Shown in pieces: positions 1-64,000 of a stretch of 64,000 nt of DNA. Every line of letters begins with the position of its first letter. Within the stretch, counting starts at the first letter, position 1. The stretch is taken from the NCBI GenBank assembly GCA_016699085.1, contig CP064958.1, positions 131,785 through 195,784 of the forward strand, read 5' to 3'. Source of the stretch: Candidatus Nomurabacteria bacterium. Lineage in GTDB: Bacteria > Patescibacteriota > Minisyncoccia > Phycocordibacterales > UBA9973. The notes beneath the pieces are model-generated. The model did not search any database, had not been told where the DNA came from, and saw only the letters and a program-made list of their open reading frames with translations. Made by a program: the position numbers and the translations under genes.

Positions 1-253
<253 letters not shown>

Positions 254-264
254 CTACCAATAAC

Positions 265-1389
265 CTATGTAGAATAACCTAAAAACTCCCTCCCAACATC
301 ATTGCGATGGACCGATCTAGAATAGCCTCGCATGCTCATCAAAATACCGAGTGCAGCAAATGAACCAAGTAAATGCGACCCACCATAGCTCATAAATGGA
401 AGTGTTATACCTGTGACTGGCATAAGCCCAATATTCATACCAACATTAATGACAAAATGACTAAAGAAAAAGATAGCGACACCCATGCCATAGAGTATTT
501 CAAAATTGGAATGTCCAACAAGTGCGATTTTCAATATTCGCCAAATCACTATACCGTACAGTGTGAAAAGAATAATCACACCAACAAATCCCCATTCTTC
601 AGCAAATGCAGCAAAAATAAAATCAGTCTGGTACTCTGGCAAAAATTGTAAACGTGACTGTGTGCCATAGCCAACACCTTTGCCAAAAATTTTACCTGAA
701 CCAACAGCAATGGTAGATTGATACGCGTTATAGCCTGAGCCATGAATATCAGCAAGTGGATGGATAAAGTTCACGATGCGATCTCGTTGATACTGTTGGA
801 AAACAAAGAGCCACAATCCAAGGAAAACTATTAGTCCGCCGCCAAGCACCAAGAGAAGATGCTTCTTTGAAATTCCAGAGACTAGTATCATGCCAAACCA
901 AATCAGAAAGATAATGATCGCACTACCAAAGTCAGGTTGTAAAAACACAAGCAAGAATGGTACGAGCGCATAGATGCCAGAAATAAAAATATGTTTAAAA
1001 TGCGCTATCTCCACATGCCGACGCGAGAAATATTTTGCCAAAAGAAGAATGACAATAACTTTCATAAAATCAGTCGGCTGAAATGAGAAACCGCCAAAAT
1101 CAAACCAACTTTGAGCGCCATTGACGACACGACCTACAATAAAAAGTGTTGTGAGTATGGCTAAGAAAAAAATAAAGAGGAGTACTAAGACTTTTGTATT
1201 TTTTAAAATCCGCACATCAATAGCTGAAAGCGTAAAAAAAATAATAATTGAAATCAATATCCATAAAAGCTGTTTATCAAAGAGTGATGTATCCCCTGTG
1301 AACGACCGCATCGTAATAAGCCCTGCGCCTAAAATCGGCATAAGGGCAATAAAAAGTACCCAATCAATTTTTCGAAAAAAAATGCGCAT
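265..1389 (-). CDS. SEDS-family peptidoglycan glycosyltransferase (FtsW/RodA/SpoVE family)
   Basis: 374-aa polytopic membrane protein with a SEDS-like C-terminal block (GVGYGTQSRLQFLPEYQTDFIFAAFAEEWGFVGV...). Confidence 0.85.
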   Translation of the reverse strand: MRIFFRKIDWVLFIALMPILGAGLITMRSFTGDTSLFDKQLLWILISIIIFFTLSAIDVRILKNTKVLVLLFIFFLAILTTLFIVGRVVNGAQSWFDFGGFSFQPTDFMKVIVILLLAKYFSRRHVEIAHFKHIFISGIYALVPFLLVFLQPDFGSAIIIFLIWFGMILVSGISKKHLLLVLGGGLIVFLGLWLFVFQQYQRDRIVNFIHPLADIHGSGYNAYQSTIAVGSGKIFGKGVGYGTQSRLQFLPEYQTDFIFAAFAEEWGFVGVIILFTLYGIVIWRILKIALVGHSNFEILYGMGVAIFFFSHFVINVGMNIGLMPVTGITLPFMSYGGSHLLGSFAALGILMSMRGYSRSVHRNDVGREFLGYST

Positions 1390-1394
1390 AGGGA

Positions 1395-2174
1395 TTATAT
1401 GAGCGGCACACTAAAAATATCGATAAGTGGACGAACGATGGTAAATGCTACTGGAGCAGGAAATGCGTGTGGCCAGGTAAAGAACACTGGCTCAGTCTCA
1501 TTTGATGCTATGTTTTCTAGGTATGTTTTACTCGCCCCGACGAGCGTATTATCTTTATCATACAAAAGTGCAATAACATCAGTACGAGGCAAATCATAGA
1601 GCGATGTATTTTTGATATTTGCAGTAAGCTTGGGTTCAACGCCTTCGTTGGTAAGTACAATATCTAAAGGCACCAGATCAACATCGATCGCTCGTGGATC
1701 AACACGATACCAGACGAGGGGTGTTGTCCAAGCAAAGACGGTGTATTTGGGCGGACGTGTGCCAATATCAATAATAGGTTCAACGATAGTTGTCTCACGA
1801 TTAGGTGGTAGTGTGATACTACCCTCACGTTTGACGATAAATTTATTGGCTTCGTCATAGAGTCTGAATTCATAGGTAGCCTTATAGAGTGCTGATGTAC
1901 GGTTTTGATTCGTCACACTTGCAACAGCCGTATAGAGTGTCGTCGTCACAGGCACTGACCTCGCCCAGACAATAGTCGGTGGTGTTTGGAGATTGGTACA
2001 CTGTATAGCGCAACTACCTCCACAATCAGCGCCTTCTTCGGTGCCATTTTGTTTACCATCAAAACACGTCCCTGGCTTAGTAACCTTAGGTACAATAATA
2101 AGTGCTGCAACGATAAGTCCTGCTGCAGCCAAGAGTGCTAAAACAAAAAGTTGCCTTCTGAGTCTCCAATTCAT
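1395..2174 (-). CDS. Hypothetical membrane-anchored protein (N-terminal TM, then an extracytoplasmic domain with a Cys-rich stretch)
   Basis: 259-aa ORF. A hydrophobic N-terminal helix is followed by a CxxxxC-rich region. Co-directional with and immediately upstream of the SEDS gene. Confidence 0.4.
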   Translation of the reverse strand: MNWRLRRQLFVLALLAAAGLIVAALIIVPKVTKPGTCFDGKQNGTEEGADCGGSCAIQCTNLQTPPTIVWARSVPVTTTLYTAVASVTNQNRTSALYKATYEFRLYDEANKFIVKREGSITLPPNRETTIVEPIIDIGTRPPKYTVFAWTTPLVWYRVDPRAIDVDLVPLDIVLTNEGVEPKLTANIKNTSLYDLPRTDVIALLYDKDNTLVGASKTYLENIASNETEPVFFTWPHAFPAPVAFTIVRPLIDIFSVPLI

Positions 2175-2223
2175 GAAGTAAGTATATAGTATTAGGCTGG
2201 AAGTATAAAGTAAGAAGTATGAA

Positions 2224-2260
2224 AAAATAAAAAACGGAAATAGTTAGTTTCCGTTTTAAA
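2224..2260. terminator. Bidirectional rho-independent terminator hairpin
   Basis: aaaaacggaaa-tagttagt-ttccgtttt: perfect stem with an A-run on one side and a T-run on the other. Confidence 0.5.
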
Positions 2261-2271
2261 ATAGTTCAATA

Positions 2272-2649
2272 TTATAGATATAAGTCTTGCAGTAAAATCC
2301 TAAAATGGGTTTCTTCACCGTTTGAAAGAGCAGAGTATTCTCTGATTCCCAAGGTTCTTATTGATGACCATCCTTCTCTAAGAAATTTTACTTCAAGCTG
2401 GCAGGGAAAAAGTTTTTCGATTTTCTTCACCGCATCTTTAATTACAACACTTTCCTCTTGATACCAGCCATATGGAGATTCATTTTTCCATTTAAGTCGT
2501 CCCAATTCATGGTCACTTTTCCCATCTGTATAAATTAAGACTCTATCGGGGATAATATCATTTTTATGAGTTTCAGATGTATGATCTTGAACCCAAGCAA
2601 TTTTTATTTGGTTTGCCATCAGTGCTTTTGTTTGAATAGAATATAGCAT
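2272..2649 (-). CDS. Hypothetical protein (125 aa), monocistronic between two terminators
   Basis: The ORF is flanked by hairpin terminators at 2224-2260 and 2670-2701. No recognisable family. Confidence 0.35.
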   Translation of the reverse strand: MLYSIQTKALMANQIKIAWVQDHTSETHKNDIIPDRVLIYTDGKSDHELGRLKWKNESPYGWYQEESVVIKDAVKKIEKLFPCQLEVKFLREGWSSIRTLGIREYSALSNGEETHFRILLQDLYL

Positions 2650-2669
2650 ATTTATTAATAAAAGTCAAG

Positions 2670-2701
2670 TAAAATAACCTTACAGAATAAGGTTATTTTT
2701 G
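2670..2701. terminator. Rho-independent terminator following the 5S rRNA (bidirectional)
   Basis: aataacctta-cagaa-taaggttattttt stem-loop with flanking T/A runs, directly 3' of the 5S gene on the minus strand. Confidence 0.55.
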
Positions 2702-2715
2702 AGTTTGAATACTTT

Positions 2716-2823
<108 letters not shown>

Positions 2824-2847
2824 CAAAACATTCAAATGTATTTCGCT

Positions 2848-2947
2848 TCCAAAAAGTATATTTAAAAATGCTCTGTGAGGTACAACGGTACCGAACAAAG
2901 AAAATTTCTAGCAAGAAATTTTTGTGCATTTTTAAATATACTTTTTG
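2848..2947. repeat. 22-bp inverted repeat in the 23S-5S spacer (likely processing stem)
   Basis: ccaaaaagtatatttaaaaatgc (2848-2870) is the reverse complement of gcatttttaaatatactttttg (2926-2947), enclosing ~55 nt. Confidence 0.5.
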
Positions 2948-3183
2948 AATATATTATATGTGATTTCCACATTTCCTAATAGGAATCGAATAATTAGTAC
3001 GTCTCGGCTCAACGCATTACTGCGCGTACACCTAACGCCTATCAACGTGATCATCTCTCACGATTCTCAAACGATTCCTCATCTTGAAGATGGCTTCCCT
3101 CTTAGATGCTTTCAGAGGTTATCCATGCCTGACATAGCTACCCTGCGTTGCCTTTGGCAAGACAGCAGGTACACCAGAGGTCA

Positions 3184-3215
<32 letters not shown>

Positions 3216-3359
3216 ACTTCTCAAGAATCAACGAGTGCAGTAGATAGGAGACCAACCTGTCTCACGACGGTTTGAACCCAGCTCGCGTACCTTTTTAATT
3301 AGCGAACAGCTAAACCCTTGGCAGCTTCTCCACCGCCAGGATAAGGTGAGCCGACATCG

Positions 3360-3665
3360 CTGTCGTTGTATTCTGGGGAGAAATAAATTTTACTTCTCCC
3401 CAGAAGCTTCTATCACTAGAAGGATCGGACTATATCTTCTTCCTCTTTCATATAAATATGAGTAGGAGATTGGCGTGTAGTCTCTGAGGGTTCCACGTGA
3501 GATGGCCGGCTTCGCCTATCTCATGTGGCCTTCCCTGCTGATTGTCTTATCAATGACGATAAGAGTTCCAGCATATAGCCAATTATTTTATTTTCCTCAC
3601 CGCGCTATCTACAACGCGATGAGGAAACGCTAATGACATTACTGTCATGGCACCCCGATATGTTA
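3360..3665 (-). other. Group I intron (ORF-less, ~306 nt) inserted in 23S domain V at the GGCACCU|CGAUGUCGG site (near E. coli position 2500, peptidyl-transferase region)
   Basis: The conserved exon sequence GGCACCT...CGATGTCGGCTC is interrupted by 306 nt. The 5' exon end GGCACCU can pair with the intron-internal GGGUGCC (P1 with a U-G wobble at the splice site). The insert ends in G (omega-G). A P7-like GACTA...TAGTC pairing is present (CAGAGACTACACG / ATATAGTCCGATCC). Confidence 0.6.
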
Positions 3666-3887
3666 AGGTGCCGAACTGCGCCGTCGATATGAACTCTTAG
3701 GCGCAACTAGCCTGTTATCCCCGGAGTAGCTTCTATCCGTTAATCTTCGGCCGCATCTAATGCGGACCATCGGTTCACTATGTTCTACTTTCGTACCTGC
3801 TCGGGATGTACCCCTTACAGTCAAGCTAGCTTGTGCCATTACACTATCGGCACGGTTTCCATACGCGCCTAGCTAACCTTAATAAAC

Positions 3888-3928
<41 letters not shown>

Positions 3929-4229
3929 ACCCACCAGATACTGTTTCTTTGCGTTTTTGCCGCAAGGATTAGAATATGCCACATGAAAGAGTGGTATTGC
4001 ACTGTCGACTCCACAGAAACCGAGATCTCTGCTTCAAAGTCTCCCACTTATGCTACGCAGCCACAAAACATACTCAATACCAAGTTGTAGTAAAGCTTCC
4101 GGGGTCTTTTCGTCTATCTGCACTTAACCGGCATCTTCACCGGTATTGTATTTTCACCGAGCTATTCCCCGAGACAGTTCTCCAGTCATTACACCATTCG
4201 TGCGCGTCGGAACTTACCCGACAAGGTAC

Positions 4230-4271
<42 letters not shown>

Positions 4272-4429
4272 AGGGCTTATATCAGTCAGCTCTTCACAGC
4301 CTTGCGGCTATGAAGAACCGCCGATATTTGACCTTCTCGCATTGGTCAGGTGTCACCCCCTATACATCCTCTTACGAGTTCGCAGGGAGCTGTGTTTTTG
4401 ATAAACAGTTGCCAGAGATACTTTCGCTG

Positions 4430-4748
4430 CGCCCCTTCCTACTTTAGTCTCAATAATTTTAGAATCATTGGAGGCTAAAGAGCATTCAACAATCTTACTC
4501 AATTGTAACTGTTACTTTTCTTTTAGGATCAGATAGGAAAGTTTTGCTCTTCAGAGCATTTTCTCTTTGAAAGAAAATTTCTTTTCCTTGCTTAACTATA
4601 ACAGTATCAATTAAAGTATTGTTTTCATCATAAATCTCAACTTTTGGAGATGTATGATTTTTTTCGCCAATGAATTTTATTGTAATCATTGTTTCCTCCT
4701 TTGTTAATTTTTGAAAAAAAAATTGAGAACAAAGTAGGAAGGGGAAGC
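4430..4748 (-). other. ~270-nt expansion of 23S helix 63 containing a translatable small ORF
   Basis: The region between the conserved CCGTAACTTTGG (E. coli ~1685) and GAAAGTATCTCTGGCAACTG (E. coli ~1750) is ~320 nt versus ~45-60 nt in E. coli. Its two ends are complementary (CCCCTTCCTACTTTG / CAAAGTAGGAAGGGG), forming the helix base. Confidence 0.55.
4495..4689 (-). CDS. Small ORF (64 aa) with a perfect Shine-Dalgarno, embedded in the 23S rRNA helix-63 expansion; function unknown
   Basis: The minus-strand sequence AACAAAGGAGGAAACAATG places AAGGAGG 5 nt upstream of the ATG. The ORF is MITIKFIGEKNHTSPKVEIYDENNTLIDTVIVKQGKEIFFQRENALKSKTFLSDPKRKVTVTIE. No homing-endonuclease motif is evident. 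Confidence 0.35.
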   Translation of the reverse strand: MITIKFIGEKNHTSPKVEIYDENNTLIDTVIVKQGKEIFFQRENALKSKTFLSDPKRKVTVTIE

Positions 4749-5299
4749 CTTATTCCAAAGTTACGGCTGCTTTTTTGCCGAGTTCCTTGGGGAACACTCA
4801 CTCGTTCGTCTTGGTCTTCTCGACCTGATCACCTGTGTCGGTTTGCGGTACGGTTTCTATATCATTAAGCTTAGAAAATTTTCTTGGAAGCGTGCTTTGT
4901 CTCATTGACAGTGGCGAACCACCATCTTTCTACTAACCTTGCATGTGCCATCAAAGGCAATGTGCGGATTTTCCTACACACCACGCTCAGCTCCTAAACA
5001 GAAATCCAATAATCTGCGAGACATACTACCCTTCGTCCTCTCATCGCATAATACAGAAGTGCAGGAATATTAACCTGCTGTCCATCAGGTCCGGCTCTCG
5101 CCATCCCCTTAGGCCCGACTAACCCTTGGCTGATTGTCATAGCCAAGGAAACCTTGATCTTTCGACGGGAGGGACTCTCACCCTCCTTGCGGTTACTTGT
5201 GCCAACATTCTTACTTCGCAACGCTCCACCGTGGGTCACCCCTTCGGCTTCAACGCGGTTACGAATACTCTCCTACCACTCGCGAACTTCATAAAGGAG

Positions 5300-5497
5300 A
5301 CAAGGTGCGTTTGTACACACCTTGCTCTAGAAAAGAAAATTGTATCGGGCACTTGCCTCATGTCGAGTGTCAACATGCGACTCGGCTGGAAGTATTTACC
5401 ACCAATCAAAATACAATCTTCTTTCCAATCTTCCAAAGAACATGGAGTGAATGATCAAATGAATCATTCTTTCTTTAATTTTCAACAAAGAAATTTT
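5300..5497 (-). other. ~190-nt AT-rich expansion segment at the tip of 23S helix 45
   Basis: Conserved ACCGAAACTGAGGATTCGTGAACTTCATAAAGGAGA and TCTCCTTTATGAAGTTCGCGAGTGGTAGGAGAG bracket an extra ~190 nt. The flanks ttcataaaggag / ctcctttatgaa pair as the helix base. Confidence 0.5.
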
Positions 5498-5596
5498 TCT
5501 CCTTTATGAAGTTCACGAATCCTCAGTTTCGGTAGTATGCTTAGCCCCGATTATCTACGGCGCGAGATCTCTTGATGAGTGAGCTGTTACGCTTTC

Positions 5597-5628
<32 letters not shown>

Positions 5629-6134
5629 TCATTGTCTAAGAAATTTCACATCCTCGACTTGCACTTAGCATACATTTAGGGACCTTAAATTGAGATCTGG
5701 GCTGTTTCCCTTTTGACTAACGGAGCTTCGCCCCCGTAGTCTAACTGCCATATTTTTAACTCTTGGTATTCGGAGTTTGATAGATGTCGCGAGATTGCTC
5801 CCTGTCGAAATCTTCCAGTGCTCTACCCCCAAGAGGAACACATGACGCTAGCCCTAAAGCTATTTCGGAGAGAACCAGCTATTACCAAGTTCGATAAGCT
5901 TTTCACTCCAACCCACAAGTCATCCGAGAGTATTGTACGGCTCACCGGTTCGGACCTCCAGCGTGATTTCTCACACCTTCATCCTGCTCATGGGTAGCTC
6001 ACCTGGCTTCGGGTCTCTAGTAGACTACCAATTACGCGCTATTAACACTTGGTTTCCCTGCAGCTCCACTCGTAAGAGTTTAGCTAAGCAGCATACTAGA
6101 ACTCGTTGGCTCATTCTTCAATAGGCACGCCGTG

Positions 6135-6390
6135 ACGGACTGCACACTATGTACATCAAATTTGTATTCTCTGTAATAAACAGGGTCTGATATCAAAACC
6201 CTGTCTTAATGAATTCAAAAAAAATCTATCCGTATATTTTAGGCACTCTCAGTAAATTGCTTCTACGTTTCAATACAATCGAAACATCCACAATTCGCCG
6301 ATATACCTTAGAACACGCACGTTCTAAATGTACGAACCTTTTAAATTCATTACAGAAAATACAAAACGATCTACACAAAGTTCAGCCCGC
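6135..6390 (-). other. ~230-nt AT-rich expansion in 23S domain I/II (between the CCTGAAACC...GGAGC block and the GACCCGAAGCC block)
   Basis: The distance between these conserved blocks is ~380 nt versus ~150 nt in E. coli. The extra sequence includes the hairpin acagggtctgatatcaaaaccctgt. Confidence 0.4.
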
Positions 6391-7201
6391 TCCGACTCCT
6401 TGTAAGCATATGGTTTCAGGTCTATTTCACTGTCCTTATCGGACTACTTTTCACCTTTCCCTCGCGGTACTAGTTCACTATCGATCTCTACACGTATTTA
6501 GCCTTGGCAGTTAGTTCTGCCGGATTCCTCCAAGCTATTCATGTCTTGAAGTACTCAAGAATGACAATAAAAAAGATATACTAATTTCGCTTACCGGGCT
6601 ATCACCGTCTGTGGCGTTGCTTTCCAACAACTTAAACTATTAGTACATTTTGTAACTTTCCACGTAATAAAACGTCATTGTCACCTTACAACCCCGACTT
6701 TATTTCTTGCGAAATAAAATTGGTTTGGGCTATTTCCATTTCGCTCGCCGCTACTTCGGAAATTTTGTCCTTGCGGACTTTGTTTTCTTTTCCTCCAGGT
6801 ACTGAGATGTTTCACTTCCCTGGGTATACTCTCTATTCATAAAGAACAGAGTCATCGAGGTTTACTCGATGGGGTTCCCCCATTCGGAGATCTTCGGATC
6901 AAAAGTTGCTAGGCACTTCCCCGAAGCTTATCGCAGCCTGCTACGTCCTTCATCGCCATGTAGAGTCAAGGCATCCACCATATGCTCTTACTTTCCTATT
7001 AGGAAATGTAAAAACCACATATATGACACATACACACTGGTTCTCAACATGTATGTGTCGGCGTACTCGCTTACTGTATTGCTCCGACCGCTCGTAGTTG
7101 CAATAAGGTTGTACGTTTTCTGTTTCCAGCGATTGAAAAGACCCCTTCGAACTACCCAGGATGAGTAAGTCCGAAAAAATAATTTTGCTGTAACAGGATT
7201 G

Positions 7202-7229
7202 GATTATTAAAGGTTAACCGTACAGTCAA
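7202..7229 (-). promoter_or_regulatory. Candidate sigma70-type promoter of the 23S-5S operon
   Basis: The minus strand reads TTGACT-16 nt-ATAATC, ~185 nt upstream of the mature 23S 5' end. A hairpin terminator (7240-7262) lies just upstream and insulates it from the epimerase gene. Confidence 0.4.
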
Positions 7230-7239
7230 TTTTTAGACT

Positions 7240-7262
7240 AAAAAAACCGCCTTTTGGCGGGT
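7240..7262 (-). terminator. Rho-independent terminator (minus strand)
   Basis: gacccgcc-aaaa-ggcggttttttt on the minus strand. Confidence 0.45.
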
Positions 7263-7371
7263 CAAACTAAAACAAAAGAGTTTTAGATACCCCGCTTTTG
7301 GTTGGTTAATTTAGTCATCTTCATATCAGTGGGGATAGTATATATGAAGCCAAAATGGAAGTCAAGTATAA

Positions 7372-7402
7372 GAAAAGCCCTTGTATTTCAAAGGGCTTTT
7401 AA
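7372..7402. terminator. Terminator hairpin after the aldose-epimerase gene
   Basis: aaaagccctt-gtatttc-aaagggctttt with flanking A/T runs. Confidence 0.5.
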
Positions 7403-7411
7403 GTCCAATAT

Positions 7412-8251
7412 TTATTCTACAGTCACCATCATCCATGCAGAAACACTAGATTCATCCGGTAATAAATGAGGCGATCCAAGTTCAGCAAAGTCACCTGCTT
7501 CACACACTATGGGTTCAATACAAATATATGGAGATTGGTGATTATGTCTCCAAATTACCAGTTGTGAAGTCTTGCAACTTTCAAACATACCACCATACTT
7601 TACTTTTACTGACTTTCCTTTTAACAACACCTCAATTTCCGTATTTGGATTTGTTTTATTCCAAAGCGGGTAATGAGAATTTTCAATTTTTTCATCTTGA
7701 GGTCCTATGTGTAAGTACTCCGGCTTATTTCCAAATGTAATTCTCACAAATCTACCCTCTGTATTGAAATACGGATGCAACCCAAGCCCGATAGGAATTT
7801 CATCATGATTTCTTTTTCTGCGCACAATGATTACTTGTTGCAAGAATCCGTTTTCCAAAAAAATATAGTTGCTTACAAGCTTGAATGGATATGGGAAGTC
7901 TTTTTCAATTTCAGGTCCTTTATATTTGAAATGGTATTGAACATATGGAGTAGCTCCATTAGTTTTGACGTTGTAATACTTCTCAACATCACCAGGTTCT
8001 ATTATCGAAGATTTTATTTTACCTGCAGAATCACGAACAAAACCATGCCGAGGTAATTCGTACGGATGACCATCTATTAGTTGACCCGAATTTGGAAAAC
8101 AAATATGACTTCCGCCTCTGACTTTCAACTGGCCATCTTCTTTAATAATTTGCTGTGGTAAAAAAATGTGCTCTCCACTGACCTGGAAACTAGTAATATT
8201 GCCACCTACAGTATCTATACCAAGGCTGACATTGCCATGAGTGTGTATCAT
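7412..8251 (-). CDS. Aldose 1-epimerase family protein (galactose mutarotase-like / hexose-6-phosphate 1-epimerase-like)
   Basis: 279-aa, beta-rich. The HGFVR motif and overall pattern resemble the aldose-epimerase superfamily. Confidence 0.55.
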   Translation of the reverse strand: MIHTHGNVSLGIDTVGGNITSFQVSGEHIFLPQQIIKEDGQLKVRGGSHICFPNSGQLIDGHPYELPRHGFVRDSAGKIKSSIIEPGDVEKYYNVKTNGATPYVQYHFKYKGPEIEKDFPYPFKLVSNYIFLENGFLQQVIIVRRKRNHDEIPIGLGLHPYFNTEGRFVRITFGNKPEYLHIGPQDEKIENSHYPLWNKTNPNTEIEVLLKGKSVKVKYGGMFESCKTSQLVIWRHNHQSPYICIEPIVCEAGDFAELGSPHLLPDESSVSAWMMVTVE

Positions 8252-8351
8252 TATTTAGTTTTGTTTTTTTCACCTTACAATTTAAAAAACTTTTTGTCAA
8301 TAAAACACAAAACTCCCCTTTCGGAGAGTTTTGGTATTTGAAAAATTGAAA

Positions 8352-9041
8352 TTAGTGCATTGACGATGTTTCTGCACGAAGCTTCTCGATTGTCTTTGCA
8401 GCAGCATCTTTGCCGCCCAAGCCAAATGCGAGTCCACCTGCGATCGCAAGCATAGCGATCAAACCAGTGAAGAGTATCTGCATAAATTGTGCAGCGATAC
8501 CAAGCTGTGACAATGCAATGATGAATGCAAATGTCCAAATTGCGTATTTCACGATACTACCCAAAAGTCGTGCTGAATGGATGTTCGCAGCGCGAGCAGA
8601 GCCTTCAACAATTTTGCGCATAGCATCAGCGATCACTGTTGCAACAATAAGAACGAATGCTGCAATGATAACGTTCGGCAAGTAGTTAAGGACTACTTCA
8701 CGAAGGAAGCTGTTGACTTGCGTAAGGCCAATGATCTCAAGAGATGTCATCAAGAAGACAACAACGATGAACCATTTAACCAAGCCTCCCAAAAATGCAC
8801 CAACATTGAGCCTAATACCAGCGCGAGCCAATACTTCATCAGCACCAGCGCTTTTGAAAAGAGAGTCAATCTTGATGGCTGCAATTACTTGTTCGATAGC
8901 ATGTCCGATGACAGCACCGACAATCCAGCCAAGGATAAAAATAATAATCGCAACGATTAGGTTTGGAACGAAATTAATGAAACCCCACCAGAGATTCTGG
9001 AGAGACGCGCCAAATACCTCGCCCCATGTTTGTATTAACAT
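8352..9041 (-). CDS. Membrane protein with repeated conserved TM-helix motifs (mechanosensitive-channel-associated type)
   Basis: 229 aa with several hydrophobic helices and an internally repeated I/L-A-x-x-I-x-A pattern. Assignment is by general shape only. Confidence 0.3.
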   Translation of the reverse strand: MLIQTWGEVFGASLQNLWWGFINFVPNLIVAIIIFILGWIVGAVIGHAIEQVIAAIKIDSLFKSAGADEVLARAGIRLNVGAFLGGLVKWFIVVVFLMTSLEIIGLTQVNSFLREVVLNYLPNVIIAAFVLIVATVIADAMRKIVEGSARAANIHSARLLGSIVKYAIWTFAFIIALSQLGIAAQFMQILFTGLIAMLAIAGGLAFGLGGKDAAAKTIEKLRAETSSMH

Positions 9042-9155
9042 AAATATCTATCTGCTTATGTGTTTAAAACAAAGCAGAACACTTGCTGAAAACAGCAAAA
9101 TTATTAATAAAATAACTACTTAAAAAGTTTCGACCTTTCAAAAGTACTAACCTTA

Positions 9156-9827
9156 TTATACCAATTCTACTGGAGAATGATATGGATAACCCACCTCTGG
9201 TTTTTTAGGACTTTGGGCTATTACATTTAAACTATTAACCAACGTTTCGTGCGGAAAATCAAGCACGTCAGCAATCAGCTTGTCATACATATTGAGACGG
9301 TAGACAAATTCTGGTGTATCAAATAATGCATACGAGAGTTCCCTGCCGAGCTCTGACTCGAGTGTATGTAATGATCGTTCGATGAGGTTACGCTTGAGGT
9401 TATCACCGACTATCATGACATCGAGTCTACTGTCACTGTCTTTGGTGAAGATACCGGCAATAACAAATAGTTTTATTTTACCGACACCTTTGAACCGACG
9501 CATAATTTCACTACGATCCATCGTATTTGAATCAACGAGCAAATTCCGGAGCGCCTCGAGATACGGCAATGTCGCATTGAGCTGCCAGCCAGAAACCTTT
9601 TTCTTTTTATGTTTACCAGAACTCAGATGGATTTCTTTAATAAATGTTTTTTTCTTAATAAAATCTGCAGCTGCCAGTACCGCAAGTTCACGGCGAGCAG
9701 CTGGTGGCGTACTTTTGCTCCGCTGCGCAACATCTTTTGCGTCATAGCATGTTTCACTATTCAAAAGGAAAAGTCGCATGACTTTTACACGAGTTTGGCT
9801 ATTGAAGAGTTTGCCGAGAGTTTCCAT
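9156..9827 (-). CDS. Hypothetical protein, N-terminal winged-helix-like region plus a possible degenerate nucleotidyltransferase-like domain
   Basis: 223-aa ORF. No strong motif. Confidence 0.25.
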   Translation of the reverse strand: METLGKLFNSQTRVKVMRLFLLNSETCYDAKDVAQRSKSTPPAARRELAVLAAADFIKKKTFIKEIHLSSGKHKKKKVSGWQLNATLPYLEALRNLLVDSNTMDRSEIMRRFKGVGKIKLFVIAGIFTKDSDSRLDVMIVGDNLKRNLIERSLHTLESELGRELSYALFDTPEFVYRLNMYDKLIADVLDFPHETLVNSLNVIAQSPKKPEVGYPYHSPVELV

Positions 9828-9917
9828 AGATAGGCAAAAGTATACGCCAACATATTAGATATATCAAGCAAGAAAAAATGCCCCCAAATGAGAGAGCATT
9901 AAAATTCCAGTTCAAAA

Positions 9918-10562
9918 CTACATGTATTTTTCTACAGCCGGAATAAAAAATTGCTGAGAAAAATATTTAAAAATAACAGCATCGTAAATCGAAGTGATGT
10001 TAAACGCAATTCCGGCATACAGAAGACGCACATGCTCTTCAACTTCATTACCTTTGTCTAATATCTCAATAAGTTTTGGATAATGATCCCTTCCAGAGAT
10101 GACAAAAACATCGTTGTAATTTTTTGCTGCTGCACGGATAAGAGAAACACCACCAATATCAATCTTCTCAATAATTTTTTCATGAGTACTTCCATTTGCA
10201 ACTTCTTCTTCAAAAGGATACAAGTCAACCACCACAAGGTCAATTCCGATAATCCTATGTTCTGCCATCTGCTCCCTGTCGCTTTCATTGCCTCGACGAC
10301 TAAGTATGCCAGCGAAAACGAACGGGTGTAAAGTTTTTACTCTACCACCTAGGATTTCCGGGAATTTTGTAAGCTCTTCCACTTTTATAACTTTAATTCC
10401 AAGCCTCCAAATGTACTCAGCAGTTCCGCCGGTAGAAATTATATGCACACCTAATGCATGTAATCGACGCACAATTGGCTCTAGTCCTTCTTTGTTGTGG
10501 ACTGAAATCAGGGCATATTGAATTTTTTTATTCATGTTAAGTTGTTTTAGAATTTGCACCAC
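9918..10562 (-). CDS. Stand-alone IMP cyclohydrolase (MGS-like) domain protein, homologous to the N-terminal domain of PurH; no AICAR-transformylase domain
   Basis: ALISVHNKEGLEPIVRRLHALGVHIISTGGTAEY...ELTKFPEILGGRVKTLHPFVFAGILSRR...IDLVVVDLYPFEE...IDIGGVSLIRAAAKNYNDV matches the PurH IMPCH signature blocks (STGGTA, GGRVKTLHP, VVVNLYPF, IDIGGP..RAAAKN). The protein ends at 214 aa. Confidence 0.65.
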   Translation of the reverse strand: MVQILKQLNMNKKIQYALISVHNKEGLEPIVRRLHALGVHIISTGGTAEYIWRLGIKVIKVEELTKFPEILGGRVKTLHPFVFAGILSRRGNESDREQMAEHRIIGIDLVVVDLYPFEEEVANGSTHEKIIEKIDIGGVSLIRAAAKNYNDVFVISGRDHYPKLIEILDKGNEVEEHVRLLYAGIAFNITSIYDAVIFKYFSQQFFIPAVEKYM

Positions 10563-10593
10563 TCTACCACCTACCCACTACTTTGTCGAGCAA

Positions 10594-10622
10594 ATAAAAA
10601 ATCCCCGTACGGGGATTTTTTA
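10594..10622. terminator. Rho-independent terminator downstream of rplL
   Basis: aaaaaatccccgtacggggatttttt. Confidence 0.6.
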
Positions 10623-10638
10623 TTTGCTGTATTGTGTA

Positions 10639-11031
10639 TTATTTCAATTCCACTTTTCCGCCAGCTTCCTCAATCTTTTTCTTGAGGTCTTCTGCTTCTG
10701 CTTTCTTCATGCCATCTTTAAGTGTTGCAGGAATATTGTCTACCATATCCTTAGCTTCTTTAAGTCCGAGACCAAGAGCTTCTTTGACAACTTTCATAAC
10801 GCCGATCTTTGCCTCACCAGCTGCGGTAAGCACAACGGTGTATGAATCTTTCTCTTCTTCTGCTGCACCAGCTCCAGCACCTGCTGCTGGACCAGCAACA
10901 GCTGCTGCTGAAACACCGAACTTTGCTTCGAATACTTTTACTAATTCGTTGAGATCAAGGACTGACATAGCTTCGATACTTGCCACGATGTCTTTGAACT
11001 TTGCTGGAATTTCTACTTTTGTTTCTTCCAT
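10639..11031 (-). CDS. rplL: 50S ribosomal protein L7/L12
   Basis: 130 aa with an Ala/Gly/Glu-rich hinge and a C-terminal domain ([24 protein letters not shown]...[13 protein letters not shown]). Confidence 0.95.
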
Positions 11032-11042
11032 AATAATTTTTA

Positions 11043-11531
11043 TTAAGCCTTTGCCTTGCTTATCTGATCGAGAGCGATCACCAAGCGTTGGATAGGCGAG
11101 TTGATAATATTGACGAACATACCACGGAGCGTATCAACACCCGGAATAGTTGCGATAGCCATCATTTCTTCTTTACTCTTGAAGACGTTTTCAAATACTC
11201 CACCTTCGATCGAAACAACTTCTTTGTGGGTTTTTTGAAATTCATATACTTCGCGAGCTGGTGCCAACATATCGCTACCATAGGCAACTGCAATTTCTCC
11301 TTCGAGATTTGGCAACGTACCTGTATAGCCATTGGTTTCAAGTGCGCGTTTGAGAAGCGTTTTCTTGGCAACTTTATAACCAATATCACTTTTTTGGAGT
11401 GTACGACGCATAGCATTTGCATCAAACACGGTAAGTTTATTGAATTTTACAAATACAATAGACCCAGTGCCCTGCAAAGCTTTCGTCAAACCATCCAATA
11501 ATACTTCTTTCTTTTGTTTTGAAATAGCCAT
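11043..11531 (-). CDS. rplJ: 50S ribosomal protein L10
   Basis: 162 aa, [35 protein letters not shown]..., immediately upstream of rplL. Confidence 0.9.
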
Positions 11532-11876
11532 AAATAATGTGTTGTATAGCTAAAAATAAAAATCGACCACTTGGGCCATAGTGCAAACTTATACTATAAG
11601 TATGCTCCTCGGTCGGTTGGACAAATATGATTTGCCCGATTAAAGCTTTCGCTACCAACTGTCTACAGCGCTAGTGCTACTCTAGCAAAAATTCTTCTTT
11701 TGTCAATTTTGCTATTAGCGAGGTGAGATTGCCTGATCAAAAATCTGCTCTGTATTACTGGTATTATTCTTAGATTTTTCGTAGGCATTGATAATAAATA
11801 AGCATCCGATTCCCAAGAGAATCATGCCAATAAGTCCAAGGACCATTTTAAAAAAGTGGTATGTGAACATGTCGAA

Positions 11877-13493
11877 TTATATAAGTGGTGGATTAGTAAT
11901 GATTCGATCGCCACTTTGAAGTCCTGTAACAATCTCTACCAATGCACCATCAAAGTGTTCACCGATAGTCACCAATTGCTCAGTAGTTTTTTTACCTTTT
12001 TCATCTGTTGCTACGAGCACATAATACGCACCGTCTCTTTCGATTAGCGCACGCAAAGGGATAGCAAGCACAGCAACTTTTTTTGACGTAATGATTGTCA
12101 TGTCAGCAGTGAGACCTGGACGAATGTTTTCACCTGGCTCAATGAGTTCAATAACAACTTTATAATTAACAACGCCTGAAATAAGTGTTGGAGCAATATC
12201 TACATCAGCGACAGTACCTAAAAGCTTCGTCTCTCCGTTTGATGCAAAAGCAAGTTCAACTGCCTCACCAGGAGCAATATCTAAAATATTTGCTTCATTA
12301 ACATTGGCATCGACATACAGATTCGCCACGTCCTCAAGTGTTATCATGTTCTCAAATGGCTGCACGGGCGCACCTAGTTTTGCGTCAATTTTTGTAATGG
12401 TACCATCTGCCGGTGCAATTATTTCTGCGTCAGCTAGATCTGCTTGTGCTCGTTCTAACGCACCGACAGCAACCACGACTTGGGCATTAGCAACTTGTAT
12501 ATCACTTGCACTTGCTTGAGCTTTTTTAAGATCGAGTGCTGCCTGTTTTTCATTGACCGCACCTTCTTTACTACTTATAACCTGATCATGCGTTGAAAGT
12601 GCCAGCTGATATGCATTATAGTTGGTTGCATACGAGACACTTCTTGTATTAGGTACTTCGATAATCCACACTGCACCTGTTTTAAAATCAGTTGGAAATT
12701 GAATGAATAACCCTCGAGAGCCAAGCGGCACTGAACTCCCCGTACTTATAGCTACACTATAATTATTCTCAAGACCGCTGATTGAAAACGCACCACCAGA
12801 AGCTGAGCTTGAACTATAAACAGTGACTGTATAGCCACCAACTTCATCGCTCATATATGAACCTGTAATTGTTGGTGCCGTATCGGTCGTTGATCCTGTT
12901 GCTGGGACAGCTTCAAGATCAGAGCTATAAAGAGTACGCTTAGCATTTGCAACGAGCACATCTTGTGCAACCTTTGTATTCTCAAGATCATTAATCGCAG
13001 TTTGTAATACGGCTTCAGCTAATTTAATATCCTTATCTTGGTTAATCGAAAGCACCTTTGCATAGTTAGCTTTTGCTTCCAAGAGTCTCCCTTCGGCCTC
13101 CGTGACTGCAGCAGCTTCTTGTCCAGCTTCAAGTATTGCGAGCACTTGCCCTGCCTTGACCATATCGCCCACATTTGTTTTGATTTCTGAAATAATACCT
13201 TGTTTTTGGAAACTCAATGTTAGGTCTGTCGTACTCGTCACAGTACCACTAGTAAGTACAGTACGTTGCAAGTCTCTGGGTGTAATTATTTCTGTCGCAA
13301 GTGTCGTCTTTTTGCCGCCAGTTAGGAGTACTACTAGTACAACCACTATAACCACTACAATACCCCAAAATACCCGCTTCCTTGCATAAAGACGTTTAAA
13401 AAAGTCTATAGTTTTTGCCCGAAAGCCAGGCGGTTGCATATTCATGGGACCAGTATATAGTGTTTTTGTTGCGAACACAAAACCGAACTTCAC
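11877..13493 (-). CDS. HlyD/membrane-fusion-protein family periplasmic adaptor with an internal Ser/Thr-rich insertion
   Basis: N-terminal TM, coiled-coil-like Ala/Gln/Glu-rich segments, and a C-terminal beta-barrel/lipoyl-like region (AEIIAPADGTITKIDAKLGAPVQP). GTG start in the ORF track; alternative ATG starts exist at Met16 and Met18. Confidence 0.5.
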   Translation of the reverse strand: MKFGFVFATKTLYTGPMNMQPPGFRAKTIDFFKRLYARKRVFWGIVVVIVVVLVVLLTGGKKTTLATEIITPRDLQRTVLTSGTVTSTTDLTLSFQKQGIISEIKTNVGDMVKAGQVLAILEAGQEAAAVTEAEGRLLEAKANYAKVLSINQDKDIKLAEAVLQTAINDLENTKVAQDVLVANAKRTLYSSDLEAVPATGSTTDTAPTITGSYMSDEVGGYTVTVYSSSSASGGAFSISGLENNYSVAISTGSSVPLGSRGLFIQFPTDFKTGAVWIIEVPNTRSVSYATNYNAYQLALSTHDQVISSKEGAVNEKQAALDLKKAQASASDIQVANAQVVVAVGALERAQADLADAEIIAPADGTITKIDAKLGAPVQPFENMITLEDVANLYVDANVNEANILDIAPGEAVELAFASNGETKLLGTVADVDIAPTLISGVVNYKVVIELIEPGENIRPGLTADMTIITSKKVAVLAIPLRALIERDGAYYVLVATDEKGKKTTEQLVTIGEHFDGALVEIVTGLQSGDRIITNPPLI

Positions 13494-13517
13494 GGTATAC
13501 TAAAGATACTTACTCAT

Positions 13518-14795
13518 ATGAGAAAAATAATACTTTTTTTGGGAGATACAATCATGTTTGTTTTGGCTGGTTTCGCCATGCTCCTTTTGCGTTTTGGTAT
13601 CCATGTCAGCAGTCCTATTATCGAAGCCCACATCCAGGCTTTCATAGCTCTCTATGTGCTATGGCAGATTATCCTCTATATCTGCAACCTGTATGATTTT
13701 GAATTCATCAAGCCATCATTTGAAAGCATTCGAAATCTACTGCTCGCTATAAGCATTAGTCTCGTGAGCGGGTTTTTACTTTTTTACTTTGTACATTTTC
13801 CTGTCACTCCAAAAACTAATCTACTGCTCTTGGCACTCTCGTATGGTGTACTACTATTTGCATGGCGAAATATTTACTTTTCTATTTTTGCTCATAATTT
13901 CAAGAAACATATCGCTTTTATTGGTAACGCACCACTTGCCAATACTCTCATAGAAGAAATCGGACGTCACCCACATTTGGGATATGCCTACGAAGGAACC
14001 TACGAGTCTGTAGCCGAACTTATTGCAACAGGTCGTACGATAGATATTGTTGTCTATGGAAAACAAATCGAAAGCTCGGAGCTTGCGCATTTGATTGCCA
14101 ATCAATCACACGTACTTGATCTGAGGCAAGCATTTCAAAACATATTGCATCGCGTTCCTGTTGTACTTATGAACGATACGCTTGCGCTTCGTATTGTTGA
14201 AAATCGCGACACTGATCTTTATGAGTTTCTAGTACGCGGAATAGAAATAATTCTGGCACTTTGTATTCTCGTACTTACATCTCCATTATTACTCCTTGCT
14301 GCGATTGCAATACGAATAGAAGACTCGCGCAGTATTTTCTATAAACAAGAGCGCGTCGGACGACACGGCAAGCGATTTAGTATCATCAAACTGCAATCAA
14401 TGTATACCAATGCTGAAAAAAACGGTGCACAATGGGCAACACACAATGATAGTCGCATCACGCCAGTTGGAAAAATTTTACGCATTACCCATATCGATGA
14501 GATCCCACAAATGTGGAATGTGCTCAAGGGGGACATAGCCTTAGTCGGTCCGCGACCGGAGAGACCAGAGTTTGTGGAGAAATTAGACAAAGAGATACCC
14601 TACTACTTCTTGCGCCATACAATCAAACCAGGCTTCACAGGCTGGGCGCAAATCAAATTTCGTTACGCAAGAAGTGTCATGGATTCACAAGAAAAATTTG
14701 AGTACGATTTATACTACGTCAAAAATAGAAATTTCTTCCTCGATATTGGCATTATCCTAAAAACAATCCAGATCGTTTTTACCCACGGGGTTTAG
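13518..14795 (+). CDS. Polyprenyl-phosphate hexose-1-phosphate transferase (WbaP/WcaJ-like initiating 'bacterial sugar transferase')
   Basis: Multi-TM N-terminus, then a C-terminal catalytic block: RVGRHGKRFSIIKLQSM...NVLKGDIALVGPRPERPEFV...KPGFTGWAQI. An alternative start at 13554 has the SD GGGAGA. Confidence 0.85.
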   Translation: MRKIILFLGDTIMFVLAGFAMLLLRFGIHVSSPIIEAHIQAFIALYVLWQIILYICNLYDFEFIKPSFESIRNLLLAISISLVSGFLLFYFVHFPVTPKTNLLLLALSYGVLLFAWRNIYFSIFAHNFKKHIAFIGNAPLANTLIEEIGRHPHLGYAYEGTYESVAELIATGRTIDIVVYGKQIESSELAHLIANQSHVLDLRQAFQNILHRVPVVLMNDTLALRIVENRDTDLYEFLVRGIEIILALCILVLTSPLLLLAAIAIRIEDSRSIFYKQERVGRHGKRFSIIKLQSMYTNAEKNGAQWATHNDSRITPVGKILRITHIDEIPQMWNVLKGDIALVGPRPERPEFVEKLDKEIPYYFLRHTIKPGFTGWAQIKFRYARSVMDSQEKFEYDLYYVKNRNFFLDIGIILKTIQIVFTHGV

Positions 14796-16732
14796 AGATA
14801 TTTTTCTAATCGCTCAAGTGCTATCCAAAATCCTTCACCGCCGTTTTCATGACCTTGCCATATTTCTGGAATAAAAGAGCATGTAATACCTAGAGAATCT
14901 AAATTTTTTCGTAATTCATTAAAGTCAATTTCACCTTCTCCTACTTGTATCCCTTCTCCATTTACATCTTTTGCATCCACGACATGCAAATGAGCAGTAT
15001 ATTTTAAAATTTTCTTTGTAAATTCAGAGAAATCCCATCCGTAGGTATTGCAAGCCAATTTGGAATGTGAAGTATCAAAACAGATTCTGTACTTATACTT
15101 TTCACAAAAAGCAGCAATCTCATCTGGATCAAGGAAAAGATTGTGGTAGAGCTGTCCACCTAAAAGCCATGGGTACGGCGGCATTGTTTGAATGATAATT
15201 TCTACACCATCTTGATTAATGTTTGCGAGTCCATCTGCAATTCTTTCATACAATACTTGCCGTTCTTCTTTCGATAGTGGCTTGTCTTTTGTAAAACCAC
15301 CGGCATTGACCACAATAAGTGGCTTGTTTGCTTTACTAAAATGTTTTTTTAGCTCATTCGTAATAGAAACAACTCTCTGCAGTTCAGCAATTGAGCGTCG
15401 CCAATATATTTCATCTGAAGAAGCGAGGTTAAGTAAATGATCATCAGCAAATGTCTCAGGACTATGGACGATGAGATCCATTGCAAGTGGTTTAGGAAAA
15501 TGACTACTAATATCTTCAGTAAGATCGTTATAGCTTAAGTGAAATTCAAGCAAATCAGGATTAGTAAATTTATGCAATTCTTTATAATCATAGTAACGAA
15601 CAGGAATGCCCCAAGGTCTATTGAATGTGTAGCTCCGTGGTTCAAAATTTTTATCAAGTAAATCATTAAGATAAAAAAAATCTCCTTGACGCAAGCTGCG
15701 ACGAGCTTTACGATTGATAAGTTTCTCTTTCTGGTCTGGTTGAAGCCCTCGGCCAGGACTTTTTACTTCGATCATCTCCGGTGTAATCATGTCACCTTTT
15801 TTAATATCCCTTGTTGCAACCAAGCTTTTTGCCAAATTCGCTCTGTTCATTTTTTCCCCTTGGGTTAACTCTCTTTTTTTTGCTGTACCGAGTGATGCTT
15901 CCACTTGTCGAATTCCCTCAATCATTACCTTGAATTCATCTGGGGTGAGGCTAGCTTTATGGTCCGAACCTTCCATCGTACGATCAAAAGTTATATGCTT
16001 TTCAATTATTTTTGCGCCCCTTGCAACTGCAGCAATAGCAATGTTGATCCCCCGTTCGTGCCCGCTATACCCATACAATGCTGTTCCAAGTCTGCTCATA
16101 TATTGCAAATTAATATCTTGGAAAGGTGCAGGGTAGGTTGAATTACAGTGTAGCAGTATGTATTTTGCATTAAGCCTTTTTAAAAGATTATTTACTGCAA
16201 TGATCTCAGATTCTTGAGACATGCCAGTTGAACAAATGATTGGTTTTTTTGTTTTTACGATTTCTCTAATCAAATCATGATTTGTTAGATCGGCAGATGC
16301 TACTTTATACGTATGCATACCGTATGCTTCTAATTTCTTTAGGCTTTCCAAATCCCAGGGTGTGCAAAGTGGAAACATCCCAACCTCGCGTGCATAATCA
16401 AAAAGTTTAAACATTTGCTCATCTGCTAATTGGAATTTTGAAAGCAGATCAAGTGTGTACTGCGATGTTAAATTTTCTTTAATATCATTTGTTGTTCCCT
16501 TGTTAGCATAGAGTGACTCTATATCTCTCATCTGGAATTTCACACAATCAACCCCGGCTTCTTTGGCGGCATCAATCAATGCTTTGGCACGGTCGAAACT
16601 ACCATTATGATTGAGTCCAATTTCTGCAATGACAAAAACGGGCTCGCCGAGCCCAACATATCGGTCACCAAATTTAATCTTCTTGGGTGAACCAAATACA
16701 AAACGTTTCAACCTATCTTTAAGTGAAGCCAC
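14792..16732 (-). CDS. Nonulosonic-acid (sialic-acid-like) synthase, NeuB family with SAF domain, fused to a C-terminal xylose-isomerase-like TIM-barrel (sugar-phosphate isomerase/epimerase) domain
   Basis: N-terminal ~350 aa: PVFVIAEIGLNHNGSFDRAKALIDAAKEAGVDCVKFQ...ICSTGMS...YILLHCNSTYPAP... plus a SAF-like TRDIKKGDMITPEMIEVKSPGRGL. C-terminal ~270 aa: CFDTSHSKLACNTYGWDFSEF...HLHVVD...EGEIDF... resembles the AP-endonuclease-2 / sugar-phosphate isomerase fold. Confidence 0.75.
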   Translation of the reverse strand: MASLKDRLKRFVFGSPKKIKFGDRYVGLGEPVFVIAEIGLNHNGSFDRAKALIDAAKEAGVDCVKFQMRDIESLYANKGTTNDIKENLTSQYTLDLLSKFQLADEQMFKLFDYAREVGMFPLCTPWDLESLKKLEAYGMHTYKVASADLTNHDLIREIVKTKKPIICSTGMSQESEIIAVNNLLKRLNAKYILLHCNSTYPAPFQDINLQYMSRLGTALYGYSGHERGINIAIAAVARGAKIIEKHITFDRTMEGSDHKASLTPDEFKVMIEGIRQVEASLGTAKKRELTQGEKMNRANLAKSLVATRDIKKGDMITPEMIEVKSPGRGLQPDQKEKLINRKARRSLRQGDFFYLNDLLDKNFEPRSYTFNRPWGIPVRYYDYKELHKFTNPDLLEFHLSYNDLTEDISSHFPKPLAMDLIVHSPETFADDHLLNLASSDEIYWRRSIAELQRVVSITNELKKHFSKANKPLIVVNAGGFTKDKPLSKEERQVLYERIADGLANINQDGVEIIIQTMPPYPWLLGGQLYHNLFLDPDEIAAFCEKYKYRICFDTSHSKLACNTYGWDFSEFTKKILKYTAHLHVVDAKDVNGEGIQVGEGEIDFNELRKNLDSLGITCSFIPEIWQGHENGGEGFWIALERLEKYL

Positions 16733-16771
16733 AGAACGAATACTACTATTTTTTTAATTTTTGTAAACTAA

Positions 16772-17521
16772 CTACGCAGCAAATTCTTCAGGCTTTGACA
16801 AAATAATCTGTTCAGCAAGTTTGATTTCATACACCGAATCAATATCTACGTCTCGCCACTTCTCAAAATAAAGCGGTATAATCTTGGTACCACTCATAGA
16901 ATTTTTTTGAGTTATAACTCTAGGCCGAATAACATCAACATAACCTGAATGGCGTAAAACTTTTGGAAGGAGCTGGCGAGGCATATTAAATGCTTCAGGA
17001 TATTGCGCAAATACTTCTGGAAAAACATTCGTAAGTAGTGGCTCCAAATATCCACCACTTTCTGTATACATTTTAAATGGCGTATGTAGCGGCTCACAAA
17101 CAGATCGCACTGATTCTGCATCTGGATTATCTAAAAGTAATTGGACCCCTGTATCAATATCCTTGCCTTTTTTAAGTGGCGTTGTAGGTCGTAAATGTAC
17201 CACAACATCTGGCATATACCCTTCACTGTCATATAAATGTTTGAGTGCATGAATGAAAACAGGTAAATCTGGAGTGAGATCTTCTGCTAATTCTTTAGGG
17301 CGTAGGAATGGAACTTCAACTCCATATGAACGCGCAATTTCAGCCATTTCCTCATCATCAGTTGAAATAATAATTCTCGTTAATAATTTACTTTCTTTGG
17401 CTGCCTTGATGGTGTAGTACATCAAGGGCTTGCCAGCACAAAGTGCAATACTTTTCTTTGGAATTGATTTCGATCCACCTCGAGCTAAAATTATTCCTAA
17501 TATATGTTTGGGATTATCCAT
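16772..17521 (-). CDS. CMP-nonulosonic-acid synthetase (acylneuraminate cytidylyltransferase, NeuA family)
   Basis: ILGIILARGGSKSIPKKSIALCAGKPLMYYTIKAAKESKLLTRIIISTDDEEMAEIARSYGVEVPFLRP matches the CTP-transferase-3 family N-terminus. Confidence 0.8.
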   Translation of the reverse strand: MDNPKHILGIILARGGSKSIPKKSIALCAGKPLMYYTIKAAKESKLLTRIIISTDDEEMAEIARSYGVEVPFLRPKELAEDLTPDLPVFIHALKHLYDSEGYMPDVVVHLRPTTPLKKGKDIDTGVQLLLDNPDAESVRSVCEPLHTPFKMYTESGGYLEPLLTNVFPEVFAQYPEAFNMPRQLLPKVLRHSGYVDVIRPRVITQKNSMSGTKIIPLYFEKWRDVDIDSVYEIKLAEQIILSKPEEFAA

Positions 17522-18899
17522 GCTGAGTCAATGATACAAGTAAATTTCCTAACCGCAAACTAGCTTTGCCGTCAAATGGGTCTACCATAAGTTGAAGTCC
17601 TGCATTGCGACCTTCTTGGTCAAGTAAAGGATTAGTTACATACCGATTGATAGCAAAGGCAAGCTCTGGATCATTTTTTACTACACATACTGCTCCAGTT
17701 TCGACTAAGGCTTCAAAGTGTGTGTAGGTATCGTAGAAGCGTTTTGCTGATTGCCAATATGTAATGTTAGATAAATTAAGGTCATAATCGATACAGATAA
17801 CTGGCTTACCAAGCGCAATCGCATCAATGGCAAATGTCGACGCACCAGTAATAATTATATCTGAGTGAAAAATAGTATTTATAAGGTGTGCTGTCTCATG
17901 TATGTCTATTTCTTTGCCCGCTTGATCTTTGCCGACATGAAGCGCAACAGTATCTGGAGTCACATGAGGAAGTGATTTAATTGCTTCAAGCGGACTTAAA
18001 AAACGTGGATGTGCTCGAAAAAAGAACTGAATATTATCTGGAATTTTTTTCTCTACAACTAATTTATTAAGTACAGGAGCAACTGCACCTTCGTGTGGAA
18101 ATAGAAAATCCCCCATCGCACCATAGGTTATAATTTTTTTGTTTTGATCGATACCTAATTTCTGAAGAAATATTTCTCTCGGAACAATTAGTGATTGATA
18201 GTTTTTATAAATATCATAGTGAGGCAAACCCACAATGTGGATATGCTCTTTTGGTAATCCAAATTTCTGAATAGCAAATGCCATGTCAGATAGGTACTGA
18301 TTCTGGACAATAAGTTCATCGGGCACCATTCGTATCAATCCATGGCTCGTAAAGTTATCCCAGCTTCTCGGCATGCCGATGAGTGGAATTTTTCTTTTTT
18401 TAGCAACAATGGCGATCCAGACATCAAACTCGCGATTGGTCAGTGATGTTGCAAATACATGGGTGGGTTTGTAGGTATCAAAAAGTACATCGAGCTCTAT
18501 AGGAGATGGCTGTAAGAGATACAGATATCGGATGAATTTTTTCCAAAACGAAATATTACCAAATATCTTTGTGTAAATTATTTTAAGCGTTGTAGAAATA
18601 AAACTCGCATCACTTCTCGTATAAGCAAACATTTTCTCCCATGTGTTTGTATGAGTATCAATACCATTGAGTGCCATCCAGTCAATCAGTCGACGAAAAT
18701 ATCCAAGTGGCCTGTAATTCACTGCTACAACTATAGTATCTGGACTTTGAAACAAAGCTTGATACGTTTCAAGTTTTTCTGGTTTTACAAGAAGAATAAT
18801 TTTGCCTTTGTAATTATCTCGAAATGTTTTCCAAAAATCAGTAAAGAAAATATTTCGTGCAATAAAGGTCTCAGGAAGAGTGATAAATATTGTCTGCAT
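17514..18899 (-). CDS. Putative CDP-glycerol glycerophosphotransferase-like (TagB/TagF-family) or sialyltransferase-like transferase
   Basis: 461 aa. The C-terminal block HSDIIITGASTFAIDAIALGKPVICIDYD resembles the glycerophosphotransferase-family C-terminus. Sits between the CMP-sugar synthetase and the glycosyltransferases. Confidence 0.4.
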   Translation of the reverse strand: MQTIFITLPETFIARNIFFTDFWKTFRDNYKGKIILLVKPEKLETYQALFQSPDTIVVAVNYRPLGYFRRLIDWMALNGIDTHTNTWEKMFAYTRSDASFISTTLKIIYTKIFGNISFWKKFIRYLYLLQPSPIELDVLFDTYKPTHVFATSLTNREFDVWIAIVAKKRKIPLIGMPRSWDNFTSHGLIRMVPDELIVQNQYLSDMAFAIQKFGLPKEHIHIVGLPHYDIYKNYQSLIVPREIFLQKLGIDQNKKIITYGAMGDFLFPHEGAVAPVLNKLVVEKKIPDNIQFFFRAHPRFLSPLEAIKSLPHVTPDTVALHVGKDQAGKEIDIHETAHLINTIFHSDIIITGASTFAIDAIALGKPVICIDYDLNLSNITYWQSAKRFYDTYTHFEALVETGAVCVVKNDPELAFAINRYVTNPLLDQEGRNAGLQLMVDPFDGKASLRLGNLLVSLTQHG

Positions 18900-18926
18900 A
18901 TCGTAACTATAGCATACAGGAATTTA

Positions 18927-18955
18927 TTGACAATATATAATATTTATGCTAATAT
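18927..18955 (+). promoter_or_regulatory. Candidate sigma70 promoter (TTGACA-17-TAATAT) in a divergent intergenic region
   Basis: ttgacaatatataatatttatgctaatat lies ~25 nt upstream of the ATG at 18980. Confidence 0.4.
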
Positions 18956-18979
18956 ACTTTCAAACAAAATTGAAAAAAA

Positions 18980-19963
18980 ATGAAAAAAGTTCTCTTGGTT
19001 ACAAAAGATCTCATGCCGTTCAAATTATTATTTGAGACCTATTGTTGGATTAAAGATAATACGGATTTTATTGTTGCGATTGTCGCAGAAGGCAAATCTG
19101 CTGAAGAATGGAGAGAGAAAAATGTTCCCCTACTGACTGAGGGAGATATCTCTACGGAACAGGTTTATGCAATTATGGCAGCCATGAAACCCGACTGTGT
19201 CGTGACAGGACTCTCGAGCCCAAATAATCTCGAGGATAGTATTGGTTTGATTGCTAATACTACTCACACAAAACTTGCTGTTATTTCTGACACTTGGGGA
19301 GCAATCTCAAGGGTCGACAAAGCTCAACCTGATTTCATATTTGCTATGGATGCATTTGATGCAGGGTTGTGTGCAGCAAAATTTCCTGATGCTCATATAT
19401 CCGTAATAGGCGACATCACGAGAAAAATAACACCGCCCGAGGACGTATCGAGAGTTTGCGACAAAATACAAAGAACAGGAAAAAATTTGATCCTAATCAC
19501 AGGACAAAATCCGGGGTATACTGACGATATAATCCGAATCATCCGTGACTCTGTTGCAATGGAACCACAAAATTGTGCAGTTGTCGTTCGTCTCCATCCA
19601 AAATTCAAAGGACTTCCTGAAGAAAAACCTCTGCGAGATTTGATTGAGACATTTCCTCCCGGAACAGTAGTAGAAATTGACGGCAGCACAGATGAAATTG
19701 CAAGCTGCGCAAGAATCGTAGTTAGTGTTTTTAAAACTGTGCTACGTGTTGGCTCAATAGCACATCGGACAGCAATATCTGTTGTAACACCAAAAACTGT
19801 TGCTGGCATGAAAAAATCAACTGGACTTTCTCAGTACCCCCTCGCAATGATGGGTAATTGTCTCGAAATTTCCAAACCGACATTACTGTCAAAAATTCCA
19901 AGGCATGATGCATATGTACCTAAAGAATTTAACCCAGCAGTCGTGCTGGAAATATTCAAATAA
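18980..19963 (+). CDS. Hypothetical protein, possibly a GT-B/epimerase-like fold, within the glycan locus
   Basis: 327 aa with alternating beta-alpha character. No confident motif. Only by location is it a candidate for a missing nonulosonic-acid pathway step. Confidence 0.25.
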   Translation: MKKVLLVTKDLMPFKLLFETYCWIKDNTDFIVAIVAEGKSAEEWREKNVPLLTEGDISTEQVYAIMAAMKPDCVVTGLSSPNNLEDSIGLIANTTHTKLAVISDTWGAISRVDKAQPDFIFAMDAFDAGLCAAKFPDAHISVIGDITRKITPPEDVSRVCDKIQRTGKNLILITGQNPGYTDDIIRIIRDSVAMEPQNCAVVVRLHPKFKGLPEEKPLRDLIETFPPGTVVEIDGSTDEIASCARIVVSVFKTVLRVGSIAHRTAISVVTPKTVAGMKKSTGLSQYPLAMMGNCLEISKPTLLSKIPRHDAYVPKEFNPAVVLEIFK

Positions 19964-19982
19964 AAATTAAATTTAAAACATC

Positions 19983-20012
19983 AAAAACCAACGTCTAACG
20001 TTGGTTTTTTAT
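19983..20012. terminator. Bidirectional terminator between convergent genes
   Basis: aaaaaccaacgtctaacgttggtttttt. Confidence 0.55.
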
Positions 20013-20761
20013 TTTCGTTTAAGAACAACAAAAAAGGTTTCAGTTAGCCAGTTTTTGTAGCGTTCTTCAGAAAAAAGAACTTTTAATATTGCGTAGCGTA
20101 CCTGGTGGTGCCATTCTACTCGTGGCACATGGTAACCAACAGCGGCAACCTCAAAGCCATGCTTGGCTGCATTATAGAAAAGGAAATTCTCAGCATCTGA
20201 TGTATTGAAGTACCACTTATGCCGATCTTGTGATTTCTCGGGGGGGATACCGTAGCTCGCAGGACCAGCTGTACCTTTGAGCATTGGTTTTAGGAGTTTT
20301 CGCCAGCAATTCGGAAGCGATATGATAAGGTATTTTTCTGTTACCCGAGCAAGGTCAGCAAATGAACTATGAATATCGTTAACATGCTCAAGTGTATCGA
20401 GACAGAGCACAGTCTGGAATGATTGATTAGGAAACGGTATTGTTGTCTTTTCCCAATCCCAAACTGTATTGTTGAAATTATTCTTATCGATAAGTGTACA
20501 TGGCAAGCCCAAAATTTTCTCTGCGCGATCATCACGACTACCCACATCAAGCACATTTTCATGCACGTATTCCATGAATTCATCGTAAATCAAATTGTAT
20601 CGCTGTAATGATCTCGGTACATAGCGAGTTTTAATTTCTTTGAAAGGAAAATTTTCTTTCGTTTTTACAACTTCGTTAAAAGCATCTTTGTCATACTCAC
20701 CTTTGAAGTACAGCCCCCCGCCGGCATACCGATTACTAATTGTTTTTGTAAGGTTATCCAT
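20009..20761 (-). CDS. Class I SAM-dependent methyltransferase-like protein
   Basis: VLDVGSRDD...LDTLEHV resemble motif I and post-I of Methyltransf_11-type enzymes. Confidence 0.45.
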   Translation of the reverse strand: MDNLTKTISNRYAGGGLYFKGEYDKDAFNEVVKTKENFPFKEIKTRYVPRSLQRYNLIYDEFMEYVHENVLDVGSRDDRAEKILGLPCTLIDKNNFNNTVWDWEKTTIPFPNQSFQTVLCLDTLEHVNDIHSSFADLARVTEKYLIISLPNCWRKLLKPMLKGTAGPASYGIPPEKSQDRHKWYFNTSDAENFLFYNAAKHGFEVAAVGYHVPRVEWHHQVRYAILKVLFSEERYKNWLTETFFVVLKRK

Positions 20762-20768
20762 ATAAGTA

Positions 20769-21626
20769 TTAAATCTTTAAAGATTCTAATTTTTCATACA
20801 CTATCTCTGTCTCCTTCTCCAAGGGATACATAGTAGCCAATGCTTCAAATTCTTTGCTTGATCGATTAAACTCAGGTTTGATCAAATTTTTCAGTGTTGT
20901 AATATCACCTGCCCCTATAAAAGCAACGAGCTTTGTAAGTACTTTATCTTGGGCACTAGGATTCACAAGATCATCATAGGCAATCAACATACTTTCATGA
21001 GTTGCTAGATGATAGAGCAAATTTTTATTGCTTGCAGTCCAATGTTCTAAGAGCGAAGTAAATGTTGCAGCGCCTGCACCCCAGCTTCGCATGATTGACT
21101 GCGCACCAACGAGCGGATGACGATAGACGCCAATCACTTTAGTGTTTTTCGGCATATAATGTTTCCAAAAATAAAAAAATATTGGCAATGACTTAAACCC
21201 GAATCGCTTCTGACTGTGACCAAGATGAAGCAGAAGCTTAATCATCGATCTCCGGGTAAATGCCCGACTCACTTGATGGAAAAAAGTATCAGCCCGAAGT
21301 ATGCCTGCGTCATTGTATAAATCATTGCGGTTATACTGTCCAGCTTCACGCATCAGTTTACGGTTTAGAGCAAACATCTGATTATGCTCAAAAAAGCCGT
21401 TGTGATTGCGAGCATCGCCCGCTTTGAGTTCCTGATCTCGTCCAAAATACACACCACATTGAGAGACGAGATTAGATACGAGACTCGTACCATTACGCTG
21501 GAAGCCAATCACCACAAAGGCATCACCTGAAATTTTTTGAAATTGCTCAAGCTTACCTTCAGACGCAAAAAGCGTGCGCCAGACTGGCCGGAGCATCTTT
21601 TGGTAGATAGGTTTCATATACATCAC
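20769..21626 (-). CDS. Putative sulfotransferase-family protein
   Basis: An N-terminal P-loop-like 5'-PSB-type motif (FVVIGFQRNGTSLV) and an Arg/Ser-containing 3'-PB-like region. Assignment is tentative. Confidence 0.35.
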   Translation of the reverse strand: MMYMKPIYQKMLRPVWRTLFASEGKLEQFQKISGDAFVVIGFQRNGTSLVSNLVSQCGVYFGRDQELKAGDARNHNGFFEHNQMFALNRKLMREAGQYNRNDLYNDAGILRADTFFHQVSRAFTRRSMIKLLLHLGHSQKRFGFKSLPIFFYFWKHYMPKNTKVIGVYRHPLVGAQSIMRSWGAGAATFTSLLEHWTASNKNLLYHLATHESMLIAYDDLVNPSAQDKVLTKLVAFIGAGDITTLKNLIKPEFNRSSKEFEALATMYPLEKETEIVYEKLESLKI

Positions 21627-21682
21627 ACTTTAGCATATGACTATCTTTTTGAAAATGTGTCTCACCTGCTATACTTTGCTAT

Positions 21683-22558
21683 ATGCGATTTAAACTTTTT
21701 TTAGTGCATGTATTTTACAAAATCAAAACGTGGTGGCCGCTTTGGTTCTACGTTGTTAACTACAAGGCAAGAAAGAAATTCAATACTCATAAACCTGATC
21801 TTTCATCGCTTGGGAAGCGAATACACGACGAACTAAAACATGAAGGTATTGCCACGACCACACTCGATGAACTTTTCCCTGGCGAACATATGCTTGATAC
21901 CCTACTGACCTATAAAAATTCCCTAGATCTGAACAATGTTTCTACGCATTGGAAAAAAGAGTACCTCAAAAACTACTGGGATAAACTGCCTGTATTTGAT
22001 GCAGCAAATCCGTTTGTACAATTTATTCTGTCGGAAAAGATTATCTCAATAGTTACTAGCTATATGTCTATGTGGACGAAGCTCGGCTACTATGATTTAT
22101 CTCTAACGCTCCCTGTCGGCAAAGGTGCAGATCCAATTCGTGCTCAAAGGTGGCATCGGGATCCTGATGAAAAAAGATTGCTCAAAGTTTTCATATATCT
22201 TTCTGACGTTGATGAAACAGCCGGACCGTTTACTTATATCAAAAAATCTACCTATGGCAACAAATATGGAAGCTTATTTCCTCAAAAAAGCCCTGCAGGC
22301 ATATACCCCGACGAACATAGATTACTTACTAAGATCAATCAAGATGACATCAAAGAAATGACTGCTCCTAAAGGCACCGTCATATTTTGTGATACGAGCG
22401 GCTTTCACAAAGGCGGCTATGCAACCGAGAAAGAACGGCTTATGTTCACTGGATTTTATTCAGCACCCTCATATCATGAAGCAAGATACTATACCCTTCC
22501 TCCGTCATTTGACTCCAAACAATTCAGCCCTGAAGTATCATTTGCTTTAGGTAAATAA
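21683..22558 (+). CDS. Putative Fe(II)/2-oxoglutarate-dependent dioxygenase (PhyH-like)
   Basis: WHRDPDE (HxD) with a later FHKG, separated by a beta-rich core, fits a 2-His-1-carboxylate facial triad. A candidate promoter TTGAAA-15-TATACT ends ~7 nt before the ATG, so the mRNA may be leaderless. Confidence 0.4.
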   Translation: MRFKLFLVHVFYKIKTWWPLWFYVVNYKARKKFNTHKPDLSSLGKRIHDELKHEGIATTTLDELFPGEHMLDTLLTYKNSLDLNNVSTHWKKEYLKNYWDKLPVFDAANPFVQFILSEKIISIVTSYMSMWTKLGYYDLSLTLPVGKGADPIRAQRWHRDPDEKRLLKVFIYLSDVDETAGPFTYIKKSTYGNKYGSLFPQKSPAGIYPDEHRLLTKINQDDIKEMTAPKGTVIFCDTSGFHKGGYATEKERLMFTGFYSAPSYHEARYYTLPPSFDSKQFSPEVSFALGK

Positions 22559-22562
22559 AACT

Positions 22563-23987
22563 TTAGTCAGATACTTCATCTACAAGCACTGGCTGCCCAA
22601 CTAATCTGCGAGTAAATGCAAATTTATTTGTCAGTGGAGACAGCTTCTTTTTGACGATTGCAAGAATTGTTTTATCATCTTCATCAAATGAAAAGAAGTT
22701 GGCAACATGAATCTTAAATCCAGGCATATCATGGGCCAATACTTTGTAGCGTAGCAAGCTAAATAACGTAATCGTAAGCACTAATTCTACTGAGGGTCCA
22801 TATACACCAAAAACTAATATTGCAATAGGACAAAGTGCAAGAATGAGAACTGTTTTAATTGCAGTAGCTATAAATAAATCTTTTTGAGCTCCGATAGCTT
22901 GGAACAGTGCAGTAAACACGACCGCAAATGCACTCGACATAACTGCCAAGAGCATAATAAAGTAAAGCGGAAGCACCGGAATATACTTGGGCAACAAGAG
23001 CTTTAATAGCAGTGGACCAAAGCTTATCGCCAGTAGCCCCGTCACCACAAAGAAAATTAATTGATATTTTATTGCTTTATGTGCAATTCGATATAAATGT
23101 TTCGGCTCGTGTTTATACCTCGACAGTACAGGTAAAATAGCAGTTGAAACATTAAAGAGCGACTGGGTGTGATTATACAAACCAAGAGCGAGTGAGAACA
23201 GACCTACTGCATCAGGTCCAAGAAATACTCTAATAATCCAGAGACGCGCACTTTGCCCAAAGGTAGTTGCATAACTTGTAAGCATAGCAAAAAATGACTG
23301 ACCTTTAATATATGAGAATATGTTCACATGCGTACGAGCAATATTCCATTTTTTTATAACTCGTAAGTACATTGGAATAATTATGGGGTACTGCACGAGT
23401 GAAGCCAATATAATGCTATACGCCACTGAAACTGGGCCATGTTGTTTCAATATTAAAAAAAATAAGATAAGGAGCAAGCATTTTGCTGTTTCTTCAACAA
23501 TACCAGCTACGACTTTATGTTTAAAATGGTACGTTGCTGCGAGTATAGTATTGGCAGTTTGTCGAAGTGGTGAGAGCAAAAAACCAAATGCCAGTATGCG
23601 CATAATTTGACGTGATACATCCCCCACATGCACAATCGGTATATACGATAAACCAATAATCACAATAAAGGCTACAATCGATAGGAGCATTTGAATACGA
23701 AAAAAGCTACGCGTGATAGCTCGGGCATGTGAGGTATCATTGTTCGCAATCGCTTTTGAAATATCGACAATCACCACCTGTTGCACACCAGGCAGGAAGA
23801 AAAAATTAAATATCGCAATAGTAGCAAGTGCAAGCTCAAGCAAACCATACTCAGAAATACTCATGTGCTTCAAAATAAGGAAGGTTGAAGCAAAACCGAC
23901 AAATTTAGATGCGATCGTGCCAAATGTCGTCCAAGCCAAACCCTTGCCAACAACAGCTATAACAGTATTTTTATTTTCTCCATTCAT
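22563..23987 (-). CDS. Polysaccharide/oligosaccharide flippase (Wzx-like, MOP superfamily)
   Basis: 474 aa with ~12 predicted TM helices. The N-terminus AVVGKGLAWTTFGTIASKFVGFASTFLILKHMSISEYGL is typical of Wzx/polysaccharide-biosynthesis proteins. Confidence 0.7.
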   Translation of the reverse strand: MNGENKNTVIAVVGKGLAWTTFGTIASKFVGFASTFLILKHMSISEYGLLELALATIAIFNFFFLPGVQQVVIVDISKAIANNDTSHARAITRSFFRIQMLLSIVAFIVIIGLSYIPIVHVGDVSRQIMRILAFGFLLSPLRQTANTILAATYHFKHKVVAGIVEETAKCLLLILFFLILKQHGPVSVAYSIILASLVQYPIIIPMYLRVIKKWNIARTHVNIFSYIKGQSFFAMLTSYATTFGQSARLWIIRVFLGPDAVGLFSLALGLYNHTQSLFNVSTAILPVLSRYKHEPKHLYRIAHKAIKYQLIFFVVTGLLAISFGPLLLKLLLPKYIPVLPLYFIMLLAVMSSAFAVVFTALFQAIGAQKDLFIATAIKTVLILALCPIAILVFGVYGPSVELVLTITLFSLLRYKVLAHDMPGFKIHVANFFSFDEDDKTILAIVKKKLSPLTNKFAFTRRLVGQPVLVDEVSD

Positions 23988-25129
23988 AGTGTAGTACCAT
24001 CAATAAAAGTAAGTATTCGTTTTGCTCTTTTCTTCCATGTCCATTCTTGCACCCGTAGGTATGCTCCACTACTCCGCTTTTGAGCTTCATCTGGAGATTG
24101 TAACACGGTACGTATCATCGTGGCACAAGCTTGAGCATCATCAGGTGTAAAGAAAAAAGCAGTACTTTCATCAATTAATTCCAAAATAGAAGGCAGCCGA
24201 GACGCAACAATAGGCACCCGGCTTGCCATATACTCAAAAAGTTTCATTGGTGAGGTATAGTATTTTGAAATTGCCTCTTTCCCGCTATTTGGCAATACCA
24301 AGACATCTGCAGCTTTCTGCCATAATGCAATTTCTGCATGAGGTTTAAATCCAATGACATGTAAATTTTCAACTCCAGCATGTGCAGCATTGAATATTGT
24401 AATATCACTTTCCGTTCCACCAATAATATATACCGCCGTATCTGGTGGAAGCATAGCGACAGCCTCAGCTAATACATCAACACCCTTCCATGTATAGAGA
24501 TGCCCTGTGTAGACAACCACATATGTAGAAGTAATACCTAGCACCTGTCTTGCCTTTGCTTTTGATTGTGCTATATCGAACATACTCAATTCAACTGCAT
24601 TTGGTTCGTAAAAAATTTTTTCTTTTGCAATTGCAAAGTTGCTTACTAATGCTTCACATTTCCAATGTGTATGGGAAATAATACCAGCCATGCGATCAAA
24701 AATACGCTGATACCAGGCTTTTTTCTTTTCCGGAAAATCATGAAGCTCATAGAACACATTTTTAAAAAAGAAACTTATAAAGTAAAGTGGTAAACTTTCA
24801 TTTGAGTATACGATTGATCTTTGGTTCGAATAAAAAAGCATATACAAGAGAGCTGAAATCGAAAACACAATGAAAGAAACCCTAAAAGCAACATATTTTA
24901 TTATTGGGATAGAAAAAAGATCTATTGTTGGCAAGTATATAATTTCAAATTTTTCTTGCAATTGATAGTATGAAAAAGGATCCTGTTTGAAACGCCCTAG
25001 TCGTCTCGGGACAAGCAATGTAACCTTCATGCCTTCGTGAGCAAAACTTTCAGCGCTTTTCGCCGCAAAAAGCGCTGCGGCTTTCTCGCTTGGAAATCGT
25101 CCGTGAAAAATAAGGTACATTTTTTTCAT
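23984..25129 (-). CDS. Glycosyltransferase family 1 (GT4-type, GT-B fold)
   Basis: C-terminal EX7E-like block ...SPMKLFEYMASRVPIVASRLPSILELI. Confidence 0.8.
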   Translation of the reverse strand: MKKMYLIFHGRFPSEKAAALFAAKSAESFAHEGMKVTLLVPRRLGRFKQDPFSYYQLQEKFEIIYLPTIDLFSIPIIKYVAFRVSFIVFSISALLYMLFYSNQRSIVYSNESLPLYFISFFFKNVFYELHDFPEKKKAWYQRIFDRMAGIISHTHWKCEALVSNFAIAKEKIFYEPNAVELSMFDIAQSKAKARQVLGITSTYVVVYTGHLYTWKGVDVLAEAVAMLPPDTAVYIIGGTESDITIFNAAHAGVENLHVIGFKPHAEIALWQKAADVLVLPNSGKEAISKYYTSPMKLFEYMASRVPIVASRLPSILELIDESTAFFFTPDDAQACATMIRTVLQSPDEAQKRSSGAYLRVQEWTWKKRAKRILTFIDGTTL

Positions 25130-25130
25130 A

Positions 25131-25931
25131 CTATACAGTAAAAATTTTCTTTGTTAATACTTTTGCGATATATATTTGTGAGTATATTCTATATAGCTCA
25201 TACCGTAATGGTACCAGGTATCTAGCTTTATACCTTAATCGAAGATAAAACATTCGTAGAAAAATTTTTAAAATCATAAAAAAAGGTACGAGCCATGCAG
25301 TGTATAATGCTTTTGAAAGCGAAGGTGGTTTCCAATCGTAAGCAATAATTCCCAAGCGATGATGCACTTTTTCTTTGTACACTCTAAATGCAAGTTGGAC
25401 ATCAAGTGGCACTAGCCACGGACTCGATAAGGTACCAATTATTTCTTTCGTCGGGTCAAAGTGTATCTTCTCGTGTACTCTTTTTGCAAAACGAGCACCT
25501 GTGCTTTTTCTAAAAAGCCTGACTTGATACAGCGGGCGAATCGATTTATACCAAACTGTGAGATCGGGTGACGTAAGCACATATGGCACGTTATAAAATG
25601 ACGGACCACTAGCATTCTCTACTGCTTTTTCTATTTCATATGCTAATGCTTCTGTCATGACTTCATCCGAATCAAGATAAAAAAACCAATCAGTTACTGC
25701 ATGGTCAAGTAAATTATTTCTTTCAGACGAGAAATCATCTATTGGCTTACCTACAGCAATTTGCGAAATAATCTTTGCTCCATATGCTTTAGCAATGGTA
25801 ATGGTACTATCAGAGCTCCCGCCGTCAGCAATAATAATATCAGCAAAATTTTTTACACTTGCAAGCGAACGATCCAAGGTCGCCTCAGAATTTTTGGTTA
25901 GTATGCCTATTGTGCAGTTAATTTTTTTCAT
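25131..25931 (-). CDS. Glycosyltransferase family 2
   Basis: N-terminal GILTKNSEATLDRSLASV...IIIADGGSSDST plus a DxD-like YLDSDE. Confidence 0.8.
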   Translation of the reverse strand: MKKINCTIGILTKNSEATLDRSLASVKNFADIIIADGGSSDSTITIAKAYGAKIISQIAVGKPIDDFSSERNNLLDHAVTDWFFYLDSDEVMTEALAYEIEKAVENASGPSFYNVPYVLTSPDLTVWYKSIRPLYQVRLFRKSTGARFAKRVHEKIHFDPTKEIIGTLSSPWLVPLDVQLAFRVYKEKVHHRLGIIAYDWKPPSLSKALYTAWLVPFFMILKIFLRMFYLRLRYKARYLVPLRYELYRIYSQIYIAKVLTKKIFTV

Positions 25932-25936
25932 TTTTA

Positions 25937-26488
25937 TTACTTATGAATTCTCAAGATAATCCATTTCACACCTTTGTAATTGCGGACATACCTACCTATT
26001 CTTGCCCTATGCAATATCTTTAACGCAAAAAAAAGAATAATGTTCCTCCATGAACGATAGAGTGACACAAGAAGCTCACCATCAGAGGCAAGTGCCTGAC
26101 GAGCGATACTAACTACATGCTGCCAGGAAACATAGTAAAGAATTTCTCCTAAAACTACAATATCGAATTTCTCGCCATCAGGAATCGGATTTTCATCTAA
26201 ATTGCCGCATATAAATTGTCCTTTTGGATAAAGACTCTTTGCTTTATCGAGAGCGACTTGGGATATATCAATACCTGTATATTTAATACGGACATCATTA
26301 GCGAGTAATGCTGCTAGTCCACCATTACCGCAACCAAGATCAAGTACTCGAATTTCTGATTTTTCTATATGTTTTATGATTGTTGCTAACGCTTCCAAGT
26401 TTGGCTGTCCTTTTACTAAATAATCCCATTTGCCATTAGCAAACATAGCATCCCATTTTTCTTTTGGATATTCTAATTTAAATTTCAT
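25937..26488 (-). CDS. Class I SAM-dependent methyltransferase
   Basis: VLDLGCGNGGLAALLA (motif I). Confidence 0.7.
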   Translation of the reverse strand: MKFKLEYPKEKWDAMFANGKWDYLVKGQPNLEALATIIKHIEKSEIRVLDLGCGNGGLAALLANDVRIKYTGIDISQVALDKAKSLYPKGQFICGNLDENPIPDGEKFDIVVLGEILYYVSWQHVVSIARQALASDGELLVSLYRSWRNIILFFALKILHRARIGRYVRNYKGVKWIILRIHK

Positions 26489-27258
26489 AGTATATGTCGA
26501 ATACGGTAGTAAAGTGTAAGACCATGTGATAGATACGATTTAAAAATCGGTAGTGTTACCCCCTGATCGATACCAATACGAGGTAATGCAAAAATGTTCT
26601 CTTTTTGACTTACACCTTTTGGCCTGACCGCACACGCAGCTTCAAAACCTAAACTATTGAGTGAATCTTGTATTTGTTTTGTCCTTCGACCATATGGGTA
26701 AGAAAAATAACGACACATGTTTCCTGTTAGTTTCTGTATTTCGTATTTCGATTTTTCAATATCACCTATCGCCTCTTCATATGTCATCTGATCGAGATGT
26801 GGATGTGTATGCGTATGAGATCCGATTGTAATATGTGGTTGTTGAGACAAAAAAATAATATCATCTACCGATGGTCGCTCTGTCCCAGCAAAATATTCAG
26901 TAGAAAAAAGATCTGTCGTGAGGAAAAGCGCAGCTGAAAAAGAATACTTGCTGAGAATTGGCAGAGCATTTTCTCTTGTATCACGGTATATATCATCAAA
27001 TGTAATGGCAACTGTTTGATGAGAAAAATTTTTTTCACCTTTACTATAGGAAACTATATCCTCAAGCGGTACAACAGAAAAATGTTTAGCTAAATACGCC
27101 ATTTGCTGTTCGAATGACTCCTTGCTTATAGCATGTTTCCAGGAGGGATTATCTCCAACAGAATGGTACATCAAAATACCAACAAATGGCCTATGGACAA
27201 ATATTTGAGCTAAAAAACTTAGCACAGATAAAAGTAACGTTTTAGGGGTGTTCTTCAT
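26485..27258 (-). CDS. Polysaccharide deacetylase (NodB-homology domain)
   Basis: VAITFDDIYRD...ALPIL...TLFL plus the His-rich GSHTHTHPHL, characteristic of NodB-domain metal sites. Confidence 0.75.
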   Translation of the reverse strand: MKNTPKTLLLSVLSFLAQIFVHRPFVGILMYHSVGDNPSWKHAISKESFEQQMAYLAKHFSVVPLEDIVSYSKGEKNFSHQTVAITFDDIYRDTRENALPILSKYSFSAALFLTTDLFSTEYFAGTERPSVDDIIFLSQQPHITIGSHTHTHPHLDQMTYEEAIGDIEKSKYEIQKLTGNMCRYFSYPYGRRTKQIQDSLNSLGFEAACAVRPKGVSQKENIFALPRIGIDQGVTLPIFKSYLSHGLTLYYRIRHIL

Positions 27259-27821
27259 ATCAAAATTTTTGCTTCATTGCTGGTTGTAACGATCACGCGA
27301 GTACCCATTTTTGATTTGAGCATAGGCATTGCTGTAGCATAATTCGCTATCATGTTTTTCCACCAAATACCTCGACCTTCTACAGAAAGTGCTCTGCGTG
27401 GCTTTATAAGTCGGGTAGCATCTCTTGCTTTAATAATTGATATCGGTTCATCAATCACAAGCAACGTATCAGGTACCGGGAGTAAAGAAACATATAATTT
27501 CAAAATCTTGTGGGGTACCTGATGTTCAAATAAGGATAAAATATTTTGATATAAACCTTCATCAATTATACCCCCTCTCCTTTTTTTTGCCTTCATATAT
27601 CGACCACCTCGATCAAAAATACACACACGGATTTTATGAAAAACATACCGCAAGCTTGTAATTGCAATCAGCACTGTTATGACCGCAACTAGTGGATAGC
27701 GCACTATAAACATGAGTCCATATTTCCATTTTTCCTTATATGAAAGCCGGATTAGGTTTGGATTATCTTTAACTAACGCAGACTTGCCTGCTCCAGGTAA
27801 GCCATAAAGTTCGTACATCAT
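27255..27821 (-). CDS. Small P-loop NTPase (Walker A GLPGAGKS, Walker B-like LLVIDEP) with a central hydrophobic segment; possible nucleotide/sugar kinase
   Basis: Motifs only. No confident family. Confidence 0.3.
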   Translation of the reverse strand: MMYELYGLPGAGKSALVKDNPNLIRLSYKEKWKYGLMFIVRYPLVAVITVLIAITSLRYVFHKIRVCIFDRGGRYMKAKKRRGGIIDEGLYQNILSLFEHQVPHKILKLYVSLLPVPDTLLVIDEPISIIKARDATRLIKPRRALSVEGRGIWWKNMIANYATAMPMLKSKMGTRVIVTTSNEAKILI

Positions 27822-28606
27822 AATTTCTCAAACAAAATCGCATACGATTCTGCAAATAGGGCTGTTATTGGTCCTAAAGCTTTGCAGCCTAACATTTTCG
27901 CAACCAATCGATTTATCTGTGCGCTCTTTAATAAAGGAAACGCAAAGGTAACTCCGGTAATTTTAATAACCTTACAACCATTTGCCTCAAAATGGTCTCG
28001 GAGTTTCCATGGGGAAATTTGGGTGCTATGAAAATCTGCAGTCGTACGTCCTAAAAGTCGTGCACGGCGATAATGTGGCATTTTAGTAACAACATAGCCA
28101 ATACCACCAGGGGCGAGCAAAGCCGCACATTTTTTTGCCACTCTATCTTTGTCAGCAATATATTCAATAATTCTTGATGCAAAGAGGAGATCAAATTTTT
28201 TTGAAGGAGTAAATATAAGCAAATCTTCTTCTATGAATGTAAATGAGGCATTATCTGAAAATCGTTTTCTGGATAGCGCTAGCATTTCTCGCGAAATATC
28301 AAGCAAGGTAAACTCAGCCCGTGGAAATTCCTTTAAAAGTTCGGCAGTCCACGTGCCTGCACCAGGTCCAATCTCAAGAATTTGATTTGCATCTGGCATT
28401 ATAGGAAAAAGTACACGATGTAATGCTCGCTTAGTCATTGCATATTGAGCCTTACGGAGCGGACTAGAAAACCAGCGTTCGTGCTCATATGAATCTTGAT
28501 ACACAGTACCTATGACGGTATTGTAAAAATTTTTTACTTCATTATTTCTCATTTTTTTTGCAACAAAATAGATAATGACTCGGATCATCAGCGTCGACAG
28601 TAACAC
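27818..28606 (-). CDS. Class I SAM-dependent methyltransferase
   Basis: ILEIGPGAGTWTAELL...FTLLDISREM. Confidence 0.65.
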   Translation of the reverse strand: MLLSTLMIRVIIYFVAKKMRNNEVKNFYNTVIGTVYQDSYEHERWFSSPLRKAQYAMTKRALHRVLFPIMPDANQILEIGPGAGTWTAELLKEFPRAEFTLLDISREMLALSRKRFSDNASFTFIEEDLLIFTPSKKFDLLFASRIIEYIADKDRVAKKCAALLAPGGIGYVVTKMPHYRRARLLGRTTADFHSTQISPWKLRDHFEANGCKVIKITGVTFAFPLLKSAQINRLVAKMLGCKALGPITALFAESYAILFEKL

Positions 28607-29180
28607 TTTCTATTGTTAAACCAGCATATGTAATATCTTTTTTAATCCGCGCAATACTATATCCTTTTTTACCAAGTTCCCAATAATGTTCACCATTAAA
28701 TGTATGCTTCTTCCAAAAGAAAGGTAACTTCCAGAAAAGCGTTAGGTGTGGCAAAAGCGGCAACTTACATTTTAATAAAAAAACTCCTCCTGCATGTGGT
28801 AACCCTATAACAACATACGAACGTGTCACTCGCGCAAGCTCAGCAATTGCTACCAGGGATTCATCGTATGGCAAATGCTCTAATACTTCCGAACAAAGAA
28901 CTGTATCGAATGATGCATCTGGTGCAGGAATTTTTTGCACAGATCCTACATAGGTCGGCGAAAGCTCTGGATCAATATCAAGTGTTGAAACATCATAGCC
29001 ATATATGCGTAAAAGTTTTGTCACTGTACCATCACCCGGACCTACTTCGAGCACGTTCGTAGGCTCTGTTGCCATAACAGCGTGCAGCTGTCGCCAGTAA
29101 TTAATCCACCTATCTTTTCTTACGTAGTTCTTGAAATCGTAGTGTTCTTTATCTACTTGGATTCGCGCATCAAATGTCAT
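28542..29180 (-). CDS. Class I SAM-dependent methyltransferase (Methyltransf_11-like)
   Basis: VLEVGPGDGTVTKLL...VSTLDIDPEL. The ORF-track start overlaps the downstream gene by ~65 nt, so the true start may be internal. Confidence 0.65.
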   Translation of the reverse strand: MTFDARIQVDKEHYDFKNYVRKDRWINYWRQLHAVMATEPTNVLEVGPGDGTVTKLLRIYGYDVSTLDIDPELSPTYVGSVQKIPAPDASFDTVLCSEVLEHLPYDESLVAIAELARVTRSYVVIGLPHAGGVFLLKCKLPLLPHLTLFWKLPFFWKKHTFNGEHYWELGKKGYSIARIKKDITYAGLTIESVTVDADDPSHYLFCCKKNEK

Positions 29181-30232
29181 GTAAGTAAGTGGGTTATGGT
29201 AGCGATCAGGCTTTGAAGTCCGTGATTTTTTTTAATAAAAGGCGGCAGTATAGCAAGGGCATGTGTACTATATGTCTTATATTCTGTTATTATATTTTCG
29301 ATTTTTAGAGCCAGTGAGTCAGTATCTCTAAATATCCCTTCTGTATAGCCAGACTGGACAAGAACCTCTACCCCGGCAGGATTAGTAACAAGAACAGGAA
29401 CCCCCATAGCAAGCGCTTCAAGCAAGGCTTTATCGAGACTTCCTGTATCACTCATAGTAACAAAAAGATGTGAATTCTGTAAGTAACGAGGAATAGCATC
29501 GTGTGCCTTACCGCCAGCAAATGTAATAGCGTTCGGTGGATTAACAAAGCTTGCTTTCTCTTCTAGAAACTTTTTACATTTTATATCATTTGCCGTAATA
29601 GCTTCTCCAACAAACACCAGGCCAACCCGAATCCCCTTTTTTGTCACTTCAATTATTGCATCAATTATTCTATCGTTACGTTTAATAGATGACAAACGTC
29701 CAACAACTAAGATTTTAAATGATTCAGTAGATTGATAGGATAAAGGTTCAAGTGCTGGAGAAAAAAGTGTCATGTCGATACCGTGACCAACAATTTTCAC
29801 TTTCTTACTTTTTATACGAAAGCTTTCGGTTGATGCTGTAAAAATAATGTTAACGAGGAAGGTAGCTAGTCGGAGTTTCAGATCTACACTTTTGTGTGTA
29901 TACCAAAGAGAAATTTTTTTTCCAAGGAGAAACCAAACCTTCCATCCCAAAATCACATACACTGGATTCATGTGGACAAAAACAGTATCATACTCTTTTC
30001 TGTATTGCCAAATATATTTATAAAAACGTCGCAGGTAGTGGAATTTAGAAATAGAATCTTCTTTGCCGAGAGACAAAACTTGTACATTCTTTGGCAAATC
30101 GAAAGTGCCTTTTTTGAGACAAATCACCGTCACTTTTTCATATGTTTTTGCAAATTCTAAAATCCATGCATGGAAAAAACCAAGCGACGGATCTGTACTA
30201 TCTACTACCTGAGTAATAATAAGAAGTTTCAT
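29177..30232 (-). CDS. Glycosyltransferase family 1
   Basis: C-terminal ...SLDKALLEALAMGVPVLVTNPAGVEVLV. Confidence 0.7.
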   Translation of the reverse strand: MKLLIITQVVDSTDPSLGFFHAWILEFAKTYEKVTVICLKKGTFDLPKNVQVLSLGKEDSISKFHYLRRFYKYIWQYRKEYDTVFVHMNPVYVILGWKVWFLLGKKISLWYTHKSVDLKLRLATFLVNIIFTASTESFRIKSKKVKIVGHGIDMTLFSPALEPLSYQSTESFKILVVGRLSSIKRNDRIIDAIIEVTKKGIRVGLVFVGEAITANDIKCKKFLEEKASFVNPPNAITFAGGKAHDAIPRYLQNSHLFVTMSDTGSLDKALLEALAMGVPVLVTNPAGVEVLVQSGYTEGIFRDTDSLALKIENIITEYKTYSTHALAILPPFIKKNHGLQSLIATITHLLT

Positions 30233-31326
30233 AGAAGTTTTTTAAATGCGTCTTGGTATGCTTGCATATACGCTTCAGTATCAAGAACATTAAGTGAAGC
30301 CCGGACATCTGAACGATTAAACGCAGAATCATACAAAACATTGGCAAGTCTTTCTGTTATCATATCTTGATCTCCAACATTTACCTTATACCCATTAACA
30401 CCGTCTTCAATAATTTCTTCAACACAACCGACCGTCGTTGCAACAACTGGCGTGCCAGAAGCAATTGATTCAACTACAGTCATTCCCCAGCTCTCATAGT
30501 TTGATGTAAGTAAAAAGACATCCGCAAATTGATACCATGGCCTTAGATCATTCACCCAAGGTAGAAGAATAACTTTATTTTCGATGTGCAAGCTGGTGAC
30601 CAAATTCTTTATTACACTCTCTTGACTTCCTCTACCAATAAGAACAAGAAATACACTAGAATGTAGCTTTACAAATGCTTCTAGTCCAAGTGGAATATTT
30701 TTCTGCTTCTCGAATCGTGATGCCATAAGGACCACCTTTGCTTTTTCAGGAATTTCTTTTGGTCGTGGTAATTGCATGACTTCTGAAAAATAACCAATAT
30801 CTGTTGCAATAGGGAGAGTCGTAATCTTCTCTGGACTGATAGCTAGTTGTGTCACGAGATACTTTGTAATTTGTTCAGAAACAGATCGGATTCCTGTTGC
30901 TTTTGGGAGGATATAGTTGGCAATTCTTGCTTGCCAAACATGTCGAATTGATTCTTGTTTAAATTCTGGAGTAAAAAAATTAATATGGATTTGAAGCTGT
31001 AGTGGCACAGCAAAACGTTTGGCGACAAAATATGCCAAAAAACCAATTTCAAAAGGATCTTGCGAAGTAATCACAGTATCTCTTTTTGGTTTATCTTGTA
31101 TAATATTCTTAATTTGTCTATAAGCTTCAAGTAGTGCTCTCACTTTATTTTTTGCAAAAATCGGGTATATACTAACATTTGCTATCTGAGATTTTTCACG
31201 CTTCGTCTTTGTGAAAGCAATAATATGGTACTCATCAAAAAGTTTCCCATAGGAAAGTATCCGCTCGCGCACTTTGGAGCTTTCATCAAATAGTCCTTCT
31301 TCAACGCCTAGAGAAATTATTTTCAT
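30229..31326 (-). CDS. Glycosyltransferase family 1
   Basis: ...SNYESWGMTVVESIASGTPVVATTVGCVEEIIEDGVNGY. Confidence 0.8.
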   Translation of the reverse strand: MKIISLGVEEGLFDESSKVRERILSYGKLFDEYHIIAFTKTKREKSQIANVSIYPIFAKNKVRALLEAYRQIKNIIQDKPKRDTVITSQDPFEIGFLAYFVAKRFAVPLQLQIHINFFTPEFKQESIRHVWQARIANYILPKATGIRSVSEQITKYLVTQLAISPEKITTLPIATDIGYFSEVMQLPRPKEIPEKAKVVLMASRFEKQKNIPLGLEAFVKLHSSVFLVLIGRGSQESVIKNLVTSLHIENKVILLPWVNDLRPWYQFADVFLLTSNYESWGMTVVESIASGTPVVATTVGCVEEIIEDGVNGYKVNVGDQDMITERLANVLYDSAFNRSDVRASLNVLDTEAYMQAYQDAFKKLL

Positions 31327-32351
31327 ACTATTGATAAATATTTTTTTACTATGTCTACTTCTGTATGTACATACAAAATACTCTGAGCTTTTTGTTTATA
31401 CGTATCATAATTCTCTATTAAATTTTGCAGACCTTCTTCTATTGAAGCTTGATTTGTTGGATCAATAAAAACACCACAGGCATGGAAGCGCTCATGAAGA
31501 CCTGTTTCTTTGGTTAAAATAAATGGCTTACCATACTCTAAACCTTCAAGAACGAGGTTGGGACTTACCTCTGAAAATGACACGACAGCAGTAGCATATA
31601 TATTTTTCATAAGGTGAGGTAATTTTTGGTGAGTAAAAGGTGTAGTATAGAGTTCTACATGTATACCTTTTTTTTGTACATTTGCCACAACGGTTTCTAA
31701 CATTTTATTATTTTTAAGTGGTATATTTCTGTTTGATGCTAAGAGCATAAAGTTTCCTTCGGGATTTTGAGCAGATTTCGGCTCAAAAACATTTTCAATG
31801 ACAACTATTTTCTCTTGTGACACACTGTATGTTTTTTCAATAATAGCACCATACCATGAGGTATTAACGACGACATACTTTGCATTTCGAAGTACGAAGG
31901 CTGTCATTTTTATAAGCATACTCTCTTTGAAAGAAAGAGTTTGTATGTTTGTATAGAAAGTTTTAAGCGATAGTGGATTCCCAGTGCGATTTACATATGC
32001 TTCCCATGTTGAGTCACCACCTACACGAACGACAAATGGTATCCCAGTAATAGAAGATACCAGAGCAGCCGGAAACCCAACACTTGTAGCATCAAAACAT
32101 ACTATGCTTGTAGCACCATGACACTTCATAAGTAGCCTAAAGAAAAAGATAACGTAGCGCAATAGTGTCGGCAATCTTTTCTCAATTTTCCACTGCACAA
32201 GCCTCACAGGAATCCCTTGAGCTTCTAAACCTTTGTAAAGCATGGAAGCATATTTTGCTGGACCACCAATATTAGGAGGGAAAAGCCCTGTGGCAATTAC
32301 AATAGAGGCTTTTTTCTGCATAGGATTAGAGTAGCCTTTTTTATTGAACAT
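31323..32351 (-). CDS. Glycosyltransferase (GT-B fold, GT1/GT4-like)
   Basis: N-terminal IVIATGLFPPNIGGPAKYASML with a C-terminal GT-B-like half. Confidence 0.55.
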   Translation of the reverse strand: MFNKKGYSNPMQKKASIVIATGLFPPNIGGPAKYASMLYKGLEAQGIPVRLVQWKIEKRLPTLLRYVIFFFRLLMKCHGATSIVCFDATSVGFPAALVSSITGIPFVVRVGGDSTWEAYVNRTGNPLSLKTFYTNIQTLSFKESMLIKMTAFVLRNAKYVVVNTSWYGAIIEKTYSVSQEKIVVIENVFEPKSAQNPEGNFMLLASNRNIPLKNNKMLETVVANVQKKGIHVELYTTPFTHQKLPHLMKNIYATAVVSFSEVSPNLVLEGLEYGKPFILTKETGLHERFHACGVFIDPTNQASIEEGLQNLIENYDTYKQKAQSILYVHTEVDIVKKYLSIV

Positions 32352-32367
32352 CGCAAATACATACTTG

Positions 32368-33528
32368 TTACAGTAGGTTGCTCATTTTTTGTGTAACTGC
32401 ATCCCAATCAAATTTCTTTATAACGAGTTCTTTGGCATTTATAATAATTTTTTGCTTAAGTTTTATATCTTCATATAAACGAACTGCTTTAGCGATTGAT
32501 GCAGGATTTTCTGAATCGCAAAAAATGCCAGTTTCCCTATCAGTGAGGAAGTCTGGTATACCACCAACAGGTGTGCCAACAACAGGAATACCTGCTGCCA
32601 TGGCTTCCAGGAACGAATTTCCAAGCCCCTCAGATAATGAGGGTCTCACAAAAATATCTGAGGCTTTCAAATACAGCGGCAATAGTTCATGTGAAATAAA
32701 GCCAACAAAAATAACTCTATCTTCCAACTTTAGGTTTGTAACTTTAGACTTTAGACTTTTCTCAAGCTTCCCTTGACCAGCAACAACTAATTTATATTGT
32801 TTTGGCAAGAATACCAATGCTTCAACAATATCTTTTACGCCATTTTTCTTTACTAATCGCGAAGCTGTCATAATAAATATATCTTCTGGCTGCTTACCTA
32901 ATTTTTTTTGTAGCCCAACTATTTCCTCTTCTGGAATATCTTTACTAAAATGCTCTATCGTAACTCCATTTGGAATTACTACAGGTTCATTTGAGTAACC
33001 CATATCTTTAGCGAATGTTGCCAGATAGTTTGAAATTACTTGTATCGTATCAGCCCTGCGGAAAATTTCGACAAATAATGGATAGACTAAAAATGCTCGT
33101 CGTTTTATATATGCAATTGGATCACCTTCTTGTAGTGTCAAAAGAAATAGAATTTTTGGATAACGCCATTTAAAAAAGAGTGCTGCAAAACCGGCATAGC
33201 TTGCCATGATTGACCACGTGTGTGTATAGCCGTATTCTCTATGAAGTTTTGTTGCTTTTACTAATGCTAAAAATGGATAGATATGTTTTATGATTGTTCG
33301 CAATATTTTTTGCAAAATCCCACTGCCACCACAATACGGACCAACGCCATAGATAGTCACATTACCTACCTGCATATTTCGATCATGTTCCGTTCGAAGC
33401 GTTACCATATCAAAAGAGGCATCAGGTATACGATCAGTAATTTCTTTGACCGCAACCTCTGCTCCGCCGATAAATCGAGGGAAGTATACCAATGAAAAAA
33501 TAAGTATCCGTTTAGACTTTTCTTGCAT
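32368..33528 (-). CDS. Glycosyltransferase family 1
   Basis: EGLGNSFLEAMAAGIPVVGTPVGGIPDFLTDRETG. Confidence 0.85.
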   Translation of the reverse strand: MQEKSKRILIFSLVYFPRFIGGAEVAVKEITDRIPDASFDMVTLRTEHDRNMQVGNVTIYGVGPYCGGSGILQKILRTIIKHIYPFLALVKATKLHREYGYTHTWSIMASYAGFAALFFKWRYPKILFLLTLQEGDPIAYIKRRAFLVYPLFVEIFRRADTIQVISNYLATFAKDMGYSNEPVVIPNGVTIEHFSKDIPEEEIVGLQKKLGKQPEDIFIMTASRLVKKNGVKDIVEALVFLPKQYKLVVAGQGKLEKSLKSKVTNLKLEDRVIFVGFISHELLPLYLKASDIFVRPSLSEGLGNSFLEAMAAGIPVVGTPVGGIPDFLTDRETGIFCDSENPASIAKAVRLYEDIKLKQKIIINAKELVIKKFDWDAVTQKMSNLL

Positions 33529-34630
33529 ATGATTTTAAAATAGATACATAGAGTGCAAATACTTCTCTACTCATGATTTCTCCAGTATATTGCATACCAC
33601 GCTCTTTAGCCTTTATTCCTTTTTGATGCCGAAAATCATCATTTGAAATAAGCTCAATAAGCGCAAGTGCTATATCTTCAGATGTCACCTGCGCAGGCAA
33701 AAGCGCACCTACAGTTGCATCAATTGCCTCACTCATACCACCGACATTATTTGCAATAACAGGTATACTAAGTTGCAAAGCTTCTAAAATTACCATTGGG
33801 AAACCCTCCCAATCAGATACAAGGACTAAAATATCACCTTCTGATAACTCAGCCAATGCTTTAGCTCTATCTAGAGTCTCAGTAATATATATACTTTTTT
33901 CTACATGCAGTGCTAGTATTTGTGTATTGAGCTTTGATTTTTTTGGTCCATTACCGAGCAATCGCACTTCTACCTTTGCCTGCAAAGCTTGAGGCAAACG
34001 GGCGAAAGCAGCAATCAGGAGATCCTGACGTTTTGGTTCTGCAAACCTTCCTAAAAACACAATTCGCAATTTCTTGTTTTCATGCTTTCGGGTAATATTG
34101 CTTGGGATGGTTACGCCATTATGAATAACATTAATCTTTTCCTTTTTGGCAATGGCGTACGACAATGCAATCTGCTGATCAAACACTGATACGCATATGA
34201 TTTTTTTGCAAAAGTATGCCGCAATCTTTTCTGCAACAATGGCAATAATTTTTTTAGGCAATGATACACCATTGATGAATCCCCAACCATGGGCTGTATA
34301 TACCACAGGATATCTATTCAATAGCCCTATGCGCCCAATAAATCCTGAAAATGAGCTATGTAGTGAGACGATATCGGGCTTAAATTCTAGTACAGCGTTT
34401 CGATATACAAAAAGTGCTCGGAGAATAAGTATCGGATTAAGTGTCTTTTGAATAAATCGATTTGGGATAAATGAAAATCCAAATGCTTTTGTTTCATCTG
34501 CAAGCCATCCACTAGTAGATGCCATTACAATAACTTCATCCCCATTTTTTTTATGTGCTGAAAGAAGTTCCCAAATGACGCTCTGGGCACCTCCGCATTC
34601 CGATTTTGTAATAAAATAAAATATTCGCAT
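33512..34630 (-). CDS. Glycosyltransferase family 1
   Basis: EGFPMVILEALQLSIPVIANNVGGMSEAID. Confidence 0.85.
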   Translation of the reverse strand: MRIFYFITKSECGGAQSVIWELLSAHKKNGDEVIVMASTSGWLADETKAFGFSFIPNRFIQKTLNPILILRALFVYRNAVLEFKPDIVSLHSSFSGFIGRIGLLNRYPVVYTAHGWGFINGVSLPKKIIAIVAEKIAAYFCKKIICVSVFDQQIALSYAIAKKEKINVIHNGVTIPSNITRKHENKKLRIVFLGRFAEPKRQDLLIAAFARLPQALQAKVEVRLLGNGPKKSKLNTQILALHVEKSIYITETLDRAKALAELSEGDILVLVSDWEGFPMVILEALQLSIPVIANNVGGMSEAIDATVGALLPAQVTSEDIALALIELISNDDFRHQKGIKAKERGMQYTGEIMSREVFALYVSILKSYARKV

Positions 34631-34647
34631 AGATTGGGATATGCGAC

Positions 34648-36753
34648 CTAAAACGGAATAGTGTACACGAAACCAGGAATTTCATTTTGCGCCTTCACTA
34701 ACGCCGTGTTGAAAAGATCGTCTTGGTTGCTGATTAAATATAAATTAAGCAATAACGAGCGAGTTTCCGACACAGCAGGCTGGAGAATAATAGCTTTGTT
34801 GACCAGATCAATTGCTTCATTAAATTTACTTGCTCCAACATATGTTTCAGCAAGCGTTAGATAGCCAAATACATTTGATGGTGAAAGTGCGAGTAATTTT
34901 TTTCCATACACCTCTGCAAGTGCATTTGCTTCAGCATCTTTGGCCTTGCTAATTTCATAAATCAAATTATTAATACGTGCAATTACAAATGGATTTTGAT
35001 AGTTATCTGGATCTTTTGCTTCTATGGATTGCAGAACTTTGACTTGAGCCTTGAGGTCAGTGATAGCGCGTTTTTCTCCATCTTCTGCAGACATAATAAT
35101 TGAGAAGTTATTGGCATATGACTGGTATAGTGCATCAGCAAATTGAGCCGTTGTTCGCGAAACTCCGACTGGTGACATGTGAGTAACATGCTCTAACCTG
35201 TTTACCCTCGTCGTAGGATCCGAGGTAACTAATTTTGACAATGCATGGAGTTTTGCAATCGGTAAAATTACTATCCATATAAGCACGCCAACATATAGCA
35301 ATTTTATTCCTACACTAAGTGCGATTTGTTTCGGTGGCAATATGACACCTTTCTCTTCTAAAGTCTGTTCAGACGTATCTTGTGTATTTTTATATATTCC
35401 TACGTATATACATGCGAGCACAACAATCCATATAACTGCAGTGGCCGGTGTATCAAAAAGAAAAAGATTTTGAAAAAAGTAGGCAATAAGTGCAGCAATA
35501 CCAAAGAGTACAAATAATGGTGTCTGTCTCATTTTCCAAGAATATCGCACCAGTACAACAAGCGGAAAGAAGAAAAGACAAAGATATAATACCAGTGCAG
35601 GCATACCGGCAACTGCTCCCCATTCCAACACTTGATTGTGTGGTTTATCTACCCATGGCTCAATAAGTGGGCTTGAGAAAAGCGCTGTATCAAAATATTT
35701 TTCAAATGCAATAAAATAGTTTTCTGGACCAAAACCGAACAAGGGTCTATCATGCATTGCTTGCAATGAAACTTTTGCATACGCCAAACGATTACCACCT
35801 GTCGTCTCAATAAAATATTTATTTAATGCTGTATTTGTTTGAAATGTTTTTACAATGCCAATTGTAGAGACAACAATCGCCATAAGCATAACCACCACAA
35901 TGCTATACCGCACCCATTTCTTTCCTTTTACAAATGTCACCCACATTCCTGCTGCAATCAGTCCGACGAGCATACCGAGCACTGCAGCACGAGCCTCACC
36001 CAAAAAAAGAGCTGGTTGATGGAGTATCTCTCCGATTGAGACTCTACCTAACCAAATGTTAAAGTTAAATAATGTTGGACTTACGGCAATCACAATACTT
36101 GTGATTGCATAGAAAATTCGCTTTGCTTTTGATGAAGTTGTAAACAGTAGATATATGTTAGCCAAAAGTGCAATGATTAAATATCCACCTAAAAATGATG
36201 AGTTGCCGAGGGTTGCACCTGAGGTGTCGGCAGCAATTTCGAGTGATTTAATACCCAAACCAGATGTACCTACATAGGTTTGTAGTGCCATTAAAAGTCC
36301 CGTACTACCTACAAGGACTAGCAATCTACGGAAATTTTCGATTGATGGAAAAACTGATCGAATAAGGATGAAGAAAAGATACAAGTGGATATAGAAAATA
36401 ACACCAAGTCCACGCATATAGTATGACCAAAATGAGGTAACAGGACTGGTACCGAAAATTGCCGAAAGAATTATCCACCCCAAAAAACCAATAAAGATCC
36501 AATCAATAATTCCAATTTTGTAGCGATAGCGTTCATCCTTGATAATAACACGTAGGTATATCCACAACAGAAATGCAGTAAGTGTGAGCCCTTCAAAGAT
36601 ATATACTTTAATCGCACCAATGCCGACATATGGACCTGGAGTCGTTAAGACAAAAAGTGGTACAAGGAAAATGGTTATTTCAATAATTCGCTTTAAAACT
36701 TTTCCTAGTAGATTAATTTTTTTTGCAGAGATTTTCATGGGTCGTAATGACAA
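34648..36753 (-). CDS. Wzy_C-domain (O-antigen ligase / O-oligosaccharyltransferase-like) polytopic membrane protein with C-terminal TPR repeats
   Basis: Multi-TM region with a ...VDKPHNQVLEWGAVAGMPALVLY... block as in the Wzy_C/WaaL/PglL family. The C-terminal ~200 aa are soluble and helical, TPR-like. Confidence 0.6.
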   Translation of the reverse strand: MSLRPMKISAKKINLLGKVLKRIIEITIFLVPLFVLTTPGPYVGIGAIKVYIFEGLTLTAFLLWIYLRVIIKDERYRYKIGIIDWIFIGFLGWIILSAIFGTSPVTSFWSYYMRGLGVIFYIHLYLFFILIRSVFPSIENFRRLLVLVGSTGLLMALQTYVGTSGLGIKSLEIAADTSGATLGNSSFLGGYLIIALLANIYLLFTTSSKAKRIFYAITSIVIAVSPTLFNFNIWLGRVSIGEILHQPALFLGEARAAVLGMLVGLIAAGMWVTFVKGKKWVRYSIVVVMLMAIVVSTIGIVKTFQTNTALNKYFIETTGGNRLAYAKVSLQAMHDRPLFGFGPENYFIAFEKYFDTALFSSPLIEPWVDKPHNQVLEWGAVAGMPALVLYLCLFFFPLVVLVRYSWKMRQTPLFVLFGIAALIAYFFQNLFLFDTPATAVIWIVVLACIYVGIYKNTQDTSEQTLEEKGVILPPKQIALSVGIKLLYVGVLIWIVILPIAKLHALSKLVTSDPTTRVNRLEHVTHMSPVGVSRTTAQFADALYQSYANNFSIIMSAEDGEKRAITDLKAQVKVLQSIEAKDPDNYQNPFVIARINNLIYEISKAKDAEANALAEVYGKKLLALSPSNVFGYLTLAETYVGASKFNEAIDLVNKAIILQPAVSETRSLLLNLYLISNQDDLFNTALVKAQNEIPGFVYTIPF

Positions 36754-36759
36754 ATAACT

Positions 36760-38835
36760 TTACTTACTGACACTATTGTCATTAAATAGTAGCCCCGTAT
36801 CAGCCAATGCTTGAGCTTGGGCTTCTTTTAATAACGTTTCATTCTTTGTAAGTACTGCTAAATTAATAATAATCTGGTGTGATTCTGGAATTAATCTATC
36901 AATTGCCAATCCCTTTTGAAAAGATACCAATGCATTTTCATAATCACCTTCGTAGATATATCTTTGCCCTAGCAACCAATAACCTTGCGGCATTGTTGGA
37001 GATATGGCAATAGTTTTATCAGCAGCATTTTGCATTTCAGTAAGCGCATCCGAATCTAATTTATTTAAAATTGCAATTTTTAAACTTGCAATACGCCCAA
37101 GCGCAAGTGTCGCCTGCGTGTTTATCGGATGTATAAGGAAACTATCATTAAGCACTTTTGCCATTGCATCAAGATCAGTAATAATAATATCTTTCTGCGG
37201 CTCGGCTAATACTACAATCTCATCTATGTGCGCCTGATATAGCTGGCTATACGTATCTACTCGTTCTGCTATAAATATGCCACTACCAAATGGAGATATG
37301 GATTCAACTCGAGCATAGGACAGCTGTCTATCTTCGATTGGCATTTGTGATTCAACAAATGCATGCTTGAGCTTGCTCATTTCAGGAATCATAATAACGA
37401 GCGTGACTACAACAAGCACAACGCCGCATACAGCACGACTTATAAAATTAATATTTGTAACAGGCTTTGTTTCGATTCCTAGATTTACACTTCTTAAACT
37501 ACCTTCAGAAGAAATGACCCAGGCCATAACTGCAAATAGTAACAAGTAGCTCGTTGGTGTATCAAATACAAATACATTACTTATAAGTGCAGTAAAAAGA
37601 AAACCATTGATGCTTGCAAAAAACCAACGATGCTTAGTCAAGCGGTAAACTCTAAATGATCCCCACGCAATACAGCCAAGCATAAACATATAAGCAATAC
37701 CCCCAATTATACCTGTCGTCGAGAGCCATTCCATATAAGCGTTGTGGGGTTTATCACTCCACTGCTCTTTATTATATGCTGCAAGCATCATGTCTGGATT
37801 GAAATATTTCTCATAGGTATATCGATATGTTTCAGGCCCGCTACCTAGGACAGGATGGTCCTGGATACCTTGAAGCGCAATATCCCAATAGATAAAACGA
37901 CTACCAGTAGCTTCTTGGATGAATGCTTGATGTATATATGTCTGTGGCAGCACAAGGAGTATAAGAGACACCAGAAATCCAACTATGGTACAAAAAAGAA
38001 TAATACGTCCTGACCATTTTTTTATCGTACGCTGTGATGTTGACCAGATAATGCCCCACACTATGAGCAAGCCTCCAATAAGCGCAATAACATCGGCACG
38101 AGCATTTCCAAGCACGTCAACTACTCGGGTAATGGAGCCATGAAATATCGCAAAATTAACAAGCGTTGGATTAACAAGTATGGTAGCCCCAACAATACCG
38201 AACACGATTCGACTCGTCCGGGTCGTTGCCGTGGCAAAAAGATATATAGCAATGAATAATGCTTCAGCAAGATACGTACCAGTAAATGAAGAGTTACCAA
38301 TAAGTCCGCCGCCTGAACTATTTTCCAAAACTTGACTTGTAATGATTCCAAATCCGCTCGGACCAAGAATAACCGAGAGACTCACAATGACTGCAGCCCC
38401 AGTAATTGGATAAAGCAAAAAACGTCTGATCTTTTTTGGATCTTTGAGTGCTACCCCAATTGCAATAGCCCCAAGTGCTACAAGCAGTATAAAAAAAGTA
38501 CCAGTTCCCCGTTCCGGATGTCCAAGCCATGACAGTACCCTATCTACACTACCAAGCATTGCCACTACCAAAACAATAAGGAATGCAACAATACCCCACG
38601 TCATTCTCGTATACAATAGATTCTTGAGCGTTGCCCATGGCACAGCAAACAATACAAGCGCTATCGTACAAGCACTACCGATGGCTATAATAAATGTCTT
38701 CGAATTTATATAATTGAACCATATCCCAGAAAATACAACAGTAGATCCAAAAAATAATGTACAGGCAATAATATACGGCAAAACAGGCAAAAGCATACTT
38801 GTGCATTTTTGCTGAAAAATTTCTATAGTTTTCAT
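36760..38835 (-). CDS. Second Wzy_C-domain (O-antigen ligase / O-oligosaccharyltransferase-like) membrane protein with C-terminal TPR repeats; paralog of the upstream gene
   Basis: ...SDKPHNAYMEWLSTTGIIGGIAYMFMLG... block. Same architecture as 34648-36753. Confidence 0.6.
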   Translation of the reverse strand: MKTIEIFQQKCTSMLLPVLPYIIACTLFFGSTVVFSGIWFNYINSKTFIIAIGSACTIALVLFAVPWATLKNLLYTRMTWGIVAFLIVLVVAMLGSVDRVLSWLGHPERGTGTFFILLVALGAIAIGVALKDPKKIRRFLLYPITGAAVIVSLSVILGPSGFGIITSQVLENSSGGGLIGNSSFTGTYLAEALFIAIYLFATATTRTSRIVFGIVGATILVNPTLVNFAIFHGSITRVVDVLGNARADVIALIGGLLIVWGIIWSTSQRTIKKWSGRIILFCTIVGFLVSLILLVLPQTYIHQAFIQEATGSRFIYWDIALQGIQDHPVLGSGPETYRYTYEKYFNPDMMLAAYNKEQWSDKPHNAYMEWLSTTGIIGGIAYMFMLGCIAWGSFRVYRLTKHRWFFASINGFLFTALISNVFVFDTPTSYLLLFAVMAWVISSEGSLRSVNLGIETKPVTNINFISRAVCGVVLVVVTLVIMIPEMSKLKHAFVESQMPIEDRQLSYARVESISPFGSGIFIAERVDTYSQLYQAHIDEIVVLAEPQKDIIITDLDAMAKVLNDSFLIHPINTQATLALGRIASLKIAILNKLDSDALTEMQNAADKTIAISPTMPQGYWLLGQRYIYEGDYENALVSFQKGLAIDRLIPESHQIIINLAVLTKNETLLKEAQAQALADTGLLFNDNSVSK

Positions 38836-38875
38836 ATTGCCTTATAGTAACATATAATTTTGCCTTCCTAAAAAC

Positions 38876-38906
38876 ACAAAAACCACCCCCGAGGGGGTGG
38901 TTTTTG
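38876..38906. terminator. Strong rho-independent terminator after the surface-protein gene
   Basis: aaaaaccacccccgagggggtggtttttg. Confidence 0.65.
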
Positions 38907-38943
38907 TTATCTTTAGCAATTGCTTGCTTTGGATGCCTCTCGC

Positions 38944-40938
38944 TTAGTTAGCGTTTTGGTAGTTCGTAGTGAACGCCGCATTCGTTGGACCAAGGTTGAA
39001 GTTGTATAGACCAGTGAATGTACCAGCCGCAGCTATATCAGTTGAATCCCAGTTGATGCTTGAAAGGTAAGCACGGTAGAGACCAGCTGTATTAGTAACA
39101 CCATCAGTAACACTTACAGTAAGAGTGAAGTTTTCACTTGTACCGCTGTTAATAACGAAGTTACCATTTGATGAGAGTGAAGGACTGTATGGTCCTGTAT
39201 CCACTACAACACCAGAAACTTGAGCGTTTGATACTGTAACTCCAGACTTATCAACACCAAAGATTACTTTCTCGCCTGATGTACCAGCAAGTGTTGGCAT
39301 GTAGATTGTACTGCCGAATGCTGTTACCTTGAAAGCGATAGTAAATGTTTGGATGTCATCATTTGCAGATGTACCTGGTGTAAGACTTGCTGTTGCAGAG
39401 ATTGGATCAACCATGATGCCCTTATCGTAGAATGCTACAGATTCACCTGTTGCAGAACCGATAAGTTTAGTAGCACCAATAGTATTACCAGTTGCATCAG
39501 TAATGTCATATCCAGCAACCCCACCAGCAATCGTTGCACTCATGGTTGAACCTGCAACAAATGCAGTTGTACCAGGAAGTGGAAGGATGTCAGCAGAGAC
39601 GATGAAGTCAGCTGATGAACCATTCGTGATTGTCTGATTAAGATTCTTGAATGTGTACGCTGTTGATGTACCAGTTGCTTGAACAGTTGTTGAGTCAAGA
39701 ACTACTCCACTTGCGTTTTGAAGGTAGAGAGTACTTGCCATCAAATTCAATGCTACACCTGATGTGATCGTAACTGGGATCTTATCAATTTGTAGATTTG
39801 AACCAACTGCCTTGAAGTTAGCCTTCAAGAGCTGTACTTTGTTTGTGTTTGAAGTTGCATCAACGTCTTTAACGTGTGCCTTCATGTCATCTGTTGCGCG
39901 TGAAATAGCAACTTCAACACTGTTTGCTGATGCTGCACTTGCAAAGCTAAATGAACATGCACTTGTTGAAGAACAGTTCGTAGGATTGTAGGTTAGTGAA
40001 GCGCCTGTTCCATCCGTAAAGCGGATGTTAGAAACGATCACTCTCCATGTGTTTCCACCAGAAACTGTGTTTGCACTATCGATTACTGGAAGTGCTGAAA
40101 CGCCGACGTAGAAGTTTGACTTCTGGCCTGCAAGAATCTTAGCACCACTAAGAGTTATTGTCTTAGAGTAAACGTAGTTTGTGTACGCAGAGTTAGTGTC
40201 TTGACTGAATTCAGACGCAAGCGCTGAACCAACCTTTGTGCCTTCTTCCCAGAATGAAACATTTGAGAAGTATTTATCCATCTTTGTGTCTGTACCAGTA
40301 CCACTAGTCATCACGAATTGAAGACTAAGTGAGGTAAGAGTCACATCAGAGCCACCAGAAGCAGCCTTAAGCTGGATACCAGCAACTTGATGATCAGCAT
40401 CACCTACGCCGACAAGTTCACTAGCGTAACCGCCAATCAACGTATCGCTTTCGATGCTACCAACACCAGTTGGATTGCTTACAACACTACCGCTACATGA
40501 TGCACCGGTTGTAACGCTGTAAAGCTGTCCAGGCATTGTACAGCCAGGAACACTTGATACACCGCCTGTACATGGAGCTCCAGTAGTTGAACTATAGAGA
40601 GCACCAGCCATACAGCCAGGAACACTTGATGGTGTACCACCCAAAGTATTGATTGATGAAGCAGTCATAGGACCAACAACACCATCAGCACTTAGAGCGT
40701 GAGCACCTTGATACCAAACAACAGCTGCTTTGGTCATAGGACCAAAAGCACCATCAACAGTAAGTGCTGGAGCATAACCAGCAACATTGAGTGCTGCTTG
40801 AAGATCCATCACTTCTTGTCCACTTGAACCTACAACGAGGTTCGGAGGAACACTAACTTCTGCGCGAGCTACGTTTACAACTATGAAAGCTGCAAGAACG
40901 AAAGCTGTTGCAAAAGCGAATTTTGTAAATTTTTGCAT
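38944..40938 (-). CDS. Secreted Ser/Thr/Gly-rich surface (S-layer-like) protein with an N-terminal signal peptide, a peptidoglycan-binding domain and two Cys-loop repeats
   Basis: Signal peptide MQKFTKFAFATAFVLAAFIVVNVARA. PG_binding_1-like SSGQEVMDLQAALNVAGYAPALTVDGAFGPMTKAAVVWYQGAHALSADGVVGPMT. Tandem VPGCxxxGxLYSxTTGAxCxG repeats. The remainder is ~45% S/T/G/A. Confidence 0.6.
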   Translation of the reverse strand: MQKFTKFAFATAFVLAAFIVVNVARAEVSVPPNLVVGSSGQEVMDLQAALNVAGYAPALTVDGAFGPMTKAAVVWYQGAHALSADGVVGPMTASSINTLGGTPSSVPGCMAGALYSSTTGAPCTGGVSSVPGCTMPGQLYSVTTGASCSGSVVSNPTGVGSIESDTLIGGYASELVGVGDADHQVAGIQLKAASGGSDVTLTSLSLQFVMTSGTGTDTKMDKYFSNVSFWEEGTKVGSALASEFSQDTNSAYTNYVYSKTITLSGAKILAGQKSNFYVGVSALPVIDSANTVSGGNTWRVIVSNIRFTDGTGASLTYNPTNCSSTSACSFSFASAASANSVEVAISRATDDMKAHVKDVDATSNTNKVQLLKANFKAVGSNLQIDKIPVTITSGVALNLMASTLYLQNASGVVLDSTTVQATGTSTAYTFKNLNQTITNGSSADFIVSADILPLPGTTAFVAGSTMSATIAGGVAGYDITDATGNTIGATKLIGSATGESVAFYDKGIMVDPISATASLTPGTSANDDIQTFTIAFKVTAFGSTIYMPTLAGTSGEKVIFGVDKSGVTVSNAQVSGVVVDTGPYSPSLSSNGNFVINSGTSENFTLTVSVTDGVTNTAGLYRAYLSSINWDSTDIAAAGTFTGLYNFNLGPTNAAFTTNYQNAN
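40490..40640. repeat. Tandem ~72-bp direct repeat inside the surface-protein gene (encodes the duplicated Cys-loop motif)
   Basis: cagccaggaacacttga occurs at 40541 and 40613 with similar flanks. Confidence 0.5.
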
Positions 40939-41509
40939 AATTTTTATCGTTTATAATTGCCGCATCACATTTCTCTTTATCAGAAATGTCGCTAGCTTTT
41001 GATGCACATTACTAATGTTTTAGTTTCGACAAAACTAGGTGTGCATATCACTCGTAATAATCCTCGAAAAGAATTATCCGAGAAGTATTCAGGCACTTAA
41101 TTAAGGTGTCTGAATCGTGATCTCCCCATTGGATAAGTGGGAGTATCGTGCTGCCTTGTCGACAGGGCATACTAAATGAGCCGACAAGAAAATAAAAGGC
41201 CGAAATAGGAAAAACCTATCTCGCATATTTTATTTTCAAAGATCGTCCCATCTAGATTAAGCGCATATATCGTAGCCTATCCGCTCTAATAAATGCGCTT
41301 GTGCAGTATAGCATAATTAAAAAAATATGCTATGTGCATGCACGTATTATATGGCTTGCAATAACTATCGCAAATTATAATGTGGATAACCTCTCTACTA
41401 AGCATTTATGCTTAGTTTTATGAAAAAGAATATCCTCGTGCAGTAATTGCAATACAAAGCAATTACACAATATATGACGATATATAAACAATATTCTTAC
41501 AATGTAACT

Positions 41510-42409
41510 TTACTTCAAAGAGTATTTTGACCAACGTTTTTCACCTATTTTCTTAAGGACACCTTCTTTAACAAGAGACATCAATTCACGTTGCAATGTC
41601 TTTTCGCTACAATTTTTTATAACTTGTGCAATGTCCTTTATCATAATTTCTGGCTTGTCTTTTAGAAGAGCAAAAATATTGTTACGCCTATCATTTTTCA
41701 AAGCTAATTCGATTTTTTTTGATTGGCCTTTTAATTGCTCTTTTTCAATAAGACCTTGTGATTTTTGCTGAGGGTTTATTTGATGTCCTTTATTAAAGGA
41801 CAGATACTTTTTCAATAACTCTTCATGTCCTTTATCATTTTGTAGACTTACTGTAGGTGAAGAAGCATTAGATTTTTGGTCTTGCAAGCTATCGGAATGC
41901 ATAGCATCCCATTGCAACATATCAGCCGGAACTGTAAATTTTTCAAGCGACTGGGAACGAAACAGTGTTGTTGTGTATTTTCCTTCCCTATTTTCTCTAG
42001 TTAAAGCATCAAAAGAAGTTGATAATAACGTAAGCTCTTTCATTAAAATACTGCCATTCATTTCCCCAATACTACCAACGGTATGGCCTAATTCTATTAA
42101 CCCAAGTAGGTGGCAAAGATCATTTTCAATTTCTTCAAGGACTATGCTTGTTTTTACGCCCGTTAACATGTCAATGCTTGATACTTTTTTTAATAGATTT
42201 AGACACTCTGTCCTTAATGAATGCTTTAAGTAATCAGTGTCATTTATGCACTCAGTAACCATATATAGTGCCGTAGATATTTTTAATGTCCTTTTAAACA
42301 AAGAATTACTCGTAGATTTATTGTGAAATAAACCAATTTTCATATTAGAATTTTCTTGGTGTCCATTAAAGACTTTACCATCAGTTGTACTCTCTTTTTT
42401 GTGTTCCAT
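41510..42409 (-). CDS. Hypothetical protein with a C-terminal winged-helix DNA-binding-like domain
   Basis: C-terminal ...IFALLKDKPEIMIKDIAQVIKNCSEKTLQRELMSLVKEGVLKKIGEKRWSKY resembles DeoR/MarR-like wHTH. The N-terminal 230 aa are unassigned. Confidence 0.3.
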   Translation of the reverse strand: MEHKKESTTDGKVFNGHQENSNMKIGLFHNKSTSNSLFKRTLKISTALYMVTECINDTDYLKHSLRTECLNLLKKVSSIDMLTGVKTSIVLEEIENDLCHLLGLIELGHTVGSIGEMNGSILMKELTLLSTSFDALTRENREGKYTTTLFRSQSLEKFTVPADMLQWDAMHSDSLQDQKSNASSPTVSLQNDKGHEELLKKYLSFNKGHQINPQQKSQGLIEKEQLKGQSKKIELALKNDRRNNIFALLKDKPEIMIKDIAQVIKNCSEKTLQRELMSLVKEGVLKKIGEKRWSKYSLK

Positions 42410-42559
42410 GTCTTTTATAAGATTAACTGTCCATTACTATGAAAAATCAAGATTTCGTATGTCCATTATATCAAAGACATTGGTCTTGTAAAGCTACAGT
42501 AATTAACCGTATATTAACAAGGGGTAAAAATCTATACCGTATGGTAAAATAATGCTTAC

Positions 42560-44716
42560 ATGGCAAAAAAAAATACTAAGAAAGAGACAAGCACAAAGAA
42601 AACCAAAGATGACACAAGAGGTACTACTTCTACTGCACTCAAGCAAGAAACAAGATATGGTGTCTATGCGATTATTGCTTTTGCGGGAGCTGTTTTCTTT
42701 TTACTATCACTTTTCCACATAGCTGGCGTAGCAGGAAATTTTATCTATACAATACTATTTTTACTTTTAGGAGTCGGGTACTACCTATTGCCTATTGTGT
42801 GTGCAATCTTAGGATTTTCTTTTTTGCAAACTAACAGACCTAATATTGCACTTACCCATACGATTGGTGTTACACTTTTTTTTATTTCACTGCTTGGAAT
42901 GATCCACGTGTTAAGCAGTAACCCAGAAGCTGGTGGCTATATTGGTAACATAGTCTCCTGGCCTTTTCTAAAACTTTTTGATACGTATGTAAGCATCCTG
43001 TTTTTGAGTGCAGTTTTAATTATTTCACTATTTGTACTTTTTGATACTCGCCCAAATATTGCACACCTAAGAGACAAATTTCGATCATTTCGAAATACTG
43101 ACGAAGATGAGGAAAATATTGTTAGCTACGGCACAGAGGCACCAGTCGCTATAGTTCCAGAAGTAATCAAACCAGAAGAAATCACTGGAAGTGCCCCAGA
43201 AGTCATACCCCAACGAGAAGAAGAATTAAATCTAGGAGAAAAACTAACGAAACCAAGGACTGACCTTACCTATGTACCACCACCGCTTTCATTACTTGAG
43301 AAAGATCAGGGCAAACCAAATGTTGGCGACATTAAAGCAAATGCAAATATTATTCAAAGAACACTGGCGAACTTTGGCATCATTGTTGAAATGGATGAAA
43401 TTACGATAGGACCAACAGTTACTCGCTACGCGCTCAAACCAGCCCAAGGTGTTAAACTTTCACGAATTGCTGGATTACAAAACGATTTAGCGCTGGCACT
43501 AGCAGCTCATCCGATCCGTATGGAACTCCCTATTCCTGGTAAGTCACTCGTCGGTATTGAGATTCCAAATAAAACAAAAGCAACTATTAGTCTTGGCTCA
43601 TTGCTCGGAGATACACAATTCACCAATGCACAAAAGCCTCTCTTTATTGCACTTGGACGAAATGTTGCTGGACGTGCTATGTATATCAATCTTGCCAAAG
43701 CACCACATGCACTTATCGCCGGCACAACAGGCTCAGGTAAATCTGTTACTATTCATGCACTCATCAACTCACTGCTCTATCGCAACAGCCCTGAAGATTT
43801 AAAATTTATCATGGTTGACCCAAAACGTGTTGAGCTCACTCTGTACAATAAAATTCCCCATCTCTTGACGCCAGTCATCACCGAAGCCAAGAAATGCATC
43901 CTTGCGCTTAAGTGGGCCGCAAAAGAAATGGATAGGCGCTATGACATATTACAAAGCCACTCTGTACGCGATATTGAGTCATACCATGCCAATATTTATA
44001 GTAAAAAAAGCGCCGGAGGTACTGAAGATCGTATGCCATATATTGTTGTCATAATCGATGAGCTGGCAGATATTATGCAGTCATACCCCCGAGAGCTCGA
44101 GGCTGCGATCGTCCGTCTCGCACAGATGTCACGCGCTGTCGGTATCCACTTAGTTCTCTCGACCCAGCGTCCTGAAGTCAATATTATTACGGGACTTATC
44201 AAGGCTAACGTACCGACACGTATCGCTCTTCGAGTGCCTACACAAATCGATTCGCGCACGATATTAGATAGCGGTGGCGCAGAAAAACTCTTAGGTGCTG
44301 GTGACATGCTCTTCTCCGGCGGTGAAGGACAGCCGGAACGTCTACAATCAGCATTTATTTCAGAAAACGAAGTGAAAAAAATCGTAAAGTATTTAAGCGA
44401 CGCATACAAAGATGAAGTCACCGAAGATATTGCACTTTCTGGACCTATCGCTGAAAGCAATAGTATATTCTCAGCAACATTAGATGACGAAGCTAACGAA
44501 GAAGATGAACTCTATGAGGAAGCACGACAGATTGTTATTGAATCAGGCAAAGCATCAACATCGTATCTTCAACGGAAATTAGGCGTCGGCTATTCGCGAG
44601 CAGCCAAACTGATCGACATGCTTGAGGAGCACAGTGTTGTCGGAGCTGCAAATGGTGCTAAACCGCGAGAAGTATTAGAGAAAAATGTAACGGTGGAGAA
44701 ACAAGAATACGTATGA
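42560..44716 (+). CDS. ftsK: DNA translocase FtsK/SpoIIIE
   Basis: N-terminal TM helices, a linker, then a motor domain with Walker A AGTTGSGKSV, ...VVIIDELADIM..., and a gamma-like C-terminal wHTH. Confidence 0.9.
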   Translation: MAKKNTKKETSTKKTKDDTRGTTSTALKQETRYGVYAIIAFAGAVFFLLSLFHIAGVAGNFIYTILFLLLGVGYYLLPIVCAILGFSFLQTNRPNIALTHTIGVTLFFISLLGMIHVLSSNPEAGGYIGNIVSWPFLKLFDTYVSILFLSAVLIISLFVLFDTRPNIAHLRDKFRSFRNTDEDEENIVSYGTEAPVAIVPEVIKPEEITGSAPEVIPQREEELNLGEKLTKPRTDLTYVPPPLSLLEKDQGKPNVGDIKANANIIQRTLANFGIIVEMDEITIGPTVTRYALKPAQGVKLSRIAGLQNDLALALAAHPIRMELPIPGKSLVGIEIPNKTKATISLGSLLGDTQFTNAQKPLFIALGRNVAGRAMYINLAKAPHALIAGTTGSGKSVTIHALINSLLYRNSPEDLKFIMVDPKRVELTLYNKIPHLLTPVITEAKKCILALKWAAKEMDRRYDILQSHSVRDIESYHANIYSKKSAGGTEDRMPYIVVIIDELADIMQSYPRELEAAIVRLAQMSRAVGIHLVLSTQRPEVNIITGLIKANVPTRIALRVPTQIDSRTILDSGGAEKLLGAGDMLFSGGEGQPERLQSAFISENEVKKIVKYLSDAYKDEVTEDIALSGPIAESNSIFSATLDDEANEEDELYEEARQIVIESGKASTSYLQRKLGVGYSRAAKLIDMLEEHSVVGAANGAKPREVLEKNVTVEKQEYV

Positions 44717-45084
44717 GAATGAATATGAAGCAAAAAATTAGTTGGGGCGCTGGAGCGCTTTTTGGCATTATCATTCTCTCATATGCTGTATGGCAATTTC
44801 ACGACATTATCTTTGGTATCCATCTTAAGATACATGGGGTTACAGATGGAGCAGTATATGACGGCAATAGACTTACCATAAGTGGAACTGCGACAAAAGC
44901 AAGAGAAGTTACGTTAAATGGTAGAGGACTCGGTATTAGTAAAGATGGCTCATTTGCAGATGAATTGCTGCTTACCTCTGGGTATTCTATAATTACTATT
45001 AAGGTAACTGACCGGTTCAAAAAAGAAGAAGTACGATCCTACCGTGTATTTTATAAACCTCAACCTGTCTCGTTTACTAGCTAA
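44713..45084 (+). CDS. Hypothetical small membrane-anchored protein
   Basis: 123 aa, N-terminal TM then a beta-rich domain. The start overlaps the ftsK stop by 4 nt (ATGA). Confidence 0.3.
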   Translation: MRMNMKQKISWGAGALFGIIILSYAVWQFHDIIFGIHLKIHGVTDGAVYDGNRLTISGTATKAREVTLNGRGLGISKDGSFADELLLTSGYSIITIKVTDRFKKEEVRSYRVFYKPQPVSFTS

Positions 45085-45096
45085 TAAATAAATTAT

Positions 45097-46152
45097 ATGG
45101 CATTTAAAAAAACAGCTCCAAAAGCGTTAAAAGAAATAGGCGCAGAAATCGACGACACAATAAAATCAATCCAAACAAAATTTGGTGAAGGTGCCATTAT
45201 GAAACTTGGTGATGCACCTAAGGTGGACATCAGCGTAATCCCAACAGGTTCGATCGGACTCGATATGGCACTCGGTATCGGCGGTGTCCCCCGTGGCCGA
45301 ATCATAGAAATATTTGGACCTGAATCTTCCGGCAAGACAACCCTTGCTCTTCATATTGTTGCAGAAGCCCAAAAGAAAGGCGGTGTCTGCGCGTATATCG
45401 ACGCAGAACATGCCATGGATCCAAGCTATGCTAAAAATCTTGGCGTTAATATTAATGATCTCCTTATCTCACAACCAGACACGGGTGAACAAGGATTAGA
45501 AATCACAGAATCTCTCGTGAGATCAGGAAAAATTGATGTCATTGTTATCGACTCAGTGGCAGCTCTCACGCCAAAAGATGAAATCGAAGGCGATATGGGT
45601 CAACAGCATGTGGGAAAACAAGCACGACTAATGTCACAAGCACTTCGAAAACTTACTGCTATTGTTGCCAGGTCAAAAACACTCGTTATTTTTATCAATC
45701 AAATCCGTATGCAAATCGGTGTGATGTTCGGCAATCCTGAAACAACTCCAGGCGGCAAAGCCCTCAAATTCTATACCTCAGTTCGTCTCGACATTCGCCG
45801 TATTGCACAAATCAAGAAAGGCGAAGAGGTCGTCGGTGGCCGTACACGAGTCAAAGTCGTTAAGAACAAAGTCGCTGCCCCATTTAAACAAACTGAGTTC
45901 GATATCATTTACGGAGAAGGTATTTCTCGCGAAGGCGAAATTATGGCTCTCGGAGAGAAGCTCGGCATCATAACCAAGTCTTCTGGTGGCTCATATGAAT
46001 ATAAACCAAAGGAAGGCGAAAATGTTAAACTCGGCCGCGGCTACGATGCAACAAGAACATTTCTCAAGGAAAACAGTAAACTTACGAATGAAATCTTGAA
46101 GCAAGTGAAGGCTCGCTTTGGTGAAATTCAAATCTCAAGTGCAGGCGAATAA
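45097..46152 (+). CDS. recA: Recombinase RecA
   Basis: ...[18 protein letters not shown]...IDAEHA...[10 protein letters not shown]... Confidence 0.95.
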
Positions 46153-46170
46153 TTTCTACAGTGACTTGTA

Positions 46171-46869
46171 ATGAATGAAAATGCACAACCAAAAAAAGAA
46201 GTTCGCTCCTCTTATGCTCGTAATCGTGCAGATACTGCACATATTCCTTATGAGAAAATAATAAGACCAAGCGAGCAATTCCCAAGTACTCACGAATATG
46301 ACGATTCTTCACGCAAAGGACGAATTACAAAAAGTATTGATAGTGAGAGCGAAGAAGAGGAGGAAATAAAGAAGCCTATTCCCCGCAATACATACACAGA
46401 ATTAGAAAATATTGCTGATTCTAATGACTGGGAAGCATTTGGAGAAACAGATACGGAGCCAGATACTGCAGACAAAGATGAGGAGCAAATTGAAGACAAA
46501 AAATTTTTGGATGCCCAAGAAATACATAAACAAAAGCTGAATGATGCTTTCTATACACTCATACAAAAATATGATGAATACGATGGCTGGCAATGGGATG
46601 AGGAAGATACAGAAAAAGCATTAGAGGATACAGGACTCAAAGACAAGGTTACTGATGGAGAATCAAAAGCAGAAATGATTACAACGCAATTAATCAGTGG
46701 GGATTTCCAAGGTATGCGAAAAACCATACTAACAGAAATTAAAAAATTTGCACAAGATAAAACAAAACCTTTAAAATTTGTACGCAGAGAAATAAGAAAA
46801 GAAAAAAACAAGCGATCATTTAAGAGAAAGCCTAAAAGTAAAGAGGTTGAACGAAGAAAGATTGTCTAA
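46171..46869 (+). CDS. Hypothetical highly charged protein (acidic core, basic C-terminus)
   Basis: 232 aa, low complexity with E/D-rich and K/R-rich segments. Immediately downstream of recA. Not RecX-like by composition. Confidence 0.3.
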   Translation: MNENAQPKKEVRSSYARNRADTAHIPYEKIIRPSEQFPSTHEYDDSSRKGRITKSIDSESEEEEEIKKPIPRNTYTELENIADSNDWEAFGETDTEPDTADKDEEQIEDKKFLDAQEIHKQKLNDAFYTLIQKYDEYDGWQWDEEDTEKALEDTGLKDKVTDGESKAEMITTQLISGDFQGMRKTILTEIKKFAQDKTKPLKFVRREIRKEKNKRSFKRKPKSKEVERRKIV

Positions 46870-47087
46870 GATTCATACAGATTTCTCAATCAATATATAG
46901 CTTGCAAAATAAGGCTTCCTGGGCTAAAATCTCCCTGTTACTAAAAACTAACCACTATCTATGGCATTACTTGAATACAACGACCCCGGTACGCAACTTG
47001 TTCATCGAATGCATTCACAAGTTCATACGGGGCGAGATATGGTTATATAGACAGTATCTTTATTTATTCACTAATCAAAGGCAACCT

Positions 47088-47666
47088 ATGGCACTTTTGG
47101 AATACAACGAAATACGCGAGCGCAAGATCATCATCTACAATAATGAGCCGTGTGAAGTCCTGGAATCCCATGTCGCACGCACTCAACAGCGCAAACCCCA
47201 AAACCAAGTCAAACTTAAAAGCTTAGTAAATGGCCGAACCTTTACTGAAACATTCAGAAGTGCTGATACTGCCGATGAAGCCGAACTTGAAAAGCGTGAC
47301 GTTAAATTTCTCTACATGAACCGCGGTGAGTTTTGGTTCGCAGATCCATCGGATCCAAAGAATCGCTTCATGCTCGATGAGAAATTGATCGCCGAATCAG
47401 CAAAGTTTCTCAAGCCAAATGAAAATGTTACTGCACTCGTTTGGGACAATGATGGTGACGAGGTGATCATCCGTGTTGCGCTTCCTATCAAGATGACTTT
47501 TACCGTCAAAGACGCTCCCCCGTCAATCAAAGGCAATACTGCCCAAGGTGGCACCAAACTCGTCACACTTGAAAACGGCACCATGATCGACGTTCCCCTT
47601 TTTGTTAGTGCCGGGGATAAAATTATCGTCAATACTGACAGCGGTGAATACGTTGAACGCGGGTAA
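47088..47666 (+). CDS. efp: Elongation factor P
   Basis: MALLEYNEIRERKIIIYNNEPCEVLESHVARTQQRKPQNQVKLKSLVNGRTFTETFRS...VPLFVSAGDKIIVNTDSGEYVERG. The start is moved from the ORF-track 46902 to the ATG at 47088, which matches the canonical EF-P N-terminus and length (~192 aa). Confidence 0.85.
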   Translation: MALLEYNEIRERKIIIYNNEPCEVLESHVARTQQRKPQNQVKLKSLVNGRTFTETFRSADTADEAELEKRDVKFLYMNRGEFWFADPSDPKNRFMLDEKLIAESAKFLKPNENVTALVWDNDGDEVIIRVALPIKMTFTVKDAPPSIKGNTAQGGTKLVTLENGTMIDVPLFVSAGDKIIVNTDSGEYVERG

Positions 47667-47716
47667 GTAAATTAAACATAAGAAAACCGTTTCGATATAT
47701 CGAAACGGTTTTTGAT

Positions 47717-49474
47717 TTACATTTGATTATGAAGAGAAAACTGCTTGTCCCAAAGAGATCGATATATGCCACCCTTTTCAAGTAACTGATCATGTGTACC
47801 ACGTTCAAAAACAGATCCATCTTTAAGCACAATAATCTCATCAAGTTTTGCAATAGTCGTCAAACGATGAGCTATTACAATCATGGTTTTACCTTTCATA
47901 TCACGCAAGATTGCCTGAATTGAGCTTTCTGTCTCAGCATCAAGTGCTGATGTTGGCTCATCAAGAATCACAATTGGCGCGTTTTTGAGAAATGCTGCAG
48001 CAATTGCAAGACATTGTCGTTGCCCACCAGAAAGTATAATACCTCGTTCTCCAACTTTGGTTTCATACCCATGTTCTAAAGAATCCATAATGAAATCATG
48101 GCATGAAGCTTTTTTTGCTGCTTCGATCACATCCTCTTTAGTTGCATGCGAATCACCTAGACGAATAATATCCATGACTGACCAGAATGGAAATTGTGGA
48201 TCTTGCGGTACGAAACTTATCGCTTTGCGTAGTGTTTTTCTTGAAAAAGACTGAATATTCACCCCTCCGATAAAAATGCCTCCTGTTTTTTGTTCAAGAT
48301 TAAATTGTTTTAATAATAATCTTGTAAGTGTCGTTTTACCAGCACCCCGAACTCCAACAATGCCATAACGTTTACCTGCTTCAAAATCCATCGAAAAATT
48401 TTGTAAAACAATTTTGTCTTTCTTTGGATACGAAAAGGTTACATCTGAAAATGCTATGTCGGTTGTGACTATCTGCTCATTACCACTTTCTATATCTTCT
48501 TCATCTTCCTCATCGAGAATCATTGCCATTTCGTGCGCATCAGCAATAAAGTGCCTAATACGCGTGACACTTTTGCCAAAGTTCCACATATACATTGCAA
48601 CGTTTCCAATATACGACTGAATCATCACAACAGTACCAATACTTATTTCCTTTGCTAGTGATTTTTGTATCACCATATACATTACGACTGATTCTAAAAT
48701 AAGAATTAGTGATGCCTGGATAGAAGACTGCGTGTTATCACGTAACCATGCTCGTAACCGATGACCATATTCATCACTTGTCGTCTGAGTGAACGAATTA
48801 TATTCGCGTTCCTCACGTGCATACGTATGAATCGTGTGAATACTGCCAAGAATGTCACTCATGTGGCCAGTAGTAAACGAATCTGCATTTGATGAACGTA
48901 AATCATACGGTGTACGGAGGTGGCCTAAATACCATGCACTGATTCCATAGATAACTACCCAAATGCTCAATATTACGCCAATTATTGGCAATGTCATAAA
49001 GATTACAATGAATACACCAACAAGCATTATCCCCACACGGTATATAGTAAAAACAAACTCGTCATAGACATTCTCTGATGTGCCTGCAAATCGTTTAACT
49101 TTTGCTACTAATGAACCCGAGAATGAATTGAAGAAGAAATTTGTATTCCGCCATATCAAATGCTGCAATGCGTAATCCTTGAGGTACTTAATAATTTTTG
49201 TCTGAGATTTGACGACAGTGTAATCACCTATCCGACCAGAAACCCATCCAACGAGACTCAGAACTACTATTAAACCAAATAACCAGACCGATGCTTTTGC
49301 ATCATTTGTTGTTAACATATCGAAGATACTTTTCCATATTGCTGGTTTATATACCGTGTCAATAAAAGTACCAACGCCATAACATACAAATGTAATAATG
49401 ATCAACTTTCGTTGTGCATGAAATGCATGCTTCCAATGGCGCCAAACAGGAGCAAAGAGTTTTTTCTTTTCCAT
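47717..49474 (-). CDS. ABC transporter, fused permease/ATP-binding protein (type I exporter, MsbA-like)
   Basis: Six-TM N-terminal domain, then an NBD with Walker A GVRGAGKTTL, signature LSGGQRQ and Walker B IVILDEPTSALD. Confidence 0.9.
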   Translation of the reverse strand: MEKKKLFAPVWRHWKHAFHAQRKLIIITFVCYGVGTFIDTVYKPAIWKSIFDMLTTNDAKASVWLFGLIVVLSLVGWVSGRIGDYTVVKSQTKIIKYLKDYALQHLIWRNTNFFFNSFSGSLVAKVKRFAGTSENVYDEFVFTIYRVGIMLVGVFIVIFMTLPIIGVILSIWVVIYGISAWYLGHLRTPYDLRSSNADSFTTGHMSDILGSIHTIHTYAREEREYNSFTQTTSDEYGHRLRAWLRDNTQSSIQASLILILESVVMYMVIQKSLAKEISIGTVVMIQSYIGNVAMYMWNFGKSVTRIRHFIADAHEMAMILDEEDEEDIESGNEQIVTTDIAFSDVTFSYPKKDKIVLQNFSMDFEAGKRYGIVGVRGAGKTTLTRLLLKQFNLEQKTGGIFIGGVNIQSFSRKTLRKAISFVPQDPQFPFWSVMDIIRLGDSHATKEDVIEAAKKASCHDFIMDSLEHGYETKVGERGIILSGGQRQCLAIAAAFLKNAPIVILDEPTSALDAETESSIQAILRDMKGKTMIVIAHRLTTIAKLDEIIVLKDGSVFERGTHDQLLEKGGIYRSLWDKQFSLHNQM

Positions 49475-49757
49475 TATTTTTATTTTTTTAATGAACTGAT
49501 TATTTAGATTAAGAACAACACACCTCGCGCAAGGCGAGATGTTTCAAATGTTCAAGCTAGAGGCTTAAACCCTTATAACATCCTGCCTTGCGGGCAGTAG
49601 AAGTGAAGTAAAGACAGATACGTTGGATCGAGATCCGCATGGAATAGACGCCCACATATATGTGCGCTTCGTGTTCGTATTCATTTGTGTATCTGTTTTA
49701 TTCATAACAAAATCATAGTATCACGTTTTATGTAATAGTCAATAACACCTGTGGAAA

Positions 49758-49787
49758 ACAAAAAACTCCTTTGCTAGGAGTTTTTTG
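49758..49787. terminator. Bidirectional terminator downstream of rpsR
   Basis: aaaaaactcctttgctaggagttttttg. Confidence 0.6.
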
Positions 49788-49909
49788 TTGATTGTTATAC
49801 GAGAACCAAAGCAGAAGTAATTTTTCATTGTCTGGCCTGCATAGCAAGGAGAACCGAGGACCATGAAAATTATTTCTGCTCTGGTATTTACTATTTGGAT
49901 AAAAAAGTT

Positions 49910-50110
49910 TTATTTTGCTATATACGGTAGCAAACCCATAAATCGTGCTCGTTTGATTGCCATAGCAAGTGAACGCTGGTTCTTGGCTGTCATACCAGTT
50001 TTCTTGGCAGAGAGCATGCGAGCATTTGGATTCAAGAATTTCTTGAGGACTTCTATATCTTTATAATCAATATGCTTGATATTGTTTGCTGAAAAATAAT
50101 CTTGTTTCAT
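49910..50110 (-). CDS. rpsR: 30S ribosomal protein S18
   Basis: ...IDYKDIEVLKKFLNPNARMLSAKKTGMTAKNQRSLAMAIKRARFMGLLPY. Confidence 0.9.
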   Translation of the reverse strand: MKQDYFSANNIKHIDYKDIEVLKKFLNPNARMLSAKKTGMTAKNQRSLAMAIKRARFMGLLPYIAK

Positions 50111-50140
50111 GTTTTAATATATCTGGTTAATTTCCTAATG

Positions 50141-50587
50141 TTAGAATGGTATATCTTCGGCATTGATGTCGTCAGCTGGATATTCAATCGTATCGACGTC
50201 ACTTTCGTCTTTAGCTGGTTTGTCATTTCGCGGCGTATCACTTGCACCTCCGGGCGCACCTGAAGCTCTCGGACCAAACTGAAAGTTTTCAACGACGATT
50301 TCTGTGCGATACTTTTTCTCGCCGTCTTTTTCCCAACTCCTTGTTTGCAATCGCCCATCAATATAGAGACTGCTTCCCTTTTTACAATACTGAGCTATGA
50401 GCTCCGCTGGCTTGGCAAATGCGACTGCATTGTGAAATTCTGTTGCTTCTTGCTTGGCACCATTTTGATCCTTCCACGAACGATTTGTTGCCAAACTAAA
50501 ACTAGTGACTTTGACACCTGATGGGAGTGACTTGAGTTCAGGATCTCGGGTGAGATTCCCGATTATCATTACTTTATTGAGATACAT
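50141..50587 (-). CDS. ssb: Single-stranded DNA-binding protein
   Basis: MYLNKVMIIGNLTRDPELK...OB fold...Gly/Pro-rich tail ending in the acidic DDINAEDIPF. The start is trimmed to the MYLNKV Met (the ORF track extends to 50638). Confidence 0.85.
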   Translation of the reverse strand: MYLNKVMIIGNLTRDPELKSLPSGVKVTSFSLATNRSWKDQNGAKQEATEFHNAVAFAKPAELIAQYCKKGSSLYIDGRLQTRSWEKDGEKKYRTEIVVENFQFGPRASGAPGGASDTPRNDKPAKDESDVDTIEYPADDINAEDIPF

Positions 50588-50755
50588 GGCTGTTGTATAA
50601 GGAGCGGAGCGACTATATACATCGCCACCCCGTACCAAATTTTTGATTACTTATAAATTTTCGACATAAAGAAAAGTATTACATTCTTTCCACTAGATTC
50701 ATCATAGAACAAAATTTGGTTCTGGGGTAGTGGTTACTAAACAGTAAGAATAAGA

Positions 50756-51256
50756 CTACTCTTTTACCATTGCTTCAATCTGTGCATCAACTTCTTCTTT
50801 GTTTAGCTCTACCTTTGGTTCATCCTCACTGCCACTTCGCTTTTTACCTATATCGCGATTTACAGGACGCTTTGAGACGAGAGTGTTCTCACGGACGGTC
50901 TTGATCAAGAGGTAACGAATAATCTCTTCATTTCGCATAAGGATTGCATTTAATTCTGCAATCTTTTCTGGCTCGAGTTCAAACTTAATCCAGCCAAAGT
51001 ACGCACTGGTAAACTTTTCTTTCTTGTTGGTAATGACTCGCTCCATACGATACGCGAGCTCTATGTATCGTGCGAAATCTTCAGAGATAAAGACACCACC
51101 ACGATCATTCACGAGATCTTTGAGACCTGTTATTTTACCTGCGATTTGCTCTTCAGGTATAGTTGGCACGAAAAGGTATGAGAGTTCATAGACCTTTTTA
51201 CCTTCACCTGCCTGTACGACTTTTTGTTCTGTTTCTTCCATAAATAAAACGCGCAT
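50756..51256 (-). CDS. rpsF: 30S ribosomal protein S6 (with N- and C-terminal extensions)
   Basis: ...KVYELSYLFVPTIPEEQIAGKITGLKDLVNDRGGVFISEDFARYIELAYRMERV... Start ambiguous between the 51292, 51256 and 51241 Mets. Forms an rpsF-ssb-rpsR operon. Confidence 0.7.
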   Translation of the reverse strand: MRVLFMEETEQKVVQAGEGKKVYELSYLFVPTIPEEQIAGKITGLKDLVNDRGGVFISEDFARYIELAYRMERVITNKKEKFTSAYFGWIKFELEPEKIAELNAILMRNEEIIRYLLIKTVRENTLVSKRPVNRDIGKKRSGSEDEPKVELNKEEVDAQIEAMVKE

Positions 51257-51352
51257 ATGCGCGGTCCAATAGTAATAAAGCCTTCTTGTCATGGACCGAA
51301 GCGATATAGCGTCAGAGCCATATCGAACAAGAAGTAGCTACATATTACCAAA

Positions 51353-52162
51353 TTATGCCTCTATGTCAAACTGTTTCTTAATGTTTGAAATTAGTGCAGT
51401 GCGAACCAGTTCTACATCCATTTCTTTTAATTCTGCTATTTTCTTGTATACCTCCTCTACCATCCAAGGCTCGCATTCTTTGCCGCGGTATGGCACCGGC
51501 GCAGCAAACGGCGCATCAGTTTCGCACATGATTGATTCGAGCGGTAGAAACTTGATTAACTCGTCATAATCTCGAGAAAACGTGATCGGCCCATCGAAAG
51601 ACATAGTAAATCCAAGATCAATGATTTTCTTTGCAATCTCAATATTGCCGACAAAGAAATGAAAATTAGCCTTGATACCTCTAAAATCTTTCAATATTTC
51701 TAAGACATCTACATAGGCATCTTGGCTACCTTTTGATGGTCTCGCATGTATCATGAGTGGTTTACTTGTCTCAATCGCAAGTTCGATATGCTGTTTAAAT
51801 AGCGCTTTCTGTTTTTCTTTTATACTATTCACTATTTCCTGCTCACTATTTACTAGTCTAAAGTAATCAAGTCCACATTCACCGATCGCAACCACAGATG
51901 ATTGCTTAGCAAGTTCTCTATATGCACCTATATCAAAAACCTCTTTGTCGTTATCTGTTGGATGAAGACCTACTGTTGCACCCAGGACTACATCTGGATA
52001 AGCAAGCGTAAGTTCGATAGTACGCTTTGATGTTTCTTTATCAACACCGATAACAATAGTCCCGACACCTTTTTCACGCATACGAGCAATAACCTCTTCC
52101 CTTTTTTCCCATAGTGGCGAGAGATTAAGGTGGGAGTGAATATCGATGTATTTAATTTCCAT
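51353..52162 (-). CDS. tatD: TatD-family metal-dependent hydrolase (DNase)
   Basis: MEIKYIDIHSHLN... plus conserved His/Glu/Asp positions across the TIM barrel. Confidence 0.85.
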   Translation of the reverse strand: MEIKYIDIHSHLNLSPLWEKREEVIARMREKGVGTIVIGVDKETSKRTIELTLAYPDVVLGATVGLHPTDNDKEVFDIGAYRELAKQSSVVAIGECGLDYFRLVNSEQEIVNSIKEKQKALFKQHIELAIETSKPLMIHARPSKGSQDAYVDVLEILKDFRGIKANFHFFVGNIEIAKKIIDLGFTMSFDGPITFSRDYDELIKFLPLESIMCETDAPFAAPVPYRGKECEPWMVEEVYKKIAELKEMDVELVRTALISNIKKQFDIEA

Positions 52163-52189
52163 GTACCTACTATACTAATTTTTTGTAAA

Positions 52190-52216
52190 AGAAAAACCCC
52201 AATATGTGGGGTTTAT
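52190..52216. terminator. Terminator hairpin
   Basis: aaaaaccccaatatgtggggttt. Confidence 0.5.
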
Positions 52217-52221
52217 ATTTA

Positions 52222-53163
52222 TCATACGACTTTTGCTCTTTGAGACTTTATAGAGAAGAGCGACTTGATTCCATATAGCGCAAGACCGAAGGCGCTTGCA
52301 TATATTGGAATCACAATAAGAACCTTTAGGTCTTCAGTAAAACCCGCAATACATATTACAAAACATGCGATTTGAATAAACAGCATCATAATTATTCTTG
52401 GTTTTCCTTTATGAATTATGGCTATCTTTCCTAAAATAAAGCGATAACGTATGAGCATATTACCAATACTTACAAGTACCGATATACTCACTAGTGTCAT
52501 TCCAAGAAGACTTTTGGGAACACTTTCTGTAACATAACTTTGTACAGTAAAAAATGTACTTCGGCCTATGATGTAGAATATTAACACCCCAATAATCAAT
52601 ATAGTTGAGAAAGTTACAATAGAATTGTATATACCTTTAATTCTTTCCGGCTCATAACGTGCAAACACAAAAATGATAAGCAAGATAATTATACAGACCA
52701 ATTGACCAGAAACTCCAAACGCAGGGAAAAATGTTTTTGAATAAGGTACATCTTTTGCAATAACCAGTGTTTTAGAATTTTGATCATACGTAACCGTATT
52801 GGCATGTTTTGTTCTTTCATACATGAGCCAAGGTGCTTTTTTGTTTTCCTGTGTACGATACAAATATTCGTACGCATACGGTATACCAGGCTGCTTGTAT
52901 GCAGCAAGATAGAAGGAATTTTCAATCGATGCATCTGGATTTGGAATGACATCTGCTTCATTAACGAATGAGCGATGAACAAAGCATTTCTTCTCCAATG
53001 AATCACAAGTTAGGCTATCCAATTTTACTTGGGTTATAAAAGCCAATTTTTTGCCAAAATTTTCAACCTCAATACTGCTTGTATTAGAAGTTCGTAGTGT
53101 TTCCTGGCTAAATCCAGTTAAAGTAGCAACAGCCAAAATGACAAGGAGCAAGAAATTTTTCAT
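52222..53163 (-). CDS. Hypothetical membrane protein (signal peptide, ~150-aa extracytoplasmic domain, 4 C-terminal TM helices)
   Basis: Hydropathy pattern only. Confidence 0.3.
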   Translation of the reverse strand: MKNFLLLVILAVATLTGFSQETLRTSNTSSIEVENFGKKLAFITQVKLDSLTCDSLEKKCFVHRSFVNEADVIPNPDASIENSFYLAAYKQPGIPYAYEYLYRTQENKKAPWLMYERTKHANTVTYDQNSKTLVIAKDVPYSKTFFPAFGVSGQLVCIIILLIIFVFARYEPERIKGIYNSIVTFSTILIIGVLIFYIIGRSTFFTVQSYVTESVPKSLLGMTLVSISVLVSIGNMLIRYRFILGKIAIIHKGKPRIIMMLFIQIACFVICIAGFTEDLKVLIVIPIYASAFGLALYGIKSLFSIKSQRAKVV

Positions 53164-53221
53164 CTGAGTTAAGTTTTATTTGATTTTACAATATCATATA
53201 TTTATATAAAGTCAATTAAAA

Positions 53222-53248
53222 AAGAAAAAGCTCAATATGAGCTTTTAT
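53222..53248. terminator. Terminator hairpin
   Basis: aaaaagctcaatatgagcttttat. Confidence 0.45.
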
Positions 53249-53568
53249 AATTTCTTTTGATGCATATACCCATACTGCAGTCGTCTTACATTGTGTCTGC
53301 TGAGATGCATATTCGTTTGTACGCTGCAATTTTTAGGATGTACCCTTCTGTGCCTTGCTTGATACAAGATAACTTTTTCAGGAGTAAAAAACTCTTGTAT
53401 CTTTATTTGCATAATCGGCAATTCCCTTTTAGCAACTTCCTGGTGATTAATATCTTTGCATTCAAGCACAATAATTTGTGCTGTTTCCAGTTGAGCATAT
53501 ACAAGTTCATATGACGTGTGACCTATTACACCAAAATCAACATGGGCAATAATTCCTACTTCTTTCAT
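53245..53568 (-). CDS. Hypothetical 107-aa protein. The N-terminus resembles a degenerate translational-GTPase G1 region, so it may be a gene remnant.
   Basis: MKEVGIIAHVDFGVIGHTSYELV versus the canonical VGIIAHVDHGKTTL of EF-Tu/IF2/LepA. The rest is unrelated. Confidence 0.2.
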   Translation of the reverse strand: MKEVGIIAHVDFGVIGHTSYELVYAQLETAQIIVLECKDINHQEVAKRELPIMQIKIQEFFTPEKVILYQARHRRVHPKNCSVQTNMHLSRHNVRRLQYGYMHQKKL

Positions 53569-53676
53569 TAAAAGATTTTTTTATATTATACATATTTTTT
53601 TTAAAAAAGCAATATCAGTATAAAAGAAAGCTTGGATTGGTGCAATTTATGTAGTACATTGTTATAAAAATAACCC

Positions 53677-54147
53677 ATGAAATTTGAATACAAAGGTTCT
53701 TTATACACACTTATTATTACTGAATGCAAAGAGCAACTCAATCAAAAGTGCAGTAAAGAAATCATCATCCGAAAAAAGGATTCCGGGTTTAGATTTGATA
53801 CATTTATGCTTCATCAAGTCATGAATACAGTAGTTTCCCTACTCTATCCACACACATTTCAAGAACCTGGAACCGAAACAGTAGTTAGTTTGTCTTTACT
53901 TAACAAACCTGTCATTGAAAAGAATCCAGTGACCAACAAAGAAATTCATCGTGAACTTGTTGGCATAAATGATGTAATCTACGGTTACATCAAAGACTCT
54001 CATTGCATCTGTTCAGGTGATACCAACAATTTTCAGAGCTTTGATATACGTATTGAATTTTTTGTCAGAGGCGGCAAAATTGCAGCAGGCAGAATGCAAG
54101 TCTACCGATCAAATGATAAATTTGTTCCCTACTTCAATAAAAAGTAA
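53677..54147 (+). CDS. Hypothetical protein (156 aa)
   Basis: ORF only. Convergent with metG and separated from it by a terminator hairpin. Confidence 0.3.
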   Translation: MKFEYKGSLYTLIITECKEQLNQKCSKEIIIRKKDSGFRFDTFMLHQVMNTVVSLLYPHTFQEPGTETVVSLSLLNKPVIEKNPVTNKEIHRELVGINDVIYGYIKDSHCICSGDTNNFQSFDIRIEFFVRGGKIAAGRMQVYRSNDKFVPYFNKK

Positions 54148-54173
54148 AGCGCTCTATAAAATAGAGCGCTTTA
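54147..54173. terminator. Bidirectional terminator between convergent genes
   Basis: aagcgctctat-aaaa-tagagcgcttt. Confidence 0.55.
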
Positions 54174-54194
54174 AATTTTACTAATTTAAAATAG

Positions 54195-55631
54195 TTACTC
54201 TTTCCTCAAGAAAAGCGGCTCTGGCATGGCAAATGCTTTGATTGTTTCCTTAATTTTTTTACTTGTCTCAGGCATCATTGGATGTAGCATTTCCGCTATA
54301 GCATACAGTCGAAGTACTAAATCTTTTATAATTTCAATTGCAGCATCTTTATCAGTTTTTACTAATTTAAATGGCTCTTTGCTTTGAATGATCTGGTCAA
54401 GCTCACTGACATGCCGGAATGTTATATCCATTGCTTCTTTAATATCAAATCGCTCCATAGCATGTATCCAATTTTCTGGCATAAATTCCTTAGGAATTGC
54501 AGGTGTTTTCTCGAGGTGTGTCGTTGCCATTTTCATAATACGACTCGTGAGATTGCCTATACCATTTGCAAGTTTAGCATTGTAGGCATCGCGAAATCGC
54601 TCAATCGTAAACGGACTATCCTCAAACGAACTTACTTCTGACAACAAGAAAAATCTAAGCGCTTCCGTACCATACTCTTCTGCAATAGTTTTCGGATCAA
54701 CAACATTACCGAGAGACTTGGACATTTTTACTCCACCTTCTGCCGTGATAAAACCATTCACTACTATCTGGTCGGAATTCGGTAGCTCTGCGGCCATAAG
54801 CATGGCTTGCCACATGACAGATTGGAATCGTGTATTATCTTTACCGCAGTATTGGGTTGGTGTGCCATCTACCCAATATTTGGTAAATGTTTCAGTGTCA
54901 TTGGGCCAACCAACCGTCGCAATATAATTGACCAGTGCATCAAACCAAACATACATGACTTGTTCTGGATCGCCCGGTACTGGTATCCCCCACTCCATCT
55001 TTGATTTGAGGCGTGAAATAGAGAAATCGCGAAGCCCTCCTTTTATAAATGCTTTCATTTCATTGAAACGAAATTCCGGAATAACAAAATTTGGCTTTTT
55101 TTCATAGAACGCTAGGAGTTTGTCACCAAATGCTGAAAACTTAAAGAAATAATTCTCTTCATTAATAAGCTCAAGCTCGAGATGCGGATGTATTGGACAC
55201 TTACCTTCTACTAATTCAGAATCTGTCTTTTCTTCTTCACAGCCGACACAGTATTTTGTCTCGTAGCTTTTTTTATATATATAGCCATTATCCTTGACTC
55301 GCTTCCAAAATTCCTCGGCAGCTATAACATGTTTTGGTTCAGTTGTACGGATAAAATGCACCGATTCAGTAAGGCCAAGTACTTTGACCGATGCATAAAA
55401 TTTCTCAACATTGTCATCGACGAATGCTTGGACTGCTTTGCCTTCCGCCTCTGCTTTTTTAAATATTTTTGACCCATGCTCATCAGTACCCGAATTGAAA
55501 AAGACATCATGCCCCATGAGCATTTTGTACCGAGCAATTGCATCTGCGCGGATAAATTCAAGCGCATGGCCCATATGGAGCTCCGCATTTACATACGGTA
55601 GCGTTGTCGTGATATAAAATGGCTTACTCAT
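54195..55631 (-). CDS. metG: Methionyl-tRNA synthetase (short form, without the C-terminal tRNA-binding extension)
   Basis: ...LPYVNAELHMGHALEFIRADAIARY... (HIGH-type motif), CxxC...CPxH zinc knuckle, KMSKSLGN. Confidence 0.95.
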   Translation of the reverse strand: MSKPFYITTTLPYVNAELHMGHALEFIRADAIARYKMLMGHDVFFNSGTDEHGSKIFKKAEAEGKAVQAFVDDNVEKFYASVKVLGLTESVHFIRTTEPKHVIAAEEFWKRVKDNGYIYKKSYETKYCVGCEEEKTDSELVEGKCPIHPHLELELINEENYFFKFSAFGDKLLAFYEKKPNFVIPEFRFNEMKAFIKGGLRDFSISRLKSKMEWGIPVPGDPEQVMYVWFDALVNYIATVGWPNDTETFTKYWVDGTPTQYCGKDNTRFQSVMWQAMLMAAELPNSDQIVVNGFITAEGGVKMSKSLGNVVDPKTIAEEYGTEALRFFLLSEVSSFEDSPFTIERFRDAYNAKLANGIGNLTSRIMKMATTHLEKTPAIPKEFMPENWIHAMERFDIKEAMDITFRHVSELDQIIQSKEPFKLVKTDKDAAIEIIKDLVLRLYAIAEMLHPMMPETSKKIKETIKAFAMPEPLFLRKE

Positions 55632-55670
55632 GATAAATATAGGAAATTCTTAAGTAGGAATAGTAAATAG

Positions 55671-55740
55671 TATCACATCTCGCCCCGTAGCGAGCCGAGC
55701 GCGCACCTAGTGCGAGGCTCTGGTTCGGGGTAGTGATATA
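55671..55740. other. GC-rich ~70-nt imperfect hairpin in an AT-rich spacer between the AI-2E transporter gene and metG
   Basis: tatcacatctcgccccgtagcgagccgagcgcgcacctagtgcgaggctctggttcggggtagtgata. Nested complementary arms (atcac/gtgat, cccc/gggg, gagcc/ggctc, cgcac/gtgcg). No downstream U-tract on either strand. Confidence 0.4.
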
Positions 55741-55756
55741 GAAAGGCTTTAACATA

Positions 55757-56821
55757 TTAAATTCCTGCTTTACGTTTCTCTATATCATTGAAGTATTCAA
55801 GCAAACATACAGCCACAGGTACAGCTAAAATAATTCCCCAAAATCCTGCAAGTTTGGCACCGATCAAAAGCGAGATAATAACAACAAGCGGCGAGACGCC
55901 AGTCACCTTTTTTACAATGAGCGGTGAGAGCAAGTAGCCTTCGAATTGTTGGACAATCACATAGAAAAGCATCACCACAAAAGCAACTGATACTCCTCCG
56001 TCCAAATACGCAAAGACTATACCAGGTACCGCTGCGAGCACTACTCCAAATGGGATAAGCTCAAATATTGCAGCAACGATGCCTAGGAGAAATGCATACT
56101 TGACCCCAATAAGTGCAAGTCCGAGGTACACCAACACACCTACGATCAAACCGAGCAATAGCTGCCCTTGGACCCACAGGCCAATTTTGCGCTCAGTGCG
56201 CTGCCAGAGATCTATGACATATGCTTCGTGTTTGTCTGGAATAATAATCCGTAGAAAATTTTCTACCCCACGCTCTTGGATCGATAAGTAAAATGAGACG
56301 ACGACAAGTATGATCAGATTTAAAAGACCACCAAAAAGCGCAGAGGCAGTATTCACAAATCCTCCCGCAAGGCCACCAACAAATAACTGCGCTCGAGTGA
56401 TCAAATCATCAAGAGATAGATTTTGTGATATACCGGTCACAACCGCTTTGGCATCACTAACAGTTGTTGTGTCCAGATTGTTTAAGATACTCCCGCTCGG
56501 TATGTGTTTGGAAATAAGCACAATAAAATTCGATACTTCTGCAGAAAATATCGGCAAAAATGCATAGAACAAGCCTATAAAAACTAGGAAGGTCACTAGG
56601 TAGAGCAAGATCACCGCAAACATTCTTTGAATGCCGTATTTTTTAAGCTTGCGAACCCCCGATTCTACAAATGAGGCGACAACAATCGAGGTCAGAAGCA
56701 CCAAGACGATATCTTTGATATAGAAAAGCATCAAAACAAACAGGACAAAGACCACTGTCTGTAAAATAGTTTTTTGGCTGATATGTATGGTCATTTCTGA
56801 TTTTCCATTTCCTTCTTGCAT
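55757..56821 (-). CDS. AI-2E family transporter (PerM/YdiK/TqsA-like, UPF0118)
   Basis: 354 aa, 8 TM helices, characteristic cytoplasmic loop and the C-terminal GIILAVPVAV block. Confidence 0.65.
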   Translation of the reverse strand: MQEGNGKSEMTIHISQKTILQTVVFVLFVLMLFYIKDIVLVLLTSIVVASFVESGVRKLKKYGIQRMFAVILLYLVTFLVFIGLFYAFLPIFSAEVSNFIVLISKHIPSGSILNNLDTTTVSDAKAVVTGISQNLSLDDLITRAQLFVGGLAGGFVNTASALFGGLLNLIILVVVSFYLSIQERGVENFLRIIIPDKHEAYVIDLWQRTERKIGLWVQGQLLLGLIVGVLVYLGLALIGVKYAFLLGIVAAIFELIPFGVVLAAVPGIVFAYLDGGVSVAFVVMLFYVIVQQFEGYLLSPLIVKKVTGVSPLVVIISLLIGAKLAGFWGIILAVPVAVCLLEYFNDIEKRKAGI

Positions 56822-56857
56822 AGTCGTATCATACCGCTAAAGTTAGTATCCAACAAC

Positions 56858-58126
56858 TTAGAAGCGAAGTTCTTGCTTATACGGAGAAGAGTCCGTATAC
56901 GGACCAACAATAGCCAGATTAAGATGCGAAGAACTAAAGATATTTGTGGCTACTTTTTGTATGTCGCGTACCGTAACTTTTGCGAACTTTTTAGCAACCA
57001 TATCAGCGCTTAAAAGCGGACGATGCATAACTTCTTGCCCGCCATACCACTGCGCAATCGCATCTGATGTTTCGAGCCCAAGCTTGATCGTGCCGATCAG
57101 ATAGTCTTTCACTTTTTTAAGTTCTACATGAGCTACTGGTTCGGATTGTAATTTTCTACACTCTGCCAATACTACTTGCATAACTTCTACAACACGATTT
57201 TTATCAATGCCTGCAGCTATTTCAAAAAATCCATGGTCGCTATGAGTTTCATTATTTGCTCGCACGTAATAAGCGACTCCCATATCTTCTCTAAGCTTCT
57301 GGAAAAGCCGAGAGCTCATACTACCTCCCAAGAGTGTCGAGAGAATGACGAGTGTTGGTATATCTTTATGAGCAATCGGATATGTCCGAACCCCGAGAAC
57401 AACATGTGCTTGGTCAGTTTTTTTGTATTTAATTGCTAGCGATGGCTTTGTTTGACTGTCAGATACTTTCTTCTTGCCTGTTTTCTTACCTCCAGGTATC
57501 GTCTTAAATTGTGATTTGATTTGATTAAGCGCTTCCACATGTGAAATATTCCCTGCCACGACGATCGTTGTAGCAGATGCAACATAGTGAGCATCTTTGT
57601 AATTAATAAAATCTTCCCTCTTGAAACTTTTAACATTTTCTTTGGTACCAGCCACACTCCAACCTGCCGGCTGATCACCATAAAGGAGGCTCGTAAATAC
57701 TTGCTGCACATCACGCGCTGGCATGTCTTCGTACATATTGATTTCTTCGACGATAACACCTTTCTCTTTCTCAATTTCTTTTTCTGGGAACGTCGAATTT
57801 TGGTAAATATCTGAAACGACATCGAGCAATTTTGGGAAATACCGCGCTTCGCCTTTGGCATAGTACCCCGTGTACTCTTCTGTTGTAAATGCATTATAGT
57901 CAGCACCAAGTCCATCGAGCTCATGTGCAATATGGAGTGCTGTCGGGCGCTTCACAGTCCCCTTGAAACACATATGCTCCAAGAAATGTGAGATACCGTT
58001 TAATTTCTTAGTTTCGTATTTCGACCCTGCCTCAACAAGGACCAATACCGTGACGGTTGGATTGTCTTTCATGGGTACAGTTATAATCCGCATACCGTTT
58101 TTTAAAACTGTTCGTTTGTGTTTCAT
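56858..58126 (-). CDS. M16-family zinc peptidase (insulinase/pitrilysin-like)
   Basis: Inverted zinc motif GISHFLEHMCFKGT (HxxEH). Confidence 0.85.
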   Translation of the reverse strand: MKHKRTVLKNGMRIITVPMKDNPTVTVLVLVEAGSKYETKKLNGISHFLEHMCFKGTVKRPTALHIAHELDGLGADYNAFTTEEYTGYYAKGEARYFPKLLDVVSDIYQNSTFPEKEIEKEKGVIVEEINMYEDMPARDVQQVFTSLLYGDQPAGWSVAGTKENVKSFKREDFINYKDAHYVASATTIVVAGNISHVEALNQIKSQFKTIPGGKKTGKKKVSDSQTKPSLAIKYKKTDQAHVVLGVRTYPIAHKDIPTLVILSTLLGGSMSSRLFQKLREDMGVAYYVRANNETHSDHGFFEIAAGIDKNRVVEVMQVVLAECRKLQSEPVAHVELKKVKDYLIGTIKLGLETSDAIAQWYGGQEVMHRPLLSADMVAKKFAKVTVRDIQKVATNIFSSSHLNLAIVGPYTDSSPYKQELRF

Positions 58127-58137
58127 GGTGAAAATTA

Positions 58138-58452
58138 CTATTGCCTAAATGATTGTATACACTGACTCAGTTCCAATGTCTGTGTCCAACCACAAACACC
58201 AGTAATCTGTCGTTCGCAACGAGAATTTGTACTGTTATAACATTGATATTCAGGTAATGCTTCACATGTTGAAAATCCACCACCCATCTCTGGATCATAA
58301 CAAGTAATGCCATTACATCCCCCGAGGACACAACCACCATGATTATCAGCAGGAAATGGAAGATTGTTTTTTAGTGGTGTTGTTTGAAAAAGTATTGCTG
58401 TTGTAATAAGAACTATAGCAATAATCAAAGTGACAAGAATTTCTTTACTCAT
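58138..58452 (-). CDS. Small secreted/membrane-anchored Cys-rich protein (104 aa, 10 Cys)
   Basis: N-terminal hydrophobic helix LVTLIIAIVLITTAILF, then HGGCVLGGCNGITCYDPEMGGGFSTCEALPEYQCYNSTNSRCERQITGVCGWTQ...CIQ. No family recognised. Confidence 0.4.
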   Translation of the reverse strand: MSKEILVTLIIAIVLITTAILFQTTPLKNNLPFPADNHGGCVLGGCNGITCYDPEMGGGFSTCEALPEYQCYNSTNSRCERQITGVCGWTQTLELSQCIQSFRQ

Positions 58453-59754
58453 TTATGTAGTGAGTTTTTCTTTTAAAAATATAGGAAGTTCTTGCTGCTT
58501 TATTCTCTCCTGTTTGCCTGTATCTCGGTCACGAACTGTTACTGTGTCGTCAATAAGCGTATCAAAGTCAATGACAATGCACCACGGAGTACCGATTTCG
58601 TCTTGCCGTCGGTAGCGCTTACCAATATTGCCATTATCATCCCACATGACACGTCCAAATTCAGCCTTGAGGTTACCGTAGACAATCCTCGCTTTCTCGA
58701 CAAGTTCAGGTTTATTTTTTAAAAGTGGCGAAACTGCACAGATAACTGGGGCAATACTTGGCTTGAATTTAAGAAATGCACGAACTTCTTCATTTTGATC
58801 ATCCTCTGCGTAGGCACTTTGAAGTAATGCAAGTATTGTTCGATCCACACCAAACGATGGCTCAATAACATGCGGAGTTATTTTCTCACCTGCTTCTTCG
58901 TCAATATATTCTAGTTTGTGATTTTTGAGATCGAAATCTGTTCGATACGCTAATCCATATAATTCTTTTTTGCCGAATGGATAGTCAAATTCAAAATCAA
59001 TCGTTCGTGATGAATAGTGTGCCCTATCCCCATCTGCAACTTCGAGTTCGTGGACTTTGCTCATATCGAGACCGACAGACTCCATCCATTCAAGCATTTC
59101 GTCTTTCAAATATTCAAAATATTTTTCCCAATCAGAAGGCCGCACGAAGTATTCGATTTCCATCTGCTCAAATTCGCGCACACGGAAAATGAAGTCACGT
59201 GGTGTAATTTCGTTTCTAAATGCCTTGCCAATCTGTGCAATACCAAATGGAAGCTTTGGATGAAAAGAATCGACGATATTTTTAAAGTTGACGAATATAC
59301 CTTGCGCTGTTTCTGGACGAAGATAGACTTTTGCAGAAGAATCTTCGACTGCACCTATCTGAGTTGCAAACATCATGTTGAATTGCCTTGCTTCACCAAC
59401 GGGCGAATTGCATACATCACAACTTCCAGTTTTTTGTAGTTGATCTGATCGAAATCGACGCTTACACTTCGTGCATTCGACCAGTGGGTCCGTAAACGTA
59501 TCGACGTGCCCGCTCGCCTGCCAGACTTCCGGACGCATAAGTATTGCTGCATCGACGCCATACATATCTTCACGGTTATCGACAAATTTTTTCCACCAAC
59601 TATTTTTTATATTATTTTTGAGTGCTACTCCAAGTGGCCCATAATCATACGTTCCAGCAAGCCCACCATATATTTCTGACCCAGGATATATAAACCCACG
59701 ACGCTTGGCGAGTGATACGATTTTCTCCATTAGATTTTCTTTTTCTTCTTTCAT
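58453..59754 (-). CDS. glyQS: Glycyl-tRNA synthetase, alpha2 (archaeal/eukaryotic-like, GlyQS) type
   Basis: ...RRGFIYPGSEIYGGLAGTYDYGPLGVALKNNI... class II motifs. Includes a CxxC...CxxC insertion (CTKCKRRF...CDVC). Confidence 0.9.
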   Translation of the reverse strand: MKEEKENLMEKIVSLAKRRGFIYPGSEIYGGLAGTYDYGPLGVALKNNIKNSWWKKFVDNREDMYGVDAAILMRPEVWQASGHVDTFTDPLVECTKCKRRFRSDQLQKTGSCDVCNSPVGEARQFNMMFATQIGAVEDSSAKVYLRPETAQGIFVNFKNIVDSFHPKLPFGIAQIGKAFRNEITPRDFIFRVREFEQMEIEYFVRPSDWEKYFEYLKDEMLEWMESVGLDMSKVHELEVADGDRAHYSSRTIDFEFDYPFGKKELYGLAYRTDFDLKNHKLEYIDEEAGEKITPHVIEPSFGVDRTILALLQSAYAEDDQNEEVRAFLKFKPSIAPVICAVSPLLKNKPELVEKARIVYGNLKAEFGRVMWDDNGNIGKRYRRQDEIGTPWCIVIDFDTLIDDTVTVRDRDTGKQERIKQQELPIFLKEKLTT

Positions 59755-59796
59755 ATTTTTATTCTGTTTACTATTTACCGTTTACTCTTCACTAAT

Positions 59797-61722
59797 TTAT
59801 TGCACTACCCGCTCCATACCAGAAGTGAAACTTGTATCGTTATAGAGTGATGTGGTAAGTGCTGCCCAAGTGCTTCGTACGATTGTATTCGTATAGGCAT
59901 CTGTTCCTGTGAGTACTGTCTGGAGCAAAATTTGCGGAATACTACCAACCTGCGTCGTTGAAGGAGTAATGCCGATCTGAAACGATGCTTCTCGAAGTGG
60001 CAAACTAATACCAGTTCCCTTGGTAACATTACCTAATTTCCAAGTCACCATACGAGTCGTTTCATTGTAGGTAACGACTTCCTTTGCAGGTGAGGTCGGT
60101 CCAACAAATCTAGCATACGTAGGCAGTGTTGCAACTGCCTCAGCGCCTGTTATGTCATTGACTGAATTTGTTACTGACCACGTTACGGTATAGAGCGTCT
60201 CATGATCGGCTTGTGGTGGCATTGGACCAGTGTTGGTAAATGGTCCTTGGAAATGAAGTGCTTTACCGGCAATTTGTAGATCTGAAGCGAAGATAAGCGT
60301 CTTTGATTCGGTATTCGTCACGTCTGAAACCACGCCACCGAGGGAGGGTTCTTTGCCTTTGATACCGACAGTAACCAGGATTTGCGGATTTGAAATATAT
60401 GAACCGGAAGCATAGAGCGGCAACGGCTTAAATGAGAACGATACAGAGCCTTGCTCACCTGGATCAATAGAAGCAAAGACACCACTTCTCGTCTTATCCC
60501 AAATAATTTTACTATTGAGCGAATCATAGAAACCGGTCGATGTTTTGACAGTACTTTTATCATATGCATTACCGGTTAGTGTTGCCGTCATTTCAACATC
60601 AGTTAGTCTGGTTTCTAAATTATTTTCCCAAATAATTTCTATATCTACTTCTTGATTGCCGTTTAAAATATTGGTTGTACTATCTGCACCATTGACGAGA
60701 ATAGATGTCGAGAGAAATGGGCGCTTGATAATAATCGTTCCGAGAAGTGATGTATATGTTACTGCAAGTGTCGTCCGATCTGTTGCACTTGCTTCGCCAG
60801 AATACACCCTGAAGGCTCGCTCTTCGCCATCTTGACCTTGGAGACTGCCAGTAATTTTTATTTCTTTTGTCATGCCTTTACCCATGTCGCCAAGCTCCCA
60901 CATATTGTCTCCAATAGCTGCGAGAGGTTCTGAAGTATTGACAATAAATCCCGAAGGATACTCCATCCGCACGAGCATATTTGGTATTGGTTTTTCAGCA
61001 TTGGAGAGCACCTTGATCGTCATCGTAAAGAGTTGGTTTGAAGTAACTTGTTTTGGAACATCAAGTGACAGAGCAATCGGCGAGGAATTAATCGTGACCG
61101 AATAGACAGTGTCTTTGATGAAAATAGCATTTGAACCTGCGACTCGATACTCAAGCGATGCTTTAACTGTCTTTTGTGTACCTTGTTCACCATAGAGAAT
61201 GACTTTGACACTTTGTGATGAGGTTTTGCCTGGACCTACAGTACCGAGCGTCAAACGAGGCAATCTCACCTGTTCTCCCTCGCTACCCTCCACGCTTCCT
61301 TTGGGATACGAAACCAAAAGATCAGCAAGCTCTAGTGGAACACTGTTCTTATTCGTTACTTCTATCTCAAGCGTAAGCTCATCGCCACCACCTGTAAACG
61401 AGCTTCCTAAAATGTGCACATCAATATTGTCATTTGATACGGTATTGTTGCCCCGAATAAATGTGTAACCAGCATAAAGACCGGAGAGCACAAAAACACC
61501 TACTGAAAAAAAGAAAATAAATTTAAACATAGATGATGAAGGTTTGACTGACATAGTTTCTGGTGTAATTGCCGGTTCTTCTTTTTTCTCCCAAATTTTT
61601 GAAATCCCATAGTCACGAGGATGCAAAGTGCCACGCTTGCGTTTGCGGAGTAGACTTTCATCTTTGCTATAGAGCCGCCGATTAAGCTCTTCGATTTGAT
61701 TCGGCGCTTCATTACCGTCCAT
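59797..61722 (-). CDS. Hypothetical single-pass membrane protein with a large (~520-aa) beta-rich extracytoplasmic domain
   Basis: Charged cytoplasmic N-terminus, a TM helix (FKFIFFFSVGVFVLSGLYAGYTF), then a long T/S/V-rich region suggesting Ig-like repeats. Confidence 0.35.
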   Translation of the reverse strand: MDGNEAPNQIEELNRRLYSKDESLLRKRKRGTLHPRDYGISKIWEKKEEPAITPETMSVKPSSSMFKFIFFFSVGVFVLSGLYAGYTFIRGNNTVSNDNIDVHILGSSFTGGGDELTLEIEVTNKNSVPLELADLLVSYPKGSVEGSEGEQVRLPRLTLGTVGPGKTSSQSVKVILYGEQGTQKTVKASLEYRVAGSNAIFIKDTVYSVTINSSPIALSLDVPKQVTSNQLFTMTIKVLSNAEKPIPNMLVRMEYPSGFIVNTSEPLAAIGDNMWELGDMGKGMTKEIKITGSLQGQDGEERAFRVYSGEASATDRTTLAVTYTSLLGTIIIKRPFLSTSILVNGADSTTNILNGNQEVDIEIIWENNLETRLTDVEMTATLTGNAYDKSTVKTSTGFYDSLNSKIIWDKTRSGVFASIDPGEQGSVSFSFKPLPLYASGSYISNPQILVTVGIKGKEPSLGGVVSDVTNTESKTLIFASDLQIAGKALHFQGPFTNTGPMPPQADHETLYTVTWSVTNSVNDITGAEAVATLPTYARFVGPTSPAKEVVTYNETTRMVTWKLGNVTKGTGISLPLREASFQIGITPSTTQVGSIPQILLQTVLTGTDAYTNTIVRSTWAALTTSLYNDTSFTSGMERVVQ

Positions 61723-61745
61723 ATCGATAAGTATAGCAGATGGAT

Positions 61746-62324
61746 TTAGAGATTGCTCTCCTTGAGTGCCCTATTAATTTCAAATAGTATTGTTTTCTTT
61801 TCCAATTTTTTGTAAATTTCACTTCCTGGATCTATCGGTGCTTCCAAATAGTCAGCAAAGGTATCAGTCCGACCAATATATCCTAAGTTGTGGAGAATTC
61901 TAAGTACGAGTACAAGTTCAATAGTTTCATAGTTTTCTTGTATATGATCATGAGCAAGATGTGTGACAGTTGCAACCAGGTCATCAAAAATTTCAGGGAT
62001 TGGCTCTTCGCCTACGCATAACCGCTCGAGAAGCTTGGCAACACTTGCGATAATTTTTAGGCTTTGAGGATTGAGGCGCAATCCATATGACTGTATCGCC
62101 ACCCCTGATGTTACACGCCAAATATCTTTACCTTGAACCAGATCAACTGTCGCATGTGAGAAATCTTGGAGGCCGAAACGAAGTTTGGATTTTCCGAGTC
62201 GTATCCCTTGTGCGTGCGCATAGACTAGCCCAAGTTCGCGGGTATAGAGTGAAAGCATTTTATTAGCCTCGCCAACATTACGGCTACCTAAAACAAAAGC
62301 TTCTGTATGATAAATGTGATGCAT
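61746..62324 (-). CDS. recO: DNA repair protein RecO (short form)
   Basis: N-terminal OB fold: HTEAFVLGSRNVGEANKMLSLYTRELGLVYAHAQGIRLGKSKL. Confidence 0.6.
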   Translation of the reverse strand: MHHIYHTEAFVLGSRNVGEANKMLSLYTRELGLVYAHAQGIRLGKSKLRFGLQDFSHATVDLVQGKDIWRVTSGVAIQSYGLRLNPQSLKIIASVAKLLERLCVGEEPIPEIFDDLVATVTHLAHDHIQENYETIELVLVLRILHNLGYIGRTDTFADYLEAPIDPGSEIYKKLEKKTILFEINRALKESNL

Positions 62325-62330
62325 AAAGAT

Positions 62331-63047
62331 TTAATATTTCTTTATCCAATCATATGTTTCCTCAAATAATTTCTTTTCTGCTTCATGGGAATTAAAATTA
62401 TGATCTGCAGAAGTCATTGTAACAGTTGCTTTTGGCGTATTGGCTTTAACAAAATATTTTTTGGCATCTTTCCCATTACCGGTTCCAATAAATTTTATAG
62501 GAATATGTATTTTTTTTACTAGCTCTCCACAGTCAGGAAAATTAAATAACTCACCAATGAATTTCTTGCCAATCCTAATCTTCATTCCCCAATCGATGTA
62601 GTATTCTTTACCACTTTTATATTTCATGAAAAATTTTCTTTCTTCTTGACTCACAACATACGATGCATCCCAAAATACTAGTGCTGTTGCAAATGATGTA
62701 TTTGAAAAAAGCAATGATGTCCCGCCAAAACTGTGGCCAATGACATAGATTTTTTTGTATTGCTTGTGAAAATAGTTCAAGATTGTGGTTATATCGCCAC
62801 CATGCTGACTGAGTGACGTTTCTTCGAAATGCCTTGCATTTTTACCACCGTTATAAAAATCAAAACGAAATGTATCATAGCCTTTCGCTGAGAAAAATTT
62901 TGCTCCATTAAAATGGATATGCTCATTACGATTACCGGTAAAGCCATGACAGAAGATGACTAATTTGCTTGAGGCCTTTTTGTTTTTAACGAGATCACCG
63001 TAGATGAAATACCCATCCGAGGTTTTAATTTTGAGTTCTTTTTGCAT
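62331..63047 (-). CDS. Alpha/beta-hydrolase fold protein
   Basis: ...VIFCHGFTGN... and the nucleophile elbow IGHSFGG. Confidence 0.75.
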   Translation of the reverse strand: MQKELKIKTSDGYFIYGDLVKNKKASSKLVIFCHGFTGNRNEHIHFNGAKFFSAKGYDTFRFDFYNGGKNARHFEETSLSQHGGDITTILNYFHKQYKKIYVIGHSFGGTSLLFSNTSFATALVFWDASYVVSQEERKFFMKYKSGKEYYIDWGMKIRIGKKFIGELFNFPDCGELVKKIHIPIKFIGTGNGKDAKKYFVKANTPKATVTMTSADHNFNSHEAEKKLFEETYDWIKKY

Positions 63048-63111
63048 ACAAAGACTATATCATACAAGCTTAATGGTAATTACATTAATTAGCTTTCCGA
63101 AACGATATACA

Positions 63112-63139
63112 TTGACATATTACTATATTTATGTATAAT
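63112..63139 (+). promoter_or_regulatory. Candidate sigma70 promoter (TTGACA-16-TATAAT)
   Basis: ttgacatattactatatttatgtataat lies 18 nt upstream of the ATG at 63157. Confidence 0.45.
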
Positions 63140-63156
63140 AAAGAAAATGAAAAATC

Positions 63157-63531
63157 ATGGATTTACACACTTTTTCAGCTGGTGAAGTAATATTCTCAAT
63201 TTTTACCATTACATTTGCGATATACGGCTTTATTTGTTTTTTGAGAAAAATATTTCCGTCGCGTACTTCTACTTTAGATGCCGTGGACACATATGAACCG
63301 GTAAATACTGATATTGCAGACTACATGAAAAAATCTGGATTTGATTTGGCGTACGACGGCGATTGGGATGATTATTTCCTCAAAGGTTCTCGGCTCATTA
63401 TTGAAGATGGAGATAAAATAATCATTAACGGCAAAGTCGAATACCAAGGGGAGTGGAATGATTACAAAGTCACCAAGGACGCATTAATGATCGCACGAGA
63501 TGGAGGCCTCTTCCTAAAAACGCTTCCTTAG
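63157..63531 (+). CDS. Hypothetical membrane-anchored protein (124 aa)
   Basis: N-terminal TM (IFSIFTITFAIYGFICFL). Confidence 0.3.
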   Translation: MDLHTFSAGEVIFSIFTITFAIYGFICFLRKIFPSRTSTLDAVDTYEPVNTDIADYMKKSGFDLAYDGDWDDYFLKGSRLIIEDGDKIIINGKVEYQGEWNDYKVTKDALMIARDGGLFLKTLP

Positions 63532-63546
63532 AGGATATAGTGGCAT

Positions 63547-63573
63547 CACCGCACATATATTGTGCGGTTTTTT
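63547..63573. terminator. Terminator hairpin between convergent genes
   Basis: caccgcacatatattgtgcggtttttt. Confidence 0.55.
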
Positions 63574-63889
63574 ATTGCTTTATTTTAAATGCAATCATTT
63601 TAACCATTGAATTATTATTTATATCTGCATAAAATCTCCGTAAATCAGTAAACATTTCTTCTTTAGAAGTATACTTACCTTCCATATCGGCCTTCGTTAC
63701 ATCCGTAATATTTTTATCCACAACACTTGTTATTATCGCCTGAGCAAATATTTCACCTGTTGCAGATTCAATCAAAGCGACCTTATCATCAACCTTTAGA
63801 TCTTTTGTACTGTTGATCCGCCATGTAGAATTTTTCTTCCCTTCAAGAATCCAATTCTTTTTGATTGTCGTAAAACCAAGAGCTTTCAT
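63572..63889 (-). CDS. Small ASCH-like (PUA-fold) domain protein
   Basis: 105 aa starting MKALGFTTIKKNWILEGKKNSTWR..., resembling the beta-barrel start of ASCH-domain proteins. Tentative. Confidence 0.35.
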   Translation of the reverse strand: MKALGFTTIKKNWILEGKKNSTWRINSTKDLKVDDKVALIESATGEIFAQAIITSVVDKNITDVTKADMEGKYTSKEEMFTDLRRFYADINNNSMVKMIAFKIKQ

Positions 63890-64000
63890 ATTGCCCGTAA
63901 TTTTTCTTGCAATGGACTTATTGATTTCAAATCAGTCATATAATTATATTAAATCAAATTCAAGATAAAGAGGATTATGATCAGAAACTACGTCTGCCAA

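Follow-up and report, generated by a model that had tools for sequence, protein, structure and literature searches.

What is the 306-nt insert that splits the peptidyl-transferase region of this 23S rRNA gene, and does it leave the rRNA? A first-pass annotation, made from the letters of the window (the whole stretch of DNA that was analysed, 64,000 nt), had described it as an ORF-less and probably degenerate self-splicing group I intron. This description can be set against the structure of the host gene, the fold of the insert, and the insertions that other bacteria carry at the same position.

The 23S rRNA gene and its insertions

The Rfam model of the bacterial large-subunit rRNA (LSU_rRNA_bacteria, RF02541) matches the window at 2975-7001 on the minus strand (2241 bits, model positions 1-2925), and a 5S gene, also found with Rfam, comes after the 23S gene at 2717-2822. 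ARAGORN found zero tRNA genes in the 64-kb window, and neither a 16S gene nor a tRNA gene adjoins the 23S-5S pair, which indicates that the rRNA operon is unlinked in this genome. A weak match to the c-di-GMP-II riboswitch model within the 23S gene (3981-4053) scores 22.6 bits, below the threshold of 53.5, with an E-value of 0.22, and was rejected as due to chance.

The 23S sequence is 68% identical to that of E. coli over the aligned columns, and the MAFFT alignment of the two places a 306-nt insertion at window 3360-3665, right after E. coli U2500. These borders are exactly those given in the first-pass annotation, which left unstated that the rRNA and the intron lie on the minus strand. Read on the RNA strand, the junctions are ...GUUCGGCACCU followed by UAACAUAUCGGGGUGCC on the 5' side and CAACGACAG followed by CGAUGUCGGCUC on the 3' side. 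The insert interrupts the conserved GGCACCUCGAUGUCGG, leaving GGCACCU on one side and CGAUGUCGG on the other; the uninterrupted L2500 target site, without the intron, is GGCACCTCGATGTCGG. The break falls between U2500 and C2501, beside A2503-U2506, within the peptidyl-transferase core.

Besides the intron, the gene carries about 800 nt of further insertions with respect to E. coli. The host gene, the intron, and these insertions are as follows:

2975-7001, minus strand: 23S rRNA gene, host of the intron, 4027 nt with the intron and several other insertions (RF02541)
3360-3665, minus strand: predicted group I intron, 306 nt, site L2500 (borders from MAFFT against E. coli; Rfam RF00028)
6640-6690, minus strand: 51-nt insertion after position 292 (E. 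coli alignment)
6125-6400, minus strand: insertion of about 240 nt in the helix 25 region, 540-551 (E. coli alignment)
5225-5535, minus strand: insertion of about 220 nt around 1159-1227 (E. coli alignment)
4405-4755, minus strand: insertion of about 260 nt at 1702/1767 (E. coli alignment)

No intron model of Rfam matches these other insertions. Each of the three large ones folds into a long closed hairpin (z = -10.4, -9.9, and -6.4), and these insertions look like intervening sequences or expansion segments, such as have been reported for the 23S genes of Saccharibacteria (PMC11270868). Inside the insertion at 1702/1767 lies a 64-codon ORF (MITIKFIGEKNH...VTVTIE; window 4495-4689, minus strand), with a strong Shine-Dalgarno-like AAAGGAGG about 7 nt upstream of its ATG. 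This ORF, for which neither a homologue in an index of 5.8 billion proteins nor a Pfam match was found, may have arisen by chance, or it may be an orphan small gene that sits in an rRNA insertion.

The group I fold and its conservation

The first-pass annotation had proposed a covariance-model search as a check, and the result of this search is clearly positive: the Rfam model Intron_gpI (RF00028) matches window 3406-3628 on the minus strand over the full model (1-253), scoring 80.5 bits where the gathering score is 50 (E 7e-19), the alignment having low-confidence stretches in P6 and P8. The folding energy of the insert is -119.5 kcal/mol (z = -10.4 versus shuffles). The insert accommodates P1, P10, the helices from P2 to P9.1, and the terminal G, and the sole mismatch is an A·C in P6a. 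With intron position n corresponding to window position 3666-n, the elements are, in 5' to 3' order of the RNA:

3666-3672, minus strand: 5' exon strand of P1, GGCACCU, in which U2500 is the 5' splice-site U (sequence)
3656-3661, minus strand: intron strand of P10, AUAUCG, intron 5-10 (sequence)
3649-3655, minus strand: internal guide sequence GGGUGCC, intron 11-17, with G11 in the U·G wobble (sequence)
3633-3648, minus strand: P2 hairpin, intron 18-33 (18-23/28-33), with a GUAA loop (fold and compensatory changes)
3592-3627, minus strand: P2.1 hairpin, 13 bp, intron 39-74 (39-51/62-74) (Rfam model, fold, and relatives)
3578-3583, minus strand: 5' strand of P3, AUUGGC, intron 83-88 (covariation)
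3536-3573, minus strand: P4-P5 domain, P4 being 93-98/125-130 and P5 102-108/115-121 (covariation)
3488-3535, minus strand: P6, 131-133/176-178, and a short P6a/P6b extension, 138-173 (fold and covariation)
3478-3484, minus strand: 5' strand of P7, consisting of G182, the A183 bulge, and GACUA 184-188 (sequence; invariant in relatives)
3469-3474, minus strand: 3' strand of P3, GCCAAU, intron 192-197 (partner of AUUGGC)
3441-3467, minus strand: P8 hairpin, intron 199-225 (covariation)
3427-3432, minus strand: 3' strand of P7, UAGUCC, intron 234-239 (partner of G182 and GACUA)
3407-3422, minus strand: P9 hairpin, intron 244-259 (244-249/254-259), with a GUGA (GNRA) loop (covariation)
3371-3405, minus strand: P9.1 hairpin, 12 bp, intron 261-295 (261-272/284-295) (fold and comparison with the relative L048)
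3360, minus strand: terminal guanosine (omega-G, intron 306), followed by the 3' exon CGAUGUCGG (sequence; the intron ends in ...CGACAG)

Three elements that had been picked out at first sight recur in this anatomy. The guide sequence GGGUGCC pairs with the exon GGCACCU to form P1, which places the wobble pair U2500·G11 at the 5' splice site; the P7-like pairing of GACUA with UAGUC falls at intron 184-188 with 234-238; and the intron ends in G. P10 joins its intron strand to CGAUGU of the 3' exon (window 3354-3359) in 6 bp, of which one is a G·U. P7 is extended by G182-C239 across the bulged A183 and is pseudoknotted with P3, and G182-C239, the bulged A183, and G184-C238 are invariant in 14 of 14 relatives. 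By analogy with G264-C311 of Tetrahymena, we take G184-C238 to be the guanosine-binding pair. The peripheral helices of the window intron are P2, P2.1, and P9.1, and it has zero hairpins between P7 and P3'.

A different explanation for the insert would be that it is an intervening sequence, cut out in the manner of RNase III without religation, which would leave a fragmented 23S rRNA. Bacteria with reduced genomes often have intervening sequences that fragment the rRNA (PMC11270868), and the other insertions of this gene, in the helix 25 and helix 45 regions, look to be of that type. However, such intervening sequences consist of a simple long hairpin in place of the tip of helix 25 or 45 and have no ribozyme core, whereas the insert lies at U2500, matches the group I model, complete with guide sequence, P10, and terminal G, and has ends that do not pair together in the supported fold. 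The insert does not have the make-up of an RNase III-processed 23S intervening sequence, and this explanation is very unlikely.

The reading of the insert as a group I intron can be examined further through covariation. The test set consisted of 14 ORF-less L2500 introns of the structural class that has no hairpins between P7 and P3'. A full-length MAFFT alignment, which misplaced P4 in five sequences by matching its 5' strand to P5 extensions, was replaced; pairs were counted on a G-INS-i alignment, trimmed to the core columns of the window intron. Standard pairs fill 99.2% of the core pair cells, and changes on both sides occur at 20 of 36 core pairs. The covariation score is 0.529 compared to 0.174 in shuffles, with none of 500 shuffles reaching the observed value. 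The trimming of the core followed the alignment made for this analysis, which somewhat favours the structure in these figures; however, when the 3' partners were slid by 1-3 columns, merely 34-41% of the cells were paired, and this failure of the slid register to pair argues for a real signal despite the trimming.

The changes are spread over the helices. P3 is 100% paired in the 14 sequences, with double changes at three of its six pairs; P4 is also 100% paired, with double changes at five of six, and is nearly fully rewritten between the forms UGCUGG/UCAGCA and ACGGUG/UACCGU while its pairing is kept. Double changes occur at four of the five counted pairs of P5, at two pairs of P8 (the outer 4 bp of which are 98% paired), and at five of the six pairs of P9, whose L9 loop is a GNRA in 14 of 14 sequences. 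In the periphery, P2 has compensatory changes in the four relatives that possess this hairpin. A full P3-P9 core is recoverable with the support of covariation, which strongly indicates that purifying selection acts on the group I fold and that the element is no decaying relic. The word degenerate in the first-pass annotation holds solely in the sense that an endonuclease gene is lacking; it does not fit the ribozyme core, which is intact and under selection.

Could the insert nevertheless be a splicing-dead relic that the mature 23S rRNA retains as an expansion segment? A precedent may exist in Simkania negevensis, where the group I intron at L1931 of the 23S gene is reportedly unspliced, and the 23S gene of the window tolerates several other large insertions. 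Even so, a structured insert of 306 nt in the peptidyl-transferase core would hardly be compatible with function, and the conservation of all the catalytic elements, together with compensatory changes even in peripheral helices, is unexpected for a relic. Retention in the mature rRNA is therefore very improbable.

Introns at site 2500 in other bacteria

GTDB species representatives were surveyed for 23S 5' exons that end in GGCACCT and are followed by any base except C, which returned 89 stretches, 78 of them true insertions at L2500 with lengths of 211-1050 nt. The remaining stretches comprise, among others, loci truncated at the end of a contig, one adapter artefact, and four point variants at C2501. 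The artefact, in a Legionella MAG (L004), is the Nextera adapter GTCTCTTATACACATCT at the end of a contig; the point variants (L022, L027, L067, and L090) have U, A, or G in place of C2501, with nothing inserted, and come from an Actinomycetes MAG, a Saccharimonadales MAG, Enhygromyxa salina, and one further genome.

The hosts of the L2500 inserts are overwhelmingly CPR/Patescibacteria MAGs, several of which are labelled Saccharibacteria; the others are Coxiella-like endosymbionts, a few gammaproteobacterial MAGs, and one Oligoflexia MAG. Introns thus recur at site 2500 across the CPR and in a few other bacteria. The guide motif GGGGYRY is present near the 5' end in all 78 inserts, the final base is G in 66, and 43 end in GACAG. 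A final A in place of G, typically in ...GGAAUNAUNUA, is found in the other 12 (L008, L017, L038, L039, L040, L050, L062, L068, L073, L074, L087, and L088), which include those of Coxiella-like tick endosymbionts and of some gammaproteobacterial MAGs. The inserts of the Coxiella-like endosymbionts differ in this from that of the window, which ends in G. The A-ending inserts recall the L1917 intron of Coxiella burnetii, which has no canonical terminal G.

Two structural classes of L2500 introns can be distinguished: in most, the P7 5' strand and P3' are separated by two additional hairpins, and a minority of 16 loci, to which the window intron belongs, are without them. Three loci have 23S 3' exons that are 91-93% identical to that of the window, and their introns differ in class, L026 having the two hairpins and L049 and L015 being without them. 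That exons so nearly alike hold different intron classes suggests intron replacement or lateral transfer at site 2500.

Many CPR 23S genes with an L2500 intron have further insertions nearby (e.g., L002, L019, L033, L034, L061, L075, and L089). One such insertion lies 34 nt downstream of L2500, after ...GGAGAA (at about E. coli 2534); another lies 93 nt downstream (site 2593), where BLAST alignments to the window 3' exon break. The window has neither.

An open frame of 190-245 codons is held by about 24 of the 78 inserts, the others being ORF-less. This frame encodes a LAGLIDADG_2 endonuclease (PF03161, E 4e-41), whose closest solved relative is I-SceI (PDB 1r7m, E 7e-16), and a comparison of the ORF-less L033 with the ORF-bearing L077 places the gene in the P6 loop. 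Remnants of the gene were found by tblastn in the ORF-less L040, L070, L084, L034/L061, L082, L069, and L073. The window intron does not belong among the mobile introns with such an I-SceI-like LAGLIDADG_2 ORF. As had been supposed at the outset, it encodes no homing endonuclease: no ORF of at least 60 aa exists within the insert on either strand (the longest has 43 aa), and tblastn with 25 endonuclease proteins of relatives gave no match in the intron or in the whole 64-kb window. A search for a remnant of the gene was also negative, both for the window intron and for the P6 insert (193 nt) that the relative L048 has, and blastn did not match the window intron to anything in a phage collection or in any complete E. 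coli genome. The state of the relatives points to a loss of the endonuclease in the past of the window intron. Since it has no homing endonuclease gene, this intron is presumably inherited vertically or is mobile solely with help in trans.

A related question is whether the intron needs help in trans to splice. Its group I fold might be without efficient self-splicing, so that its removal would need a protein supplied in trans, such as a host RNA chaperone or a LAGLIDADG protein of the maturase type from a gene located elsewhere. Dependence on proteins is frequent among organellar group I introns, and the periphery of the window intron is minimal, with a short P5 that has no P5abc-like extension of the kind found in L007, L020, L049, L063, L076, and L083. 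However, the tblastn search detected no LAGLIDADG gene in the 64-kb window, and the core, the GNRA loops L2 and L9, and the stabilising P9.1 hairpin are intact and conserved. A need for a protein is unlikely and would, in any case, bear on the degree of autonomy of the element and not on its identity.

The closest relative of the window was found in a record of an uncultured Candidatus Saccharibacteria MAG (L048). It is collinear with the window, 91% identical to it in the flanking coding DNA (window 1-2216, two ORFs; the ORF at 265-1389 is RodA) and 97-100% identical in the rRNA exons. The two introns are identical over intron positions 1-138, and their 3' parts are 88% identical, with three compensatory double changes in P9.1 (GGG/CCC to CAA/UUG). 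In P6, L048 has a long hairpin of 193 nt (L048:4633-4825) compared to 34 nt in the window. The two modules have no similarity to each other, the L048 hairpin has no similarity elsewhere, and neither resembles the endonuclease gene that fills the P6 loop of other relatives. P6 seems to be a place where modules land and are readily exchanged. A metagenome contig (L102) has an intron of the L048 type, of 474 nt, with the same start and end, a 100% identical 3' exon, and the L048-type P6 module. The 306-nt variant with the short P6a/b module was found solely in the window.

These relatives also bear on whether the intron was misjoined into the 23S gene during assembly. rRNA regions in metagenomes are prone to chimeras, and the survey itself returned the adapter artefact mentioned above. 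Yet two independent assemblies, L048 from GTDB and L102 from a metagenome, share the intron, its site, and its identical 5' half, the exon adjacent to it is 100% identical in both, and the guide is complementary to this very exon. A chimera is thus extremely unlikely, and there is no positive evidence for this or for any of the three other explanations considered above (fragmentation, retention, and dependence on a protein).

An intron-less allele was sought in metagenome contigs by means of the lineage-specific flanks (GACGGCGCAGTTCGGCACCT with CGATGTCGGCTCACCTTATCC), with 0 matches. The 5' exon alone retrieved 21 metagenome contigs, among which the sole close relative, L102, has the intron and the intron-less contigs share at most 86% of the 3' exon.

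The predicted splicing pathway and its setting

The insert is very probably a bona fide ORF-less group I intron at L2500 of a CPR/Patescibacteria 23S gene, and it would be removed by the standard two-step reaction. In the precursor rRNA, the intron would fold into its P3-P9 and P4-P6 domains, and P1 would arise by pairing of the guide G11-C17 with GGCACCU at the end of the 5' exon, where the 5' splice site would be marked by U2500·G11. The P7 pocket (G184-C238, beside the bulged A183) would hold a free guanosine, which would then attack after U2500. G306 would next occupy the pocket, with P10, formed by intron positions 5-10 and CGAUGU, aligning the 3' exon, and the freed 5' exon would attack after G306. 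The religation of GGCACCU to CGAUGUCGG would restore the strand of the peptidyl-transferase centre.

Splicing is expected from this anatomy, from the insertion site, and from published data on CPR transcripts: the insert splits U2500 from C2501 beside A2503-U2506, and CPR rRNA insertions that have intron-like sequences have been reported to be removed from transcripts, so that removal is the probable fate of this one as well. Catalysis by the RNA itself, its removal in vivo, and its independence from protein helpers are likewise what we would infer.

Such an intron has a well-documented setting. According to the account of Brown et al. (2015) given in PMC11270868, rRNA insertions in the CPR are often group I introns that are removed from the transcripts. 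In the survey of Tsurumaki et al. (2024, PMC11270868), 82% of CPR 23S genes had insertions, 45% of these insertions were group I introns, and 222 of these introns were ORF-less; the sites are biased towards the 3' part of the gene, and some were previously unreported in bacteria. The window intron shares with these introns the host clade, the 3' region of the 23S gene, and the ORF-less type, and among them, too, one site may hold both ORF-less and LAGLIDADG-encoding versions, as is the case at L2500. The text of that survey, as far as it is available, gives sites 23IS9-11 between 1952 and 2593 and does not name site 2500 (PMC11270868). In Candidatus Saccharibacteria, 64 of 66 rRNA insertions are short non-intron sequences (PMC11270868), which makes a group I intron in a Saccharibacteria 23S gene uncommon in those data; in contrast, several Saccharibacteria-labelled species hold L2500 inserts in the GTDB scan.

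Nothing was found in the literature under the name L2500; the site is documented as rrl 2500 in a chloroplast genome paper (PMC2997540). There, the intron Ft.rrl.6 of the Floydiella terrestris chloroplast is given as an ORF-less group I intron of subgroup IB, of 381 bp, at rrl site 2500 (PMC2997540, Table 4). It shares with the window intron the identical E. coli-numbered site and a similar size, and its host is an organelle, unlike the bacterium that holds the window intron. Other bacterial 23S group I introns are those of Thermotoga, Simkania, and cyanobacteria (PMC1995217 for the last).

The insertion sites of the bacterial 23S introns compared here, 1917, 1931, 1951, and 2593, differ from position 2500. 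The introns Cbu.L1917 and Cbu.L1951 of Coxiella burnetii are also of group I, lie in the domain IV/V region of the 23S gene, and belong to a host-associated bacterium with a reduced genome. The omega intron of the large-subunit rRNA gene of yeast mitochondria encodes I-SceI; the ORF-bearing relatives at L2500 have an I-SceI-like endonuclease, whereas the window intron has no such gene. The omega intron is at site 2449, about 50 nt upstream of 2500.

One further possibility is that the intron, a ribozyme without an endonuclease, kept intact by selection, goes beyond the role of a selfish passenger, and that its guanosine-dependent splicing in the peptidyl-transferase region might be a checkpoint that couples the maturation of the ribosome to nucleotide supply or to the growth state. 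This idea is based on the compensatory changes, which extend even to the peripheral P9.1, and on the probably single 23S gene of an epibiotic bacterium. A comparable, growth-modulating role has been proposed for the rRNA introns of Coxiella. We consider such a function in the window's host to be quite unlikely.

For the annotation of rRNA, the design of primers and probes, and phylogeny, the 306 nt at L2500 must be removed. The locus offers a precisely annotated example, with all helices, both splice sites, and the support of covariation, and it illustrates that a group I intron can be recognised from the raw sequence, as it was in the first-pass annotation. The window intron is an expected member of a known intron class.

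Follow-up and report, generated by a model that had tools for sequence, protein, structure and literature searches.

Open reading frames (ORFs) within intervening sequences (IVSs) of rRNA genes have been known since the 1990s, and the best-studied case, S23p of Coxiella, appears to be silent. A translatable element of a different kind reportedly lies in the conserved core of E. coli 23S rRNA, where Tenson, DeBlasio and Mankin are said to have described in 1996 the E-peptide minigene, a Shine-Dalgarno (SD) sequence followed by five codons. That minigene was reportedly seen solely upon over-expression of fragments, being masked by rRNA structure and translatable from rRNA fragments alone.

IVSs substitute for the tips of helices and are cut by RNase III; a review of these elements gives H9, H25 and H45 only as the helices that carry them, and places the S23p (PF05635, 23S_rRNA_IVP) ORFs of Leptospira, Coxiella burnetii, Xanthomonas and Brucella on the sense strand of the IVS loops (PMC4990558). 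The Coxiella ORF is apparently untranslated and decaying, which is a precedent against translation (PMC4990558). ORFs in CPR rRNA insertions are also already known: short non-intron inserts are common at the IVS sites of CPR 23S genes, and of the insert ORFs with a known Pfam domain 99% encode LAGLIDADG or GIY-YIG and a few encode S23p (PMC11270868). That survey classified only ORFs with Pfam domains, so that orphan ORFs would have gone unreported. Helix 63 (H63) is the site of ES27, and insertions are tolerated there in E. coli (PMC2441807).

The locus described here lies within the 64-kb stretch of DNA that was analysed (the window), in a 23S-5S rRNA transcription unit with the following features.

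7365-7337, minus strand: promoter-like TTGACT, 17 nt, TATACT, 5' of the 23S gene (consensus scan, 10/12 matches)
2975-7001, minus strand: 23S rRNA gene (Rfam RF02541, 2241 bits, model positions 1-2925)
6134-6373, minus strand: H25 IVS-type hairpin insert, ~240 nt, ORF-less, after model position 583 (E. coli 555)
5240-5521, minus strand: H45 IVS-type hairpin insert, ~220 nt, ORF-less (Rfam alignment, model positions ~1205-1226)
4432-4744, minus strand: H63 IVS-type hairpin insert, 313 nt, 29.7% GC (Rfam alignment, MAFFT, folding)
3360-3665, minus strand: group I intron, ORF-less, after about E. coli position 2500 (Rfam RF00028, 80.5 bits, at 3406-3628)
2955-2985, minus strand: 3' strand of a processing stem of ~31 bp that brackets the 23S gene, partner at ~7023-6993
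2717-2822, minus strand: 5S rRNA, 106 nt (Rfam RF00001, 73.6 bits)

The 23S gene is 4027 nt long, about 1100 nt more than the 2925-nt Rfam model, and is 68% identical to E. coli rrlH over the aligned columns (MAFFT). Its leader and trailer are predicted to form 31 consecutive pairs (RNAcofold, duplexfold); a long stem bracketing 23S rRNA is the classical RNase III-type processing stem. The promoter-like site comes after the terminator-like hairpin (7400-7373) in which the upstream gene ends, and is the likely source of the sole transcript that spans the 64-codon ORF of the H63 insert. Helix IV and loop D of the 5S rRNA are reduced to 5 nt, against 17 in the model, and H98 is missing from the 23S rRNA (Rfam alignments), whilst the 57 kb upstream of the 23S gene within the window contain no 16S rRNA or tRNA gene. 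The reduced 5S and 23S rRNAs, the several 23S inserts and the unlinked 16S are consistent with a CPR host, although such features are not exclusive to CPR (PMC9297842). A close relative (L006, reads DRR528613, 87% nucleotide identity) was found via synteny of the upstream aldose-epimerase gene; its contig stops 41 nt short of the 23S start.

The sequence-only reading had presented the H63 insert as an expansion segment. It does not stand alone: it is one of three IVS-type hairpins in this gene, with those at H25 and H45, and the group I intron brings the inserts to four. The H25 and H45 inserts are long-stemmed and AT-rich, lie at classical IVS helices and fold with z-scores of -9.1 and -9.9, respectively, with a basal stem of >20 bp in the H45 insert; no ORF was found in the former and no credible ORF in the latter. 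The intron appears as a 306-nt gap in the E. coli alignment and is closed in every frame. The idea that the three hairpin inserts are copies of one element was rejected, as their similarity is not above that of shuffled controls.

The H63 insert itself contains five features.

4722-4744, minus strand: 5' arm of the basal stem, CCCCUUCCUACUUUGUUCUCAAU, presumed RNase III substrate
4695-4702, minus strand: SD-like AAAGGAGG, followed by the spacer AAACA (5 nt) and the ATG at 4689 (direct reading)
4495-4689, minus strand, rRNA sense strand: 64-codon ORF plus TAA stop (ORF list, coding statistics)
4470-4474, minus strand: CCUCC 'anti-SD mimic' in the 3' untranslated part of the insert, just past the stop codon, predicted SD partner
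4432-4454, minus strand: 3' arm of the basal stem, AUUGAGACUAAAGUAGGAAGGGG, pairs with 4744-4722

What had been claimed for the anatomy of this insert holds. The claimed expansion of H63 by about 270 nt is borne out by the alignment to E. coli rrlH, in which ~270 additional nt fall between E. coli positions 1704 and 1769 (MAFFT), and by the Rfam alignment, in which the H63 stem corresponds to CCCCUUCCUACUU / AGUAGGAAGGGG and 288 nt stand in place of the 3-nt loop of the model. The flanks were said to re-form the base of the helix, and they do so in both the minimum-energy and the centroid folds, as a predicted basal stem of 22 bp (15 bp, one mismatch, 7 bp); its two arms are the sole matches to their pattern in 64 kb. 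The insert folds at -91.9 kcal/mol (z = -6.8 versus shuffles). The 64-aa ORF, the SD, the 5-nt spacer and the ATG are all present at the positions originally given for them, on the rRNA strand.

As in an IVS, additional sequence stands where a surface helix of 23S rRNA would have its loop, and the complementary termini are predicted to form an extended stem that would be fit for RNase III. The position is outside the recurrent IVS helices H9, H25 and H45, and a full-text literature search returned no description of a bacterial IVS in helix 63. The same position could suggest a bacterial equivalent of ES27, an expansion segment stably kept in the mature 50S, whose ORF is translated from precursor or decay fragments or never: H63 is the ES27 site and tolerant of insertions in E. 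coli (PMC2441807), and nothing in the sequence proves cleavage. However, GC content falls from 0.45-0.54 in the neighbouring rRNA to 0.29-0.35 within the insert, and the interior (~28-30% GC) is AT-rich and mRNA-like, unlike the rRNA body at 45-54%. Like the H25 and H45 inserts of the same gene, which occupy classical sites of excised IVSs, the H63 insert has a loosely structured loop closed by a perfect stem of 20 bp or more, and CPR-type ribosomes tend towards loss of H63, not enlargement (PMC9297842). We consider a retained expansion segment quite unlikely.

The sequence-only reading had also called the ORF protein-coding, and it does behave like a real coding sequence. Its codon-frame log-odds score is 0.406 bits per codon, at the host-gene median (0.397 +/- 0.136 for 64-codon windows of 49 host genes), and the two off-frames score -0.50 and -0.79. 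None of 2367 stop-free, composition-matched shuffles reached this score, which was attained by 1.2% of stop-free runs when real genes were read out of frame. Of 20,000 sequences made by dinucleotide shuffling of the insert, 2.2% contained an ATG-initiated ORF of 64 aa or longer, a frequency that leaves some room for a chance open frame in which GGAGG is merely a stem strand pairing with CCUCC and no protein is made; GGAGG placed 4-9 nt before the ATG of an ORF of 30 aa or longer occurred in 0.1% of these 20,000 shuffles. A promoter-like match at 4707-4679 was rejected as an internal promoter of the ORF because its -10 box falls within the ORF.

The predicted product is a hydrophilic protein of 64 aa (7.4 kDa, pI 9.05) with one His and no Cys, a GRAVY of -0.45 and a maximum Kyte-Doolittle value of 0.04 (19-residue window); its predicted tryptic peptides include VEIYDENNTLIDTVIVK and EIFFQR. 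Among ~15 billion proteins there is a single full-length homologue (P0004), 62 aa long and 46% identical, which aligns from Met1 (phmmer E = 1.8e-4 in 1.84 billion proteins; Smith-Waterman z = 17.5) and has in common with the 64-aa product its size, pI and single His. The gene of this homologue lies on a 779-nt contig (ENA analysis ERZ27296333), and the homologue is known here as a protein alone. An exhaustive phmmer search returned it and some PPC-repeat proteins, and nothing else, and a profile search with the two-sequence alignment recovered it again with no further relative. The PPC-repeat proteins P0001 and P0002 matched with E = 2.5e-8 and 1.1e-7, values summed over their repeats; hhalign to a single PPC (PF04151) repeat gave 87% probability over 38 columns, and direct hmmscan of the product gave no match to the PPC domain.

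No other relative was found by word-indexed search of 5.8 billion clusters, by scans of viral contigs, by tblastn against phages and plasmids, or by searches of PHROGs, NCBIfam, PADLOC and PDB sequences with the peptide. Pfam gave no match better than E = 0.1, merely two noise matches at E <= 10, and no match to S23p (PF05635). Two Flavobacterium matches in genome contigs were rejected as an 8-residue coincidence (DENNTLID) within a 257-aa membrane protein. A 92-aa metagenome protein encoded beside a polyprenyl synthase, which shares PKVEIYDEN and 29 aligned columns and lies outside rRNA (Rfam negative), was not accepted as a homologue because the search pattern itself had selected it. The AlphaFold2 model has five beta strands and no helix at low confidence (pLDDT 54), and the Foldseek output obtained with it against PDB was meaningless. 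Homology and structure prediction, proposed at the outset as a check on the peptide, have yielded one homologue, but no known family and no confident fold.

Taken with the coding statistics, these searches bear on the chance-frame explanation from both sides. The want of a family, structure, phage or plasmid match, the low AlphaFold2 confidence and the predicted pairing of GGAGG are what it would lead one to expect. It does not sit well with a joint SD and ORF probability of 0.1% or less in shuffles, with a coding score at the host-gene median that no stop-free shuffle attained, or with an independent 62-aa homologue aligned from Met1, and we regard it as very improbable. The 64-codon ORF is very probably a real gene.

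The product was also described as free of homing-endonuclease signatures, and Pfam, NCBIfam and PHROGs confirm that it matches none of LAGLIDADG, GIY-YIG and HNH. A type I toxin, whose SD is masked by long-range pairing, was rejected because the product has no hydrophobic transmembrane segment; the SD-masking layout alone is similar. These results also concern the proposal that the insert is a mobile-element remnant, that is, a MITE- or IS-like element or homing-type cassette transposed into the rDNA, with the ORF as a mobility or addiction gene. Such an origin would account for the 22-bp terminal inverted repeats, and CPR rRNA genes are rich in mobile insertions (PMC11270868). Against it, the insert, its inverted repeats and the peptide have no second copy in 64 kb, the flanks as read directly show no target-site duplication at the junctions, and Rfam detects no group I or group II intron fold in 4432-4744 at the gathering threshold. 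The protein has no nuclease, transposase or defence domain, and its 64 aa, with a single His and no Cys, fall short of any known homing-endonuclease fold; having no hydrophobic segment, it is no type I toxin either. The proposal found no positive support, and we judge it the least probable of the explanations weighed. The other origin put forward in the sequence-only reading, a protein made from processed fragments of the rRNA precursor, is the better supported of the two as a mechanism.

Whether the gene is translated depends on a start site that is out of keeping with its host. The GGAGG before the 64-codon ORF is the single case in the 64-kb window of that motif correctly spaced before a free-standing ORF, and an SD 4-mer core is absent upstream of all of the host genes in the window (49/49). 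Extended -10-like boxes peak 6 nt upstream of the ATG in host genes, whose starts look leaderless in type. An anti-SD has been detected in 48% of Parcubacteria and is often absent in CPR lineages with similar rRNA reductions (PMC9297842). Because the host shows no use of SDs and the anti-SD is often absent in CPR lineages, the GGAGG may be non-functional as an SD here; the 16S rRNA gene of the host lies outside the window.

The SD could also have been explained away as part of a conserved rRNA helix; it lies outside any such helix, and its predicted partner is the CCUCC in the insert's own stem (4474-4470), with which it is 88-96% paired in the predictions. The probability of the GGAGG:CCUCC pair is 0.83-0.96 in four sequence contexts of the predicted fold, and CCTCC is present in ~4% of shuffles. 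Both the SD and the AUG, the latter within a 6-bp hairpin, are predicted to be base-paired in every modelled context, including that with the basal stem removed, which counts against efficient translation.

These observations raise the question of whether the IVS is real and its gene a passenger that is silent or in decay, having come by horizontal transfer from a donor that uses SDs and being no longer translated in an SD-less host, as has been argued for Coxiella S23p (PMC4990558). The GC content of the ORF (27.6%, against 39.3% in host genes), the single SD in a 64-kb window where the host otherwise shows none, the predicted sequestration of SD and AUG and the frequent absence of the anti-SD in Parcubacteria-like lineages (PMC9297842) all fit such a history. 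Nevertheless, the 64 codons are intact at 28% GC, when 0.17% of composition-matched shuffles are open in a given frame, and the frame-specific codon pattern matches that of host genes exactly, which one would not expect of a relic in decay or of a gene imported recently. Start, length and charge are kept in the homologue despite its divergence to 46% identity, which implies purifying selection over a long time somewhere in the family. A silent passenger is unlikely, though it deserves to be taken seriously.

Our data are best explained by an IVS-type hairpin at the tip of H63 whose loop holds a genuine small protein gene, to which we assign a probability of roughly 0.55. With no promoter of its own, the ORF would be transcribed solely within the pre-23S/5S rRNA, on the same strand and inside the gene, from the rRNA promoter, for which the promoter-like site at 7365-7337 is the candidate. 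RNase III would cut the 22-bp basal stem, as it would the ~31-bp stem that brackets the 23S; this step rests on the anatomy of the insert and on the IVS precedent of H25 and H45. The cut would split the 23S rRNA at what is left of H63, a minimal stub, and free an RNA of ~290 nt, which could then serve as an mRNA. An internal AUG could not be served by the SD-less, leaderless initiation of the host, which may be why the sole strong SD in 64 kb is found here. Both before excision and in the folded fragment afterwards, the predicted masking of the SD by CCUCC and of the AUG in its hairpin would hold ribosomes off nascent rRNA, so that translation would be low or conditional. The product would be a basic, soluble protein of 7.4 kDa, probably all-beta and weakly similar to the PPC beta-sandwich; our guess would make it a passenger, selfish or neutral, and not a factor that the ribosome needs.

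A more far-reaching version of this model, which we hold to be doubtful, is that of a conserved family of tiny proteins confined to H63 of the 23S rRNA in a CPR-like lineage that lacks SDs and has been poorly sampled. Its members would be made from a processing by-product through the single SD-dependent initiation of the cell, gated by the helix of SD and anti-SD mimic, which would open upon RNase III processing, and the protein might have a role on the ribosome, perhaps at the stub of the broken H63. Masking of rRNA during annotation would cause such genes to be missed systematically, and hence a single homologue would be found among ~15 billion proteins.

The H63 insert offers a cleaner test of protein synthesis from an IVS, having an optimal SD and spacing, with an SD that would stay on the released fragment, host-like codon usage, a diverged full-length homologue and a host that otherwise ignores SDs. 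If the ORF is translated, a by-product of rRNA processing can act as an mRNA, SD-dependent initiation survives in a leaderless-type genome, rRNA masking during annotation conceals real genes, and H63, the ES27 site, joins the short list of bacterial 23S helices that accept IVS-type inserts.

Among known systems, the E-peptide minigene shares with the H63 ORF a sense-strand SD and ORF in 23S rRNA, but has five codons in the rRNA core as opposed to 64 codons in a dedicated insert. ES27L and the E. coli Tn5 insertion I25 share the H63 site, on the solvent face of the large subunit, and show that it tolerates large additions (PMC2441807); ES27L is retained in mature rRNA, structured and non-coding, whereas the H63 insert is AT-rich, coding and probably excised. 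The CPR rRNA insertions resemble this 23S gene in having several inserts per gene, short non-intron inserts at IVS sites, group I introns in the 3' half and CPR-like rRNA reductions (PMC11270868). Unlike the surveyed insert ORFs, the H63 ORF encodes none of LAGLIDADG, GIY-YIG and S23p, and no intron fold is present in its insert. The nesting of a gene in rRNA had been called unusual, and uncommon it is; precedents nonetheless exist in S23p (PMC4990558) and in the CPR insert ORFs (PMC11270868), sense-strand ORFs having been described in the loops of 23S IVSs decades ago. Like the H63 insert, the S23p IVSs are hairpins at the tip of a surface helix, with terminal inverted repeats, a stem of >20 bp and in the loop a sense-strand ORF without its own promoter. 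They differ in the helix (H45, H25 or H9 rather than H63), in the protein (~120 aa and a four-helix bundle, against 64 aa and predicted all-beta) and in the SD, which in Coxiella is weak and removed by cleavage but here is perfect and placed on the fragment that would be released. The H63 hairpin with its non-S23p ORF looks like a new variant among the known ORF-bearing rRNA intervening sequences.

Four inserts lie within the 23S rRNA gene of this Candidatus Nomurabacteria bacterium, in helices 25, 45 and 63 (H25, H45 and H63) and as a group I intron, and the gene is 4027 nt long compared with 2925 nt for the Rfam model. The H63 insert carries a 64-codon ORF that is probably a gene, preceded by a Shine-Dalgarno-like (SD) motif.

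2975-7001, minus strand: bacterial 23S rRNA (Rfam, 2241 bits)
4744-4432, minus strand: H63 insert, 313 nt, 29.7% GC
4702-4695, minus strand (rRNA sense strand): SD-like AAAGGAGG, followed by the 5-nt spacer AAACA
4689-4495, minus strand (rRNA sense strand): 64-codon ORF, ATG at 4689, TAA at 4497-4495
5240-5521, minus strand: H45 insert, AT-rich hairpin of about 220 nt, z = -9.9, no ORF
6134-6373, minus strand: H25 insert, AT-rich hairpin of about 240 nt, z = -9.1, no ORF
3360-3665, minus strand: group I intron (Rfam match 3406-3628), 306 nt, 80.5 bits, ORF-less

In the local Rfam alignment, 288 nt replace the 3-nt model loop of the helix-63 hairpin, the stem of which is matched by CCCCUUCCUACUU and AGUAGGAAGGGG, and in a MAFFT alignment E. 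coli rrlH lacks about 270 nt of the gene between its positions 1704 and 1769. The insert folds as a hairpin (-91.9 kcal/mol, z = -6.8) with a predicted basal stem of 15 bp, one mismatch and 7 bp. Both alignments and the fold thus bear out the sequence-only reading of a helix-63 expansion with pairing flanks, and the 64-aa ORF on the rRNA sense strand, with its SD and 5-nt spacer, is present where that reading had placed it. Its further suggestion of a mobile-element remnant fared less well. As for a transposable or homing element, sequence inspection found no target-site duplication at the insert junctions, no second copy of the insert, its inverted repeat or its peptide lies elsewhere within the window, and no nuclease or transposase is encoded.

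The insert may alternatively be a retained expansion segment like eukaryotic ES27, but its interior is AT-rich and mRNA-like, and it has sister inserts at H25 and H45. The latter are closed by long, near-perfect stems (in H45, AAAGGAGA pairs with UCUCCUUU) and occupy two of the classical sites, with H9, of RNase III-excised intervening sequences (IVSs; PMC4990558). Similarity among the three hairpins did not rise above shuffled controls, and an ORF is present only in that of H63. The group I intron is inserted after approximately E. coli 23S position 2500; several group I intron sites in CPR 23S genes are unreported in other bacteria (PMC11270868).

Three independent lines of evidence, namely codon pattern, SD and a homologue, indicate that the ORF is probably a gene, and the same three argue against a chance open frame. 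When the insert was dinucleotide-shuffled 20,000 times, 2.2% of the shuffles contained an ATG-initiated ORF of at least 64 aa, and 0.1% had GGAGG followed after 4-9 nt by an ATG-initiated ORF of 30 aa or longer; the SD placement is optimal. With a frame-specific codon log-odds score trained on the 49 window ORFs of at least 150 aa, the ORF reached 0.406 bits/codon, compared with 0.397 +/- 0.136 for random 64-codon windows of host genes, and its two other frames (-0.50 and -0.79) resembled the off-frames of real genes. Because ORFs are stop-free by definition, two further controls were added. None of the 2367 shuffles of the ORF's own letters that stayed open (from 1.37 million) attained 0.406 (0.039 +/- 0.109, maximum 0.369). 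Of 431 wrong-frame stretches of real genes that stay open for 40 codons or more, 1.2% reached this value.

The homologue, P0004 (62 aa, from a metagenome assembly in ENA), was found by an exhaustive phmmer search of 1.84 billion representative proteins (E = 1.8e-4). It aligns with the ORF product from Met1 to the C-terminus at 46% identity with two gaps, of 1 and 3 residues, and the Smith-Waterman z-score against composition-matched shuffles is 17.5. Both proteins are of 7.2-7.4 kDa, pI 9.0, hydrophilic and Cys-free, and a single His is conserved. The retention of frame, start and length despite divergence to 46% points to purifying selection on the protein. P0004 is the sole called gene (285-473) of a 779-nt contig; this short contig and the gene-free flanks of about 300 nt are compatible with a location in a 23S H63, and nothing more.

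Together, the two proteins form a two-member orphan family. The ORF product had no match in Pfam, PHROGs, NCBIfam, PADLOC or PDB sequences, or in six-frame translations of phages and plasmids, which agrees with the earlier remark that the peptide has no homing-endonuclease signature. The product is also neither S23p (PF05635, the known IVS-encoded protein) nor a homing endonuclease, nor is it a membrane toxin. AlphaFold2 predicted five beta strands with low confidence (pLDDT 54), which rendered the Foldseek result uninformative. The sole lead to identity is a weak sequence resemblance to PPC (PF04151) repeats: phmmer also matched proteins made of such repeats, hhalign aligned residues 12-52 with one repeat at 87% probability, and the two share the motif SP-x-V-x-I-Y-D-x-x-G/N-x-L-x-D.

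Further elements of the rRNA unit are as follows.

2717-2822, minus strand: 5S rRNA (Rfam; 106 nt)
7365-7337, minus strand: promoter-like TTGACT, 17 nt, TATACT, after the upstream gene's terminator-like hairpin

Judged from sequence, 23S and 5S apparently form a unit with a promoter of its own. A stem of about 31 bp joins leader and trailer around the 23S rRNA (6993-7023 with 2955-2985, minus strand), the usual RNase III processing stem. Most of helix IV/loop D is missing from the 5S rRNA and H98 is absent from the 23S rRNA (region ~3040-3060), matching '5Gap1' and '23Gap4' of CPR/Parcubacteria (PMC9297842). The window is devoid of 16S rRNA and tRNA genes, and the 57 kb upstream contain no 16S. 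Reduced rRNAs, many rRNA insertions and an unlinked 16S gene are CPR traits, especially of Parcubacteria (PMC9297842, PMC11270868), and on these three grounds we infer a CPR host. Parcubacteria have typically lost H63, and an anti-SD motif was detected in just 48% of their 16S genes (PMC9297842).

The host lineage is poorly sampled. For the gene adjoining the 23S, a single close relative is available, with identities of 78% (aa) and 87% (nt), in Logan DRR528613. Positions 1-1497 of its contig correspond to window 8529-7042, and the genes preceding the 23S are arranged in the same order. This contig stops 41 nt short of the 23S start; the H63 region of the relative should be present in that sample. 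Elsewhere in the window, two genes have unusual architectures. One encodes a 646-aa fusion of NeuB/SAF (sialic-acid-synthase-like) and a xylose-isomerase-like TIM barrel (14792-16732, minus strand). The 214-aa product of the other (9918-10562, minus strand) combines an MGS domain with no more than the first ~60 positions of the AICARFT/IMPCHase profile, and the gene is possibly a truncated purH.

In the 20 nt upstream of the 49 ORFs that are 150 aa or longer, no SD core occurs, not even a 4-mer. Across the 64 kb, only the SD of the H63 insert is a GGAGG at proper spacing from a free-standing ORF. TAT[AG][ACG]T boxes, often with a preceding TG (TGnTATACT / TATAGT), peak 6 nt before ATG, a leaderless-mRNA signature suggesting that the host's mRNAs are normally leaderless.

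The ORF has no usable promoter of its own; the only promoter-like match was rejected, its -10 box lying inside the ORF. The frame reads in the same direction as the rRNA and occupies the loop of a hairpin, the closing stem of which exceeds 20 bp. By analogy with established IVS biology, RNase III would cut this stem, splitting the 23S rRNA at a short H63 stub and setting free an RNA of about 290 nt, which could be the mRNA of the ORF. As the AUG would lie ~45-55 nt from any possible 5' end, leaderless initiation would be impossible; an internal AUG may be the rationale for a single strong SD in an SD-less genome.

Folding predicts that GGAGG pairs with CCUCC at 4474-4470, just past the stop codon, with a probability of 0.83-0.96 in four contexts, including after removal of the basal stem, and that the AUG lies in a 6-bp hairpin. 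Since CCTCC arises by chance in ~4% of shuffles, this mask is suggestive, not proven. In the model, masking would keep ribosomes away from nascent pre-rRNA and translation would be weak or conditional. The 5' basal-stem arm UUCCUACUUUG can also pair locally with CAAAGGAGG in the folding predictions before the 3' arm is transcribed. The SD region AAAGGAGGAA (4693-4702) is a 9/10 near-repeat of the 3' stem arm AAAGUAGGAA (4437-4446) on the minus strand, and the 5' arm thus has two possible partners, the SD region (local pairing, -12.9 kcal/mol) and the 3' arm. Such an arrangement may act as a co-transcriptional switch or be coincidental (10-30% chance, by rough estimate). The masking, together with the ORF's low GC and the SD-less host, would also suit a silent or decaying passenger, like that of Coxiella; against this reading, the frame is intact, its codon pattern is host-like and its homologue has diverged.

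The H63 insert, as a probable gene within rRNA, offers a clean test case of whether IVS ORFs are translated, and is a reminder that rRNA-gene masking can conceal real genes. In its proposed manner of working it resembles the IVSs that carry S23p in Leptospira and Coxiella, as well as the inserts other than introns in CPR 23S genes. What sets it apart from both is, first, its helix: no publication on a bacterial IVS in H63 turned up in a full-text search. H63 is also where eukaryotic ES27 lies and where E. coli tolerates an insertion (PMC2441807). It differs further in its protein, a member of the two-member orphan family, and in the perfect SD that remains on the presumed released fragment.

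Follow-up and report, generated by a model that had tools for sequence, protein, structure and literature searches.

A strain-variable surface-glycan island with putative O-glycosylation of an adjoining wall protein in a Candidatus Nomurabacteria bacterium

In Clostridioides difficile SLCT-11, a 24-kb glycosylation insert lies beside slpA and is present in some strains only (PMC6254364). This recombining, strain-variable cluster adjoins a major wall surface-protein gene and comprises a priming undecaprenyl-phosphate sugar transferase, several glycosyltransferases (GTs) and a terminal ligase outside the membrane. Its glycan leaves the cell through an ABC transporter and is O-linked to that protein, which is a proven S-layer component anchored via CWB2. 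The O-glycosylation cluster of Tannerella forsythia, a diderm member of the Bacteroidota, contains Wzx, several GTs and methyltransferases (PMC6120980, PMC5420450). A CMP-activated Pse/Leg derivative, made by a full precursor pathway, is added there by a TagB-superfamily GT-B, and abundant surface proteins are decorated at the sequon D-(S/T)-(A/I/L/V/M/T). Genes of PglL-type oligosaccharyltransferases (OTases) usually adjoin their targets (PMC3643930).

The window examined here is a 64-kb stretch of DNA from a CPR bacterium, a Candidatus Nomurabacteria MAG, and contains the island displayed in Table 1. An earlier note on this DNA had guessed a reduced genome, and this guess held: a Candidatus Nomurabacteria protein encoded on an 808-kb contig matches g23 with 100% identity, and the 23S rRNA is about 4 kb long with insertions including a group I intron. 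All 24 open reading frames of that note were found in place, and the ATGA start/stop overlaps are genuine at 7 same-strand junctions. The island genes are under purifying selection. dN/dS was 0.004-0.32 in 16 of 16 genes, the comparison being limited to those comparable with L006, a relative of about 90% identity; therefore these are real, functional genes. When families were assigned by Pfam and NCBIfam profile searches, the gene list of the note proved essentially right, apart from two counts and one label. Six rather than seven GT1 proteins carry Glycos_transf_1 (g10 and g17-g21), and g5 matched no family in these searches. Four rather than five methyltransferases are recognisable (g12, g15 and g16 strong, g6 weak). 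The "P-loop NTPase" g14, which has one TM helix, likewise matched no family and shows no more than a GLPGAGKS Walker A motif.

Table 1. Coordinates of the island and its adjoining elements in the window
Feature	Coordinates	Strand	Evidence or remark
Whole island, 24 genes	13518-40938	21 minus, 3 plus	~27 kb
g1, initiating polyprenyl-phosphate sugar-1-phosphate transferase (PGT)	13518..14795	+	conserved island border; Bac_transf 218 bits; TIGR03025 321.6 bits, cutoff 295.6
g2, NeuB-SAF + xylose-isomerase-like TIM barrel fusion, 646 aa	14792..16732	-	putative ulosonic-acid synthase
g3, CMP-sugar synthetase (NeuA/PseF/KdsB family)	16772..17521	-	CTP_transf_3 67 bits
g4, TagB/TagF-like GT-B, putative CMP-activated-acid transferase	17514..18899	-	Glyphos_transf 1e-9 (weak)
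g5, protein linked to acid module	18980..19963	+	L013 neighbour
g6, weak SAM methyltransferase, acid module	20009..20761	-	Methyltransf_11 24 bits
g7, sulfotransferase-like protein	20769..21626	-	Sulfotransfer_3 29 bits, cutoff 27
g8, PhyH-like Fe/2OG dioxygenase, acid module	21683..22558	+	PhyH 22.7 bits, cutoff 22
g9, Wzx-type flippase, cassette-specific	22563..23987	-	Polysacc_synt 49.6 bits, ~12 hydrophobic segments
g10 (GT4-type) and g11 (GT2)	23984..25931	-	Glycos_transf_1 70 bits; Glycos_transf_2 47 bits
g12-g16, tailoring block	25937..29180	-	Polysacc_deac_1 92 bits; methyltransferase domains 47-66 bits
g17-g21, five GT4-type glycosyltransferases	29177..34630	-	Glycos_transf_1 31-135 bits
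g22, Wzy_C + C-terminal TPR membrane protein, cassette-specific	34648..36753	-	Wzy_C 62.7 bits
g23, conserved Wzy_C + TPR protein	36760..38835	-	Wzy_C 66 bits + TPR_2
g24 intrinsic terminator	38876..38907	-	14-bp stem, 7 GC pairs, then T-run
g24, secreted peptidoglycan-binding Ser/Thr-rich surface protein	38944..40938	-	signal peptide, PG_binding_1 53 bits
g24 leader	40939..41509	-	~570 nt
Palindromic element CCCTGTCGACAAGGCAG in leader	about 41167-41151	-	
Terminator-like hairpin in leader	41223-41201	-	
-35/-10 elements in leader	41373-41346	-	
Conserved TTATCCACA box in leader	41381-41389	-	
g25, conserved 245-300-aa protein	41510..42409	-	C-terminal DeoR-like winged-helix motif

These assignments support a lipid-carrier-based, Wzx-dependent surface-glycan locus equipped with an acid module of NeuB type and numerous tailoring enzymes, ending in two WaaL/PglL-superfamily proteins beside a wall-anchored Ser/Thr-rich protein, as had been proposed. 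The likeness to C. difficile SLCT-11 covers the approximate size, the variability between strains, the priming transferase, several GTs, a candidate terminal ligase and the adjoining surface-protein gene, with O-linkage to g24 as the putative counterpart. The island differs in that export is by Wzx and so does not mirror the ABC transporter of Gram-positive slg clusters; in addition, its candidate ligase bears a TPR domain at the C-terminus and is present in two versions, and the cassette further encodes a NeuB-type acid along with numerous tailoring enzymes. Wzx, several GTs and methyltransferases are shared with the Tannerella cluster, and the analogy gained support from g4, whose best family is the Tannerella Pse/Leg transferase, far under the cutoff.

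The island occupies a fixed chromosomal interval, which runs from RecA-FtsK through a putative regulator, a leader of about 570 nt and the surface protein to L10. The parts conserved across relatives are g24, the PGT g1 and one of the two Wzy_C-TPR proteins, g23. Orthologues of g1 with 40-54% identity occupy the same border in L003, L004, L007, L016 and L019, and syntenic orthologues of g23 are 24-40% identical. Among the compared cassettes, no similarity was detected for the GTs, Wzx and second Wzy_C, apart from L019, which has homologues of g17, g20 and g21 (37-50% identity). BLAST of g9 against Wzx of L003 and L004 gave no match, nor did g22 match their 420-aa second Wzy_C. The retention of g1 and g23 while these other components vary is the pattern of a glycan-promiscuous ligase or OTase, and from the sequences compared it would not be expected of a repeat-specific polymerase. 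The proposed link between surface protein and Wzy_C-TPR protein is recurrent: of about 13 independent related loci, 9 have the g24 orthologue directly upstream of a Wzy_C(-TPR) gene (the window, L003, L004, L005, L007, L015, L016, L020 and, with one ORF between, L019). Since 4-5 relatives (L017, perhaps L023, L026, L028/L030) keep g24 without a nearby Wzy_C gene or glycan cassette, the pairing is frequent, not obligatory.

Hypervariable GT, Wzx and Wzy sets between conserved flanks, at a fixed site and with GC slightly below that of the flanks, are also typical of serotype loci for O-antigens and capsules, such as galF-gnd of E. coli and dexB-aliA of pneumococcus. A polysaccharide linked to the wall or to a lipid is a serious rival to O-glycosylation of g24. 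The product could be a Wzx/Wzy-dependent wall polysaccharide, capsule or EPS, its repeat units polymerised by one Wzy_C protein and the polymer attached to peptidoglycan or released, with g24 a mere neighbour; we consider this less likely than O-glycosylation of g24, though the full Wzy-dependent set (PGT, GTs, Wzx and Wzy_C) is present. The second Wzy_C protein of L003, L004 and L020 is short (420-448 aa), lacks TPR and resembles a classical polymerase. Moreover, the same interval holds only further surface proteins in L017, L026 and L030; therefore the co-location of g24 may reflect a hotspot of surface genes and not a pairing of enzyme and substrate. Against this stands the single Wzy_C-family gene of L007, L016 and L019, which is of the conserved TPR type and is kept across unrelated cassettes, unlike repeat-specific polymerases, and the ligase-type His of the DKPHN motif is retained by g22 and g23 alike. 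The conserved flank also includes a putative acceptor and a ligase-like enzyme, unlike that of serotype loci, and no LCP ligase, Wzz/tyrosine-kinase, CpsBCD-type regulator or lipid A(-core) genes were found in the whole 64-kb window; an LCP ligase could lie beyond it.

The Wzy_C superfamily includes polymerases and lipid ligases, and sequence and fold are unable to separate polymerase, lipid-ligase and OTase activities within it. The AF2 model of g23 (pLDDT 79, pTM 0.79) has WaaL 7tpg as its best PDB match (E 1.7e-5). The structural comparison suggested in the earlier note thus yielded a WaaL-like fold; no PglL-type structure was among the matches to the model, and at the sequence level neither g22 nor g23 matched any solved member of the superfamily. 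R246, R313 and H364 of g23 are invariant in an alignment of 9 sequences with 18-40% identity to g23. With its Wzy_C domain, polytopic 7tpg-like fold and conserved outer-loop Arg/Arg/His, g23 resembles PglL, PilO, TfpO, WsfB and WaaL, and with its putative activity it would share their tolerance of differing glycan structures and the tendency of their genes to lie next to those of their targets. It is a candidate glycan ligase or O-oligosaccharyltransferase, and g22, 28% identical to it over the full length, may act as a polymerase or as a further ligase. Unlike characterised PglL/WaaL members, both have an extra transmembrane helix and a TPR domain of about 200 residues; the order of the helices, read with the positive-inside rule, puts catalytic loop and TPR domain of modelled g23 on a shared, presumably outer, side. 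Eukaryotic TMTC1-4 and TfpW of P. aeruginosa (bioRxiv 10.1101/2020.04.19.049825), which serve protein O-glycosylation, likewise join a polytopic lipid-linked-sugar transferase to a non-cytoplasmic TPR domain; their catalytic fold is GT-C/PMT-like versus Wzy_C in g23, and this is an analogy only.

TPR domains bind polysaccharides or partner proteins too. It is improbable, in our view, that g23 is a WaaL analogue with a non-lipid-A acceptor, producing a lipoglycan or an LTA/LPS-like molecule in a monoderm. Such a role would suit its sole solved structural relative, WaaL, the Arg/Arg/His set, which is characteristic of ligases of the WaaL type, and the large size of its family (152 representatives at E<1e-30 and 1718 at E<1e-10), whose members often have no g24-like neighbour. 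It would leave unexplained the extracytoplasmic TPR domain and the recurrent Ser/Thr-rich secreted neighbour; lipid-anchor biosynthesis genes were not found within the 64-kb window, and lipid A synthesis is not known from CPR bacteria.

The neighbouring g24 is the candidate glycan acceptor. Its Ser+Thr content of 24% is twice the background of 11.8%. The AF2 model (pLDDT 82.6) comprises a PG-binding domain, a disordered linker (99-160) that is uncharged and composed of S/T/G/A/P/C, and three beta-sandwich domains. The protein is not identifiable as an S-layer protein: SLH domain and S-layer fold are absent, and the beta-sandwiches are of a generic Ig-like kind. Where the C. difficile acceptor has CWB2 anchoring, g24 has PG_binding_1 and no demonstrated lattice. 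Its ENC of 39.3 is the lowest among 48 window genes, indicating the strongest codon bias, and its dS against L006 is low (0.149). The terminator and 570-bp leader ascribed to g24 were both confirmed. The leader is 97-100% identical to that of L006, compared with 84-91% in the cassette and 84-94% in housekeeping genes, and the TTATCCACA box and promoter are retained in 13 of 15 orthologous leaders, giving g24 its own conserved promoter and a UTR of about 400 nt; an Rfam search with the leader gave no match. ENC, dS, its own promoter, UTR and strong terminator, and Ser+Thr content give g24 the look of a major surface protein. All related loci have g25 upstream of g24; g25 is a possible regulator of g24, and HTH_DeoR matched it at just E 0.083.

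The acid module comprises g2-g6 and g8. For g2, Pfam matched NeuB (275 bits), SAF and AP_endonuc_2 (78 bits), and its N-terminal 350 residues align end to end with PseI and NeuB of the PDB (E 1e-47 to 1e-52) and keep both His residues that bind metal. The fusion architecture had been missed in the first reading; members of this fusion family with about 60% identity exist in CPR bacteria and cyanobacteria. The NCBIfam scores of g2 lie under the cutoffs (NeuB_NnaB 321 versus 399 bits, PseI 244 versus 340), as does that of g3 (PseF, 128 versus 206). The NeuB and NeuA assignments thus stood at the level of the NeuB and CTP_transf_3 families and not as equivalogs; NeuC, PseB/C/H/G and LegB/C/H/G, the hexose-precursor enzymes, are all missing from the 64-kb window. 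Therefore the "nonulosonic, sialic-acid-like" character of the glycan is a family-level inference, and the product of g2-g5 might be another 2-keto-3-deoxy acid, for example from an aldose of central metabolism, with the TIM barrel supplying or processing the substrate. This seems doubtful given the PseI/NeuB alignment, the NeuA/PseF-type cytidylyltransferase partner, and g4, whose best NCBIfam match is the BFO_1060 family at 47 bits against a cutoff of 200. An R-x-H-P motif of g4 is invariant across 5 homologues. BFO_1060 is homologous to the Tannerella Pse/Leg transferase, and the family has experimental support (PMC5420450). Pointing the other way are the NeuB and PseF scores, the missing precursor genes and the gene content of related modules. 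The missing precursor genes, the synthase fusion and the low g4 score also set the island apart from Tannerella. The minimal conserved set of L013 is just the TagB-like gene, CMP-transferase, fusion and a 27%-identical g5 homologue adjoining the fusion; in L001 and L014 the next gene after the fusion encodes a cupin of the mannose-phosphate-isomerase type, and the L001 module also holds transketolase, aldehyde dehydrogenase and SDR genes. Homologues of g3 (34-73% identity) always adjoin the fusion (L001, L012, L013, L014), those of g8 (38-43%) are in L001 and L014, and a 42%-identical g6 homologue is in L001. In another CPR lineage, a Wzy_C-TPR gene and the acid module adjoin secA, without a g24-like neighbour.

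The WaaL-like fold, Arg/Arg/His set and TPR domain of g23, together with the codon bias, promoter and Ser/Thr content of g24, make O-glycosylation of g24 by a strain-variable island at a fixed "surface" site the best reading, with a probability of roughly one half on these genomic data. From gene families and folds, together with synteny, purifying selection and signals of expression, we infer the enzymatic steps, membrane topology and acceptor as follows. On the cytoplasmic face g1 would prime a polyprenyl-phosphate carrier, and six GT4-type and one GT2 transferases would extend the oligosaccharide. The self-contained module would make a NeuB-type 2-keto-3-deoxy acid, activated with CMP by g3 and added via g4. 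Tailoring may involve three or four further methyltransferases (among them g12, g15, probably translated from the ATG at 28552, and g16), the NodB deacetylase g13 (Polysacc_deac_1, with an N-terminal TM helix), the sulfotransferase-like protein and the PhyH-like dioxygenase. The lipid-linked glycan would be flipped outward by g9 and transferred en bloc by g23, with its extracytoplasmic TPR domain, most probably to Ser/Thr of the adjacent, apparently very highly expressed, peptidoglycan-anchored g24. The linker of g24 is a possible attachment region, other Ser/Thr-rich wall proteins may be further acceptors, and g22 would serve as repeat-unit polymerase or second ligase. A CPR bacterium with a tiny genome thus carries an island for a complex, decorated glycan, and at the same site its relatives have quite different sets of sugar genes.

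The gene content described in the earlier note stood with minor corrections, while its interpretation was only partly upheld. The glycan locus (13518-40938) contains 24 ORFs, 21 of them on the minus strand, and ATGA overlaps occur at seven same-strand junctions. Profile searches recovered the initiating sugar transferase (g1, Bac_transf family, with TIGR03025 above its cutoff), the Wzx flippase (g9, Polysacc_synt), the NodB deacetylase (g13) and two membrane proteins, g22 and g23, in which Wzy_C is followed by a C-terminal TPR region. The NeuB-type synthase (g2) kept its family on profile search (Pfam NeuB 275 bits, plus SAF), and the NeuA-type synthetase (g3) matched CTP_transf_3 at 67.5 bits, with PseF as top NCBIfam match (128 bits, cutoff 206). 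The putative sulfotransferase and the 2OG/Fe dioxygenase were found again as g7 and the PhyH-like g8, each barely over the gathering threshold. The TagF-like transferase (g4) does match TagF/TagB-like GT-B proteins, only weakly. Instead of seven GT1 enzymes, six Glycos_transf_1 proteins (GT4-type) were found beside the single expected GT2 (g11), and of the five methyltransferases four are recognisable, one of these four only weakly. The supposed P-loop NTPase (g14) has only a GLPGAGKS motif and no family match. Absent from the earlier list was the fusion nature of g2, a 646-aa protein joining NeuB-SAF to a xylose-isomerase-like TIM barrel. Relaxed Pfam and NCBIfam scans gave no family match for g5 or g14 and nothing significant for g25, the gene upstream of the surface-protein gene g24. 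In PDB sequence searches, g4 and g14 had no match and g5 had insignificant matches only, including UDP-sugar 2-epimerases (E 1.6).

The supposition of a reduced-genome bacterium was confirmed as CPR/Patescibacteria, on the basis of a g23 protein identical to a record labelled Candidatus Nomurabacteria (P0121) from a contig of 808 kb, a 4-kb 23S rRNA gene with a group I intron, the lack of a 16S gene upstream of or adjacent to it in the window, and the remainder of the window outside the locus, which is all housekeeping. Insertions in the 23S gene and an unlinked 16S gene are typical of CPR bacteria, which are ultra-small, have a pared-down metabolism and include many episymbionts. The closest relative (L006, CAZLWF010000007.1) is collinear with window positions 26773-47721 at about 90% nucleotide identity. 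All 16 of the 16 genes comparable with L006 have dN/dS of 0.004-0.32, and are therefore functional genes. The L006 contig was deposited as 'uncultured Candidatus Saccharibacteria bacterium', in conflict with the label of P0121; one of the two labels is probably wrong.

Related loci were collected through homologues of g23, through homologues of g24 and by a metagenome scan; a scan of genome contigs gave 6 loci, including a spurious match in Bacteroidota. All loci share one backbone, consisting of RecA, a small Glucodextran_B-like protein and FtsK, then a g25-like gene, a leader of 490-730 nt and a g24 orthologue, and finally ribosomal protein L10. The Glucodextran_B-like protein, of about 115-166 aa, lies between ftsK and recA in every related locus. 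The variable content sits between g24 and L10. In nine independent loci (the window, L003, L004, L005, L007, L015, L016, L019 with one ORF between, and L020) a Wzy_C(-TPR) orthologue of g23 comes directly after g24, followed by a cassette of glycan genes and then by Wzx and a g1 orthologue; these nine are out of about 13 loci that count as independent. The smallest cassette, of about 7 kb, is that of L016 (an epimerase, Wzx, GT4, GT2, GT4 and PGT), and the largest, of about 25 kb, is that of the window. Across loci, identity is 40-54% for g1, 24-40% for g23 and 26-52% for g24; glycosyltransferases, Wzx and the second Wzy_C show no detectable similarity between the cassettes compared, apart from a partial overlap with L019. 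With a constant g24, one constant ligase-like enzyme and g1 combined with variable cassettes, the site therefore acts like a serotype locus. Glycan genes are missing from the site in L017, L026, L028/L030 and perhaps L023, where more Ser/Thr-rich PG_binding proteins come after g24. L017 was rejected as a g24-Wzy_C pair without a cassette, since the neighbour of g24 there, of 670 aa, is not a Wzy_C protein but another wall protein rich in Ser/Thr. The unrelated or missing sugar-gene sets at one site are a sign that the surface coat is under strong diversifying pressure.

The two Wzy_C-TPR proteins, g22 and g23, are full-length paralogues (28% identity) that score 62.7 and 66.2 bits against Pfam Wzy_C (cutoff 31.7). 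PDB sequence searches with both returned TPR proteins only. The structural prediction proposed earlier gave a WaaL-like polytopic fold for g23. In a fold search with this AF2 model (pLDDT 79, pTM 0.79), WaaL 7tpg was the only significant PDB neighbour (E 1.7e-5, TM 0.55 on target), and the C-terminus led to TPR proteins. Thirteen TM helices are predicted in g23; the helix count and the positive-inside rule would place the loop 296-375 and the TPR domain 500-684 on the outer face. In a within-family alignment of nine sequences, 18-40% identical to g23, the residues R246, R313 and H364 are invariant, the last within a DKPHN motif that g22 also carries. Catalytic residues lie in outer loops in WaaL (Arg/Arg/His) and in PglL (His). 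A word-indexed search with g23 found 8 proteins, and the extent of the family was revealed by an exhaustive search, which reached 152 representatives of 50%-identity clusters at a cutoff of E<1e-30 and 1718 when this was relaxed to E<1e-10; among the best 150 matches listed, most are 600-700 aa long and align nearly full-length. Four Wzy_C-TPR paralogues stand in tandem in a Magasanikbacteria contig (L010, 3631-11944), three co-directional and one on the opposite strand. In an Uhrbacteria contig (L008, 9-4473), a 694-aa protein with 25% Ser/Thr lies directly upstream of a Wzy_C-TPR gene, and three more Ser/Thr-rich ORFs follow.

That g23 is kept under any cassette, while the second Wzy_C varies with the cassette, argues for g23 as a candidate glycan-promiscuous ligase or oligosaccharyltransferase (OTase), and for g22 as a putative polymerase or additional ligase. 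With lower probability, the product may be a wall or capsular polysaccharide. A PGT and Wzx are present, and g22, itself ligase-like, could be the polymerase; no Wzz/GNVR protein was found in the window.

The partner of g23, the surface protein g24, is secreted as the earlier note stated, carries PG_binding_1, contains 24% Ser+Thr (11.8% in neighbouring genes), and has its own terminator and a 570-nt upstream gap. SLH and CWB2 anchoring are absent from g24, where PG_binding_1 is found instead, and the fold search gave no S-layer-specific fold. In its AF2 model (pLDDT 82.6), a disordered linker at residues 99-160, with 31% S/T, 37% G/A/P, no charged residues and two Cys-bracketed motifs, is followed by three Ig-like beta-sandwich domains whose fold neighbours are generic adhesin/integrin-type proteins. 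A motif of about 20 residues, PGCxxGxxYSxTTGxxC, is found once or twice beside PG_binding_1 in 58 of the 72 members of the g24 family; in g24 it falls in a region of low AF2 confidence, and it also occurs in L017, in the additional Ser/Thr-rich wall protein (12322-14334), which is unrelated to g24. The codon bias of g24 is the strongest among the 48 window genes (ENC 39.3, against 43.8-57.7 for the others), and its dS to L006 is 0.149, against 0.33-0.68 in other genes of the locus. Together with the strong terminator and the conserved promoter, these signals mark g24 as a predicted very highly expressed, monocistronic gene, which fits a major envelope protein.

The leader of g24 is the best-conserved stretch in the 20-kb comparison with L006, where the cassette is 84-91% identical, housekeeping genes 84-94% and recA about 87-92%. 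A TTATCCACA box and a -35/extended -10 promoter are kept in 13 of 15 orthologous leaders (equivalents in L004, L015-L021, L023, L024, L026 and L030), with TTATCCACA, the -35 and TATAAT lying 345-657 nt upstream of the ATG, and this among orthologues of only about 30% protein identity. The position of TTATCCACA suggests that DnaA or the neighbouring g25 may control g24. The conserved C-terminal motif of g25, EKTLQRELxxLVxxGxLxKxGxKRWSxY, resembles a DeoR-type winged helix (Pfam HTH_DeoR, E 0.083), and g25 may be a regulator of the surface-protein gene. A second element, CC(C/G)TGTCGACAAGGCAG, recurs in the leaders of L004, L007, L016 and L019, at 185-373 nt before the ATG. Three other readings of the leader were rejected. 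There is no Rfam match to a known RNA family. A single perfect DnaA box, with no cluster and no GC-skew switch, is therefore not a replication origin. A conserved upstream ORF of 40 aa is unsupported as coding, since its DTLIKCLN stretch recurs in L004 alone and coincides with a conserved hairpin.

Positions of features in the window
Feature	Position	Strand	Remark
5S gene	2717-2822		after the 23S rRNA gene
23S rRNA gene	2975-7001	-	4027 nt long (model, 2925 nt); insertions total about 1.1 kb
Group I intron	3406-3628		inside the 23S rRNA gene
g24 motif PGCxxGxxYSxTTGxxC	about 40495-40620		residues 107-148
g24 leader	40939-41509	-	97-100% identical to L006 7300-7930
CC(C/G)TGTCGACAAGGCAG element with palindrome TGTCGACA	~41151-41167	-	presumed 5' UTR
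Terminator-like hairpin	41223-41201	-	between the promoter and the TGTCGACA element
g24 promoter	41346-41373	-	TTGC-type -35, then extended TATAAT
DnaA-box consensus TTATCCACA, perfect	41381-41389	-	just upstream of the promoter
g25	41510-42409	-	precedes g24 in all related loci
Glucodextran_B-like protein	44713-45084	+	between ftsK and recA

Within the cassette of the window, genes g2-g6 and g8 form the acid module. The NeuB domain of g2 aligns end-to-end with PseI and NeuB (PDB matches of 1e-47 to 1e-52), and its scores lie below both equivalog cutoffs (NeuB 321 against 399, PseI 244 against 340), so that specificity is assigned at the family level only. A PDB sequence search with the TIM barrel gave only MJ1311 (E 0.008). 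The fusion family is large and about 60% identical between CPR-like MAGs and cyanobacteria (P0021, P0064, P0077, P0079; L002). The cyanobacterial members, from Crocosphaera, Rippkaea, Geminocystis and Aphanothece, are about 748 aa long, often with a CBS domain, and the Rippkaea gene is isolated, with no glycan genes nearby. In three CPR contigs (L001, L013 and L014), homologues of g3 (41-73% identity) and g4 (27-51%) stand with the fusion, a subset of these contigs also having homologues of g5, g6 and g8, with a Wzy_C-TPR gene nearby. In L012 the g3 partner is present, but the neighbours of the module are an ABC transporter, a pyruvyl transferase and sulfotransferases. The top NCBIfam match of g4 is the BFO_1060 family (47 bits, cutoff 200); the HP motif is kept and a D/E-D/E-G motif is lacking. 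BFO_1060 is homologous to transferases of Tannerella, and when these are deleted the terminal Pse/Leg derivative is lost (PMC5420450).

There is good support for a CMP-activated NeuB-type acid as the predicted product of this module, and a sialic-acid-like nonulosonic acid is plausible. Nonulosonic-acid synthesis, as proposed earlier, is thus represented by the NeuB-family synthase and the CMP synthetase but not by hexose-precursor enzymes; NeuC, PseB/C/H/G and LegB/C/H/G are found neither in the locus nor elsewhere in the 64-kb window. For the missing step or steps, the TIM barrel and g5 suggest themselves as candidates. Acid modules in other CPR genomes (L001, 5724-9968 and 11978-12778; L014, 10062-10772) include an SDR, an aldehyde dehydrogenase and a transketolase, with a gene for a mannose-phosphate-isomerase-type cupin directly after the NeuB fusion. 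All four kinds of gene are absent from the window; they give hints of the substrate of the module. In the literature searched, no characterisation of a fusion of NeuB with xylose isomerase was found, and nothing relevant on nonulosonic acids or on protein glycosylation in CPR bacteria.

Protein O-glycosylation of g24, perhaps extending to other Ser/Thr-rich wall proteins, is the favoured explanation, at a probability of about 0.5. It jointly explains the pairing of g24 with g23, the independence of g23 and g1 from the cassette, the external TPR domain, and the finding of no LCP, Wzz or lipid A genes in the 64-kb window. A lipid-anchored glycan is considered improbable. The probability of O-glycosylation is held at this level because the activities of Wzy_C proteins are not separable in silico, because the g24-g23 pairing is missing in roughly one quarter to one third of loci, and because the genome beyond the window could encode other ligases.

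Precedents for O-glycosylation exist in C. difficile SLCT-11 (PMC6254364) and in Tannerella (PMC6120980, PMC5420450). For the adjacency of g23 and g24 there is a precedent in PglL-type OTases, whose genes usually adjoin those of their targets (PMC3643930). Enzymes of the PglL/PilO/WsfB class are encoded beside a secreted target with a low-complexity Ser/Thr/Ala/Pro region, a feature shared by g23-g24. The likeness to S-layer glycosylation (slg) clusters drawn in the earlier note was borne out for a WsaP-type PGT (g1) and Wzy_C proteins (g22/g23) in one cluster, but not for an S-layer acceptor or for ABC export: Gram-positive slg clusters export through an ABC transporter (Wzm/Wzt), whereas this locus has Wzx and lacks an ABC2_membrane/ABC_tran pair. 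The locus is a new version of known surface-glycosylation systems and not a new kind.

The cell surface of CPR bacteria is the site of host attachment and phage recognition, and to our knowledge next to nothing is known of its chemistry. The glycan locus takes up about 3% of a genome of about 0.8 Mb. The Wzy_C-TPR family, the NeuB-TIM fusion and the conserved promoter and leader of g24 are uncharacterised elements worth experiments; three candidates, namely the TPR-bearing ligase/OTase-like enzyme, its likely protein substrate and the widespread NeuB-TIM fusion, could each be expressed heterologously without culture. A wider joint reading, offered tentatively and unlikely to hold in every part, is that the CPR-wide Wzy_C-TPR proteins would form a new class of protein O-oligosaccharyltransferase, in which the choice of acceptor would fall to the external TPR domain, that the Nomurabacteria surface protein would be coated with strain-specific glycans including an uncharacterised NeuB-TIM acid, and that the g24 promoter with its DnaA-box-like site would tie the coat to the cell cycle. 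If this is true, the dominant peptidoglycan-anchored protein of these cells would carry strain-specific glycans encoded by a serotype-like hypervariable island.
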